Shown here one piece after another: positions 1 to 64,000 of a stretch of 64,000 nucleotides of DNA (within the stretch, counting starts at the first letter, position 1; the number at the start of each line of letters is the position of its first letter). The notes beneath the pieces are model-generated. The model worked only from the letters and a program-made list of their open reading frames with translations, was not told the origin of the DNA and did no database searches. The position numbers were made by a program, and so were the translations under genes. The DNA lies in contig CAJINV010000008.1 in the NCBI GenBank assembly GCA_905178155.1, positions 2,108,001-2,172,000 of the forward strand, written 5' to 3'. Origin of the DNA: Amoebophrya sp. A120 (lineage: Eukaryota > Protista > Dinoflagellata).

Positions 1-970
1 CGTGCTATGACTTACGTACAAAAAGTAAGAAACACAAAAACAAAAGTCACCCCTTCTTACCAAAGAGTAAAACTGTCACGGCTCGTCTTTATGTATACCC
101 CTCGTTTCGCGCCGTACAGAATCAAAAACTTTCCCCCTTTGATAGTACCCGGAAGTTTAGAAATACCCCGTTTTGTTCGCAATTCCTCTTGTGTTGTTTC
201 TCCAGCCTGAGCCAAAAAAATGCTTAGCCAGTTCGTATTTTTTTTTTATCAGAGTCACGTGGAATCCGAATCCACGCGACCAGCCTTAGCAAACACAAAC
301 ACTTTCTACTATGCGCTTTTTTGTTGATTGTATGCATCGCTACGCCGCATTTTCGGAACAGGCGACGACACCAGCCAGAGTATTTCGCATTCTTCATGAG
401 GAGAATTTTTGAGGTTCTTTGATTGATCGGACCAAATTTTCAGTACGGGGGTGTCGAGTCGTCTTCGAACGTTTATCAAGTCATCGGAAAATGGAAATGC
501 GTCTCTGCAGTTCTTCCTGCTTCGGAAGCTAAGCGGAAGAAGGATGCAGGAGTTGCATATTTTTGAATTTGCCATGTCAGATACATGTTGAATCCGGCAT
601 CGTGCGCGTCGTTTCATAATGGTTTTTCGTACACTTCCCTGCGATGGATGGTCGTCAATCAGTTGACTTTTGACTTTTCGTGCAGCACAGAACAAGTTCT
701 CGTCGTTGGAAACTCGTTTACAGCCCCTGATTCGTTCACAGCGACTGATCTGTCGATCCCCGCTTACGTTTTTTCTTTCGTGCTGAACAATAGAGTACCG
801 TAGAAACTGCTGAAATGTATAGTACCTAAAAAGAGACAAACAGAAGTATCGTCCACTTGTCGTCCTCGTGCGCACTATCATGATCTAAAGTCGATGCTAG
901 GGGCTACCTATTTTGGCTCTGGGAAAAGTAATACGCCTTTGCGCAGGACCATAATATCGTTTCCGCTTAA

Positions 971-1851
971 GAGGCTGTGCAACAATTGGACCCCCTTTCG
1001 CCAAGGCGAAAGGGGGGGGGGTAGGTTGGTCCAATTCCGGAGGACGGGAGCGGGCACCCCGACGCAAGGGTGAAAGGCGCGCCCGGCGGTCTCGCCTCAC
1101 AACAGACAGTCGAACGCCCGGCGGCTCTTCTTCGTGTGGCGCCTTCGCAAGAGGCGGCTAGTTGTTGGTTGGCAGTAGGCGCACAGGCGTACTACGCAAC
1201 GAGGCCGAAGCCAAATGCCTGCGATCTATGGGCGCGCTCCGAACCCGGCGCGCTGTAACATGTGGGCGCGCGCAGGACCAGGAGGGCGCGCGCCCGCGCT
1301 GTTTTTTTTCGCATTCCGAGCAGGAAGTCGCATCGGGCCGATTGTGGGCGCCCCAGCCATGTGTTGGCCCCGGGCTCCACGTGCTGCTCGGGGGTGCTTG
1401 ACAAGTCGGCGGGCGCACGGAGTGCGCCCGAAGTTTTTTTTTGCCTCTTGTTGTGAGGCGCTGGCGGAGGGGAGGGAGGCATGCGCGCGCTGTCAGGGCC
1501 GGCGACTACAGATGTGCGCAGGCATGTTGCAGGGCGATGCGAATGTAGCCGCACCGGGCGCGCGCAGCGCGCCCCGCAAAATTTTGCACATTACGCGCGC
1601 GCAGGGCCGACAAATAAAAGGAACACAGCAGGGGGCGCGCGCAGCGCGAATTTTTTTTCAATTCTGGCAGCACGAGGACGAGCACAGGACGCAACTCAAG
1701 GCCCGCTCGCAGCGGGCACGCGCCCCGCAATTTTCTTTACTGCGCACGGCTCCCGGCGAAAGGGGGGGGGGGAGGGGGGAGGTTGGTCCCCAGCGGGCCG
1801 CTACCCCCCCTTTCGCCATGGCGAAAGGGGGTCCAATTGTCGCACAGCCTC
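971..1851. mobile_element. Non-autonomous TIR element (MITE), PIF/Harbinger-like, TAA target-site duplication
   Basis: ~48-bp TIRs GAGGCTGTGCAACAATTGGACCCCCTTTCGCC.. (971) and ..GGCGAAAGGGGGTCCAATTGTCGCACAGCCTC (1851); TAA at 968-970 and 1852-1854; GC-rich non-coding interior. Confidence 0.85.
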
Positions 1852-2113
1852 TAAGGTTTGTATTTGTTGCGGTAGTTTTGTGTCTGAAAAAGATGCGCTG
1901 CACATTGATAAACAATGGCAAAATTATCACTATACACAGAGGCAAGCAAAAGCTTTGCTTAAGCAGGGAGCCCCTTGCAATGTTTTCCCTTGATGGGACT
2001 TAAATACGTCCACCCTAGCGCTAGTAATTTTCACTTTCGTATTATCATTCTTTCATGAACTTCAAAAGAGTCCTATAGCAATCTATCACAGTTTAAGAAA
2101 AAAGCAAAAAGTA

Positions 2114-5100
2114 ATGGCTCGGGTTGTCAGGTCTTTCCTGAGTTCGTGCCTGCTTGATGTCTTTGCTCCAGTTTGCTTTTTGTCAACCGAGGCGTTCCTC
2201 CGGGTGAGAAAATCCAGAACCACGGCGTCCACGGCAGCTACAACAACCCAAGAAGACACGGGGGCCACTGAAGAGACAACGCGAATAAATGGTGGCGGGT
2301 CCTCCAGAGAGCGCTCCGTCGTGTCGACGTCCCTCGCCGGGCAAAAGACGTCTTTCTTACGGCGCGGCAGGACAAGGGTGCGGCAAGAAGACGACTTGGA
2401 ACTACAGGTGGAGAGGTACGTTGACGCACAGGACGCAGCTGGAGGTGCCTCGGCTGACCGAGATGAAACGGGCGGCTTGAACCTCGATGATTGCAGTCGT
2501 GCAAAGGACAACGGAATAACAGACTTACAGGAGGGGGCGAACAGTTTCTTGAGTTTTGACGAACAAGAAAGTGTTGATGCTAGGTCGTCAAGCAACCTTC
2601 TTCAGGAAAAGGAACGCCAGCTAGAGGAAATAGTTCTCGATGAAAAGGACGAGGGCCCCAGCAGCCAAAGTACTGCACAGAGCCGGCTTTCTTCCGGGCT
2701 AATCAATGTGGAGCAGGGTGGACACGAAAAATCTGGGAAGGGGAGACGAGGAAAGGCCACAACTGCTGCGAAGATTTCCAGCGAAATGCTACCGCGTAAG
2801 GACGCCGGGGCAGCGTCTTCGTTTTTGCTCCGCGGGAAGGCGAGGACGTCTGGGAAGAAGACGGCGCGAGCCTTATTGATGAAAAAGTCACAGTTATTTG
2901 GTGGAAGAACGAAAGTAGAGTCACGCTCACGTCCTACAGGGGGAACAATTTCCGTGAAACAGGGAAACACGCGTCTTCGTGCCCGTGCGCAGCATGACCA
3001 GGTGGACGAAGAGGAGAGTGATTCTGATGCAGGCACCAGCACAACAGGAGAAGCGGTGGACGAGGCGGAAGTGAGACAAGCCGTCGAGGACGAAGTCGTG
3101 GTACAACAACCTGGAGCAGAGCCTAGTATGCAAGAAGAAAAAGCCGGAGCCGCAATTGGAAGTGCAACTCTGCAGACAGAGATGAACAAGAACAAGAAGA
3201 AGGTCAGCAACAGCATGTATTCACTTCTGCGAGCGGCACAGTCTCCGCACACGCTTTACTCCGACAAAGGTCTGACCGCGGACGAGCACCGGCGCTTCAC
3301 GGTGGAGCAACTGGATCTGGTGGAGGAGAAAGTCAAAGAGCTGAAAAAAGTGATCGAAGAGAGTATTCTGCTGTCGGACGGCGCAACTGGCTGCCGGAAG
3401 TCGCGTCGGAACGGGGCCTCCTCTGCTGCCCTAAGCCAGAAGAAGGACCTGTTGCGTACGAGCGGCTCGCTGGTGCCGCGGTTTGGGGGCAGTTGCGACG
3501 CGGCGGGGAGTGGTAGTACTAGTAGTTCCCCCGGCTGCATTTCCCTCGGGAACGGCTGGGCGGCGGCCGGGAATACGCCGTCGGGGAAAGCGCTCGCAGG
3601 AGCAACACTTGCGGCCAACACCGCGGTTGGCGGCGACTTCGGAAAAGCGGCGTTTTCGGAAGGGGATGACTACTTCACCGCCCAGAGAACTGGTCGGACC
3701 GGCAGCTTCTTCCCGCGGATCCAAGCGCGGTGGGCTACCGACGGAATCCACTACAGCAGCACCGGGGCGCGCATCGACGGAAATGGAAGGATCCACCGGG
3801 ACGAGCTCTTCAACGGGGGGGCTGATGACGTCGATGTTGCCGCGGACCTGGAAGACGAGAAAAATTTTGACGATTGCGTCGCTGCCAAAGTTGGGCGCAT
3901 GCTCGTCGGCCAGTTCGGTTCTTCGGGAGCTCAACACGGTAGTTCTTTCGAACAGATTGTGGCGAATTCGCTGCTGCAGGGCGGGACCTCCAGTGCAGCA
4001 GCTGCAGCTCAAAATGGCGTTGATGAAGCTTCCGCAGTGCAGCTGCCCTATGTTGCGTACGCAAGCTTTGGGCTCGCTACCACCGGGAGAGTGGTAGAGT
4101 GGCCGCAAGTCGACGTCGTGCAGCGAACAACAGCACCCGGAAGCACATCGACAGCAGGAGCGGCCGCCCGGAACGAGCTGAGAGCGGAGCTGCGCACCCT
4201 GGACGCCCGTCATGCCCCCTGGTACGAGGGATCGACCCGGAAGCGTGTGGGCAAAAACGTGGTCCTTGCGGTGGACTTCTCCGGGTCGATGAGAAAGGAT
4301 GGCAAGTGGGACACGGTCATTGCCGCGGTCCAGCAACTGCTGGACACGTTGTCGCCCTACGATCGGTTTGCAATTTTTCAGTGGTATCAGCCGTTCGCGC
4401 ACACAGGCGGCGCGAACCTCGCTTCCCTGGAACTAGTCCCAGCCACGCGGAGAAACGTCAACCTCGCGAAAAATTGGATCAGAGAACGGAGGCAGTCCGG
4501 GTACTCGGAAACCAGCAGGGCGCCCGGCGCGGCGTTCACCGGACTCGCGCTGGCGTCGGGGCTGGGCATTTTTCCGGCCGACGCGCGGAGTCGGTACCCC
4601 AAGCTGGTCGCTCCGCAGCAAGACTGCATCCGCGACGAGGACTTCTGTGGGGCGATGGTGCTGCTGATTACGGACGCAGAAAAGACGGACACGAATGGGT
4701 TCGCGGACCTCGCGGACACGGCCGGGCTGCTGAAGGAACTCTTTCCCGCGCGGTGGGGGATTACCCTGGCCGCCTACGTGATCTCCCCACACAACGAGGT
4801 GGACAGCTGGAGCGCGTTCAAGCAACTACTGCAAGGAAAAATCCCTCCTCCCCATATTGAAAAGGTACGTTTCCGAAAATTTGCGTTGCTGATTTGAGGT
4901 CACAAATCACATCTGTCTTGCAAGAAGACAAGGGCAGAAGCTTCCGCCCCATTATGGAAGCGATTTGTCATGCTGCTGGGCCTAAAGGGGAGCCGTTTGC
5001 AATGCTGAACAACTAGACCCACACGCCCCTACCTAGGCTGGGGATCTGGCCGCAATGCCTTCCTGCAGTACACAGCTGATTTGTGTACACAAATCCAGCA

Positions 5101-8100
5101 TCAGAAATTCCGTTTTGATATGGGGAGGGGGGATTTTTCCTTACGATAGCAACTGTCCGAGAACCACGGCGGTTCGCCGGTGCTGCTGGACTACGAGCAC
5201 GGCGGCAGTGCTATCCCAGAGAAAAAAGCTGGCAGGGCATATTTGTAATGCAAAAATAAATACACAGAAAAATTTGTCATGGGTGGCCCCATAGCATGCT
5301 GTTTCGGATACGCAATGCAGTTTTTTTTGTGTATTTATTTTTGCATTACAAATTTGCCCTGCCAGCTTTTTTCTGTGTGATAAGTGCCGCCGCGTCGGAC
5401 ATGGCCACCACCATTCTCGGCTACCAGAAGACGGCGGAGCGAAGGCTGATGCAGCAGGAGAAGGACGCCGCGGGCGTCAAGTGGGTGCGGTACCACGATC
5501 CCTTCACCGGGAGGGAGCGGCTGTCCGCGTGCACCAAGCTGTTCTCGACGGGGCCTTACGCGGAGGAGGAGGCGGCGCTGCGGGAGCTGAAGCACTACGC
5601 GGTGTTCTGCCTCGACGCGGCGCTCATTCTGCGCGAGCCGTTTGACGCGCGGCTGCGGTGTCTGCCGTTCTTGAAGACCGAGGTGGGCACGAGGGCAGAG
5701 CAGGGCATCACCGCCGCCTGCCCGGCGTACGATTTTCGCGAGGAGCGCTGCGCCGCCAACAGCAGGTATGGGGACGGTATTTGGAAAACTCGACAACCGA
5801 AATTTGACTGGAGACTGTCGGACTTCGACGGAGGGGACGACGTTTTGTTCGGTCCCACGGTCAATTTTGAGTATTTTGCAGATCGAACCCAGTACCTGCA
5901 GAGTCTCAGCAATGCCGATGACATTAGTGGAGGTGCTTCAGCTGTTGACCTCTTCGGAAGTGTGCGAATGAAAGGCGGCTTCAACCCTTTCGAGCAAGAG
6001 GAGGGTTGCACCACAACGACGACGACCACCACGACAACTACCACGACGACTATCGCGACGACCACCACTACGACGTCCACAACGACCACAACTACAACCA
6101 CCACCACAACAACCACCACAACAACCACCACAACAACCACCACAACAACAACCACCACAACAACCACCACAACAACCACCACGACAACCACCACAACAAC
6201 CACCACAACAACCACCACAACAACCATCACAACAACCACCACAACAACCACCACAACAACCACCACAACTACAACCACAACTACAACCACCACCACATCA
6301 ACTAGAACCACAACCACGACAACAACCACGACAACTACAACTACTACGAGTACAACCACCTCTACAACCACGACGACAACAACCACCACGACTGCGGCGG
6401 CGTTTATTATTGTTGACCCGACCAGCGTTCCATCCACTTCTTCTACGACGACCACGACTACGGAAGGACTTCTGCTAGCTCCAATTATGCCTGCCCCTCT
6501 TGCCGAGGACGATTGCTCGTTCCCCTGGATAATGCTCCTCGCATTCCTCACGGGCCTGCTCTGCTGCGCCGGGGGCGCGATGCTGCTGCTCCCAAGCAGC
6601 GAGCAGGGAGAAGATGTGTCCGCCGCAGCGGCAGGGGGAGGTGCTGGTGGTCTTCCTTCGCAACATGACGACAACCCGCGTCCAGAGCGAGATGACATGG
6701 TGTCTGGTGGTGGCTTCGGAACACCGGTGGACACCGTTCTTGCGTCGGACAAGACAAGCGCGAGCAAAGACGTAGATAGCTACACTGCACCACCTCTCGA
6801 CGACGTTGCCGAGCAACAGTTTGCCGAAGAGGACACGGACTTTGAAGTGTCGGACTCCGCGTCTGCAATGTCCTCCTCTGCGATGTCTTCCTCTGAGCCA
6901 AGCAGTGCGCCCTCCGCGCTGGGAACAAAGAGGGGCAAGCGGAAAAATAAAGGGAAGACAAAGGTCGCCGGTTCGGGAAAATTGAAAAAAGCGAAGACGA
7001 AAGGGAAGGGACCGGCGCCGGAAGGTGCGTCGTCGAGTGAAACTGCGGACCACAGTACGCCGGCTCCTTCTGACACTGACGGGGCAACAAGTGCCTCCTC
7101 CTTGGACGCGCGAACAAGGGCGAAAGTGCAGAAGAACAGAGAGGACAGGAGAAAAATCAAAGCACAAGAAGCCGACGGCGCAGCAAGCGACACAAGTGGC
7201 GCAACGTCTGCCGGTGAGAGCGGGGCTAGTGACAGTTCCACTGGGCACATTGGTGCGAAGCGGAGGCGGGTCCTCAAGAGGAAGAAAAAGTGGGTGCCGA
7301 AGAAGCAAGGTGGCACAACAACGACCTTAGACGAAGATGGAGCATCCAGCAGGAAAATCGTCGCGGCAAATGGGGACGGCGCTGACCTGGGCAATCTCGC
7401 GGAATCCGTCGAGGCTGTCATGTTTCTTCCCGACGGTGGTGCGCACGAGGGAGCAACCTCAAGGCGCCAGCAGGCAGCAGCGGCCGGCGCCGAGGCCCAA
7501 CTGAAGGTCCCGCGGCGCGGTACCACGCCAGTGCCTCTGGACGAGTTGAAGAAAACGCAAATTCCGAAAAGTCCACGGGAGAAAAACAAATCCGCAAAGA
7601 TGCTCCAGAAAGCGGCTTCGAAAGCAAAAAGTGATCTTCCGCGCCAGAGAAAGGACCGAGGAAGAGGTGATCCTGGCGAGTCGTCTGAGCAAAGCGCGTC
7701 GGAACGAGAAGACGTTGCAGGTACAAAGAAGAAATCGGTGAAGCCAGCGGGGACGACTCAGAAAACGAAAACGGCAAACTTCTTCGGATCAAAAAAGGGG
7801 GCCAGTGCCGGCGCCACAGCAGCACCTCCGGGCGGTGGGGGGCCCGCAGGGATCGTCACGCCGGCCATCACGGAGGCGCAGGTGATAACCGGCGTGGAGC
7901 AAACCGACGCGGAGCGGCTTCTGCGAAAGGTAGGAATTGCGAAGAACTACGCGAAAAAGCTCGCGAGACGGCTGGCGGACCCGGAGGCTGACTTGTTGGA
8001 TCAAGCTGGTGGCGTGGCTCCTTCCACCGAAAAGAGCCCGCACGACGCGAGGGCGTACAAAAATTTCCGCAAAAAGGAACAAGAAGCGAAGAGGAAGAAC

Positions 8101-10857
8101 CAGCAGGAATTTGATGCGCTCACCGAAGGGGAGAAACAGACGCTGAAGAAGCTCGGGCTCGCACCCACAGACACCATTGGCCGCATGCGGGATGCGGTGG
8201 TGAAGCTGAAGAAGCAGAACAAGAAGGGAAAGCTACTTCCGTCGCCAGTCGTGAAGGCGCCGGTTGCTGCAAAGCATGGTCGCTTCGTGGTGCGCCCCAA
8301 CACCGTGTTGCTCCCGAGCAAAAACGAGGTGGAAAAATTGCTGATGGGAAAGATCGGGCTTTCCAAGCCCTACGCCAAGCGGGTCGCGCGCAGGCTGCAG
8401 AATCCTGATGTAGATACAATTGCCAAGCCGCAAGAAAATTCGAACGATGCGCGGGCCATGGAGTCCTTCGGCTTTTCGAAGCCGGATGTTGACGGCGACG
8501 ACGGCGCGACCGCCTCGTCCCCGGCGGAGCGGCTTCGCCTGTGGCTCAACCGGGCCGCAAGGGAAGAAAAGAAGAAGGCAAAGCAAAAAACTCCGATGAC
8601 GTTCGCCGCCACGGACGCAGCAGGCGCAGACACAACAAAACCCTCCAGCGAGACGGAAATCCCAAAGCCTCCAGACGTGGCGGAAGCCACACAAGCGTTC
8701 ATCAGCGCGGGGGTGGCCAAGAGGGCTGCGCGGAAGCTCGCCGAGCAGGTTGCCGACGCAGAGAAAACCGGCACTAGAAGTATTCCTTTGGCGCAGGAGT
8801 TTCTCAAGAAAAGGGGCGGCAGCAACACATCAGATGCTGAGGACGAAAGAGAAAAACAGCAGGCAATGCAACTCCTGTCCGCTCTTGGCCTGGAGAAAGA
8901 CACCTTTACTGCGGAAGACGCGGCGACTTTTGTCCGGCGGCAGTTGAAGGAGGAAAAGAGACAGGACCAGCTGGCCCTGATGACGTTACCCAAGCCCGTG
9001 ACCGAGCAGGCCCTGTTGACCACCGGGATGAGCGGGACGCTCGCGAACTGGCTGGCAACCCAGTGCGCGGACAAGCGCGTGGACAAAAGCGCCGACTTGA
9101 CCAGCGGCAAAGACATCGCAGCCGCGGACCTGCAACTTCTGAAACAGATGGGCCTGTTCGGCGAGACCGAGACCGTCGGTAATTTGCGCTGCTTTTTGCA
9201 CCAAAAACTGGAACAGAAATACGGCGTGGACGACGACACCGGGGAGCTGCAGATCGATCTGAAGAAGATGGAACTCTTAAACCTCGGTAACGCCGAGAAG
9301 GCGTTTAGTGCGCTGGGCTTCTCGAAGGCCGGGTCGAAGAAGCTCGCGAAAAAAGCAGTGGAGAATTCTGATAATTCCACCTCTACTGCTCCGGCCACCC
9401 AAGGAGCGCCGCAGGACTACTACGGCGCGACTGCGGACCACGAGATGAAGTTGAGTGCCGGGATGAAAACTAAATCTTCCGACTTCGACACCGTCGAGGA
9501 TATGGACGCGACGGATTTAACTCTGATGTCGACCCTGACGGGCATGGACACTGCCACAACCGAGAGGACCGCGGTGGTTGCCGGATTTGCCAAGCGGCAG
9601 ATCGCGCTTAAGACGAAGCGGGCCTCTCTCGATCTCTCCCCGGTGAAGGTCGTGGACGTCCAGCTGGGGAACGCCGAGCAAGTGCTGCTTGTGCAGGGTT
9701 TCGCGCCCAGGCTGGCGAAGAAACTGGCCAAGGCGGTCGTGAAGCACGCCGACGAGCAGGAGGATGAGTTTGAAAGTCAGGACGACAGTGCGAAGGACGA
9801 GATCTTCGGAGGTAGTGTTACGGCCCAAGCTACCATGGTATTAGACAAGGAGCAAGCGCTCACGAACCTGGCCGAGACGGAAGAGGAGAAGCGGCAGATC
9901 GAGGCGTTTTTACGGAATAAACGGACACCAGCTCCTGCACGCGGTCGGCCCGACGCAGAGGACACGTCGACCCTTCTTCAACATCCGGGAGATCAAACCG
10001 ACGAAGAGTTCTTGCCGCTGACCACGGGCGACTTGCTGGAGGATTTGCGGGAGAGAATCGAGGAAAAATTGGACGAGGAGGCTCCCGCGGAGTGCCACGA
10101 ACGCCTGCGGAACTCCCGGAAGAATCAGCAGTGCGCGTCGCTGGCCGCCAAGCTGGCCGCGGAGCAGGGGATCGAGCAGCCGGGCTCGAAACTCGAGCTG
10201 CTCCGAAGCAGCGCCACTCACGAGAATTCATCCCTCGGGGAACTGCAAAGGGAGCTCGCGAGAGCACGCCGGGGCAAGTTCCCCGGTGGAGGGGGTCCTC
10301 GTCCCAAGCAGCGACGCGGGCTGCTGGCGGGTATGTGCCCTTGTTTTTGCGGCGGGGCGGCCGCGGACGACGACGGGGACTATGCCTCAGACGAATCCTT
10401 CGAGCAAGTGCAAGAAACCCAACTGCTGCAGCACCCCCGGTCGTGGTCCCCGACGAGTGCACCACAAGAACCCGCGGCTGCGGGGGTAAGCGATGAACCT
10501 CCGCCTCCTGAAGGTATCGTCGTGGTGGCAGTTGATCCAGTTGTTGTACAACAACCTGGAGCTGCTGCTGACGAAGACGGGGAAATAAAGGGGGAAAGCA
10601 GCACCCCAGCTCCTGCAACCGCAACTGAAGAACAAATAGCGTACGTCAAGGAAGAGGATGCGTTCGGTGCCCAGAGCAGTCTGTCTAAAAGTGCATTCCT
10701 GCGCTTTCAAGCCGGGGCGGAGAAAGACCAGGAGAACGTCGAGCCCGGTTCTACCTCAAAGGTCGGAGTCGGAATTTTGCCTTCGGACCCTGTAATTCCG
10801 GCGCAGGAGCAGGCCACCACTCCTGATGTGTTGACCCCGCAGGGGTTTGAGATGTAG
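2114..10857 (+). CDS. Large type-I membrane protein: VWA + Cache-like (alpha2delta/CACHD1-like) ectodomain, poly-Thr mucin stalk, TM helix, cytoplasmic SAM-like repeats; exons 2114-4827, 5155-5211, 5388-10857
   Basis: LDARHAPWY..KNVVLAVDFSGSM (MIDAS DxSxS), LLITD, WVRYHDPFTG/AVFCLD Cache-like motifs; Thr tract; TM WIMLLAFLTGLLCCAGGAMLLL; removing two IR introns gives a continuous frame (AFKQL|SENHGG..GGSA|AASDM). Confidence 0.8.
4828..5154 (+). mobile_element. Non-canonical IR intron (introner)
   Basis: Direct repeat AGCAACT (4821-4827/5148-5154); IR ..AAGGAAAAATCCCTCCTCCCCATAT / ATATGGGGAGGGGGGATTTTTCCTT..; frame restored on removal. Confidence 0.8.
5212..5387 (+). mobile_element. Non-canonical IR intron (introner), family TATCMCASAGAAAAAAGCT
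   Basis: ~60-bp IR TATCCCAGAGAAAAAAGCTGGCAGGGC.. / ..GCCCTGCCAGCTTTTTTCTGTGTGATA; DR AGTGC; frame restored; relative at 63663. Confidence 0.9.
6010..6392 (+). repeat. Coding (ACN)n repeat encoding a poly-threonine mucin-like stalk
   Basis: ACA/ACC/ACG/ACT codon run giving >120 residues that are almost all Thr. Confidence 0.95.
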
Positions 10858-11799
10858 CATCCTGCATGGGACGATGAAAGTGTATTTTTAAGTTGCTACA
10901 CCAGCGCATTTGCTTTTTTTTTTCTTTTACGCGCGATGCAGAAATTGCAATGTATGAGCTTTTGACGACCGTGATTGACAAAGACAAATTTGTCAGTGTA
11001 GATTGATTGTGGAAGTGTACATACTGGCTTTCGCATTCTTGTACGATTGTTATTGTTTCATTTCTTCTTTACACGAGTAGAAGAACATCAATAAAAAGCT
11101 TTCAGCTTCGTGTCCCCTTATTTCTTTGCGATGTGCTGCCCCGCCTTGAACAATTTTTGTTTTTCATTATTAAGGTACCCGGACCCGAACCCCAATTTTG
11201 TAGAATAGACGTAGACCTGTGAAGACGACGCCTTTTTACCCGGCAGAGCAATCCCAAAGATCGCTAGGTAGTACACAGTTTGTATGTAAGTACCCGGTTC
11301 GAGGACAACCAGTGATTTTTGTTGCGATGCTCCAGCATGTGCATGATTGAACAAATGATGTTCGGAGCAACATGATCTGCTTCCGATCGTCCATTTGTTC
11401 TGCAGTCCCTTTTCTCGCCTTGCTTGCAAACAGAAGTTTGGCGTTGCTCATTTTCGACTCGTAAATCTTCGTACAACATCTTCCTTGACATATCGTTTGG
11501 TTCAGAACTGGTTCATTCGTCCAAATCGTCTGACTTCGTTGGTCGTTCAAATTCAACACAGTTTCCATGACTTGCAACCCTCTAATAGAATTGATAGCCG
11601 GAAAACTTCCCCGAAGACTTTCGACGGGTAGCAGCGCGAGAATTTCGCAAACGGGCCGCGAGTGGACGCGTGGGCCACAAGGGGCCCGCCTTCCGTCTGG
11701 GGCAGTTTCTTTTTGAGAAACAACCTGCCAACATTCCGTCCAACAACAGGGCGCAAGGCCCGTGCTTTCTGACTTCCGACAAATCTTCATCGTTGAAAA

Positions 11800-12470
11800 G
11801 TGAAAAGCTACGGACTTCTCACTGCGTTTCCACTGGTCTTCTAGAAAAGGAGTGAAAAGTCAGCGACTTCTTGTTTCTGAAGCATTTCCATTCTGGAAAA
11901 GTGAGAAATCGGTGATTTGTCACTTCTGAAAAGTTTTCATGTTGAAAAGCGAGAAGTCGCTCCGCTGACTTCTGAAAAGTTTTCATTTGGGAAAAGTGAG
12001 AAATCACTGACTTCTCACTCGGTTTCTCGAACAATCCGAGAAATGGAGTGGGAAAAATGTGACTTCTCACTTTGCAAGACTCTCACTCTGGTCGGAGTCG
12101 CGTTGACTCTTCCCAGAGTGAGAATTTTTCAAAAGTGAGAAATCAGTGATTTCTCACTACTTTTCTCGAAGGTACCCGAGCGCCAAATTTCTTCGGGGCT
12201 CGGGTACCTTCGAGAAAAGTAGTGAGAAATCACTGATTTCTCACTTTTGAAAAATTCTCACTCTGGAGTCGGACTCCAAAAAGGTTTCCAGCCGTCAAGA
12301 TTTCGCGAGAGTGAGAAATCACTGATTTCTCACTTTTGAAAAATTCTCACTCTGGAGTCGGACTCCAAAAAGGTTTCCAGCCGTCAAGATTTCGCGAGAG
12401 TGAGAAATCACTGATTTCTCACTTCTTTTCTCTAAGCCTTTCGGGATGTGTAGGCGACTTCCCACTCCGA
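11800..12470. repeat. Palindromic repeat array built on GTGAGAAATCACTGATTTCTCAC, with a 69-bp-arm hairpin and an ~88-bp tandem duplication
   Basis: Arms 12113-12181 and 12198-12266 are reverse complements (16-nt loop); ~12222-12309 is repeated at ~12310-12397. Confidence 0.85.
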
Positions 12471-13177
12471 ATGAAAAAGCCAGTGAGCTTTCACTTGGTT
12501 TTTTGAATGTCTTCGGGAGGCAGCGCGAAACCTCGCTGCATGCGAAAAGTTAATGGAATTTCATTCCCCCACTTCTCCAGCCTATTCGTAAAGTGTAGCC
12601 AATAGGAGCGGACTTTTTACTCCCTTGCTCCTGAGGGGACCTCTGGGCGAGCCCGAAGTGCAAAGCCAGCGCGCTTTCGCTTTTGTTGTCAGCGCGCTCG
12701 CAAAGTCAGCCGGCTTTGATTGCCCCCCTAGGGGGATTTGTTTTGTGCCGTCGATCTTCGTTCTGCTGCAGAGGTTTGCGAAGCTTCAAAAGAACTACTA
12801 ACTTACACTATTTCGTTGGTCGTTCAAATTCAACACAGTTTCCTTGTTCGTCTGTCGTGCCGTGCCGCATCAAACGGTTCCTCGTTGTTTCGTTTCTCGA
12901 CACCAAAATCTGCTTTTCAGTTTTCCTGATGAAGCACTTCATTTCTCCTAACAGGCTAGGGCTAGGCTACGACACCGCGGTTGCGCTTTAATTTCTTTGA
13001 AGAACAAGCGGCTTGACGCTGCTTCCACCGGTCTTAGGATTACGTAGTACAAAGACGTTCTTTAAATTTGATGTTGAACAAATGACTGCGGCAGGACAGC
13101 AGCGACCATGCATGATCTACCAAGGTCCAGCTCGTTCCGCGCGTCTGAAAGATGTCTGAAGGTCGGTACCTACACCT

Positions 13178-16100
13178 ATGGTTGCTTCTTGTGCGCTGCC
13201 GTCCAGCGGCATCAAAATGCAAAATATTATACTTTTTTGAGTAGAACAGGATAAGAAGAAGCATGTCCGCGGCATGATAAAGTTTCCTCGGGACAACCTT
13301 CTCCGGGCAGAGGTCGTGCAAGAAGAGCTCGACGTCCAGGTGGTCCACTTGTGCTATGAGATCAGCCAGCAGCAGCTTCCCCCGACGCAGCAGCAGCTCG
13401 TGCAATTGCGCAGTTTACTGCGGGCCCATGCGGACCCGAGCGCACGGCGGATTTCCACCGACGCGCTGCACGCAGTTGCGTTCGAGCCGGACAGCGCCGA
13501 TGGACGGGTGGTGCCTACCGGAGTGCGCCTGGTAGAGCCGAGAGGTAGAAGGGCAACAGCATTTCCGCATGGACAGCGCCCAAGATCACCTGGAGGTCGT
13601 GGCGTCGCCGCCCGTCGCGTGAACACCATCGATTTTGGGGCCAAGTATTTGAAGCGCAACCCCGATTCGGTTCTGCAGGTGGAGAAAGAGGGACGGCTGC
13701 GGCAAGGGATTACGGCGGACATTCCCGCCGCAAACCGTGATTACCTCAATCGCAGTAATAAAACACCGCAGCAAAATAGAACTTCTACGCGGTTGTACGC
13801 CACGGCGTCGTTTTTGGAGACGCGCCAAAACCGGGATCCGTTGAGTCCCTTCGAGGAGCAGAGAAATCACAACCAGTTTGTGGCGAACCACCTGAAGCCA
13901 AGGAGCGGCCAGTCCTGCGTACACCTGCTGGCTGCGGCGGACAAGAACATCCTCGCCCTGGATCTGCTGCTGCGAGATAGTCCGCCGACCTATGATGTGG
14001 CTGCGGAAGGAGAGGGACGAGATCGAGGAGAGGGTGATGTTCGACAGAGCGCGTTGCCTTTTTTCCCCGATGACTTCGGCGACACACCGGTCATGGTTGC
14101 AGTGAAGAATAACGCTCTTCGCACCGCAAGGTTTCTGCTCGCTTTCGAGCACTATCCGGACATGATAAGTCAGGGAGGTAAAAATAAAAAGCTGCAGGAT
14201 GATGTTGACGTTCGAACGCGGCTTCGGAAAGCAGACGCAGAAGAAGAAAATCAGATGCTGATTAGAGACGATAGTAATAACTCTGCAAAGGATGATGCAA
14301 GAGCAGCAACTTCGTTTCTCGATTTTGTGAGTGCGGCGGGAGCTGTAGGACGAGAGGCGTTCGGTACATTATCTTCTACCCTGGAAGGTGGAGCTTCCCC
14401 TGCTGTTTCCCATTTTCCGAGCCTGTTTCTCTTCGGTATGGACGACCCGCATCACGCTGCCTTGCGCTGGACGCGCACCATGTACAGGCTTTTGGAGGCG
14501 GGACGGGAGGAGGGCGGGACGACGTCACACAGAGCTGCGAGAAGCGTTTCTGGAAGCGAGGAGAGCGATCTCGAGTCCGGAGAAGACGCTGCTTCGGACA
14601 AGTATGCTGTCGAATTGCAAGATGTTGAACAGGGAGTATCTGTAGGTCTCGACGCCAACGCGACTCGGGGCCTTCTCCAAGAGAAGACACTTTTGATCCT
14701 TATGTTTGCGAGTTGCCCGATGGACATGACGGGTTCGTCCACCGAGTTCCCTACGTTGGTGGGCCGGTTCCTTGCCTTCTGCGTTCAGACCAGAAGGAAT
14801 GAGCGGTTGCAGACGATGCTGGAAATTGTCAATTTTTTTCTCGACAACTCCGCTCCGGAGTGGCTGGATCCGGAGGTAGAAAAGCAATTGCGCTGCGCCA
14901 CAGGTGGGGCGCCGTCTCCTTCTTCCGCGGCTCAGCTCATGTTTACTAGCGTTTCGGGAGGTCTTCTACCTGGAGCCTTCTCTGGCAGCAGATTCCAACA
15001 GCTGCAAGCTTGTTTGCAGCAGAACCCGCGAGCGCTTTTTTTGGACGTTGTGTCTCGACATTCGCTCGCCTACCTGGCGGTCTCGCAGCTGAACGACAAG
15101 GACATTTACGAGGAAATTTTGCTCAAAAGCGCTCCAGCGTCGTTGCACGCTTTCCACCGGTTATCGGACAAATTGAAGGCGGAAGCGTTCAATTACGGTT
15201 TTTTGAAAGCGGTTTGTGAGGGCAACTACGAGAAGTTGAAACAGTTTTATTTTCACGAGGAGGCGCGGAACTCCGTGCAAGTGAAGCTCTTCGTCGACAG
15301 ACAGTTCGAGAATACGGCGCTGCACTGGGCCGCGCAAAACGACTTTCACGAACTGTGCGCCCACCTGTTGAAAAGTAGGTCCGATCCAATGAAGACCAAC
15401 AAGCAGGGCCAAATCCCCGCGGATCTAGCGCCGCAGAATTCCGCGCTGCGGCAGCAACTGTGGCGCGCGTTTGTCTTGGCCGCCGAAGTGGAGAAGGCGA
15501 AGGCTTCGACGTTGCTGGGCACCGACCTGACGGGCGCGTTGCAGATGGACAAAACATTCATCGAAACGTATGAAATCGACGTGGAACAAGTAGACCTTGA
15601 CCTTCTCGCGATGTCTTCAGCTGCCTCACCTGCAGGAGCACAACACAGTCGTGCAGCCGTGGAAGCTGCACGTAGTGGCCGCGATAGGACGACATCAACT
15701 ACATCTTCACCGAGGATCATGGAACCGATGATAACTCCCACCAGCAAGGGCGTGTTATACATTCAGATTCTGAACTGCAAGAACCTTCCGCGGGCGAGTA
15801 ATTTCAAAAGTCTTTTCGGCCTGGAGCCCGAGGAGCCCCGGTGCTACGTCGAGGTGATCGTGGACAGCAACAGGAAAAAGACGCTGCCGGCCTTGAACGG
15901 GCACAGCTGCGACCCCGTCTTCGAGACCACAAGTAAGTTTTCCGCCTTCCATATGGATGTGTCAGGATTGAAATCGACAAAGTTGAAATAATTTGTAATG
16001 CATAAAATGCATAACCCGAGGTACGTGTGTTGCAGAGCAGGCAAGTGAGGCCGACTGTAAGCCTGTTTGGGGTTACAGCTCGAGCTGCTAAAGTAGCATG

Positions 16101-17233
16101 AGAAAATCACTCTTCTTTGCCTAAACAGCACGACAAACTGGATTTAGAGACCGCCGAAATTTGTCATGCGCCACTTGGAAACTGGGTTCCAACTAGCATC
16201 CATTTTATGCATGACAACTTTTAGTACGCATGGGGTCTGCTTGTGGCTGCTGCTTCCTTATAGCAGTATGTCTGGTGGGCTCCTGCACAGTTTGTTGGCG
16301 CAATAAGTTGGTTCGTTGGCGAACGTTAAACGTATTCTGTTGGCAAAAAGTTGGGAATGTTGGCGAACAATAAACGCATCTGTTGGCGCAATGTAAGGAT
16401 CGTTGGCGAACGTTAAACGCATGTTGGCGATGTGAGGACTGTGTGCGAAAGTAAGGTAAAGGCGGCGTAAAGTTGGATGTGCCCGGGGATGATGGTGATG
16501 GCTTCGGTCCGCCTGACTCCGCGACCTGGTGGCCGAACCACGTGCGGTTCGGTGCCCTTACAGGTTGTGTAGTGGTTTCGGTCGGTTTAGCATGACAAAT
16601 TATTTCAACTTTGTCGATTTCAACTCTGACACATCCATATTCCAGTTCCCGTGTACCCCGGACACGACCGTGAAGCTGTTGGTCTTCCACCACGAAGGGG
16701 TGCTGTTTGGCGGCGACGACTTCATCGGGAGTTACTTCTTTCACCTGGGCCACGAACTGCACAAAACGCCGCAGATCGAGAAGCGCACCGGCGGTGGCGG
16801 GGGCTTAGTAGCTGCGAGCACCGCCACCAATGCAGCGGAGGAAATAAAAGCGACCGGGGTGACACTCACCAGAAGACTGGAAAAATTGCAATCTGACCAT
16901 TCTATCGCCGCCCTCGAACAACAAGCCGAGGAACTAGGCGACGCAGAAAATTATTCGAGACCCGAGGAGTTGTACGGCGGTCCTTCTAGTAGAAGAACAT
17001 CTACTGCCTCTGCCAACCGCTGGCCGCACTCCGGGAGGCCAGAAATCGAGTTTCGTGTGTCTTACGACCGCACGCAGCTGCAATCCACGACGAAGATGGT
17101 GGGGGTGAACCAAAACGCTTTGTCCGACCACGATACGCGGGATCCGTTCAATCACTCGTTCGAAAACTTTATGTTTCACTACGCGAAAGAGCCCGAATTC
17201 TTCAAGTACTTACCACGAAACCCGCTATTTTGA
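13178..17233 (+). CDS. Ankyrin-repeat and C2-domain protein; exons 13178-13212, 13276-15951, 16645-17233
   Basis: Ankyrin motifs GQSCVHLLA, GDTPVMVAV, NTALHWAAQN..GQIPADLA; C2 domain GVLYIQILNCKNL..CYVEV..DPVFE..AF|QFPC..VKLLVFHH..DDFIGS joined across an IR intron; first exon is less certain. Confidence 0.8.
15952..16644 (+). mobile_element. Non-canonical IR intron (introner) splitting the C2 domain
   Basis: ~50-bp IR TATGGATGTGTCAGGATTGAAATCGACAAAGTTGAAATAATTTG / CAAATTATTTCAACTTTGTCGATTTCAACTCTGACACATCCATA; DR TTCCA; 693 nt with in-frame stops; internal GTTGGCG-based tandem repeats ~16290-16432. Confidence 0.9.
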
Positions 17234-17955
17234 CGATGTTGAAAGTACTTCTTTTCAGAAATAGGGGGCCGCGAGGAGCAGGCGCACCGAGTGATAATGG
17301 TTTTGATCGCATTGATCTGCTTTGATGTTCCTTCTCACAACTACACCTATAGAGCAGTGAAAACTCGGCAGTGCCCTGACAGTATCGGGCTTACCTAGGC
17401 GCGAGAACCACGCCCGCGCATGTTGTTCTATCTCGTAACTGTATCTATCAGCTGAAAAATATTGCTCCGCATGACCGCAACGAAGCAGTTCTATTAGTTT
17501 ACTCGTCCTCGTTATATCGTGGGACGGGTCGTGGTGCCGCGTTCGTGCGAATTCGCATTCGGAAAATGAACACACTGCCGGTAGTGCTCTTAGTATTTCC
17601 AGTCGGTTCTCCAGCTCAAGGGTGTATATGAATTCTGCGCAACGCCAACGTCAGAAAGCTTCGTCTTGAATCGATGTACGTCGGCACGAGACTTGCGACG
17701 GATGGACCTCCGCACATTACGAGAATGAATCGGTTGCCTTGTCGTTAGTATCTTCAGCACTAGTTCTTCTGAAGATGATGAAGAAGAATGTGTTTCATCA
17801 GTTTTTTTTTTCGCAATCACTTTCGTTTTTGTTTAGTTTTCTATCCACTTAGTTTGTCTTGTGTGCAGGTGCAGGACTAGGATCAGAAGCCGTGAATAAA
17901 GATCAGCAAGAGCAGTCATTCAAAATGTTGGTGGAGGAAAGGGTGCAGCACACAC

Positions 17956-18606
17956 ATGGCGAAACCACCAAGCTCTTTTCCCCCCAAGATACCGTCCTCA
18001 CCCCCGTGGGGGCCTGCAATTGCGACCGCGCAGCGCCGCCCGGCTTTCTGTTGCGCGGGGGCGGAGCAGTGTGTACACATGTTGGGGTTGCCGTTTGCGT
18101 CACGACAAATTGGGACGGCTTGGGAAGTACTGGTTTTCTTCCTATTGTGTTCCGACTCGACGTGTTGAGCGTTGTGATGCGCGCACGTAAAAAATAAAAA
18201 TGTACTACTAACTAGCACCTGAGACGATAGAGCAGATAAGTGCGAAGTGCATGGGCATGATTCTATGATAGGCCTTTGATCATTGCTCATGCTCTACTTC
18301 AGTGAATGCACTGCAAAAACGAAAACAGGTGATGCAATGCATGCTCAAACGCGGTACTTGGTTTGTCTCTGGGTTACTCTCGTGATGATGCTATTTTTCG
18401 CCGACCTGGCGGAGAAGAAGGAGGCGGAGGAGCACGGTGCGGTAAGCGGCCACGTGCTTCTGGCCGCGTATGCAGTCCTCGTCATAGTGCACATCGGCGC
18501 GTATTTGTTAGCAGTTTTTCACATTCTGACCTGGGAACCACAACTGTACATGGCGGGGCGGAAAAATAGAAGCAAAGCCGTCGTAGGACCACCGCAGGGA
18601 GTTTGA
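17956..18606 (+). CDS. Small multi-pass membrane protein; exons 17956-18164, 18354-18606
   Basis: Two same-frame ORFs joined across a 189-nt intron with short IR TTGAGC/GCTCAA and DR ACGTG/ACGCG; 2-3 hydrophobic helices. Confidence 0.55.
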
Positions 18607-19355
18607 GAAGTTTATTTGGAGATCCATCTATTCTCTTCCACCTTGTGCTTCAATTCCAGCCCTAGCTAGTTGTAGTGTACCTATTTCCTTTGGAAGATCT
18701 CGAACTTTGCAAGCACGACGTGTCAAAATTAAAGCCTCAAGGTGTGCTGTTTCTGGAGGGCAACATTTTCGTTTCCACTGTACCTTTTCAGCGTTGTTGT
18801 TTTCTATTCCGACTTGTAGTCGTAAAAATTGTAAATGAAAAATTGTTTGCGGAAATGATGAAAAATTAATTGTCATTCAAAATAAACTTGGAATGTGGAC
18901 GTGAATGTGGAGGAATCGATTGTGATTGCTGCGTACAGGGCGGGAAAAAACGAAGAACAACTTTGAAACAGTGCTTGCGCATGAGCATGTGATCGAAGTG
19001 AAGAATGTCGCCCGTGGTCGTGCTGCTTTTTTGATTTTGTTGATAGTGTCGATCTTGGATTGTTTTGTAGATGAAACACGACTATGCCATTTTGGCTGAA
19101 GTTTCCATCCTTGTTTCAACGTTGTCGGTCCTTGTTTGCTTTTTTGATTTTGTATAATTCTGCACAGACGAATGAAAAATACTACGTCTAGGTGATAGGC
19201 GTGCTGAGTTGCAGTAGTCGTCCACACTGCAGCACCAGAGTGATTTATTATGGTCATCGCTTGCATGACTTTAACGAAGCAGCCTTGAAGCCGGAAGTTG
19301 ATGTAGGAACTCTGCATCTAAGTAAAGTATTGGTCAATGAGCCTCCTTTTTTGAA

Positions 19356-22300
19356 ATGTCTGCGTCTGCCATAAACCTTCCGCCCGACCCCGGAGTGGTT
19401 GCAGAGCAGGAAACCGACATGCCGCCAGCGCAGCTTCGGCAGCGAAATTTCTCTAAGTCGGCGGATGATGAAAATGCTGCTGCGCTGCACCCTGATCAGA
19501 CTGCCGCTGCACGCAAGAAAGTGGGACCTGCACTTTCCTCAAGAAAAGAGACGCAGCAGCTGGAAGAAGAGAGTGAGGAGCTAGGGCCAGACCAAGAGAC
19601 AACGATCCGCCAAGCTGAGGACAATACCGCCGAGGACGGAGCTGATGTTCCTCTTCTGGAACGAGAACACCGGGTTTCTGATGAGCACAGTAGACCACGT
19701 TCTGCTAGCGAGGACGACGGTGATGAAGAAAAAAAAACCAACAGGGCGGCAACATCGCTGCTCAACTTGTTCGAAGCAATGTGGAAGAGACGAGGACAGG
19801 TGGCCCTGTTGCTTGTCGGAGTGGCCGTGGACAGGTTCCTTCTAACGTCCTCTCGTGAAGAAGACCCTGCCGCATCAACATCAACTGCATCCGATCCCCA
19901 TGGCTCCTTGGTGGAGACCAAAGCGGCAGGCTCTACTTTTGACTCCGAGCATCGACGTGACACCGAGGACCAGGAGGATGGCGTGTTCGATAGCGCGGAA
20001 CTAGAAGAGCCTGCGGTGGCTCACATGCGTGATGTGCCACAAGGTGAAGGGATCCTGAACTTTGACCGCGGCACTGGTACGCCGACACGTCTGCAGAGCG
20101 ATCGCGACCTGTTAGCCTCAAAGGAACAAGCGCAGCAAAATGACGGTGCTGCAATGATGAAGCAGGCTGCGAGGATACAAAGTAAGTCCGGAAGCAGGCT
20201 GCAGCCACGAGAAGAGCAGGAGTCGCCAACGTCGGCCGTAATGCAGCTCCAAGATGGCGGCGCGACAAGGATGAAAAGGCAACAAATTTCGGGCAGGAGG
20301 AGCGAAACAAAAACAACCGCGGAAACACAACCAAGCGACAGCGAATCACAAAGAGAAACAGGCGCGACCAGTAGAAGCACGACATCAAAGTCGAAGGCAG
20401 CAAAAAAACGGAAGGGGAATCAAGAAAAACCAAAGAGAGCCGAGCAGGCTGGAAAGCCCAGCGAGGAAGAAGTAGAAAATGAAGAGCCGGCCCTTTCATC
20501 ATCTTCCACAGCCTTCTTGAAAGTAGCGCAGCACGACGTGGAGCCCCCGTTACGGACAGACAAGCATTTGATTCTGGACCGCAACGACGAGATCGTCATT
20601 CTTCAGGGGACCAATTGGGCCGCGCACTGGGCCACCGGTACGCCGCTCACATTTCGCTACCTTACACTCCAGGAAGTCGCGGATTTTCTTGTGAGTCAGA
20701 ACTTCAACCACGTTCGTTTGACTTTCAGCCTGGATAGCCTTTTTGGCTTGATTCAATTTGACACAGAGCAGGAATTCGAAGCGCACATCCGCCACTGGTT
20801 TCGGGCGGACCAGCCGCTTGCAGAGAAGGTAATTGCGTTCCAAAAGAATGCTGCGCAACTAGACCACCAGCAGCAGGATAACATCGCGGATTACGACGTC
20901 CACTACGACGAGACCCTTTTGGCGGACGAGGCAAAGTTCACCGACGCGCTCAGACAGTATGTTGACAAGTCCTGGTCCTTCTTCCTGTTATCCGAAATCG
21001 TGAAGGTTCTCACCGAGAGGAAAATTATGGTGATCCTGAACAACCACGTGTCGATGGCCGGGCCCTGCTGCTCCCTGGCTGGAAGGGTGGACGGGAACGA
21101 GTACTGGTTTAACGGCGACGACTTTTCGCCGGACCCGACCTACGCCCATCCCTCGAACGGGCAGGCGTACAACGAAAAGAAGTTGCACAAGCAGTACGGC
21201 CTCCCCTGTATGGCGCTCTCAAGTTGGACGCTGGTCACTGTTGCAAGCATCACTGTAGTTCCTTGATTTGCCACACAGAGCCTCTACCAGCATCAGCATG
21301 CTCAAGCTGGCTTGCCTGACTGCTCCGTGCCAGATTTGTAACTGAAAGAGCACATAGCCCCGCGATTGCTTTAGCGGCTCTGCCATTTTAGAAATCGTCA
21401 AAGAGAGATCATGCAACAGCGATCAATGTAACGCTCGAGGAGGTCGCCATACCCCTAATCAAGAACTTTTACAGCGAGCGCTCGTGGCTGTCGCACGTGA
21501 GCATCATCGCCCGGCGGTTTCACGGGAACCGTTTTGTGGTGGGTTTCGACCTGCGAAATGAGGTGCGGTCCCCCTTCCCCGAGGGTGGTTTTCTCTCCTA
21601 TCTTGAAAACGGAGAGGTGCCACTTTTCTGGTCGTCTTCACCTGAAAAAGCGAATGACCACCTGGACAGTAAACAGATGGAAGAACGAGATCAGGACAGT
21701 CATAGCGACGCCAGGAGTGGAACTACATCGGAAAATGAAACATCAAGAGCACGCAAGCGGTATCACGGATGCTTTGACTGGGCCACTGCGGCGACGAAAG
21801 CCGGGCATCGGGTCCTCCACGAGAACCCGACTGCTCTTGTATTTGTGGAGCTTCTGCAGTTTGCGATGTACCTTCCTGCAGGCGAGTCGCGATCTCGGTC
21901 GGGGGCACTGCACAAGATATTTCCAGGACGGATAGTTTACTCCATTCACGAGTACCGACGGTTCTGGTGGCCATGGTTTTTCTCGGATGCTGGAGATTTT
22001 CCGTCTGACCTCTTTGGAAATCTAGGGAAGGGCGATTTCGGGACGACCGCTGTGGATTTCGGTAAACTCCTGCAAAGTGCTATGCAGCAGCTGCCGAACT
22101 GGAACGAATTTCTCGACTACAAAGACCGGATGTTTGGCCACGTGTACGGACTTGCCCCGCTCTGGATTTCCGAACTCGGCGGCGGCGACATTTCGGACGA
22201 TCTGCAGCTACAATACGCGGGGGGCAACGCCGCCACGAGCTCGGAACTACTCCGCCAAGAGGGCGAGGCAGAGCGGCAGCGAGAGGACAGAAGTCACCTG

Positions 22301-25300
22301 TCTCCCTGCCCAGCTACAAGTGGGAATAGCGGCGCAGTAAAGACAAGCGCGGACAAAAAGGGCGCTGCCGCGACCACGACAAGCCTCCTTGATATTCTGC
22401 AAGCATCTTCGAGGGCCAATACGCACTACACATTTACCGAACACGACGCGCAGAATGTACGACGAGGAAACGCGGCTACCTCAGCGCCAGTATTATTCTT
22501 CGTGTTACATCATGATCATGTAAGAGTAAGGCGATCTCGATGCTAGGACATTCAAGGTGTGGCTGTCTCGTGCATGGTCGCCATAATATGCAGAAAGCTC
22601 ACGAACGTTCTATCCTGGTCGTTTTTATTTGGCCACCTCCCGCGCAAAGCGACCGGAAGCTATGAAGCGTTTGCATGCAAAAGAAGTTTTTTACAGATAC
22701 AGAGACAGACCCAAGAGGTGGCGCGGAGCGACAGCCGGAACTGGGCCACGCAGGGCCCTCCCTAAGACGGAGGGCAAGCGTGCCGGCGTCGGTGTCGGTG
22801 TGTCTATTGTGCTTCTTCGTGGCCTACACATTTGCCGCGCCAAGTGCCCGGGGGCGTCCCCGTTGGCCCCTATTAGAAAGGGTCCAGGACGCCCCCCCTA
22901 CCAGGGACTAACTCCATTGATTCCTTTTGTCCTGTCCAGATTCCCGGACTCCTTTTTGGCCACTACATGCTGTTCTGCTAAAAGTGCTGTGACTGTCGGC
23001 ATTCGTACGACTGCAGCGTGCGTGTTTGGAAATTTCCTCTGGATACCGAGCCCGCAGGCGCCGGCTGTCGGCACTTATCCCCTTACTGTAGCCAAGGCGC
23101 TTGTGCATCAGCAGGAACGCGAGCAGCGCACGGAGCGCGTTCGGGATGCTGCCTTCCAGGGGCGGTGCGATGAATCCACCAGCCGCAGCTCTGCCACCCG
23201 AGGAGAAGTGTCCGAGCCCCTGGGCACCAGAGAGCAAGCTCTAGCACGAGTAACCTTCGAGGTCCTCTTAATGGAGCTTCTGACTGGCGGCCTTCGGGGG
23301 GAAACCGCGTCCGCGGAATCGGGAACTAATTTTTTTCCGTCGGGCAAGCGCTTCCTGAAGAGTCTGACACGCTCCGTCTTAGGGCGTTTACATATCGATC
23401 CCCAGCATGCCAATCACGATGCCGATTCGAAACAGAAGACCGTGGCTGGAACTCAAACATCGTACGAAAAAGATTAAGGGGCTTCACTGTAGTTTGCAAC
23501 GGATGCGTCACAAATTTGAGCAGCACACAAAAGAAAAGCTGCCGTCCGTGCTTCGTGAGGGGAAAAAAGGCAAGAATCCATTGTCTTGCATGTGTAGCAA
23601 AACACACACAACTTTTGTACTGCGTCCTCTGCTCCCCTTGCTTGAAGCATCATGTTTTTTGCGATATCAGACCACTCACTGAAATTCACAAAAGCGGATT
23701 ATCCAGCACTGCAGATATGTAGTGTAGGTCTGCTGGAAGATTGTCTTTGTAAATGATAATTGTGTAGCTAACAGTAAACACATAGCATATGCATACATAG
23801 TCAGACTACACCAGACAGGTCAAGAGGTGGACACATTTTTCAGCGACTCGCTGTTCCGTAAGCTTTTGCCTCCCTGGTTGACAACGTTGACAGGTCGCGT
23901 TGTTGTATGGCACACAAAATGCGTTGCACCAAAACTATCGCCATACGCATGTTGACAGATACTTCTCTCGTACGGTGGGCCGATATAATTATTCCAATTT
24001 TCCAGACGTAGAGCTAGACATATTTGCAATGCAGATGAAACTGGACCAGAGCGAGACAAAAAAGGGCCAGCTTTAGCGGGAACTGAAAAAGAGACAACTT
24101 TTTCCGCCCTCACTTCTGTCACTTTCGACCCACAAGCTGCGCGACGGACGTTGGCGCGACTGTATCCCAAAACGAGAACGCGAGAAAACACTACTAGCCA
24201 TGACCGCGCTGCAGCAGACGGCCTATCTTCTTCCGGTGCTGACGTCAGCCAGGTTTTGCTCTTACTGAACAACACCGTCACTCCATTGATTAACGAGTTT
24301 GACGTTTCTGGAAGAGGTCTGCGGATCGGGTACACGAACACAGGGAGCACAATTGATCTGCGTGTCGTCAAGAAAAACGCGTCGCTTTTCCGTCGCCAAG
24401 TGGCTGATTACCGGGAAGGAAAAATCGCTCTAGACCTAGAGGGCCACGGGAATGCCGGCGAGGAGCGGAAACGAGAACGCGCCGAAAGACACGACCGGGG
24501 GGAAAGCGATAACCCACAGGACGAGGATCAACGCAAGCTCTTCCATGAAGCGAACACGATGCATGGCGACAGCTCCCAGGTGCTTCCGGATCAGCCCAAG
24601 CGTGAGCATGGCGAGAACGTTGGCACACTGCCGAGCGTGGCGCTGCGGGAGTTGCAAGCTTTGGGAGCAAAGCTGCAAGTCGGCCCGCTTTTGCACCTTC
24701 GCAGCGCTATACAGAAATCTACATTAAACTTATGCACCAGGAGCACGGTAAATATCTCTACTGTGTCTGGAAAGAACTTGCGAGACTGTCAGGGGTCGCT
24801 GACAGGATCAAGGCAAAATCTGTCATCATGCAAGTGCCCTTTCTTCGGTTATTTTATTATTTACCGGCATTGATTCAAAATGTTGGTCATGGAAATCGAT
24901 CCCGCACACACGTAACACGATCGCCCCATGATGTCTACGAACCGTGAGGATCGTGGTGTCAGAGTACATATCCAAGATTTGTAAGAAATTCCACGTCTCA
25001 GAAGCGGGCAAGCCGGTCCACTCGCCAAACTTCGATGAGTCTGAACTCGCTAAAGAAGTTGAAGGAGCTAAAGTTATTGAAGGCTTTCCCCTTCGAGAGG
25101 TCGTTGGCTCTCTGCAGTGGGCTGCAACCACTTGCAGGGTAGACATTGCTGTCCCGGTTGCCACTGTCGCGAGATACGTAGGCAAGCCGGCGACTCGGCC
25201 TGTCGTAAACGCCTGTAAGAAGATTCTGAAGTATCTACTGACAACGAAGGAGCAGGGTCTGTCGTATAGTCCGGAAATTGAGGAGGAATTCAACAGAATC

Positions 25301-28300
25301 TACAGCAAGCTACTGCCCGAAGGGAGAGACTTGCCTGATGTGAATCTGTTTTCGGATGTTAGTTTTGCGAATTGTTGCAAGACCATGCGAAGCACTAGTG
25401 GTAGCATTATGTACTTCCGCGGCTTCCCGATCTGTTGGCGTAGCAACCGGCAGACCGTGAGGGCGTACTCCACGGCGGAGGCGGAGTATATAGCTGCTTC
25501 CGACACTATTGTGCTGAGCGAGCAGAATGACTTTACAGAGTTCTTCAAACCTCTACCCACTGTCATGGTGGAAAAGCAGAATGGCTTATCTCCCTCCCTG
25601 GATGATGCCATATTGTGGATCGGCAACCAGTCCGCGATAACTACAGCTAAGAGCACAGACAACAAACCGAAATCGAGGCACTACGCACTGCGATATCTCC
25701 GCGGGAGAGACGCAGCGAGCCAGATCATGTTCTGCCCGACCTACCTAATGAAGGCAGACGGTCTCACGAAGCTCGGGTGTAGTGTGCCGCAGAGACGCTT
25801 ACTTTTGCACCATATTGATAACCCCGACCCTAAGTCTTTTATTTGTGACTCCTCTGACGATGAGGATGATTTAGACACTTTTATTGAGGGGAATCATAAG
25901 AAGGGCAGGGCTAAAGTAGGCTATACTTATTCTTTCGATTTATTTTGGTTTCTCGATAGGCACAGCGCTCAGGAGGGGAGTGTGGTAGGATTATTCCTGA
26001 TTAGCACCGCCGCCGCAGCGATTGAGGAGCGAGGGGTGTTGGTCATGGAAATCGATCCCGCACACACGTAACACGATCGCCCCAAATGAAGCCTGTTCCA
26101 TGATGAAAATGACTGAAGGTTCTGACTCAAATCGACCCCGTGACATGCTGTTTCGTTCAGATTTTACCTAGACCAGCCGTCCTTGGTAAAATCTTGAGCA
26201 AGGACCACGGTCCTGAGTAAAATCGTCAGCCAGGCTCTGTAGCTGGTGACGTGATCCTTCTCTCAAGTGATCCCAAGTAGCTCTCCAGATTGTCCGCGCT
26301 TTGGGCAGGTCTCCCGACCTATACCAAGCCCGGGTCAACACTTTATCTGGGACCCCGTCCCCTGATCAAAACTTTATCTGGGACCCCGTCCCCTGCTCAA
26401 AACTTTATCCGGGTCCGCCGTCCTTGATAAAATCTTTACCAAGGCCCGAGGTCCTGAATAAACTAGCTACCTACGAAGCGGATCTAGGCCCTGGAATGTG
26501 TTGAATCTGGTGAGACTGATGCAAGAATCTTGGTGAATTTGGATGATTTGAGCTACAGGATGTAACGCAGCAAGAGACTTGCGTCACTTGCTTGCTTATG
26601 TGCAATTGAGAAATCATTCATCTGCTGTTGATAACGAGCTCAGTGGAGCAAACGTGTGTAAGTGTGTGCGAGTGTTCTCAAGTCCACTAACACAAAAAGA
26701 TAGTGATGCTTTTGCCATGCAGTACTTACACAGCATTTTACGCAAGAGAAATTGGCTGAAGAGCAAGAAGCTGGGCCTCATGCCTAGCCCCGCATTTCTG
26801 GAGGTGCGGCTTATCATTTTTCGCGCATTATATATCTACATCTTTCATCTTCTTCGTCTTCCAGACCGAGACATTTACTTATAAAAAGATATTTTCATGC
26901 ATGCAACTACTTTGATGACGGCGGCAAGGATCGAGCTGGCGCTCGCCTCTACTGGTCGATGGTTCAAAGCCTGCTCGTCTACACTGGGATCAGTTGGAGC
27001 TACTGGCACCTAGATGGGGTGACGCTGGGCCCGAACCCCAAAGCGCTAGGCCCCGGGACGAACTCCCAACTCGGAGTGAATCAGCTGACACAAGATAGCT
27101 ATGGCATACTGAACGTGCACATTCAGCAGCGGGCTTCGGAGGCGGCACAGATGCAAACACTATTCGGGCTGAGGCATGAGGTGCTTCGTGCGCATCTACC
27201 GGAAACTGAGAGACGGGAGATCTGGACCAGTTCTACCAGTGAACAAGCTGGGCGCACTTCTGTGGACCATGATAATACGCGCGGCCACGAGTACGAGAAA
27301 ACGCGGCTAGAGGATGGCGATGGCGCTCATGTGATCGCGGACGAGAAGAATGCTGGAGCTAGTGAGGCCGCCCGTCAATTTGCAACCAGGAGTGCTGTCG
27401 GAGCTTTTTTCGCGGACCGCTACCCCCGCATGGACCGCATGGCAAACGCGCACGACTGGCAGTATAGCAATGGTGACGCGCTCGTGACAATCAACAACGC
27501 GCCGACTCTGCTGCAATATGAGAGCGTTAGGTGGCAAATTGGGAAAATGGACACGACATGTGATTTGCATATCATAATCTAAAATAACTACATAAACAAA
27601 GATGACGCCATGGCATGCTGCAGAAACAGAAACAGAATCACCATTCCCACGCGTCGCATGACATTCTTTTCCGAGAGACTGAGACAGAGATAGCGCGTCC
27701 TGCTTTCATCTATAGCAAAGATAGGGTTGCAACTATATCCTGTCATGCTCAACTTGTAGTTAAGTACAAAGACAAACCCGTCTAGGTGATCTATGAGCAG
27801 CCTTCAAACAGGCCGGGCTTGGAAGTTGCCAGCCTCACTATCTTACCTGCTCCGTTGCGGCAAGAAATAGATACGGTTGTAAATAAAAAAATGCAAAGGC
27901 AGCTTCACCATCACCGCTGAAGAATTGAAGGGAACTAGGCCTCACTTCAACATCAGCATCCGTTGGAATTTTGCATGGCAGTGCCAAAGAACTGTGCGTG
28001 CGTGGCAGTTCATTCATTGCGAAGCGTCTCCATCTTATCAATTTCCAGCGTGGCGCTTCCATGTGTCAGCAGCCGAAAATATTCTTCTACGGATGCGCGC
28101 CGCGACAGCTGCGCACCTCAAGTTTGACGAGGACACGGCAGCAAGCGGAAAGCTCTTGCTTTCGCGGGATTCAGAGGGAAGTGAAGTCGCTGCGCAACTG
28201 CTGAGGCTCTACGGGCGGGAGACAAACTTCACGGAGTTCGATTCCAAATTTGCCGCAGCCACTGCAAGCCGAACTGCCACACTAGAGGCCGAAGGCTTTG

Positions 28301-30333
28301 GCCTGCGTGCGCACGTCCTCGCGTTTTTCGATAAGTTTAGTTCCGCGCCCTCGTTGCCCAGTATCGCGCTTCTGAGCCAGCCGCTGCGGGTTTCTCGGGA
28401 AGCTTCGAACGTGCCGAACCAGATCCAACTCCTTTGGGCCCTGGAACTCGAGCAAGCGTCCTTACACAAAGTAGGAAGACAGAACGTGCGACGTGAGAGC
28501 GCGGCCAGCGCCCAAGTGGATTCGGACGTCCTCGAGTCTGCCGCAGCTGTGGGATTGCTTATGCCGTCCGGACAAGGCTTTTCGCATGCGACTCCTACTC
28601 TGGACACCGAGACACTCCAACATCTGCGCACGGTTTTCCAGGAGGTGCGTGTACCATGTGCAAAAACGTTTCCGCCCCCCATGGCCGTAATGCGAACTCT
28701 CTCAGGCAATAAATTTAAATGAACATGAAGTAGAACTGGAAAGCGTCGACGTAGTCGCGCATCAGTCGCGGAGGTTGGTGGTTCGTAGCATAGTCGTGAT
28801 GGAGACACATGCGCGTGGCTGGTTGTGATGCGAATTCATTCTGATTCATCTCTCGTCCTGATTTCTAGACAGATATAATTAATATATAATATAGATTAAT
28901 AAAGAAAGCGCGACGCAATGAAATTTCAAGAGGGAGTCTGCGTGCACTATGCGCAGCCAGGAAACTACACATCTCAGAGGGAGCGAGCCGGCGCCTGAAG
29001 ACGTCGCACTTTCTTGGCGCGCAATCTTGCGCGGCGGCTCTTGTTGAGCGGGGAAGTACGTTTTTGAGGTGGATAGTGCGCGAACGAACGTCGGCGCGCT
29101 GAAGCAAGCGAAGCCGCTCAGCGAGAGAAGGGGTACGATGCCCATGATTTGCTCCACACAGGGGACCTCACAGCACCTGTTCCATCACTGATGCTTAAGG
29201 ATACGGATTCTCTATCGTCTTCACCCGGAACGTTCGCAGTACACCTTGCAGAGAACGAGACTAGTGACCTTTCTCACCTGCCACAAGAAGCAATGCGCCC
29301 CGCGCACATGTTCGCGAGACCGATGACACCTGGACGAGTACGCCGAACTGCGGCGCTCGGGGCCGCAATCTCATCCGACGCACCATTGCCCTCACGTACC
29401 GCAGGTGCGGCCGATTATAATCAAATCTGGAACTACCCAGCCCCGTGGTCGCCCGAAGAAGCACAAATCTGTGAAAGGCATCGCCGCGCAGTCACGTCGA
29501 AGCAGCCCGTGACCCCGCGGGTGATGGCAAAGGCGCTAGAAAAGATCCTTTCCGGGATGACTTTTGCCGGCTTGTCGCATGTGCTGGTAAAAGTCAGCAA
29601 GCTTGCACTTGCTGCCGCAGGGGAGGAGTTGGGTAATTTCTGGCAGGAGCACGCACTGCCCAGCATCCGACACCTGCTGCGGCCGAGTCGTTGGGACATC
29701 GATCCGAAGAAGTGGGCGTCTACGGTCCAGACTGCAGCCGAGCGCTTTGCGGCAGATTTAGGAAGCGTTGCCAGCGCGGTTGGTGACGGTGTGGTGGACA
29801 AGCTGCACGAAATGCAGAGCATCTTGATTCACGAGGACGCTAGTAAAAGGAACATCTGTTCGGCGAATTCGAAAAGCAAGTCATCGCTCCGCTGCAGTGC
29901 GTTACTTCCCAATAGCGAAAAAGATCCAGGGTTCAACCCGTGCTACGACGCCAAGCACGGTGCGCAGTTTGACCCAGATCGTTGCTGCACCGCAGGAAAA
30001 GGGCGCGAAACTTCTTTTCTGGGCGAGACGCTCGAAGAAAGGGCGGATGATATTATCGAGGAGCAGCATTGCCGGGCTGTCGTGAACAGCATCCGATGGC
30101 TCCAGAAAAGAGAATGCGAATTGCACACGGTCTACTTCAATGAAACGCATCACTGCTTGAATCGCAACGGTCAAAATTACAAAAAAGGCGACGACTGCTA
30201 TGAAGTTGCAGGATCTGAGGAGCAGATGTGTCAGTCCGCGATTACCTGGTCGGGGTACGAATCCTGCTGTTCCCACAACGGGGGAATCAGTTTATTCGGC
30301 GCCAATATTCCTAATCCCATGCCGTTCAGATGA
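19356..30333 (+). CDS. Glycoside hydrolase family 5 (cellulase/endoglucanase-like), N-terminal membrane anchor, multi-exon; linkage of exons beyond 27516 is tentative
   Basis: QGTNW, FNHVRLTFS, MVILNNH..CCS..DGN..WF, VVGFDLRNEVR (acid/base), VYSIHEY, PLWISELG (nucleophile), ISWSYWHLDG..DSYGILN in exon ~26905-27516. Confidence 0.8.
21176..21477 (+). other. Non-canonical intron in the GH5 gene
   Basis: Imperfect DR TACAACGA/TACAGCGA; 302 nt corrects the frame offset between ORFs 19356 and 21497 (QAYNE|RSWLSHVSIIARRF). Confidence 0.7.
22760..23384. repeat. Segment bounded by a 13-bp inverted repeat inside a GH5 intron (probable MITE or part of one)
   Basis: CCCTAAGACGGAG (22760-22772) / CTCCGTCTTAGGG (23372-23384); upstream TCACGAACGTTCTATCCT (~22599) is shared with the element at 60503. 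Confidence 0.45.
23458..23666 (+). mobile_element. Degenerate introner related to 32186-32399
   Basis: Ends CATCGTACGAAAAAG / TTTTTTGCGATA; shared internal CCAYTGTCTTGCATGTGTAGCAA; exact splice register unresolved. Confidence 0.6.
24881..26084 (+). mobile_element. Internally deleted Ty1/copia LTR retrotransposon inside a GH5 intron (~24710-26555)
   Basis: Identical 48-bp TG..CA repeats at 24881-24928 and 26037-26084; polypurine AGGAGGGGAG at 25971-25980; copia RT C-terminus/RNase H ORF. Confidence 0.85.
24944..26071 (+). pseudogene. Ty1/copia pol fragment (RT C-terminus + RNase H)
   Basis: REVVGSLQW..RVDIA, FSDVSFA..RSTSG, WRSNRQ..STAEAEYIA, GNQSAI (normally DNQSAI), KSRH, ADGLTK; no gag, protease, integrase or RT catalytic core. 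Confidence 0.9.
26335..26445. repeat. 31-bp tandem repeat (~3.5 copies)
   Basis: ACTTTATCTGGGACCCCGTCCCCTGMTCAAA repeated. Confidence 0.8.
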
Positions 30334-31051
30334 AAATCCAACTTTTTGAGTTTGAATTTTGCAGAGAGTTGCGCTAAAAACACTAGGAGTATATTTTCGA
30401 CAGTCGACACCTAACAAATTCTAATTCATAACGAAGAAAGCAACAAACTAAAGCTAACCTTGCTTCACCAACAGAGTAGAAAAGGAATGAAAGAATATAC
30501 GCAAGAGCGCTCTTTGAGATCGCTCGTGAAGATTATCCTCGAAAGTCATATCATCTATTCATGAAATTGAAAAGTACACTCACAACACTTTCGTTTTCGT
30601 TACACTCAAAGGCAGTAGGTTTTCACAAAGCTTCGACTTTCTCAAACTTCTAATGTATACCCCATTTGCCAGTAGCTCGAAGCAAGCAAAATGAGAAAAG
30701 CACGACCTTAGGACTACGTAAAAATCAGTATGGGTCGGAGGTCAGAGCTTTAGGGCAGTGAGCCGCATGGGTGATCGAGTTGTCGATCCTTGACCTCTAG
30801 ACCAAAGAATAGGACTAACAAGTCCCGGCTCTTGTGCGTGTGCTGGTAGTTCCGGCCTGTTCCTCGGAGTGTGTGAAACATGCCAGCCCCCGAATGAATT
30901 AAGGCCCAACGATCGAGCGTGATGGTCTTCCACATTTGTATGACGAAAAGGCCTGGCCTCATTCAACGACGTGAGCGCTAGGGTATCGGGGCGGACTATT
31001 CCTGCCGCGCGTCGGAGGAACGAGCTGCGCCGAGCCCAGCCCGAACTACTC

Positions 31052-31096
31052 AATCATTATCATCATCATCATCATCATCATCATCATCGCTATCAT
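31052..31096. repeat. (ATC)n microsatellite
   Basis: catcatcatc run. Confidence 0.9.
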
Positions 31097-31549
31097 TCGT
31101 TGTGCGTTTTTTCTTTTTGGAAATGTCTCCTTTAAAATAAATCGAATCGCGACGGTATGCTCGCGAAGGGTCTACTCTTTGCAGCCTTCACGCACAAATG
31201 CATTTTTCGGGACAAAGATTGTTTTCAAATCGTGGGTTGTCATTGGATCGAAAACGTAATAAATGTGAAGATCCACCAGTATTTGGGAGTGAACTGGAAA
31301 GGGAAATGCATGTCAATCGCGTCGTTATCGATATATCGTTTTTTCTTCTCTTTGCTCGTTCGTTCGTGTTTCTCTGTACGAAAAATGAGCACGCTTGATA
31401 TAACCATTCAATAGCAGAACCAGAAGTTTCATTTCCAACATATGCTTATGGAAGGAAACCGTGTCGTCTGACCCCGTCCCCGGGGATGTTGTGTTTGGTT
31501 TGAAATTGCAGAGCCTTTATGTTGTTATACTGGAACAAGCTCCTTATCG

Positions 31550-32692
31550 ATGAGCGAAGAATGCGTGACTTTTTCCGGAATTCCGTTTATCCTGGTCGGC
31601 GGACTTCCGAACGTGCTGCTTTTCGTAGCCCGGGGCGCGGACGACAGTCTGACGGTGTTCGAAACGTGGACAGAGCACGCGGGTTCGTTGCAGATCGGGA
31701 TCACGCTCGCTGTGGTGGCTCGCTTGCTGGTTAACACCGCGATTATTCTGAACCAGCGGGGGCAGCAGTTTCGACGCGTGGACACGCTTCGCCAAGCGAC
31801 CTTCGAGCAGGACAAGGCTCGCAATGAACAGTGGCGCACGCGTCGGCTCGCGGCCCGCCTGGCGCTGCAGGGACGTTCGTCCGTGAAGATCGGGAAATCG
31901 GTGACGCAGCCGAAGGTTGACGTAAAATCGCCGACCGCGGTCGGGGGCAACGCGTCCCCGAAGTACGCGGGGAACTACAAGGAAAACCGCGCGGGGCAGC
32001 TGATTTTCGAACAAGAGAGGGACTGGGAGGAGTTTCAGGAGGACTTTTCACAGCGGCAGGAAGAGTTTGAGAAATCCGACAAGTACGACTGCGACTCCTT
32101 CTTCCTGCTCGGTCTCCTGCTCTGGTTTTTGGCGGAAGTGGTCGCCTTGTTTCTGCTGCTCACGGATTCCTCCGAGGGCTCCTTCTATCGTACGAAAAAA
32201 GTGTTTCACTGTAAAGATTTTGCAAGTTTTGCATCACAAGACAAGTTTGTTCTACATCACAGAGAAAATTTGCCATGCGAGATACCTAAGGGAAAACACA
32301 GCTAAAAACCCACTGTCTTGCATGTGTAGCAAGACAAATACTTCTCAGATACATTTTCTGCATCACAAGTTCACAGTGAAACAGTTTTTTCTTGCGATAC
32401 CTTCCGCGTCACGGTACACGCCGGGAATCTGGGGCTCGCCACCTGGAATTTCTTCCATTTGAAGACCGTCGTGCAGGACAAGGCCACCTCGGAGGGAAAA
32501 ACCTGTTGCGTCGCCTGCTCGGGGTGCCACAGCCTGGTTCTGTTCGTTCTCGCCTGCCTGCTCATCGGCAGCTCCGTGGCGTTCGCGGAGTGGCTAGCGC
32601 TCGGGTTCCAATTGGCCATTTGGCTCTGCACGGGATTGACGTTTTTCGGGACCGACGCGAGAGAGAGCGAGCTGAGAAATCAACGCCGGTGA
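31550..32692 (+). CDS. Multi-pass membrane protein of unknown function; exons 31550-32185, 32405-32692
   Basis: Several hydrophobic helices; frame joins SEGSF|RVTVHAGNLGLATWNFFHLKTVVQ across an introner. Confidence 0.7.
32186..32404 (+). mobile_element. Non-canonical IR intron (introner)
   Basis: IR TATCGTACGAAAAAAGTGTTTCACTGT / ACAGTGAAACAGTTTTTTCTTGCGATA; DR CCTTC. Confidence 0.9.
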
Positions 32693-32894
32693 GGATCTTA
32701 GTCTATTAGTGCTGGATCTTCTCGTCCATGAAAAATATCTCCCGTCCACCACCGGTCTCCGACACGACATGACCTCCAGCTCGTTCGTGTTCGTGTCACC
32801 AGTATCAATGTATATAGACGATAAAGAACGTCGCGCCAAATAAGGGTAAGACTAGGAACAAAAGCGCGTTTCCAGCAACCACGAATTCGGTATC

Positions 32895-35800
32895 ATGCCG
32901 TTGTCGCTCACGCGGTTCCAGAAAGCCACGGACGTGCGGACCGCACGAAAAAAGAATGCGGAGCAGCACGAAAGGGAGCTTCAGGAGGAGCACGACCGGC
33001 AGCTGGATCAGATCGCGCAAGGGTTGGCGCAGCAGACGAAGCAGGAGGAGGAAGAGCGTCTCGCGCACGCGCGGGAAGCGGCGGTCAACGCAAGTCGGTC
33101 GCTGCGGGAGATTTTTCAGGAGTCAGTTTTTGATGTCCAGCTGCGGCTGGAGCAGGAACAGATCGTCCAGGAAATGGCAGTATCAAATGCAAAAATGTCT
33201 GGGTCTGGAAGGTTGTAACTTGTGATGCTGTCTTCGGATTCGAAAGAACTCTGTAATGCATGACCAGCAATGGCCGTCCAGTTTTTGCCACGGCGAGAGG
33301 GCATTTCTCATGCGGAACAGGCATCAGGAACCCCTCTCAAAATCTGTGATGCTAGACCGTGCATTACAGACCTCATTGGTCATGGAAAACCTGCATTTGA
33401 TCGTTGATCATTCTCGGTAGGTCAATGCCACCCTCGATTCTCACCCCCAGGGGGTTGGGGTCCCCTCTTCCAATGTGTATTGGTTGAGGACTGCCCCCTT
33501 CATCCTAAGTGCCATCAGCCATGGTATCTGGAAAACCTGCATGAGAAATCTTCCACTCTTCCCGACCCAGACCACATGTTTGCATTTTATAGGCAGTTCT
33601 GGCGGCGACAGAACGCATGCGGAAGGCCGTGAAGCCCGGGCCCGCCGGGGCCCGCGAACGAATGCGGAAGAAAAGTATGGAAAAGATGAAGAGCGGTGCT
33701 GCACGAGAAGGTGATCGTCGACCACCTCCCAGTGGAAATAAGAGCAGGAAAATAGAAAAGATATTAAGCGTAGACCACGGCGTCGTTCCCACTTCATCTA
33801 CCGTAGGTCCACCTGTTGTGACCAGTTCCGCGCAAGCAGAAGATCCCAGCACTCGACGGCCGGAGGACGTGGTGGCCCCGCAGCAGAAAAACTACGCACA
33901 TCCTTGCGTGAAAAACCAGAACTATGTCGGGCAGCACAAGTCCCTCGTGTTGGAACGACCCGCAGAGGATAAGGTCCTTTATTACCGGCCATCAAGCAAG
34001 CGCGCACCGAAGCGGACCCAGGGGGGGATCGTGAAGACGGACTTCTTCGACTACGTGTCCAAAATACCCCAAATGATGCGCCGCCCGGTCACGGCGCCGG
34101 TCCGGCGGAGTGCCGGGATACGGAGGGAACTGTTGAAGCCCGAGGAGAAGCTGCAGGCGGTCGACGACCTACTGGTTAACTGGTACAAGCAGAATGAACG
34201 GGAGGAGGCAGGAGAAAACGCGAGACGACGGAACAAGGGCTACGGCAGCGCATACGACGGAAAAATCAAAGAGTTGGAACGACGGGTCGAGGTGGACCAG
34301 ATTAGGGAAAAAGCGCGGACGGAATTGGAAACTGCGAAAAAGAAAGAAAGAAAAGAAGTGAAAAACACGAATAGAGAAGAAGTGCAACTAGTGGACCACC
34401 AGCAGGAGAAGAAAAGCAGTGTAGAACAAGTTTCTTCATCATCAACTACATCTGGAAGACGTAGACGACCGTCGCCCCCGGAAGGTGGAGTTCTTGCGTC
34501 CGAAGTTGCACAACCATCCGGGACGAAAATGTCGAAAAGTGTTGAAGCCCAACAGATGAATGTTGGAACATCATCAATAGATGTGGAAGAGCACCATGAG
34601 TTCGACGAAGCGGAAGAAGAGATGCTCGATCCGCTGGTCCGCCGATTGCAGGAGCAGGACGAGGAGGCCAGGAAACCCGTCGTGCTTGAGGTCCACACCC
34701 CGCGCTCGAGCAGCGACGAAGAGGAGAGAAGACTATTAAAGACCGAACTGCACGCGGACGCGCAGTTCTTGCCAGTGGAGCTGCGCAAACTGACGCGGAA
34801 CTGGTCGCCGAAGACCCTGGAAGCGGCGCGGCGGAAGATCCATGCGATTTTCGAACAGGAGCGGAAGGAAAAAGAACTACAAGAGTCTAAAGGGTACAAA
34901 ATTCGGTCGCATCTCATCAAGGAGACGGAGCGGTTCGACAGCGCAAAGAGGACGCGAACGGCGGACTACTGGAACAAGCCGGACTGGGAACAGAAGTTTT
35001 CTAACAAAAGAGAATCCGACCTGGAGTTGTTTCGGAAAAAGTTGTTTTTCCAGAAATTTCCCGGCGAAATGCAGAAGCGGACCAGACGGGAACTGTCGAA
35101 ACCGGTGGAACTGAAATCCAGCCAGGTCGGCCTGACCACCGAGCTGAACAAGGTCGAAAAGCAGATGTTGTTTCTCCTGGACAACCCCGCGACGCCGTAC
35201 TTCTACGACGAAAAGACGCAGGAACGGATAAACGACAAATTGGTGCACACGCTGTTGACGCCCTACAAAGGGGCGGACGAAGAGGAAGAAGAACAGCAGG
35301 ATACAAGAAACAAGCCTGAGGTGATCGGGAAAAAATACGAGGAGCACGACGATGACAAGACGACCACTTCTGGAGCAGCACCACCTTATCATGATTCTGC
35401 GTCTTCGCAGCTGCAGTCCGGACGCAACAAGTTTGGGGTCGACCACGAGAACGACAAAACTTCCGTGCCGCACATCATCAAGCACCGCGAGATCACCCGG
35501 CGGTCCACGTTGCGCGGCGAAACGCCCACCGCCAAGCGGTCGGACGTACAGTACCTGCGATCTACGGAGCTGGCGCGCGTGCTCGACGCGTACGAGAAAA
35601 GTCAGTACAAGGAGGAGCGGCGATTTGAGGAGGACATGCGGGCCCTGTTTGAGAATGAAAAGGACCGGAGAAGAGTTTCGCAAATCCTGAAAAGCGGGGG
35701 ATCCGACTTGCCGGAACAGTACCGAAAGAGCGGAGTGTCGGCGGACGATGTGGACTTCCTCTTGCAGCACGCGCACAACTACCGGAGCGCGCAAGAGCTG

Positions 35801-38800
35801 CAGATAAACGTGCGCTTCCCGAAGGACGTAAGGGAGGAGGTGTTCCTGCAGCGCCTTCTACCCAGGAACGCTGTCGGAAGAAGAAGAATACCGGCGGCAG
35901 GAGCCGCGTCGACCAGTGTTGCTGAAGATGGAAGGTGCGGCAGAAGTACAACTGCGTGCAGTGGTGCCACCACAGGAGCAGGCGAACAGAACCGCGCCAC
36001 TAGTTCTGGATTGACGCCTGAAGATGAAGAAGAGCACTTGATTTTGCCGCCCGTGAACGTGTGCGATAAGGCCATGCGTGGGATCCTTGCTGAGAAATTG
36101 TACAATTACGACGACAAGACTCGCGGAATGCAGTCTGCGAACGTGCCGCAGAGTCCTTCCGAACAACAGGAGCAAGCTGCTTCTACTGAGAGAAACTCTG
36201 GTACTGCTCCATTGATGAATCGTGCAGAAAAAGAAACACAGCAGGCGGGTGTAGACACAGCACAGGACCTACTTCCTAACCAGCGTCAAGTTCTTGTGCA
36301 GACGGAAAGAAGTGCAAAAAGTTCGTCTCGCGCGCGGATTTCCATGTTGAAGAACCCAGAGGAGTTCTGGTCCATCTTTGACGAGGTCATGGCCGAGGTC
36401 ATCGCGGAATCCGGGGAAGACAACAACGCACTGCGGACGCAGGGAAAGAAGAAAACGTACCAGCTCCCGGGGTACGTAAAGGAAAAACTCGAGGCGTTTG
36501 AGGAGCGGGAAATGTTGGAGAACGCAGCTTGGGAGGATGAGCTTGAGAAGGAGCGAGTACAGCTGCAGCTTCGGGACGATGTGGTGGGAGGAGACGAGTT
36601 GGAGATGGAGTGCAGTGATGACAAAACGGATCCAGCATGTGCTGCGAGTTCGACGGGAAAAGAGAACGCGCTGCCAGCAGGAAATGGTACTACTGAGTTT
36701 AAAGAAAACCTCCGCGACAGCGTCGAGCGGGATTTCCCTCTTCAGCTGGACGCTGCCACTACAGAAGGGTCGTCCTCTAGGTGTGCGGAAAAGGAGGTTC
36801 TCAAACAACCAACGACCCGTGGTGAGGCGGATTTCACTAATATTTCCGCGGTACAAAAACTACATGAAGACGCGTCTGTGCAGCGGAGGAACGCGCCCCC
36901 GAAGGATCTTCCTCTTTTTTCCCCGTCGTCAGACAAAATGCGGTCCGCGTTTGCCGTAAGACAGAAAACCGCTGTTCTCAGTGCGGAAGAGGAGATGGCA
37001 AAGATCGCTCTGTTGAGGAAAAAACTGCAGGTCTCTTCTTCCGAAGAAGAAACAGTCGACGCGCAGCTTTCAGAAAAGGAAAAGTCAAAGATCCAGAAAA
37101 GCCAACACCAAGTCCTGAGCCGTGCGTTCTTGGCAGACCAAATTCTGAACGCTGTGCGGGAACGGGAAGAAGACGTCGTGTCGGAAGGCGGGAAAATGGA
37201 GGAAGCTCCTGTTCCGGATGATGTTTCTCATCTACCCTCGGGCGGAACTGAAAATGGTGAAGAGGAGGTAGAAGAAGAAGCACAGAAAGACAACTCACCT
37301 GATTACTGTTCTCAAGAAGTAGACGGTCTCGACCACCGCCCTGAAGTCCCTGCTGCCCACTCATATCCTAGTACAACCAGGCCGCAGCAGCAGGAAGATG
37401 TTCCTGCGCAGGAAGATTTAGCCGGAGATGAGAGACGAACTGCATACTCAGACCACGACTCAGCCTGCTCAGAGGACGAGTCGCAGAATATTAAAATGAA
37501 GATCCACAATAAGGTGGTTCTGGATCACGAAGACCCTTTACCGCACGACTTGTTCGCCAGCGGAGACTTGGACAAGAAGAAGAAGAAGGCGTTTTTGACC
37601 AGAATCGACACAAGGTCGTGGTTTGCCGCAAAAATGTATCGAATGCAAAAATGTCTGGGTCTGGAAGAATCATGCTGTTTCTGCATGACACAGAAGGTCT
37701 GGCATGGAAGCTCTAGCGTCACAGGTTTCGAGAAGCTTCCGCAATGCCGAATCCGCATGACAAATCCCCCATTTTGGCGACAGGAAGTGAGCAGCTTTTG
37801 CTGCCTATGCATCAGAGATTTTTGTGTGTTCTGAAATGCGCATCACAAGTTACATCCTTCCAGACCCAGACATTTTTACACTTGATAAAATGGAAGAGGG
37901 TGCGATTCTAACAAAGAAAAAAACTACCAGCGACGTCTTCTGGGAGTGGCAAGAAGAAAATTTGTTGCCCACCAAAACACCTACTTCCAGTCCTGCGAAG
38001 GAACAACAGCAGGAACAATCAGTGAAGTTAAAGGCAGGAGTAGGTGAAGGAAAGAAGGTTCTTGCTCTTGATGCCCCTGCGCAGATGGAACATCAACGAC
38101 GGGAACAAGAAGGACGCGACCAGGAAGCTGCTGTTCATAATTCCGAAGAACTGCACGACGGACAGACGAAGACATTCAACAAGGATTCGATTTTTCTAAC
38201 CAGTTGCGGTTTTTCCGTGGACCATACCGCGTTTATCCAGGGGAACGACAAGCCGAAAAGACGGGTCCGGGAAGCGGACGGGGAAGTGGTGGAGGAAACG
38301 GAGTTCGACACTTTGCGGAAATCTTTCGACGAGCGGCACGCGTACGAAAGCACCTTCAAGCGGTTCCTGAAAAAGCAAAAGGAGCAGCAGGAAAAAATAC
38401 AGAAGGAGGAAGACCGACGGCAGAAGCGACTGATGGAACGAGCGCTCGAGGACGAGCTGCAAGCTCTCGACGAGATGAAGCGGAACTTGCGGAATTTTCT
38501 GGAGTTCCCCGGGATACCGGCAAATCTGCTGGAGGACTGGACGGAGAGGCGGAAAAAAATCTTGCTGTACGGCGGGGCAAAAATTGCCAAGAAGACCAAA
38601 GGTCGCGGGAAGCAAGCAAAAGCGAAAGCAGGCGGGAGCAGCAACTCTTCGAAAGCGAAAGCGGTGCGGGGGAGGAAGGAACAGGACAGGAACGCGCGCA
38701 CGCCTCGCGGCGGCCGCGGAGATGAAGATGACCGCGCGGCGGATGGTAGCATGGAGTTTGAGGAAGACAGTGGGTGGGCGCCGACTGGCGAGCCAAGCGG

Positions 38801-40968
38801 CAGTAGCACAAGCAGAGCAGCAGATGCTTCTTTTACGGAGGGGCAAGAAGGAGAGGCCGGTGTGAGGACAGAAACAAGTGTGAAGAAACGAGGAAGGGTA
38901 AAGAAGAAAGCAAGCAAGGGACAATTTGTGCCTGTAGCAGCAGAAGGAGTTGCGCAGGACGAAGCCTCGGACTTGGAAGATGCGGCGGAACAAGCTGAAC
39001 GTGTAGCGGTGAAAGCAGTTGATCTCCAACTTCCTGATGGGCATCAAGCCACTTTCGTTCCGCCTGTAGATGATAATCGACAATCGCGACCCAACGAGTC
39101 ACCACTGCAGCTTGAGGTCGCACCAAAGGCAGTACGGTTTTCCGAGAGGGTCGTGTCTAATGTAGATACGACCACTACTTCTGCGATAGCGATAGTTTCT
39201 ATCGCAGCCGCAGCAAATGAAGATGCAGCAGATCATACAAAACTGCTGCCCGCTGAGATACCGCAACTGCGCGCTGCAACCGGAGGTGAAATAAAAACCG
39301 TCCTAGATGTTACTAGATCTCCCACCGCTAGTACTGACGAGTTTTTGCCGGCGCCGGCGCGCGACAAATTTGGCAGGGTCACTGAGTCCTCCGTCGACCC
39401 TGACCAGGGTGATGCAGAAGATTCTCTCCCCATGAAGGAGCCGGCAGACTCCCAGATCGTGGACAACTGGAAGACGGTTTTTTTGTCACTGAAAAACCGG
39501 TTCATCTCCAGCCAGACCGACGAACAGCAAGGCACGGAAACCATCTTGTCCACGTTTCTGCAGAACGACGCAAATGTGGCGAAAGTGATCCGCAAATTGA
39601 CGCCGAACCCCTACTAACCATTGCAAAACTTCTTGTTGTACTATCGTCCTCGTATGGAGGCTATGGATATGTACGAAACTTGCAGTCTTGGATGGCAGAT
39701 CTCCTGTTTCGTGGTCTGAAACTGCATCACATCAAGCGTCGTTGTTTCTTTTGAGCAAATTTGTCATGCGCGTTATACTAGGCCTAGGGCGAAGATAGCC
39801 ACAACACTTTTGCAATGCATGCCTGCCAGCAACACGGAACGGTGAACAGCATTATGGGGTGGCGTGGGAAGGAGCGCATCGACGCGATCAGCGAGGACTG
39901 CGAAGAGACTATCCCAGGCGGCAAAACCTCCTCACCAGTTCTCAAATGTCGAGTAGTTTTCGTGAAGATTTATTGTTGAGTTCACTGAATAGTACTTCTC
40001 CACAAATAATCACGAGGCAGCTGCCTTGTGATCTGAGCCTTCTGTTCATAGTGTAGTCGCAAGCAGTCCGTAAAAATCAAAATCAATATGCCTGGAAGAT
40101 CGCAGGGCCATGATTTCTCCTCCTTCTGCCGACTAGACAGGATGAGGACAAAAATTCTACCTCCGTGAGAAGGAACTGCCTACGGTCCAGTAAGTAATTT
40201 GTTGGGAAAGGGTATGGATGTTCGTGCAATTTGCATGGCTAAGGCTAGAAGCGACTGGGGAGATGGTTTTTACGCAGGATAGACAAACTGAACGACTTGG
40301 AGAAGTTGAAGAAAAAATTGGACTTAAAGTTCGTTGCGAAAGTCGATAACAACTACCTGCAATTTATTCACTGCAATGATGTCATCGGGAGTTCACGGCA
40401 GACTTGAAAAAGAGTTGTCAAGTTTGCAGTTGTGCTGGCCTAGCGAGGTTCCGAAGTCTCTACTCCACTCCACGAATGGGGAGCGTGAAAGCCTTTGCCT
40501 TAATAGATGCAGATTGGGTTTGTCTTCCACAGGCACGTTAGACATCATGGGATAAAGCTTCAGAAGCTTCTACATGTGCATGGTTATGCGTGCCTGTACT
40601 TCTTCTCCTGGATTCTCTTTGCCCTTCACGCATTATTTTCCAGACGGCCCAGATGACAAGATTTGCAGTTGATACCGTTCTTGCAGCAGCAAAAGGAGAA
40701 AATGCAAAAAAAGGAACAGGAAAAGAAGTCCGCGACCGCAAAAGCTGCAGCAGCAAATAGTCGGGAGAGCGGACCACGGCCTAGCGCAAATTCGTCAGAG
40801 GTTGGAGGCGTCGCGGTGGTGAAAGGGGAGCGGAAGAAGGAGCAGCCGTTGGCGACCCACCCGGCGGCGATAGACGAGGTGATTCGACGCGCGTTGCGGA
40901 GACGCGATAGGCGGCGAGAGAAAGTAAGGGATATGAAAAATTCTTCCGACGAGGAGAATTCGTCGTAA
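32895..40968 (+). CDS. Very large charged/coiled-coil protein of unknown function; exons 32895-33180, 33597-37636, 37893-39614, 39827-..., final exon ending ~40968 (3' exons tentative)
   Basis: ORFs 32895, 33617 and 37824 fuse in frame after removing introners (QEMA|VLAATERMRK; AAKM|EEGAIL; NPY|QQHGTV). Confidence 0.7.
33181..33596 (+). mobile_element. Introner, family TATCAAATGCAAAAATGTCTGGGTCTGG
   Basis: IR with ..GACCCAGACCACATGTTTGCATTTTATA; DR GGCAG; 416 nt corrects the frame. Confidence 0.88.
37637..37892 (+). mobile_element. Introner, same family as 33181 and 50227
   Basis: TATCGAATGCAAAAATGTCTGGGTCTGGAAG / CTTCCAGACCCAGACATTTTTACACTTGATA; DR AAATG; 256 nt corrects the frame. Confidence 0.92.
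39615..39826 (+). other. Degenerate IR intron
   Basis: IR CATTGCAAAA/TTTTGCAATG; DR CCTAC/CCTGC; contains the apparent stop of ORF 37824. Confidence 0.6.
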
Positions 40969-41659
40969 AAATTGCAAACGAAGGGCCACGGCGCAAGCGA
41001 GTATAAGTAGTTGGTGGTCCTCTCCATTTCAACAATTTGCGATAAAATAGTAAGTTCTACAGCGCAACCAGCACGCTATGAATTTTACGAAAAAGGGAGA
41101 CTGGTGATCGCTGCTGCTGTCGGCTACACAGGTACCACACGAGACAGGTGTGTTTGAGGCCGCTGGTCGGTAATTTTTTCTGCTGTTCTCACTCAACAGT
41201 CACTGTCACAAGTGTATTCTTGAATGCAGCAAAATTTTCGCCCGTCCTCGTACCTACTGTACAACTACATCCAATAATTTCGTTTCAATCTTCGTCAAGA
41301 TTTCACTCGTTGAAACGCGATCGAAAATTATCGTTCGTCTGAGACGATGTCGGCACCGAAGCTTCGTTCAAATGTTTCGTCGTTTCAGTCGCATTCGATT
41401 TGCCTACTTTTCTGCAGCTTTGTTCTCTCGCAAATCCTGTGCCGCTTCAGTTCTATCTTGGCACGAACTTGCCCCGAAAACAACCGCGGATATTATCGTT
41501 ATTGCTCTCCTCCGATTGTGGGCCTGCCTGCGGCAGAGCAATAAGGAAGAAAGTCCATTTGCTGCCTTTGTTTGCAGCGTAAAATCAAGTAATCTAATGT
41601 CGACGTTGATGCCCCAGTTTCTGTGTCCTCGGCAAAGTTTGATTTAACAAGCAAGAATT

Positions 41660-42411
41660 ATGGCCCCCGGGGTCGGTGCGTTTGCGGACCCGCTGTACTT
41701 GAGCAACATCCAGAGCCCGGAAAACCCCATGCTAACGATGCTCATGGAGAACGTGAAAAACAACATGCAGAAGGTGAATTTAGCAGCGCTGGACGCGGAG
41801 AAGCAGGCATTTCACGTGACCAACCTGCTCGGACTGGTAAAGTGGAAAACGGATCTGCTGAAAATACGCATTGCAAAACTATCCCGCTAGTGTAAAATGC
41901 AACAGAGATTTTTCAAAAGGAAAAGTGGAACTTTTCATGCAGAAGCAAATCAAAATTCAGGATCCGGTATGGACACTGTACCTGTCATGGATTCTTGCTG
42001 CACTTTGTACGAGTTGTTCGATGCTTTTGCACAGCATAGAAAAAGGCGTACAGCGACACCAATCCGAACAACGTGAAACAGGGTGGCGTCGGGGTAGCAC
42101 TAGGCGTCGCAGTTTCAACGTTGATGTTGGAGAAGGAAAAAGGCGTGAAGACAGCAGATAAGGAGGAGGACAATAAAATTCTGCGCGAAGACGAGAAAAG
42201 GTCTGTTGACAAGAATAAAAGCGGAAACATGTCGCATGAATTGAGGTCGTCAACTTGTCAGGCAAGTCGAATATGCAAACTACTGCCATTTGCGATGGTG
42301 GTAGCAGAGCACGAAACAAGCAAGAATCATGAGTGTCAACTCGCTTTTGGATACGATGTTGCTGCTGGCAGATGTACAAGGTCAAGGACGACCGCAATGG
42401 ATTTTTTTTGA
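41660..42411 (+). CDS. Short multi-exon gene, unknown product
   Basis: Coding-like exon 41660-~41865 (MAPGVGAFADPLYLSN..); probable junction at AAAATAC/AAAATTC; downstream exon structure uncertain. Confidence 0.4.
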
Positions 42412-42520
42412 ACCTCCAGTGAATGACAATGTTGAGAAGCAGCACAAATAGGATGCTGATGCTTGGGCTCCGCAGCTTAAAAGTCCCAGGTTCTTGGACA
42501 GTTCGAAGTGACAAGGCGGC

Positions 42521-44463
42521 GGAAGTGCCTTCTTGAGTTCCACGAGGCTTTCAATCACAATATCGAACACAGTTCTTCAGGACGCGCAAACTTGTATACT
42601 TCTTAGATCTGCGCGCAAGCTTTACTTCCAACCCCTGCAAAGCCTAATTTTGTCAGAAATGTCTCTTGTTTTTCATTTCTTGAAGGGTGGTCTTTTTCGG
42701 GAACTCCACCGGAAACAAATCACTCGTACTGCAGGTACAAATTCAAAACTAGTGCATTCTCTCAAAACTTAAATCTTGCATTGCCCTCCTTGTGACCTCA
42801 GAAACGATTGTACACGAGATATATTTTCTAAAGTTCGAAACTGTATGGCACGACGAAAACGATATGTGTTGGACTAGGTTCAGAGTGGCGGTAGAAGCAA
42901 TTTGTATTAGAACGAGGGCACATCACGACTTCTAGTTCTAAATCTACATCTATCTACTCCTGACCCCCTCTCACCCCACCTTCTGCTGTTCGCATCGTGT
43001 CCTCGCTCAACGACCCAAAGAAATTCCCGTAACAAACCCAGAACAAACAAATCACTTCACGGTCCTGGAAGTATCCCCTCCTACCGCGGTTAATGTGTCT
43101 ACAAATCCCTCCGAAATCCCACACATCCACAACGCGCGCCGGATCAGCTGCCCGGAGTACTGAACGTCAAGGAATTTCTGCACAAGTTGTAGTACTAGTA
43201 GTGGACCAAATTTGTCACTTGCCGCCTGGCAAGTGTTTCTCTGCATGCGTTTCAGGAAGCCCACAAGCGTGCCGAGCTTCTGCTGTCTCGTTAAATATGA
43301 TAGTCCATGCGCAATGCACTTTGGTGCGTTCGGGTATGTGTATACCTGCGTCCTTCCTTGGTCCAGTGCGAAGTATACTACTTGTCCGATGAATTCTACG
43401 AATTGCTCTGTATACTACTTGTCCGAATTACTCTCTTACCTGGAAGTGCCTTCTTGAGTTCCACGAGGCTTTCAATCACAATATTGGCAATGGGAGACTT
43501 CGACAGCCATATAGATTCGGAATAGATTCCAAATAGATTTGAAATAGATGGCTTCTGTTTTCCGAAACAGCGTCTGCAGTTCTGCAGCACGCGATCGAAC
43601 GGAGAATAAAAACAGTCACCGAAGTCGCGAGCTGGGCGAAAAATGAGAACAATTCTGACCAAAATTTCCCGGGCCGATGAGAAGTGGCCACAAGGTGCCT
43701 GCCCTAGCCCGAGAAAGTGGCCAGGTGAGGGGGGTAATCTTGTAGCGCAAGCGCCGCGCTATGCTTTTAGTTAGGCCTAGACTCTCGGACCAAGTAAGAG
43801 CATACCCTGGCGCCTGGGAAAAAGGTTGCTCTGGCCCGCAAAAGTTGGCACAGGCGCCACGGCATTCTTTTGCCGGGGCTGCCAGGTTTTAAGGCCAGGC
43901 ACTGTCACAGTGGTGCGCTTGTGATGCGAAATTCTCCTGGCCCGAGAAAGTGGCCAGACCGATGATGGGGGAGCGTGGTGTTTCTGATGCGAAAACGTTC
44001 TGGCCCGAGAAAGTGGCCAGATAAGGGGGGGTGATCTTGAAGTACAAGCAGCACGCTGTGCTCTTACCTGGGCCTCCAGACTTTGAGGCCAGGTAAGAGC
44101 ATAGCATTGCGATTGGAAGGAAAAAAGACCGCATCGGCCCAAAAAAAGTTGGCCCAAACACCACGGCACTCTCTTACCTGGCCTGGCAAATTTTTGGGCC
44201 AGGTAAGAGAGCAGCGCGGTGTTTGGGATGCGAAAGCGTCCTGGCCTGAGGAGGTGGCCAGGAGAAAGAGACACTTTTTTTAGCACAATCGCCATGCTGT
44301 GCTCTTACCTGGGCCTCCAGACTTTGAGGCCAGGTAAGAGCATAGCATTGCGATTGGAAGGAAAAAAGACCGCATCGGCCCAAAAAAAGTTGGCCCAAAC
44401 ACCACGGCACTCTCTTACCTGGAAGTGCCTTCTCGAGTTCCACGAGGCTTTCAATCACAATAT
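42521..44463. repeat. Three dispersed copies of a 43-bp segment plus a hairpin-rich duplicated block
   Basis: GGAAGTGCCTTCTYGAGTTCCACGAGGCTTTCAATCACAATAT at 42521, 43442, 44421; ~127-bp duplication 44055-44182/44296-44422 with CTCTTACCTGG..CCAGGTAAGAG hairpins. Confidence 0.85.
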
Positions 44464-44634
44464 GTTTTGAGTTGATTTAGTTTTTTTTGTCCTCTTGATC
44501 AGAGAGTTGGTACGCAGTGGCACAAGAGGAGATCGAGCTGCTGTGTGATTTTTTCAGAAGACTCATGCGATCCCTCTATAAAAAAACGCCCGCAACAAAC
44601 ATTGTAGAAGATCGCGACCCACGATCAGAAGTTT

Positions 44635-47600
44635 ATGAGTCTGTTGGCACTCATTATGTCCTTACTGTCTAGATTGGTAGCTCTTTATCACGAAGGATCT
44701 TTCACTTGGTATCCTCGACGATCTGTGCAATTTTTTTCGATCTTTTTTTTAAGCCTCGGTAGAAGTAAGTCCCATTTTACAGCATCACGAAGATTGTTCT
44801 TTCTTCATCGACTTCGTCAAGTTCGTTCGCCGCACGAAAGCATCGGGGGGAAGACTTCGTCGCTCCCTGTATTGGTCCTTTTCAGCATTCTTGTGTTTCT
44901 TCTTGTTTCTTCTTGTTGGTCTCCTCCACCCGCCTTTCACACTGCCGCAGCTGCTGTGCCCTTTCTCGAGGAACTTTTGGTCGACGAGGAATTCCGTGCG
45001 TTTCAAGATGACGAGATCACCTATATCCCGTGTAAAAACATCCCCACCCCCAGAGTTGTCATGCAATTCTGCATGCCGAAAAAGTTTCTCATGCGGAGCC
45101 CTATGAGAAGCATTATCTAGTCGTGTTTTGGCATTTGCGATGCTAGAATCAGCATGGTGCGCTAGATCTGTGATGCTTCTGAACTAGCTAAACAGGACTA
45201 CGCTACGAGGACAGACTTGTCATGCCAAACAACGAAAGCTGGCTGATTTGTCTAGCAGATTTCCCATCTTGACTCTGGTCTGGGGGCGTTTTTAATCAGG
45301 ATAACCTACAGGCGCGAGATAAAACTTTCGGACGTCCTCGCCGCACCCGACCCGCAGTCGCTGCCCAAGCGCCTGCTTCCGCACGCAACCACCTTCGGCG
45401 AAGATGTGAGAACGCGAGAAGAGCCGTTTCTGCAGCTTGCTTCGGAGGAGAGAAACCGGCTGGAAGATCATGATTTTTCCAACGGAGGCACAAAACCTTT
45501 CTCCCCGGAGGAGGGGCACCTTGCTGCAACTAAAGGACCTCCAGCAGCTTCTGTGCTGATTACCACGCTGGCGGATGATCCCAAAAAGGTAAAAAGCACA
45601 TCTACACGCACCAGCACGACCCGACCGACCGCTCCAATAGGCGGACCAGAACATGATGACCCGGCAAATGAGCATAGTCCCTCGGCCGCCGTGTGCCCCG
45701 CACTATCCCAGCAGGAGAAGCGAGCACTCTGTCGGGAATACGCCTTCTTGCTGTTCGGCGGCTTGGCAAAGAAGAAGGGCAAAACGTCCATGGCGTTTCA
45801 GAAGAACGAGGACGGCGGCGGCATCGTCGAGGGAGCCGACGCTGAGGGATTCGTGGATGCCGCGCTCGCGCGGAACGCCTACGAACTGCACGTCTTCCGC
45901 GCCAACCAAGGGCGCGATCGGTACCCTGCGTAAAAACGTGCCCACAACTTGAGACTTGTCATGCATACTATGTATTTGTAAGTGCTTGCTGTACTGCTCA
46001 AATTATGTTTCTCAATCTCATGCGCGGCCCCAACATAAGACGCCCAGCACTTAAATGCTGTTTCGGAGTTTGTTCTGTTGCTAGAAGTGGGATAAGATGG
46101 AGGTCGATCTAATATGATGCGCCAACACTAGCTACACACAAGCACACTTATTGTGCTGACCCAAGCGCAACAACTACAAGTACAACTTCCCTGTTGGTTT
46201 GGCGAGCGAAGTCGGCATCTTCCTTCTGCTGTGGGTACTACGTTTTTACGCAGGATAACCGGTTCGATGTTTTCATCCACAACTGGGCCCTGGCCGCCCG
46301 CGAGAAGCTGCGCCGCCTGTACAAGCCCGTCGCCAGTGTGTTCGAGCAGAACGCGAACCGGAAAATCGAAATCACGCGTCGCATCTGGCCGTACGGGCAG
46401 CGGAAGTGCTACAAGGGCGACTACTTCTGCATCCTTGCCCAGGTGTCCATGAGTCTGTCCGTGCGGGAAGTGGTGAACTTGATGCTGGTGTACGAGGCGA
46501 GAATGCAGCCGTTGCGGCGCAACTGTGGCTGCAAATCCGACAGGTACGAGTACGTCATGGTGACGCGGGCCGACATGCTCAAGTACCAGATGAACCTGAT
46601 CTTCCCGAACACCTACCCCACCAGCCTCGTCAGCTCGGTGTCTCACACCGGCGACCACCACTGGGTGTTACCCGGGAGCGGCTACGCGGCGCGGCTGCGC
46701 AGCGCCTTTGACTACAGGTGGCAGGTGCTGCACGGGCGGGATTTTGACGAGGACAAGTTCTTCAGCTTCTGGCACCGCGGCAAGTTGCTCAGGAACATCG
46801 AGCAGCTGCGGGCGTACAGCGAAAACAGCGAGAAAATGGTCGAAGAGTGGAGGGTGGAAGACGACGCGGATTTCCGTCGCATGTTTGACAAGATGGACGC
46901 GGAAGAGCTCGCAAGAAAGAAAAGAGTCTGGAACGCCTTGATTGTTCCCGACCGCAAAACCGCGCAGGGCTTTCAGCTCCTGGGCGAGTCAGACCGGTGG
47001 GTCCAGAGCCACCAGGTATCCAAGTGCATCACTCGGCGACGTGGTCCTTCTTCTGAACATTTGTCCGGGTCGTGGTCGTGTTTGCAAAATACTGTAGAAG
47101 TCGTGCTGCTCCTGCGCGAGTTTTTATCAACCCTCATCTATGTCTACCGCGACTGAGTGTGCATGACAAGAAGCTATCTTTGAAAGGTTCCACAAAAGGA
47201 GCATGGATGTGTGTTTGTACTTACTATCGCAGAAGGTGCTGCTACTTTTTGGTTTTCGTTTTCATCAGTACGTGCTGATCTTCACTTATCTGCTTCTTGT
47301 TTTCATTTCAACGCGGCCATTGATCATACGCTGACGCTGATCGCAAATGGGGGGGAGGAGGAACAAAAACAGTCGCACTCTGATACCAGGAAGACGCGGC
47401 GCATAGCACGATCGTGACGCAGGAAAGTCTGAAGCTTTTCGAGTCCACGCAGTATTTTCACAACCTCAAGTCCCGGTTTCGGCCGATCTTGTTGCCCGGT
47501 GTGGACAAGAAAAACCTGATCTGGCATATAACCCGCTCAGGTGTTACAATCTCAAACGTTACAATAAAACATGGAAATCTGTGATGCAAGAGTGCATGAT

Positions 47601-50600
47601 CTAGCCTCTTCCCACAGGATTACGCATGACAAGTTTCGGAGCTTCAAGCCGCACTACAATCTGGCGAAATTTGTATTGCAGAAAGTGGAACGCTCTCCGA
47701 GTCTGTCATGCTCCTCATGCAATACAAAGCCCAGATTCTATTGTAACGTTTGAGATTGTAACGTTTGAGCAGGTCATGTGGCACATCCGGTACTGGCTGG
47801 CGTCTTCTTCCTGGTTCGCGGAGTATATCCGCTTCGTATCATATTGCAAGAAAAAAGTGTTACAGATACACATTGTGTTGCAAGACCGGCAACACAGACA
47901 ACCTGTCTCATGCAGGAAAGGCTTGCGAGCCTCGTTTCCTTCCTGTTTTCCATTATGATCTTTGCAGTACAAGTTTTCTCTGCCACAAAGAGAAAATCTG
48001 TGATGCAGAAACTCCAACACATGTGTAACTGTAGCGCTTTTTTCTCGTGATATGTCAAACTGGAAAGTGCCCCGCCCCGCCAGATGGGCGGATTCAGTAC
48101 GTACATTGCAAAGTTACTGCATCAACTACATGGAAATAATCTGTACATAAGAGAAGAACGCGACTCAGTTTATTCGTTTCAGAATCGATGAGCAAGCGCG
48201 CAAGTGTTCCGTTGCGGAAGTAAGTTCGCAACGCGAAGTTTTCCCATTGCGGTCTATCAGGGGCGCTTTGCGGGCCGATAGTTCAACGTCACGTACGGCC
48301 ACTGGCCGGCCCAAGACCTCGTCTGCGACCAGAATAGCTTGGGGCTGCACCACGTGTACGCGACCGTCCCCCCGATGCACTGGCGCGACACTGCGTACTA
48401 TCCCAAGAAAAGACTGTTTTGCAGGCAAGACACGACGCTGTTGCAGATTTACTTTCAGCCGAGGTGACGTAAGCTAAGGCAAAAAAACCGAAACAGACAC
48501 ATCTGAAGGTACAGGGTCTTGAGCACCACGTTGCGCAGGAGGACATGGCTGTTCCGTCTTCCTCGTGTGTACTATTTCTCCAATTTCGCATAGATAGCGC
48601 GACTGTGACAACTCTTTGTCTTCGCATACCGGCCTGGGAATGGCGTACCGGCACTGGAGGGAAGTGAACGTGCACAAGGTCGACGGTTACGAAGACACAG
48701 ATGTGTACTCGCCACTGAAACACTATGGCGACGCAATCTATTTCAGCTCCCAATTATTTCAAATTTTGCCACCTCAACTTTAAAATTAATATAGCTCTAT
48801 GAAGTTGGTGCCTTTTTTGTTTGAGAAATAGACAGCGTATCGGGTGCTTTTGCATGAACTAGCCTCATTCACCAAAGACTGCAGGCCCTGCTCCGGAGAC
48901 CTGTTGCTCCGGCCTTTTATTTGTCTTTTTGCCGCCTCAAGTGACCCCCTCTTGGACCCCCGGCCTTCCCGGACCCCCCTGATAGCCGCCAAAAAGCCGT
49001 ACTGGTTTGGCAAGCCATGCCAGCGAGGGAAGGGGATTTCTACCCCCCTCCGGTAAACCACTTTACGACCCCCCTTCAAGCACCCCCCTGAAGGAGGGCC
49101 CCCAGCCCCATCTTTTTGCCTTGCTTGTTCGACAGCGCAGGACCAGACAACTTTTGTGAATTTCGCTAAGCTGCCCTGCAAAGAATCGAGCTACTGGAAA
49201 GTCACGCCGTTGCGACACAAATCAGGTGCCTGAAGTAACTACTCAGAGCTGAGGCCACAAAATTTGAAATAGTTGGAGGCTGAAATAGTTTGCGTCGCCA
49301 TAAACACCACGAGGACCAGCTTTTCGCGGCGGGGATCCGCAGCGGCAATTATGGCGTTGTGCTGCGTGGGCGCGGCGAGGGCATGGAGGAAATGGAGTGC
49401 TACGCAGAGTTCGAGGAGGACCAGACGCACCCGGGGAAGCTTCAGGTGAAGACGCTGCCCACGACGACTCCTACCGAAGGAAGTGAACAACGAGCTCCCC
49501 TTGCGTCGTCGGCGCAAGTTGGTGGAGGAACCGCAGGAGGTGCCGTGAGGGGCACGAGGAAAACGAATCCTTCGATGAAATTGTTCGACCAAAGGTTGTG
49601 GCCGAGGCTGACGTCGCTGCAGAAGCTGCATCTCCTGGAGACCTGCCGGAGGGTCCGGGGTGGGGCGGCGACCAATTTTTACCGAAGCGAGGATGTTGAG
49701 GACCTCCCTGAGAGGACTAACGGCGAGTCCTTCGCCTCGGAGACGTTTTGGTTCGAGGACGCTTCTGCCGAGTCTGCGGAAGCTTTGTTTGCCCGCATTG
49801 CCCGGATGGAGAAGGCCCCGGGTAGCGATTTCGGTGCGCAGGAACTCTCGGAAACGTTCCAGAAGTGGAGGATTTTGCTTGAAAAGGTGATCCGGCGGCT
49901 AAACAATCCCAATGCGTTCAGGCACGAGCAACGGGAGCAAGCAGAGGACCTCTCTAAGAATACAGCCGCACCATCTCGTAGCGCAGAAGGAGCAGTAGAA
50001 CAAGAACCAGCTCGGCCAGCGGACAACCCCTCGGCGATGAAGGCCAGTCGGGCGTCGTCTACGTCGCCTGCCCCCCCGGAATCCGAAGTGCAAGTCTTGC
50101 AGCCTGCTGCACCCGAACTCCTGTATTTGCATCCGGAGCAGCAGTTTTTTCGCATCCAGCTGGACCTAGATGCTGCGATCGAGGCCTCGGACGAACACAA
50201 GCAAGATTTTGCGCGCATCCGGTTCCTATCAAATGCAAAAATGTCTGGGTCTGGGAAATTGCGAGATTACTATCTAAACTGCAGCAGCTGGTAAAAAATG
50301 CATGCGAGGGGTATGTTCGGGGGTATGTTCGGGGGTGTGTCAGGGGTATGCAAATGCTCCTCAATCACGGGCGGACTACAATTTTTTGCCGAAAAACCAA
50401 CAGGTGGGGTATAAACATACCCCAGACATACCCCAGACACACCCCAGACACACCCCAGACAGACCCCCGAACATACCCCAGGCAAAAAGTCCGAACACAC
50501 CCCAGACACACCCCGGACATACCCCGGGCAGACTTTCGGACACACCCCGGACAGAATTTTTGACACACCCCGGACAAACTTTCGGATTTTGTCATGTGAG

Positions 50601-53600
50601 GGTTGACCCGAGGTCCAGTCTGTCACGCGAGACCGTGCGGCCAAGGGGCGAAAGCCCTAGGGCAGCGCGGGGACTCTGTCCCCGCGTCATGCCCTAGGGG
50701 CCAGCTGGGAGCGCTTTCCGGACACCGCGCGGCCAAGGGGCGAAAGCCCTAGGCCAGCGCGGGGACTCGGTCCCCGCGTCATGGCCTAGGGGCCAACTGT
50801 GGGCGTTTCCTTTCCCGGACACCGTGCGGCCAAGGGGCGAAAGCCCTAGGCCAGCGCGGGGACTCGGTCCCCGCGTCGTGTTGGCCTAGGGGCCAGCTGT
50901 GAGTGCTTCCCGGACACCGTGTGGCCAAGGGACGAAAGCCCTAGGCCAGCGCGGGGACTCGGTCCCCGCGTCATGGCCTAGGGAGTCCCCGCGTCATGGC
51001 CTAGGGGCCAGCCGTGAGCGCTTCCCGGACACCTTGCGGCCAAGGGGCGAAAGCCCTAGGCCAGCGCGGGGACTCGGTCCCCGCGTCATGGCCTAGGGGC
51101 CAGCTGGGAGCGTTTCCCGGACACCGTGCGGCCAAGGGGCGAAAGCCTTGGGCCAGCGCGGGGGCCCGGTCCCCGGGTCATGGCCTAGGGTTCAGTTCTG
51201 GGCGCTTCCCGGACAGCGTGCGGCCAAGGGGCGAAAGCCCTAGGCCAGCGCGGGGACTCGGCCCCCGCGTCAATCATGGCCTAGGGGCCAGCGGTGAGCG
51301 CTTCCCGGACACCGTGCGGCCAAGGGGCGAAAGCCCTAGGCCAGCGCCGGGACTCTGTCCCCGCGCCATGGCCTAGGGGCCAGCTTTGAGCGCCTCCGGG
51401 GCAGCCGGCGACCAAGGGGCGAAAGCCCTAGGCCAGCGCGGGGACTCGGTCCCCGCGTCATGGCCTAGGGGCCAGCTGGTGGCGCTTCCCGGAAACCGCG
51501 TGGCCAAGGGGCGAAAGCCCTAGGCCAGCGCGGGGACTCGGTCCCCGCGTCATGGCCTAGGGGCCAGCTTGGAGCGCTTCCCGGACACCGTGCGGGCAAG
51601 GGCGGGGCGAAAGCCCTAGGCCAGCGCGGGGGCTCGGTCCCCACGTCATGGCCTAGGGTTCAGCTCCGGGCGCTTCCCGGACAGCGTGTGGCCAAGAGGC
51701 GAAAGCCCTAGGCCAGCGCGGGGACTTGGTCCCCGCGTCATGGCCTAGGGGCCAGCGGTGAGCGCATCCCGGACACCGTGCGGCCAAGGGGCGAAAGCCC
51801 TAGGCCAGCGCCGGGACTCTGTCCCCGCGCCATGCATGGCCTAGGGGCCAGTTGTAGGCGCTTCCCGGACAGCGTGCCACCAAGGGGCGAAAGCCCTAGG
51901 CCAGCGCGGGGACTCTCTCGGCCCCCGCGTCATGGCCTAGGGGCCAGCTGTGAGCGCTTCGCTCCCGGGCACCGTGCGGCCGAGGGGCGTGCGAAAGCCC
52001 TAGGCCAGCGCCGGGACTCGGCCCCCGCGTCATGGCCTAGGGGCCAGCTGGGGGCGCTTCCCGGAAGCCGCGTGGCCAAGGGACGAAAGCCCTAGGCCAG
52101 CATGGGGACCCGGTCCCCGTGTCACGGCCTAGGGGCCAGGTGTGGGCGTTTCCCGGACACCGTGTGGCCAAGATAGGGACGAAAGCCCTAGGCCAGCATG
52201 GGGACTCGGTCCCCGTGTCANATAGGGACGAAAGCCCTAGGCCAGCATGGGGACTCGGTCCCCGTGTCATGGCCTAGGGGCCAGGTGTGGGCGTTTCCCG
52301 GACACCGTGTGGCCAAGGTAGAAGCGAAAGCCCTAGGCCAGCGCGGGGACTCGGTCCCCGCGTCATGGCCTAGGGGCCAGCCTTGAGCGCTCCCCGGACA
52401 CCGTGCGCCCAAGGGGCGAAAGCCCGAGGCCAGCGCGGGGACTCGGTCCCCGCGTCATGGCCGAGGGGCCAGCTGGGGGCGCTTCCCGGACACCGCGCGG
52501 CCAAGGGGCGAAAGCCCTAGGCCAGCGCGGGGACTCGGTCCCCGCGTCATGGCCTAGGGGCTAGCTACGAACACTCCCCGGACTGACACCACACCGCGCG
52601 GCCAAGGAAGGGCGGGACGAAGATAGAAAAGCCCTAGGGCGGTGTGGGGCTCTGTCGCCGCGTCATGACCTGGGGCGGGGCCGGCTCCAGGCCCGGCGCC
52701 AGTTTCTTCTTTTCTTTTATCTTTGCGCGCGGCAGGCTAATGAATCTAGTGCGCGCAAGCAGGGGAGCCGCGTCCGCAGGCCCGTCGCGGGTCAGGGAAT
52801 GCAAGGCGCACCGAAATACCTAGCACTAGCTGCAGGCGACCTGCCTGCCCAGTGTCACCGCGCAGACAAATGCCGGAAGGTCGCCGCACGGGGACTCTGT
52901 CCCCGTGCTCGGACCTTGTTTGTCATGCAGATTTTTCATGATCCATGCCGTCTGGAATGCAGGACCTAGCATGACAGATTCTGTGAGACCCCTATCATGC
53001 CTATCCTGCATGAGAAACCTCCTCCCAACTTGGTCAAAAGTGGACAACTTTTGGCATTCGTGCGACACAGATTTTCGCACGAGCCAGAATTAGCATTACA
53101 TTTACAAGCGGCGGAGGTCTGGGGTGAATATGAGAAGGCGCTGCGGGACGCACTAGACCAGAAGTGGCCCCAAGAGCGGAAGGGTCCAGGAAAGCCCTGG
53201 ATTTCCGAGCACACGTGGACGCTCATCCAGAAGCGCAGCAAGAAAAACACCCGGGAGGGGCTAACGAAAGCGGAGCAGCGAGAACTGGCGAAGGCAGTGA
53301 AGCAGGCAGTCCGGGCAGACAAGAAGCGCTGGGTGGCCGACAAGCTCGAGGAGCTCAAAAAAGCGGAAAACAGAGGGGACGCGCGCGCAACCTTCGAGGT
53401 CGTGAGGCAGTTAGCAGGGCGGAGCAGAAAGGGGCAGCCGGACAGGCTCCCGGGAGGCAACGCCAAGCACGTCGAGTTTTGGCGCTCAATTTTTGGCGTG
53501 CCGAGGCCGGAGCCGGCTCAGGAGCTAAAGGAGACCGAAACGTGGAAGGAGTGTGAAAAGGAATTCAACAGCAACAACGCGCGACCGCCGTGGGAGCAAG

Positions 53601-56600
53601 CTTTCCAGGAGATCACAGACGCCGAAATCGACAAAGGTATCAAAGAGTTGAAACCCGGCAAATCATTCGCCGGGTGCATGCCAGCCGAATTCTTCGCAAG
53701 CAGCGAGTTGGGCCGGCGGGTCCTTCGCGATGTAGTGAAGAAGATATTCGCAGGGGAGAAGATCCCGGAAGAATGGTTAGAGGCTTCGATCACACTCCTC
53801 CATAAAGCCGGAGCAAAAGGGGAGCCAAAAAACTACCGCCCGGTGGCGCTCCTCACGGTAGGGGAGAAGCTCCTCAGCCTCCTCATCCTCAACCGCATAA
53901 AGGACGCGGCCTACGCAAGCATCGACCAACGACAAAAAGGATCAGTGGCGGGAATGTCATGCAGAAGTGGCGTGTTTGTACTCCTCCGCCGCCTCGAGCA
54001 GGCCATACGAGACGGCGAAGACATGGCGTCGATCTTCATAGACTTCTGCAAGGCCTACGATTCGCTTTCGTGGGAAAGGATGCGCAGAATCCTGCAGATG
54101 CAAGGAATGCCCCCGAGCCTGGCGAAAATACTCGAAGAGCTATACGATGGCGCCAGCATGCGGCTGAAGACAGGCCGCGGGGAACTTTCGGAGAAGATCG
54201 GCCAGAAGTGCGGAATCCGACAGGGGTCGAGCTTGAGCCCGCTCCTCTTCATTCTGACGCTGGACTGGGCGATGAGGATGGTGACAAGAGTGCTAGTGCG
54301 CAAAGGAATCTTTAGCACCTCGGCCGAGACGGTGGAACTTGCTCGGCTGTCCTGGCTCGGATATGTCGACGACCTCGTCATTCGCACGCAAAGCAAAGAA
54401 CACGCGGCAACGGCACTCACGGAGCTAATGGCAGGGTGCGCATTCGTCGGGCTAACCTTGAACGCGGACAAGACCGAGGCCATGACGTTCAACCTGCAGC
54501 CGGCGGAAAAAACGAACGAAGAAGCACGGGAGGAGCGATTCAAGTTTCGGGAACTCGACGGCACAGAGCGCAGCGGCTGGATGGTCGAGTGGAGTGGGGC
54601 GGACCTGCGCCCAGAGCTAAAACAAGGAGCGAAAAAGGCGCCGCGGATGGACATGGGGCTGAAGCCCACTCACCTACTCGCCTGTGATGATGGGTCCTTC
54701 AGCTGCTGCATCCTGAAGCAAAGCGGGTGGGCAACAGTGCGATGGCGATGGGCCGAAGCGCCGGCAAGGCTCATACGCATGGGCCGCGTCCGGTTTGTCA
54801 AGCAAGAGAAAAACGCATTCGTCTGCGACAGGTGCGGCGACATCCTGAGCGACCAAAAAGCACTGACCTACCACAAGGCGACGGGCTTCTGCCGACCGGC
54901 AAAGACAGAAGAGGAAGAGCGACAGCTCCGGATAGGGCGGCAGATCCTGGAAAAACAGAAGGCAGAGCGTGCGCGGCAGCTCGTCTCAGCCAACCTAACC
55001 ACCTACAGCGGGGAAGAGATCAAGGCCGTCAGCTTGTTCAAGTACCTGGGCACGCAAGTAGAAAACAACGCGGCGACAACGAAGGAGATCGCGAGGCGCG
55101 CCGGCATGGCGCGTGCCACGGCCCAGGCACTGCGGGGCATCTGGAGAGACCGAGACATCTCCAGGAAGTTGAAAGCGACCTTATGCCAAAGCCTAGCCAA
55201 TTCCGTCGCATTATACAACGCGGAAACCTGGCACCCGCGGGAACACGACCTCAAGGCGCTGCGGTGGTTCCAGCGCAGTACTTCAAAAACGGTGGAAGGG
55301 GGAAAACGCGCATGGCAGTACGCACAAGAGGAAGCGGAAGGAGCAGAAGAGTACGCAAGCCGGCTCGACCTCTGCAACAGGACGGGAGTGCCGCCGATAG
55401 AGACCATCTGATCCTGCGGGAGAGACGGGTAGCATGGACAGCGCACACCTACCTTTCGCAACCCCAACGAAGCATGCCACCACCTAACGAAGGAAGAGAC
55501 CCGAAAAAACACCCCCTGGGGCAGGATGGTAAAAGAGGACTCCGAAGCCATAGGCCTACCAGTCGACGGGTTCATGGACCTAAAGCCACAGCCAGCGGCC
55601 CACGTAGTGAAGGCACACCTCGTAGCAAAAAGGCCCACGAAGCCGCTGCCGAAGCAGCAAAAGACCGACAGGAGAGGAAAGACCAAGGCGTGCAAAGCAA
55701 GGACCGCCCGACAAAACGAAAATATCCGGAAGCAAAAGGAGGAGGCCGAGCAAAAACAAGCAGCCAGAATTCATAGCGAGTATCAGCGGCAGGCGCTGGG
55801 AAAGAGCTCCCAACACCACAGGCAGCGCCTGGCAAACCGAAAAAAGCGACGCCGATCCCGATCCCGTGATGTTCCAAATCGACGCCGAGGATTTCTGTGA
55901 GAATTCGGGGCGGACAGAATACCGAGTGTGCGGCATCTGGTTCCAAAAGATGAGTGACGGAACCTACGCTGCGCGCTGAAGCGTGCGAGCGAAGATTCTT
56001 AGCAAAGCGATACACTTGTAAGCACATCCGAGAGAGAACGATGGGAAACCGATGGAAGAACTTTTGAAGAAGGATAATAGCTTGCGTGAGTGAATGGTGA
56101 ACGTATGCAGGGCATTCGGAGTGGACTGGAGAGACGAGGCGGATCTGAAGCGGTTTCGACGCGAATACGCGGAGAGACGGAACAGCATCGAGCCAGAACC
56201 CGGCCAGCTATTCGTAGCAACAGATGGCGGCCTATGCGACGAGACGGGGCGTTTTTCGGCTAGCTTCGTCATCACAGGCAACACGGGCCCGGACACGATT
56301 CGCCCCGCTGCTGCCTCCCGTACCCTATCGGGCGAGCTGATCGATGCAGGAGGATGGGGCCTCGCGTGGAGCTGCGAGCTGAACGTGGACAACCCATACG
56401 AAGCGGAGCGCACAGCGGTTTTGGGGGCCCTCCAGAGGATTGCGCATTTCATACGGACGGCGAGAAACGAGGACGACGCGACGGACATCGAGAGGGTGTT
56501 GCTATTGGTCGACAACTCGGGCGTCATCTCAGCTGCACGGGCCTACACGCGCTCACCCATGACCGCGGACATACGCATGGCGATCAACGAGATACACGAC

Positions 56601-59600
56601 GAATTGTCCGACGGTGGCGCTGGAGTTCCTGCGGACGCCCTCCCACGTAGGGGTGAGGCTCAACACCATGGCGGACGAACTGCCGAAGTTAGGCGGCAGC
56701 CGGAGGAGCGGCGACGGCGAGTTCCCTACCACCCGCAGAACCCTTAAAACCATCAAGGCGAAGGCCAAGCAGCTGGCGATGGACGAAAGGAAGGAGAGCA
56801 AGCCGACAACGGGCTATGGCCTAAGCAAGCGACCGAGCATAGTAGGGGCCTACTCGAGGAAGTGCGCCGTCTTGCAGGGGCAACGTGTCGAGTGGGCGCG
56901 CTGGGTCCTACTAAGCATTCACGCAGGACTGGTAGCCGGAGGGCCAGAACGGAATCCCCTGGCGCCGATCGTGTGCAGAAGGGGACAGGCGGGGCAGTAC
57001 GGGTGCAGGAACTGCGGCAAGAAAGTGGGCAGCCTCCCACTAGTCGGCCACCTCATCTTCGGCACGTGCAATTTCTCGGACGACAAGAGACCCCCGGAGC
57101 GTGAAAACATCCAGAAAGCGACGCACCTAAACGCCACGACCATGCCGATCGTGGCGGGCGACCTATTGGGGCTGCCAGTGGGGAAAGAGCGCCGATCGTA
57201 CGTGATGAGGCCGCAGCGGGAAGACGAGAAGGAAGATATCCGGTCCCCGCGCACGAGGAAAATAGTACGGAGCATGCGCAGGCACTACGGGGAGTGGGAG
57301 GGCGACAGCGACTCCGACCCAACGCCGGACGCACAAGACGAAGGAACCCAGGAGGACGGAGAAGGCGCGGAGACGAGTAGTTAGACAGTAGACTAGCAGG
57401 CTTAGAGTACGTTTAGAGAAAGCAGAACGCAACAGACACGACAAGAGCGAAACAGGCAGGCAGGACAGAAAGAAAAAGCCTCGGACAGAACAGAAAGAGG
57501 CGCGGCAAGCTGCAAAGCAGCAAAACAGGCACGCCCAGAAGAAGAGCCGAGGGGCCTGGTCTACGCAGGAGCAGGGGGCGTCCCTCTCCCGTAGGACCAG
57601 GGCGAAGGAAAGGCGCAAAAGAGGCACCTAGCAGGAGAAGGAGACGCGGAGGAGGCCATGCTGTTGGGGTACACCTGTCGGGGCCGCCGGCCTGTTCGCT
57701 TGCGTTTGTTGCCCTCGGTGCGTTCGTCTGTAGTTTGTGGTGCTCGTCGGTATGCCAAGTTTCTCAGCTGATCGGTCTGCCGTGGTAGCCATGAGTTTGT
57801 CTCTGTGTCGGACGTTCGTTCTCCAGAAATGCCTTCCGCCTGCGCGTCTCATCTCTCGTTGCCCTTCTCGTTTCCACGTGCCCACATCTTCCCTGTCACG
57901 CGTCCGTCATGCTGTTGCTCCCCTCCCCCTCCAGATGACATTAGCTTTTAGACCAAGGCCAAAGCGGGTAGACGCCACCGTTGGCTGCCGGCCTACGCGA
58001 CCTCATCTTCGTCCTCGCCGACAGTTTTCCGGTACCAACGAGGCGCAGATGCGCGATTTCCGCGGCGAGGGGCGGTCGGGGGCGAGACGGAATGTATCCA
58101 AATAAGATGATAAATCCGGGCTCCCAGCAACAACCACGTGCGCCCGCACAGGGGAGGGGGAAAATTTTTGCCAAAGAGAACAAAAGAAGGCCACCCGGCC
58201 GGCCTGTGGTGCCCGCTGGGTACCGAGGAGCCCAGCACGATGGGCACACCTATGCATGCCCCCTAGCCCGGTCACAGGTTGTATCATAATAGGCATGCAA
58301 ATCCTCGCCCTAGGATGAGATCGTCCCCATTGGTTCCATTTCTGATGATGATCGGCCCCATTGTTTCCTGCGCCGGATTCGCACCTGACCCATTAGCGTT
58401 CGTTAACCCCCGGGCTTCTAGTCGGGCTCTTGATCTCCGGGTCTTCTCGATTGGCTCTTGCCAGGGTGGGCTTCGTGCAAACGTGTGCGCGTTGTTTCTC
58501 TAGCGTGAAAAGTCGGGCCCGCACGCCGGCCGCGCTAAAGGCTGGCGCATCGTAGAATGAGTGAATGAATGAAGTTGCATCCTTCCAATCCCATACATTT
58601 TTGCAATGCATAGCTCCTCCTCCGCCCCTACCGGGGGGTGGTGGACCCCAGCCCGGAATCCATCACGAATGTATCAAGACGAAAATAAGTTGTATGCCCA
58701 GGGCCCCCAGAACTGCAAAGTGTCCCGCTTGTGAAGTTTTTATTTCCCCTAGAGTTGTAATGCGGGTATTTACGGTATTATATCGAACAATGAAGTGTAC
58801 TTCATCTTTTTTGTTCTATTCTCATACTGACGCCGAATTTATAGATGCATAGCGACGAGCTGTCTGTGTGATCTCAGAATACCACAGGGGGGTGACATCT
58901 ACAACGTTGCTTCTATTTCGGTATACGAAATGAAACGAATGCGCCGCATGCAAGGAGGACAACAAGTTTTTCAAAGCTAGTATATTTATCTATCATGATA
59001 CAAGCAATCTCTCGGGACAACTGGGTTCTTGCAACTACTTGTTTTGAGTTTGATACGACCGGCGGGACCGGAACGCGTTCTTGCCCTACTACCAGAAGTT
59101 TACTCGCGTTCCGGCTTGGGAAACCCCGTCCGGCCTACGAGTGCTGCGGCAGACCTTCGGGCCGAGGGTACACCACACCCTCGTGGCCTATACCAAAGAC
59201 CAGCTCGCCAGTATCGGTCAGGCCGCTGAGGAACCTGGTGTGAGCAGCACACTGCAGACCCAGATCTCGTCGTCGGTGTCAACATCTGCTTCTCCGACAG
59301 CGGAAGTTACCACTTCTAGCGGTGAACAAGCGCACAAGGAAAAGAAGAAGAGAAAGAAAATCAACTTTGGCGCGCCAACAACGCGTAACGTTACGCCACG
59401 GTGGCGGCCGTTATCAAACATGAAATTACGCCACCGCCGAACCGAGTTGCAACTTGTATCTAAGTACAGTATTTGTTCATGATGTTAACGTACGAACCGG
59501 GCTATGACAGACTGCAGACGGGATCATGTAAGTAAAAGATACTCAACGGGGACGCCCTGTTCGTATCAAGACAAATTTGTTTGAGAAGAGAATTCCGGCG

Positions 59601-61514
59601 CGCCGTAGAGTTCTTCTCGCACGACAAAGAATTGTGTACGACGAGGCGTGCGTCTGCAGGACGCGACGCTGAGCACTATTTCTTAGGTCATCATGACGAA
59701 TCATGTTGTTCAGGACTACAGATGCGCTCCTAGGGGCGGGGGCGCAATTGTGTTGGAGGGTCTTTTATGCGCAGCCAAAACCGCACGTGGATGCAAGAGA
59801 TTCTCAACATGACAAGTGGGTTCAATCCCGACTACTGGACGGTGGCGAAGGTGCTGGAAACCTTTCCAACCGTGAGAGTGCTGCCGCGGATAAACATGAA
59901 AGACAACAGATTCCCGGACATAAAGGATGATTGGGAGTTAAGGCACCACGTTCGGTATCTCTTACAGGAACTCGCCGCTTTCGCTTTTCGCACCACACAT
60001 GCATTAATAATTTTACCTAGCATGCGATAATGAAATGAGCCTCCCTGTTGAGCGAATGTGGTGTGGTAAAAATCTAAATCAGTGGTCCACCCGCATCGGC
60101 ATTGTTGAACAGTGTGACAGCACTATGGGCTTGGCCTTGACAAACACGCCTATATACTTAAATACTTATATTGCTTTTGCATGCTTGATGACACGAAACT
60201 GACTGTGACAACCGATTGCAAAGGCAATAATTTTCTGTGTGATACTTGGCAAATCATGGAACCGGTTATTTGGGTCAGCAACGCAAAGCCAAACTCTTGG
60301 GAACAGGAAAGTTGGTGGGAATGAAGAAAGGGCTTCGACCGCTCTGCACGAGGTCTCTCATAGTCGAAGAGAATACATCCAATTGGCCCCCAATGCTGCA
60401 TAGGTTCATCGCAGGGTGTGTCTTCACGTCCTGTTTACTATCTGAGTCTTCATCTTCGTGATAACCTGAATGAGTGCTGCTCAATACTTACATTCATATG
60501 TAGTGAGGTCACGAACGTTCTATCCTAGCTGTTTTTTTGACATGTCTCATCCAAAACGACCGGCAGTTTTCAAGCGGACGGAAGTGTTTTTGGACATAAA
60601 AGATTTTCAATTATCAAGCGGCCAGAGCTTTAGCGGCAAAATACCCCGAGCGGATTGTATCGATTCCCCCTTGATAAAACGACGCAGGGGAGCCGGCAAA
60701 AGGGGCGCCCTTCTGAGGCGCCCGCCGCCTTGGTTTCTGGCGGTTTGGGACGCCCAAAAAGGAGCGCCCAAAAAGCAGCAGTCCGAAAAAAACAGCGAGT
60801 CCGCATGGTATGGGCCTCATTTAGGCCCACACTCCGGCCCTGCAAAAGACGCAACAAAGATCCGCCATTTCAGAGGCAGAGTGAAGGCCAGAAGATGCGG
60901 CATTTTAACAAAAAAACAAAAAAGACCAAAGTCCGCGAAAAGCAAAAAGCCAATCCGCATGCTAAGGGCCCGACTTGGGGCTCCCAAGGGGCCGACCCTT
61001 GTGGGGGCTCTGGCGGGGCCATAGCACGCGGGGAAGGAAGGTTTTTCGATTCGAAACCAAATGGAGGCCAGCGCTGGATCGAGATTTTTAGCGACCGCCG
61101 TGCCGTCGTGCATAACATTACTCACGATGGCATGGTGGGCATAGAAGTCGCGTCTTTTTTTGGTGTGAAGACAAAAAAACCGCCATGACCTCACTACCCC
61201 CGCTGAGGCGGCTATTATTGGTAGTGTCTCCTGCTGGCCACAAAATGCATTGCGATTGACGTAGCACTGCTGAATTTTAATAAAGTTCTTGCATCTTGTT
61301 CTACTTCGAAGACCATGTAGTCAGATCCTGGGTGCATGAGCGCTCGGCGTATCGGCATCGAAGGGGTTTGTCGTGCCTTATAACGCGGAAGCAGAAGAAA
61401 GAAACCCAAGTGGATCTTCATTATTGGCAAGACGAGATGGGGGGCGCCGCCCGCACTGGGATGTACATCGCTTTCACAAATCGCGCTGCTCGTGTTGAAA
61501 TTAACGCTGAATAG
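44635..61514 (+). CDS. Multi-exon membrane-anchored protein with a putative glycosyltransferase-like domain; whether 44635-48.7k and 49.2k-61.5k are one gene or two is uncertain
   Basis: N-terminal hydrophobic anchor; AFLLFGG..RDR|FDVFIHNW..YEYVMVTRADML; in-frame joins across introners at 45024, 45922, 47527 and 50227 (RIRF|LLRPYRGVVDPS). Confidence 0.5.
45024..45308 (+). mobile_element. Introner
   Basis: IR TATCCCGTGTAAAAACATCCCC..CCAGAGT / ACTCTGG..GGGGCGTTTTTAATCAGGATA; DR ACCTA; frame restored. Confidence 0.85.
45922..46262 (+). mobile_element. Introner
   Basis: IR TACCCTGCGTAAAAACGT / ACGTTTTTACGCAGGATA; DR ATCGG/ACCGG; 341 nt corrects the frame. Confidence 0.85.
47527..47783 (+). mobile_element. 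Introner
   Basis: IR GTTACAATCTCAAACGTTACAAT / ATTGTAACGTTTGAGATTGTAAC; DR TGGCA; NLIW|HIRYW. Confidence 0.8.
47837..48052 (+). mobile_element. Introner (IR clear, DR degenerate)
   Basis: TATCATATTGCAAGAAAAAAGTGTTACAG..ACACA / TGTGTAACTGTAGCGCTTTTTTCTCGTGATA. Confidence 0.65.
50307..50578. repeat. Foldback minisatellite (~12-bp unit in both orientations)
   Basis: GGGGTATGTTC repeats 50307-50350, inverted CAYACCCCRGA repeats 50416-50578. Confidence 0.8.
50631..52610. repeat. GC-rich tandem satellite, ~92-bp unit, ~21 copies, each a strong hairpin
   Basis: GGCCAAGGGGCGAAAGCCCTAGGCCAGCGCGGGGACTCGGTCCCCGCGTCATGGCCTAGGGGCCAG..; period 92 (51421 to 51513); N at 52221. Confidence 0.95.
53109..55411 (+). 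pseudogene. Non-LTR reverse transcriptase (5' truncated; ORF-track start at 52997 is host intron sequence)
   Basis: NYRPVALL, FIDFCKAYDSL, GIRQGSSLSPLLF, GYVDDL, GLTLNADKT, FKYLG, EIARR, LYNAETW. Confidence 0.92.
56094..57384 (+). pseudogene. LINE RNase H and C-terminal zinc knuckle (frameshift near 56620)
   Basis: VATDGG, EAERTAV, LLVDNSGVI, then in another frame TPSHVGVRLNTMADEL and CRNCG..HLIFGTC. Confidence 0.8.
60503..61194. mobile_element. MITE-like insertion with short TIRs and TA flanks
   Basis: TA|GTGAGGTCACG ... CATGACCTCAC|TA; left subterminal sequence resembles ~22599-22670. Confidence 0.6.
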
Positions 61515-61963
61515 AATGCCGTTGGGTCACAGTGTCTTTTACTCCACCGGCAGAAAACCTTCGCTGTCGGAATCCATTTTGTGTAAGATCGGACGTGTGC
61601 GCCCTTCTCTAATGTTCACACGCTTGATCCACGTCTCCTTATCAAAAGAGCGCGATCTTCGCAATAGGATAAGGATCAATTATTATGATCAGCGGAAAAA
61701 CTCAACCTGTGAAGTCAGTCGGAATACTAACTACTTATGCATGAATCATACACTACTTAACACGGCAATTTTAGCCTGCAGCTGTAGTTGCACAAAAATA
61801 AGTAGCTTCTGGAGGCGGGATCCTCCACGCTAGCAATTTGACGAGAACGAAGAGAATGCTCCGCATCAGCGTGCTGCGAGAAAACGCGGCACAGCAGGAA
61901 ACGCGTCTTTGGCAGACATCTGCGGAGGCCCCGACGAGTTTCGCGCTGCGTTTTGAGAGAATA

Positions 61964-62922
61964 ATGAAGCGTCTTTCGCTTTTATCCCTAGGCGCGACCG
62001 TGCCGCAGTTTGCCTTGGGTTCCTGCCCTTTGACCCCCAACTGCAACTTTCCTGACAACGGGTCGTGCGGCAACGCGTGCTGCTTTATGAGTTTCGCTTT
62101 TCTGGGTTACGAACCCGGCGAGGTGAAAGACGCGATCTTCGAAAAGCTGGCCCCGCAAACCGCGGGCGGGCCGGACGGGGGCTACACTTTGCAGTACTTG
62201 GACGGCGGCAGCTACGGGTTTACCAACTTCAGCTTCCCCGCCCCGGTGGACCAGACCCGCTATACTAAGATCGCCTTCATTGGACAAGCGTGGCACGAGA
62301 CGGACGGCGCAATTTCAAAGCTGCAGCACAAGAAAATAATCACACGGTACAACGACATATCGAATACAAATGCAAAGCATCTTTAAATATCGATGTGGGC
62401 GGTGCTCTGGAAAATAATTCGTCATGCCAAATTATTGTCGTGAATCAAGAAATACGGCTCTGGTGCTCGTGAAGTATGCTCCCAGAAGTTTTTTCTTGCA
62501 CATCGGAAGCTACTAGTTCTTGCGTACTGTGTTTGCATCACAAACCAGTGCTGCCTAGCGGTGGCCTGATGTCGACGACAGGGTATATTTATTTTTCGTG
62601 TCATCCGACCCAGTCGTGCAGGTTCCAGGTTTTCACGTACTTGCGCATTTGCAAAAATGCATATCACACCATGAACTTCCTGATTTACGTGGCGAACAAA
62701 AAGTACGCTAAAGAGGTGGGCGAACGATTCGGCAAGACTACTACGGTGGTGCGGGTCACGTCCACATCGCAAATCGGCGGCGCGTACGGGGATTCTGGGC
62801 AAAACTTTTGCAACATTATTACGCTGATGAACGCGGTGCCGCTGAAGCATTATCCCAAGAAAAATAGGTCGTCGGCCATCCCGTCGAACTTGCCGTTTTG
62901 CGATCTTTTTTTGAGAACATGA
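61964..62922 (+). CDS. Secreted Cys-containing protein of unknown function; exons 61964-62357, 62669-~62850 (3' end uncertain)
   Basis: Signal-peptide-like MKRLSLLSLGATVPQFALG; SCGNACC, GGPDGGY, FIGQAWH, YND|TMNF, SQIGGAYGDSGQNF joined across the 311-nt intron 62358-62668. Confidence 0.65.
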
Positions 62923-63662
62923 GCATGACTTTTTGTGGTGCCGGAATAACGTCAGGCCATGCATTGGGTGTACAGTCCATGCCTAGTTTGTCTCCTATTT
63001 TGGCATGGCAATGAAACTTGACGATTGGTGGAATAGCGGCGCGTTGTTTGTGCAAACGTACAGCGCCCACTTTTTAAACAAAATTTCTTGTAGTTGTGAA
63101 ATTTGTGCAATTTTTCTTCAACTGCAAATAGAAATTCCGATAGCGACAGGATTGTTTTCATTCGATTAGAGCCACGAAATCTCCACCGACCGGTACGGCT
63201 GCCCATTTTCCGCATATGGACGGCTCAGCTGTCACAATCTCAAAAGTGACAATTTCTGATGCAAAACTCGGAAGATCCACTGTTTGTCACGGGATCTCCT
63301 GTCGGGATGCTTTTTTTGTGCGGCATTTTCATTGAACTAAAGATAAGTCGGAAAAATGCAAGCCGTGCGAAATAATCTTCTATCATGCGAAAAGTTCTTG
63401 AAGTGCACGGGTATTTCATTTCTGTTGCACTTGTGATGCGAAGCTGATGCTGAAGTGCAATTTCGACGGTCATGTGTACAACATGCGTCGCTTTTGATAT
63501 CTTTGTGAAGCCTTAGGCTGAGCAACTGATACTGTGCCATCAGAGGTTCTCTCTACGACAACTGGCGAGATGAACACGGTGGTGTTGAGCGAATCTGCAC
63601 AATCTCCAGCTAGTGCTACGGCGCCGGGCTGGGTGAGCGAAGAGGATTCAACATCCGCGGCG

Positions 63663-63847
63663 TATCACACAGAAAAAAGCTCCCAGGCCAAGATGTTTGT
63701 ATATGCAAAATATATACGCGCAACGTTCTCTCTTGCATAGCCCAACCGCCATGCTATTGGCCTGTATATGGCAGATTTTGTGCTTATTCATTTTCGCATC
63801 CAAAATTATGCCCTGGTAGCTTTTTGTTTTTTCTCTGGGATACGGCA
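63663..63847 (+). mobile_element. Introner, same family as 5212, in a gene running off the window end
   Basis: TATCACACAGAAAAAAGCT / TTTTTTCTCTGGGATA; DR CGGCG/CGGCA; removal gives an open frame EDSTSAA|RQTSTSARNVEG to the window end. Confidence 0.8.
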
Positions 63848-64000
63848 CGGCAGACGAGCACTTCTGCGCGAAATGTTGAAGGTCGCAGAAGGGCAGGAAA
63901 ACTACTACCCGAAGTTAGTACGCGTACTGCAGAACAAGTGTCCTCCTCATTATGCAAGGAAACGAACAAGAGTGAGTTTGCTAGTGTAACTGTTCTAGGG

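Follow-up and report, generated by a model that had tools for sequence, protein, structure and literature searches.

A helically phased word in Amoebophrya introners likely marks DNA sites of an introner-copying protein

Why should introns with divergent ends share a short internal word, and at what level would such a word be read? The question arises in a 64-kb stretch of the Amoebophrya sp. A120 genome (the window). A120 is described as having ~30,000 introners in ~1,950 families, and neither a transposase nor U1 has been detected in it (PMC7789003). The first-pass annotation had reported recurrent words of the form TTGT[ACG]ATG inside introns of supposedly unrelated families and proposed a common cis-element bound by one trans-acting factor. 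All 17 positions that it listed hold this pattern within 1 base, both orientations being represented, and the pattern occurs 17 times on the forward and 12 times on the reverse strand of the window. A sharper eight-base core, TGT[ACG]ATGC, is present in 39 copies (23 forward, 16 reverse); 15 of the 17 listed positions match it, and those at 5274 and 50588 are without the final C.

The core is concentrated in introns and intron-like elements. Introns were taken as RNA-shown from 19 joints in contigs from runs guessed to be RNA (the raw RNA runs X8 and X9 placed just 9 and 3 reads on the window and were uninformative), and these 7.16 kb contain 15 core copies, against 1.13 in dinucleotide shuffles of the same introns (maximum 5 in 1000). 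Another 18 copies lie in 3.79 kb of TIR-predicted elements and one in 9.3 kb of retroelement inserts, while the 29.7 kb of exons have none, which bears out a rarity in exons previously judged by eye. Equal density in intergenic DNA had been set beforehand as the refuting outcome; this did not occur, since the 13.3 kb of intergenic or unclassified sequence contain two copies. The piece at 52915-53110, with three further copies, was left out of these densities since it had been picked by its motifs. A core is borne by 9 of the 19 RNA-shown introns and missing from 10, and 4 of the 19 are without any site even by the loose pattern. Two of the copies first listed sit in GT-AG introns (18173 and 47161), the second of which is a TAT element itself.

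The same word dominates a comparison set of 661 kb (~0.66 Mb) from a related Amoebophrya-type assembly, the loci having been picked around the terminal inverted repeat (TIR) of one family with the 33181-33591 element as seed. There TGTCATGC is the top 8-mer (1058 vs 64 expected); A, C and G are tolerated at the fourth position, and T remains near background (26 vs 17). These loci yielded 384 elements with a median length of 262 bp and 18 multi-copy families; at least two sites are present in 17 of the 18 family consensuses, and the remaining family has one at each end. Core density is 12.1/kb in the element families, 0.09/kb in long ORFs and 0.43/kb elsewhere. The sequences flanking the word are otherwise unrelated (26.6% mean identity). 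Element families common to the window and the related loci show 71-91% identity, and an SNF2 ORF in one of these loci (L006) has its best named match in Amoebophrya sp. A25 (55%).

The families are less disparate than had been supposed. It had been stated that their TIRs share nothing else, yet every family has TAT…ATA ends, the termini reading TAT[CG], and is flanked by a 5-bp target site duplication (TSD); most have an A-run near TIR positions 11-15 (a few, of the TATGG type, are without it); they look like one superfamily, which overturns the premise of unrelatedness. In the related loci, 104 unbiased inverted-repeat pairs have a TSD of 5 bp, vs at most 5 at each of 4, 6, 7 and 8 bp, and 102 of the 104 begin TAT/TAT. 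Divergence between families is found at TIR positions 16-32 (30% identity). At 17 of the 19 RNA joints, the sequence left out is a TAT-like element together with 5 bases. The possibility that the TIR itself represents a degenerate, outermost occurrence of the word was considered and rejected, as few families show it: register 3 has the highest mean score, yet a single end of 28 passes the threshold. The elements of the window are collected in Table 1; an Rfam search of the window gave no match. For that at 15952-16639, loose ends of contigs indicate further copies elsewhere in the genome, and for the 33181 family other copies continue from 50268 directly into the motif, again at a loose contig end.

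Table 1. Introns and elements of the window, with their duplications, motif sites (strand in sign) and RNA joints
Feature	Coordinates	TSD	Sites and remarks
TAT-type TIR element	4827..5148	GCAAC	+ 4882, 4914, 4966, 4998 (two 32-bp pairs); - 5098; splits an ORF
TIR element	5212..5382	AGTGC	core 33 bp in from both ends (5244 +, 5343 -); loose site 5312 -
TIR element	15952..16639	TTCCA	43 bp in from both ends (15994 +, 16590 -); also + 16026, 16162; - 16096, 16209
GT-AG intron without TIR (+ strand)	18127..18328		one core, 18173; joint 18126>18329 in 4/4 runs
Spliced TAT element (negative case)	21209..21451		no site; joint 21207>21456
Spliced decayed TAT element (negative case)	22420..23045		no site; joint 22417>23049
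Spliced decayed element	27517..28063		core 27741 (+), 27656-27663 (-)
Spliced decayed element	28652..29075		core 28824 (+)
TIR element	32186..32399	CCTTC	- 32360 (33 bp from right end), 32329, 32231; + 32271, 32314
TIR element	33181..33591	GGCAG	+ 33221 (41 bp in), 33252, 33306, 33345; - 33361, 33539
Spliced element, 33181 family, opposite orientation	37637..37887	AAATG	4/4 sites antisense: 37683, 37755, 37809, 37840; joint 37630>37887
Spliced element	39615..39821		core 39762 (+), 39724 (-)
Spliced TAT element (negative case)	39910..40281		no site; joint 39907>40285
Spliced TAT element (negative case)	40365..40674		no site; joint 40362>40678
TIR element	45024..45303	ACCTA	5 sites, all +: 45057, 45087, 45136, 45169, 45218; RNA contig piece begins 45304
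Spliced element	45922..46257		core 45957 (36 bp in); neighbouring contig pieces 45304-45918 and 46260-47010
GT-AG intron = TAT element	47017..47385	CCAGG	core 47161 (-)
Spliced element	47527..47778	TGGCA	+ 47580 (54 bp in), 47672, 47704; - 47624, 47719
Nested element within spliced element 47837-48280	47842..48052		+ 47874 (33 bp in), 47906, 47999; - 47889
Young spliced TAT element (exception)	48724..49302	AACAC (perfect)	no core; IR 15/16
33181-family copy broken by nested insertions	50227..58612		interior picks up again near 52919; core 52921 (+), 52969 and 53093 (-)

The sites obey a spacing grammar that is new relative to the first-pass annotation, which had proposed a check for positional bias towards the TIRs. 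They start 33-34, 41-45 or 53-56 bp from the element terminus. Of 28 distinct family ends, 17 have their first inward site at 33-34, 42-45 or 53-56 bp, and these terminus-to-first-site distances are phased at 10.5 bp (Rayleigh R 0.88, p 5e-5). Among same-strand pairs, 27 of 103 are 31-33 bp apart (null mean 3.2, maximum 11 in 5000), and periodicity persists among the other same-strand spacings (p 4e-4). Coherence of the whole array, for which p-values are optimistic because the 15-bp reverse-site offset was derived from these very data and arms are shared between some families, is maximal at 10.5 bp (229, vs -11 at 11.0; null maximum 108 in 3000), persists once nearest partners are removed, and peaks likewise at 10.5 bp in the 29 elements of the window. 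Within families, spacing deviations are mostly 0 or 1 base, with no steps of 10-11 bp.

The core is also conserved within families. On internal branches its rate of change is 3.5 per 1000 cells, compared with 37.9 in the interior and 38.9 at the free fourth position, an 11-fold depletion; on terminal branches the figures are 24.6 vs 77.6, a 3-fold depletion. The odds ratio is 3.4 (p 3e-10). Corrected for opportunity, private (singleton) changes in the core are 2-3-fold less frequent than those of the interior; alignment noise or parent lineages missing from the sample may account for this, and constraint after insertion fits it as well.

Taken with the class of element, these properties make it probable that TAT-ended, 5-bp-duplicating introners carry 10.5-bp-phased arrays of TGT[ACG]ATGC as putative double-stranded DNA binding sites for their mobilising machinery, most likely an integrase-type transposase or a dedicated partner. 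Candidate protomers, in either orientation and commonly separated by three turns, would line up along a single face of the helix, and their binding could bend or organise the 110-320 bp element such that its two TAT ends meet; the joined ends would then be competent for cutting and for insertion with a 5-bp stagger. Spread would cease for copies whose arrays are broken, and an inserted intron would still be taken out of RNA, as element plus one duplication, while its sites decay. A MITE whose internal repeats are bound by transposase (PMC1636448) and transposase sites spaced at the helical pitch (PMC10201428) both provide precedent. Of the cis-element first proposed, the shared word itself has held up, lying in otherwise unrelated flanks and kept by selection within families while its fourth position drifts; that one trans-acting factor is common to the families we infer.

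Several observations count against such a mobilisation array. The young element at 48724-49302 has perfect ends and no core, and singleton elements are weakly phased (p 0.023, best period 10.9). The TIR positions that are specific to families could mean family-specific transposases together with a host binder of the shared word, and core constraint after insertion would fit the depletion of private changes. Pfam searches covering 256 ORFs of at least 170 aa, out of the 311 longest in the related loci, and 13 ORFs of the window found no transposase or integrase domain, and the 0.66 Mb of related loci yielded no autonomous partner element, four long elements there containing just unrelated insertions or having no transposase ORF. 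The TIR of the 33181 family had no match in viral contigs. Nine viral matches to a generic pattern of one end plus two sites were dismissed as chance, because none lies in a TAT element that carries the motif and has both matching ends and a TSD; in AT-rich L136, a viral contig, three weak, kilobase-long IR/TSD pairs occur. Farhat et al. report no transposase in A120 and argue against general mobilisation by transposase (PMC7789003). Work on Mos1 shows that short elements do not require added help with bending in order to transpose (PMC2642840).

A host chromatin or architectural DNA binder might read the same array, with its value lying mainly after insertion: the element would be marked for co-transcriptional non-canonical splicing or for silencing, and marked insertions would be tolerated and persist. 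DNA phasing and strand indifference fit this explanation equally well, as do a single word shared while TIR cores vary by family, the 2-3-fold depletion of private changes, and the failure to detect U1 snRNA and transposases in A120 (PMC7789003). We nonetheless consider it unlikely. Splicing occurs in the 4 siteless and 10 core-less introns among the 19 shown by RNA, site distances are fixed relative to the DNA terminus, and depletion is far stronger on internal branches. Old elements without a family match have 0.6 core sites each (11 in 19) vs 2.3 in family-matched ones (23 in 10), and site-breaking changes are common in copies within coding sequence (256 of 7022 cells; the contrast of intronic with non-genic copies has n=9 non-coding copies). 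More doubtful still is that a single host-encoded DNA-binding factor wraps all families, mobilises them without an element transposase and flags them on chromatin for U1-independent, junction-blind splicing; if true, the array would be a DNA-encoded intron mark joining transposition and splicing. Some role of the array after insertion may also accompany a role in mobilisation.

Descent from one ancestral element of ~32-bp subterminal repeats, with no present binder, would account for the ends and TSD length common to all families, for opposite-strand distances that alternate between 15 and 17 bp and sum to 32, and for the linkage of 310 of the 384 elements by single-linkage BLAST with the motif masked. 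It is improbable, however, given the unrelated flanks, the mere 5 aligning pairs among 18 masked family consensuses, and phase steps of single turns (33, 43, 54; 47, 58, 68) that are not multiples of 32 alone. The 11-fold deficit of core changes on internal branches, with the fourth base drifting, contradicts a passive relic unless that depletion is an alignment artefact.

Action through RNA, as a splicing-factor site, by snRNA pairing or through stems of opposed copies, is very improbable. The copies are located in introns, and opposed copies 15-16 bp apart could make short hairpins; among these close pairs the fourth base matches in 46 of 101, slightly above the 0.36 expected by chance. However, 21 of the 101 would form perfect stems, the other opposed distance classes are at chance (42/131, 17/53, 24/65) with no co-variation of opposed copies, the period is 10.5 and not 11, and the central base can freely be A, C or G, a latitude that pairing with a fixed partner would rule out. 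Sense and antisense copies number 303 and 292, and the family with 6 of 6 sites on one strand is inserted 12:13. The parity of sense and antisense, the lack of co-variation between opposed copies and the 4 siteless introns among 19 spliced ones speak against a single-stranded RNA signal. The initial alternatives, a transposase or a splicing factor, part company: phasing, fixed terminus distances and the lack of strand bias favour a transposition factor acting on DNA over a single-stranded splicing signal or snRNA pairing. Composition is scarcely credible as an explanation. CATG and TGCA are indeed 2-4-fold denser in introns than in exons and CpG observed/expected is ~0.84 in introns vs 1.10 in exons, but neither shuffles nor Markov models up to order 4 (orders 0-4 fail also for TTGT[ACG]ATG in the window) can yield the counts, TGTTATGC is not enriched (one copy in the window), and no spacing grammar follows from composition, so that 8-mer counts and pair spacing refute it.

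The array likely marks putative DNA sites of an introner-copying protein, and not a splicing signal. This suggests that mobility signals (the array) are separable from splicing signals (the paired ends). With a shared phased word, many families would reduce to clients of a single machine; the word also offers pull-down bait for the missing protein, and the array could serve as a signature for spotting autonomous copies and for dating elements.

The elements agree with published A120 introners, which have ends of TAT followed by ~7 variable bases and then an A-run, direct repeats of 5 bp and non-canonical junctions (Farhat et al. 2021, PMC7789003; Gozashti et al. 2025, PMC12130899); the lengths tabulated in the latter (~107, 149, 209, 234, 252-260, 278, 305 and 321 bp) match the family lengths here. 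The available parts of both accounts describe no internal motif or helical phasing. Across the 58 A120 rows, the superfamily column reads 'Unknown' save for one Ginger and one Mutator, and the supplement annotates fam38 as 'Ginger, 5-bp TSD, TA/TA termini' (PMC12130899). Among integrase-type transposons, to which no transposase in the related loci or the scanned window ORFs could link these elements, IS3EU/GingerRoot typically share the TA..TA termini and differ in a TSD that is usually 6 bp (PMC10045372, PMC6839031). TDD-4/5 of the Ginger2/TDD group share the 5-bp TSD (PMC2836005); Ginger1/Ginger2 termini are TGTNR, unlike the TAT[CG] found here. In structure the 384 elements resemble MITEs, being short, multi-copy and without coding capacity, with TIRs and TSDs. 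Tn7 and Mu also have a 5-bp TSD. Tn7-like/CAST ends resemble the arrays in having several TnsB sites per end at a fixed terminus distance and with helical-pitch spacing (PMC10201428); they are bacterial, with TG termini, longer sites and known autonomous genes, and the likeness is one of analogy. The subterminal transposase-binding repeats of MITEs and DNA transposons such as Emigrant/Lemi1 are short words repeated inside the TIRs in both orientations with varying number and arrangement (PMC1636448, which also cites hAT, CACTA and Sleeping Beauty), and the introner word is likewise short and repeated at defined positions inside the ends. It differs from them in that one word, by analogy a putative binding site, spans families with different TIR cores, recurs throughout the interior and is phased over ~200 bp.

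The word TTGT(C/G/A)ATG, which the first-pass annotation had singled out in introns of the window and assigned to one trans-acting factor, is a real motif, and all 17 coordinates listed for it were correct. Because TGTCATGC, TGTGATGC and TGTAATGC rank within the top five 8-mers in a de novo count of window introns, the core was defined as TGT[ACG]ATGC; a site is a core or a match to a looser pattern. Of the 39 core copies in the window, introns bridged by contigs of presumed RNA runs contain 15 (7.16 kb; shuffles average 1.13), elements predicted from TIRs contain 18 (3.79 kb) and other DNA contains two (13.3 kb). The suspected rarity in exons holds (none in 29.7 kb), and the flanks of core sites are unrelated. 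No core occurs in the TIR element at ~955–1860, the 11.9–12.4 kb repeat, the tandem array or the copia-like piece, and one each occurs in the 43.6–44.5 kb repeat and the RT element. Elements beginning TATGGCG are possibly a sub-lineage using another word.

Metagenome contigs scanned, over 46 of 64 parts of the set, with the TIR of one family (the seed family, window element 33181–33591) gave at least 128 loci, all in one assembly and amounting to 689 kb once overlaps were taken out, of which 78 pieces of at least 1.5 kb were analysed, a 661-kb sample enriched for the seed family. The best named match of an SNF2 of a related locus is strain A25; together with the likeness to A120 introners and the family lengths, this points to Amoebophrya. 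In this sample TGTCATGC heads the 8-mer list, with 1058 copies where an order-3 model predicts 64. The motif tolerates G2>C, T3>C and A5>T, its positions 6–8 are invariant, T at the variable position 4 is at background level, and aaYY is preferred before the motif and not-C after it. Matching ends with an exact 5-bp target site duplication (TSD) define 384 elements (chance expectation ~5) in 57 clusters, 18 of them with at least two copies. None of the 18 consensuses lacks a core site, and 17 have at least three loose-pattern sites, the shortest family having two. Cores number 12.1/kb in these families, against 0.09/kb in long ORFs and 0.43/kb in the rest of the sample. The families had been described as unrelated, which they are not, because TAT[CG] ends are common to them; TIR positions 16–32 differ between families (30% identity among 11 TIR types), and only five pairs of motif-masked consensuses align. 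Lag-6 identity is 0.45 vs 0.26 (p 5e-4, 11 TIR types), to be read with caution as a control window had a lag-7 signal, and the doubled 6-bp word (see table) could be a family-specific recognition module next to the shared motif.

The first 32 bp of elements are almost free of core sites. Of 28 distinct ends, 17 have their first inward site starting 33–34, 42–45 or 53–56 bp in, and the remaining 11 have no site within 60 bp. These first sites are phased at 10.5 bp (R 0.88, p 5e-5), the period of B-form DNA. Of 103 same-strand pairs, 27 are spaced at 31–33 bp (null 3.2), as are 15 of 56 with core only (null 1.7). Opposed-site distances cluster at 15–16, 44–49, 58, 67–68, 99, 141 and 183 bp, approximating the series 15 + 10.5n. 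The best period is 10.45–10.55 bp in each of three distance classes, and combined coherence is maximal at 10.5, absent at 11.0 and persistent after thinning. Window elements likewise peak at 10.5 (p 3e-4), with families partly common to window and loci, and unclustered singleton elements reach only p 0.023 (best period 10.9); these coherence p-values overstate certainty because the tested data themselves supplied the reverse-site offset and the families are in part related to each other, and the same-strand and first-site tests are independent of that offset.

Consensus mismatch in the 12 largest families is 5.0% of cells in core-site columns vs 22.6% in the interior. In phylogenies of the nine largest families, the core changes 11 times less often than the interior along internal branches and three times less often along terminal ones, while the fourth base changes like the interior, a branch pattern expected if leaving descendants requires intact arrays. 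Singleton core changes are still depleted 2–3-fold after correction, which counts against a pure mobility role. Old window elements have 11 core sites in 19, vs 23 in 10 family-matched ones; one young window element has zero. Among 377 scorable elements of the related loci (L001–L079), flanks were clearly non-coding on both sides in nine, coding in 204 and ambiguous in 164, and a comparison of intronic with non-genic copies covers nine of the latter; insertion or retention may favour exons.

A role of the motif as a splicing signal in RNA, also suggested initially, is disfavoured. With a codon model derived from exons of the window, a coding strand could be assigned to 204 of 375 scorable metagenome elements (within-locus agreement 180/187). 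Relative to that strand, 303 core sites are sense and 292 antisense, with 38 of the 204 elements sense-only, 32 antisense-only and nine siteless; a family with one-strand sites only is inserted in 12:13 orientations. Splice evidence is confined to the window, where spliced intron 37637 has antisense-only sites, 45922 sense-only sites, and four of 19 have none. Perfect stems from opposed copies number 21 of 101 at 15–16 bp. The lack of strand bias, the siteless spliced introns and the rarity of stems thus make a single-stranded RNA signal unlikely.

The window is eukaryotic, its + strand genes broken up by short, AT-richer inserts. Contigs of four presumed RNA runs from one sample skip inserts at 19 joints, three of them GT-AG; at 17 the missing stretch is as long as a TAT-like...ATA element and 5 further bases, and splicing therefore takes out the element plus one TSD copy. 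Since two GT-AG introns are decayed TAT elements, canonical introns here can derive from introners. One RNA contig departs the exon at 50227 and runs on past 50500, its course suggesting an intron of ~8.4 kb. The match of L066, a related locus, to the window points either to orthology of the locus or to an element that is composite.

Features of the window and of related loci (L numbers)
Position	Feature	Remarks
955-1860	Different TIR element, presumably Harbinger/Tourist-like	49-bp arms; apparent TAA duplication; motif-free; negative control
4827-5382	Two elements and 62-bp exon between	80% match throughout to L066:1659-2195
11880-12440; 43600-44470	Palindromic and tandem intergenic repeats	Unrelated to TAT elements
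21209-21451; 48724-49302	Elements starting TATGGCG	Without core; one young
23462-23670	GT-AG intron, decayed TAT element	71% like one family consensus
47011-47384	GT-AG intron, decayed TAT element	
24882-26090	Deleted copia-like piece, short direct repeats	Read from translation, without Pfam match; within 2.18-kb spliced element; further joints 24928>26553, 24739>26434
33196-33212; 47857-47872	Doubled 6-bp word	
L001-L079, family ends, positions 16-32	Family-specific 6-bp word, tandemly doubled	In many TIR types
50269-52914; 53111-58569	Insertions nested in a single intronic element	GC-rich tandem array, with a similar one in L033; non-LTR-like element, RVT_1 ORF 52970-55411
L038:476-2934	Seed-family element with 1.9-kb insertion	415-aa ORF in insertion, no Pfam family

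Introner elements, and subterminal binding repeats as a kind, are already known; a shared, phased array across the whole element appears to be new in A120-type introners. The literature searched holds no report of motif or phasing for Amoebophrya, though figures, the appendix of PMC9860276 and subscription papers may differ. The motif words occur nowhere in the text of three Amoebophrya introner papers (Farhat figures S19 and S25 could hold them), and the available parts of a review (PMC11282704) and a preprint (10.1101/2020.10.14.339549) mention neither motif nor phasing.

The arrays are probably binding sites for the mobilising complex, and the putative binder would be either a transposase or a host protein; a Pfam scan of 13 window ORFs and 256 of the 311 longest ORFs of related loci found no transposase. 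A MITE transposase binds subterminal repeats cooperatively (PMC1636448) and Tn7/CAST ends carry multiple sites whose spacing follows helical pitch (PMC10201428); the introner array would work like both. IS3EU/GingerRoot elements (PMC10045372, PMC6839031) resemble introners in their TA..TA ends but usually have a 6-bp TSD rather than 5-bp, and Ginger ends are TGT, unlike those of introners (PMC2836005). The PMC12130899 supplement lists an A120 family as Ginger-like (5-bp TSD, TA termini), although according to the main text the termini expected of Ginger are missing from it. We place the elements in neither superfamily. In losing the element and one copy of the 5-bp duplication on splicing, the window inserts agree with the A120 introners of Farhat et al. 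(PMC7789003), and the family lengths match lengths in the PMC12130899 table, compared over its 58 A120 rows.
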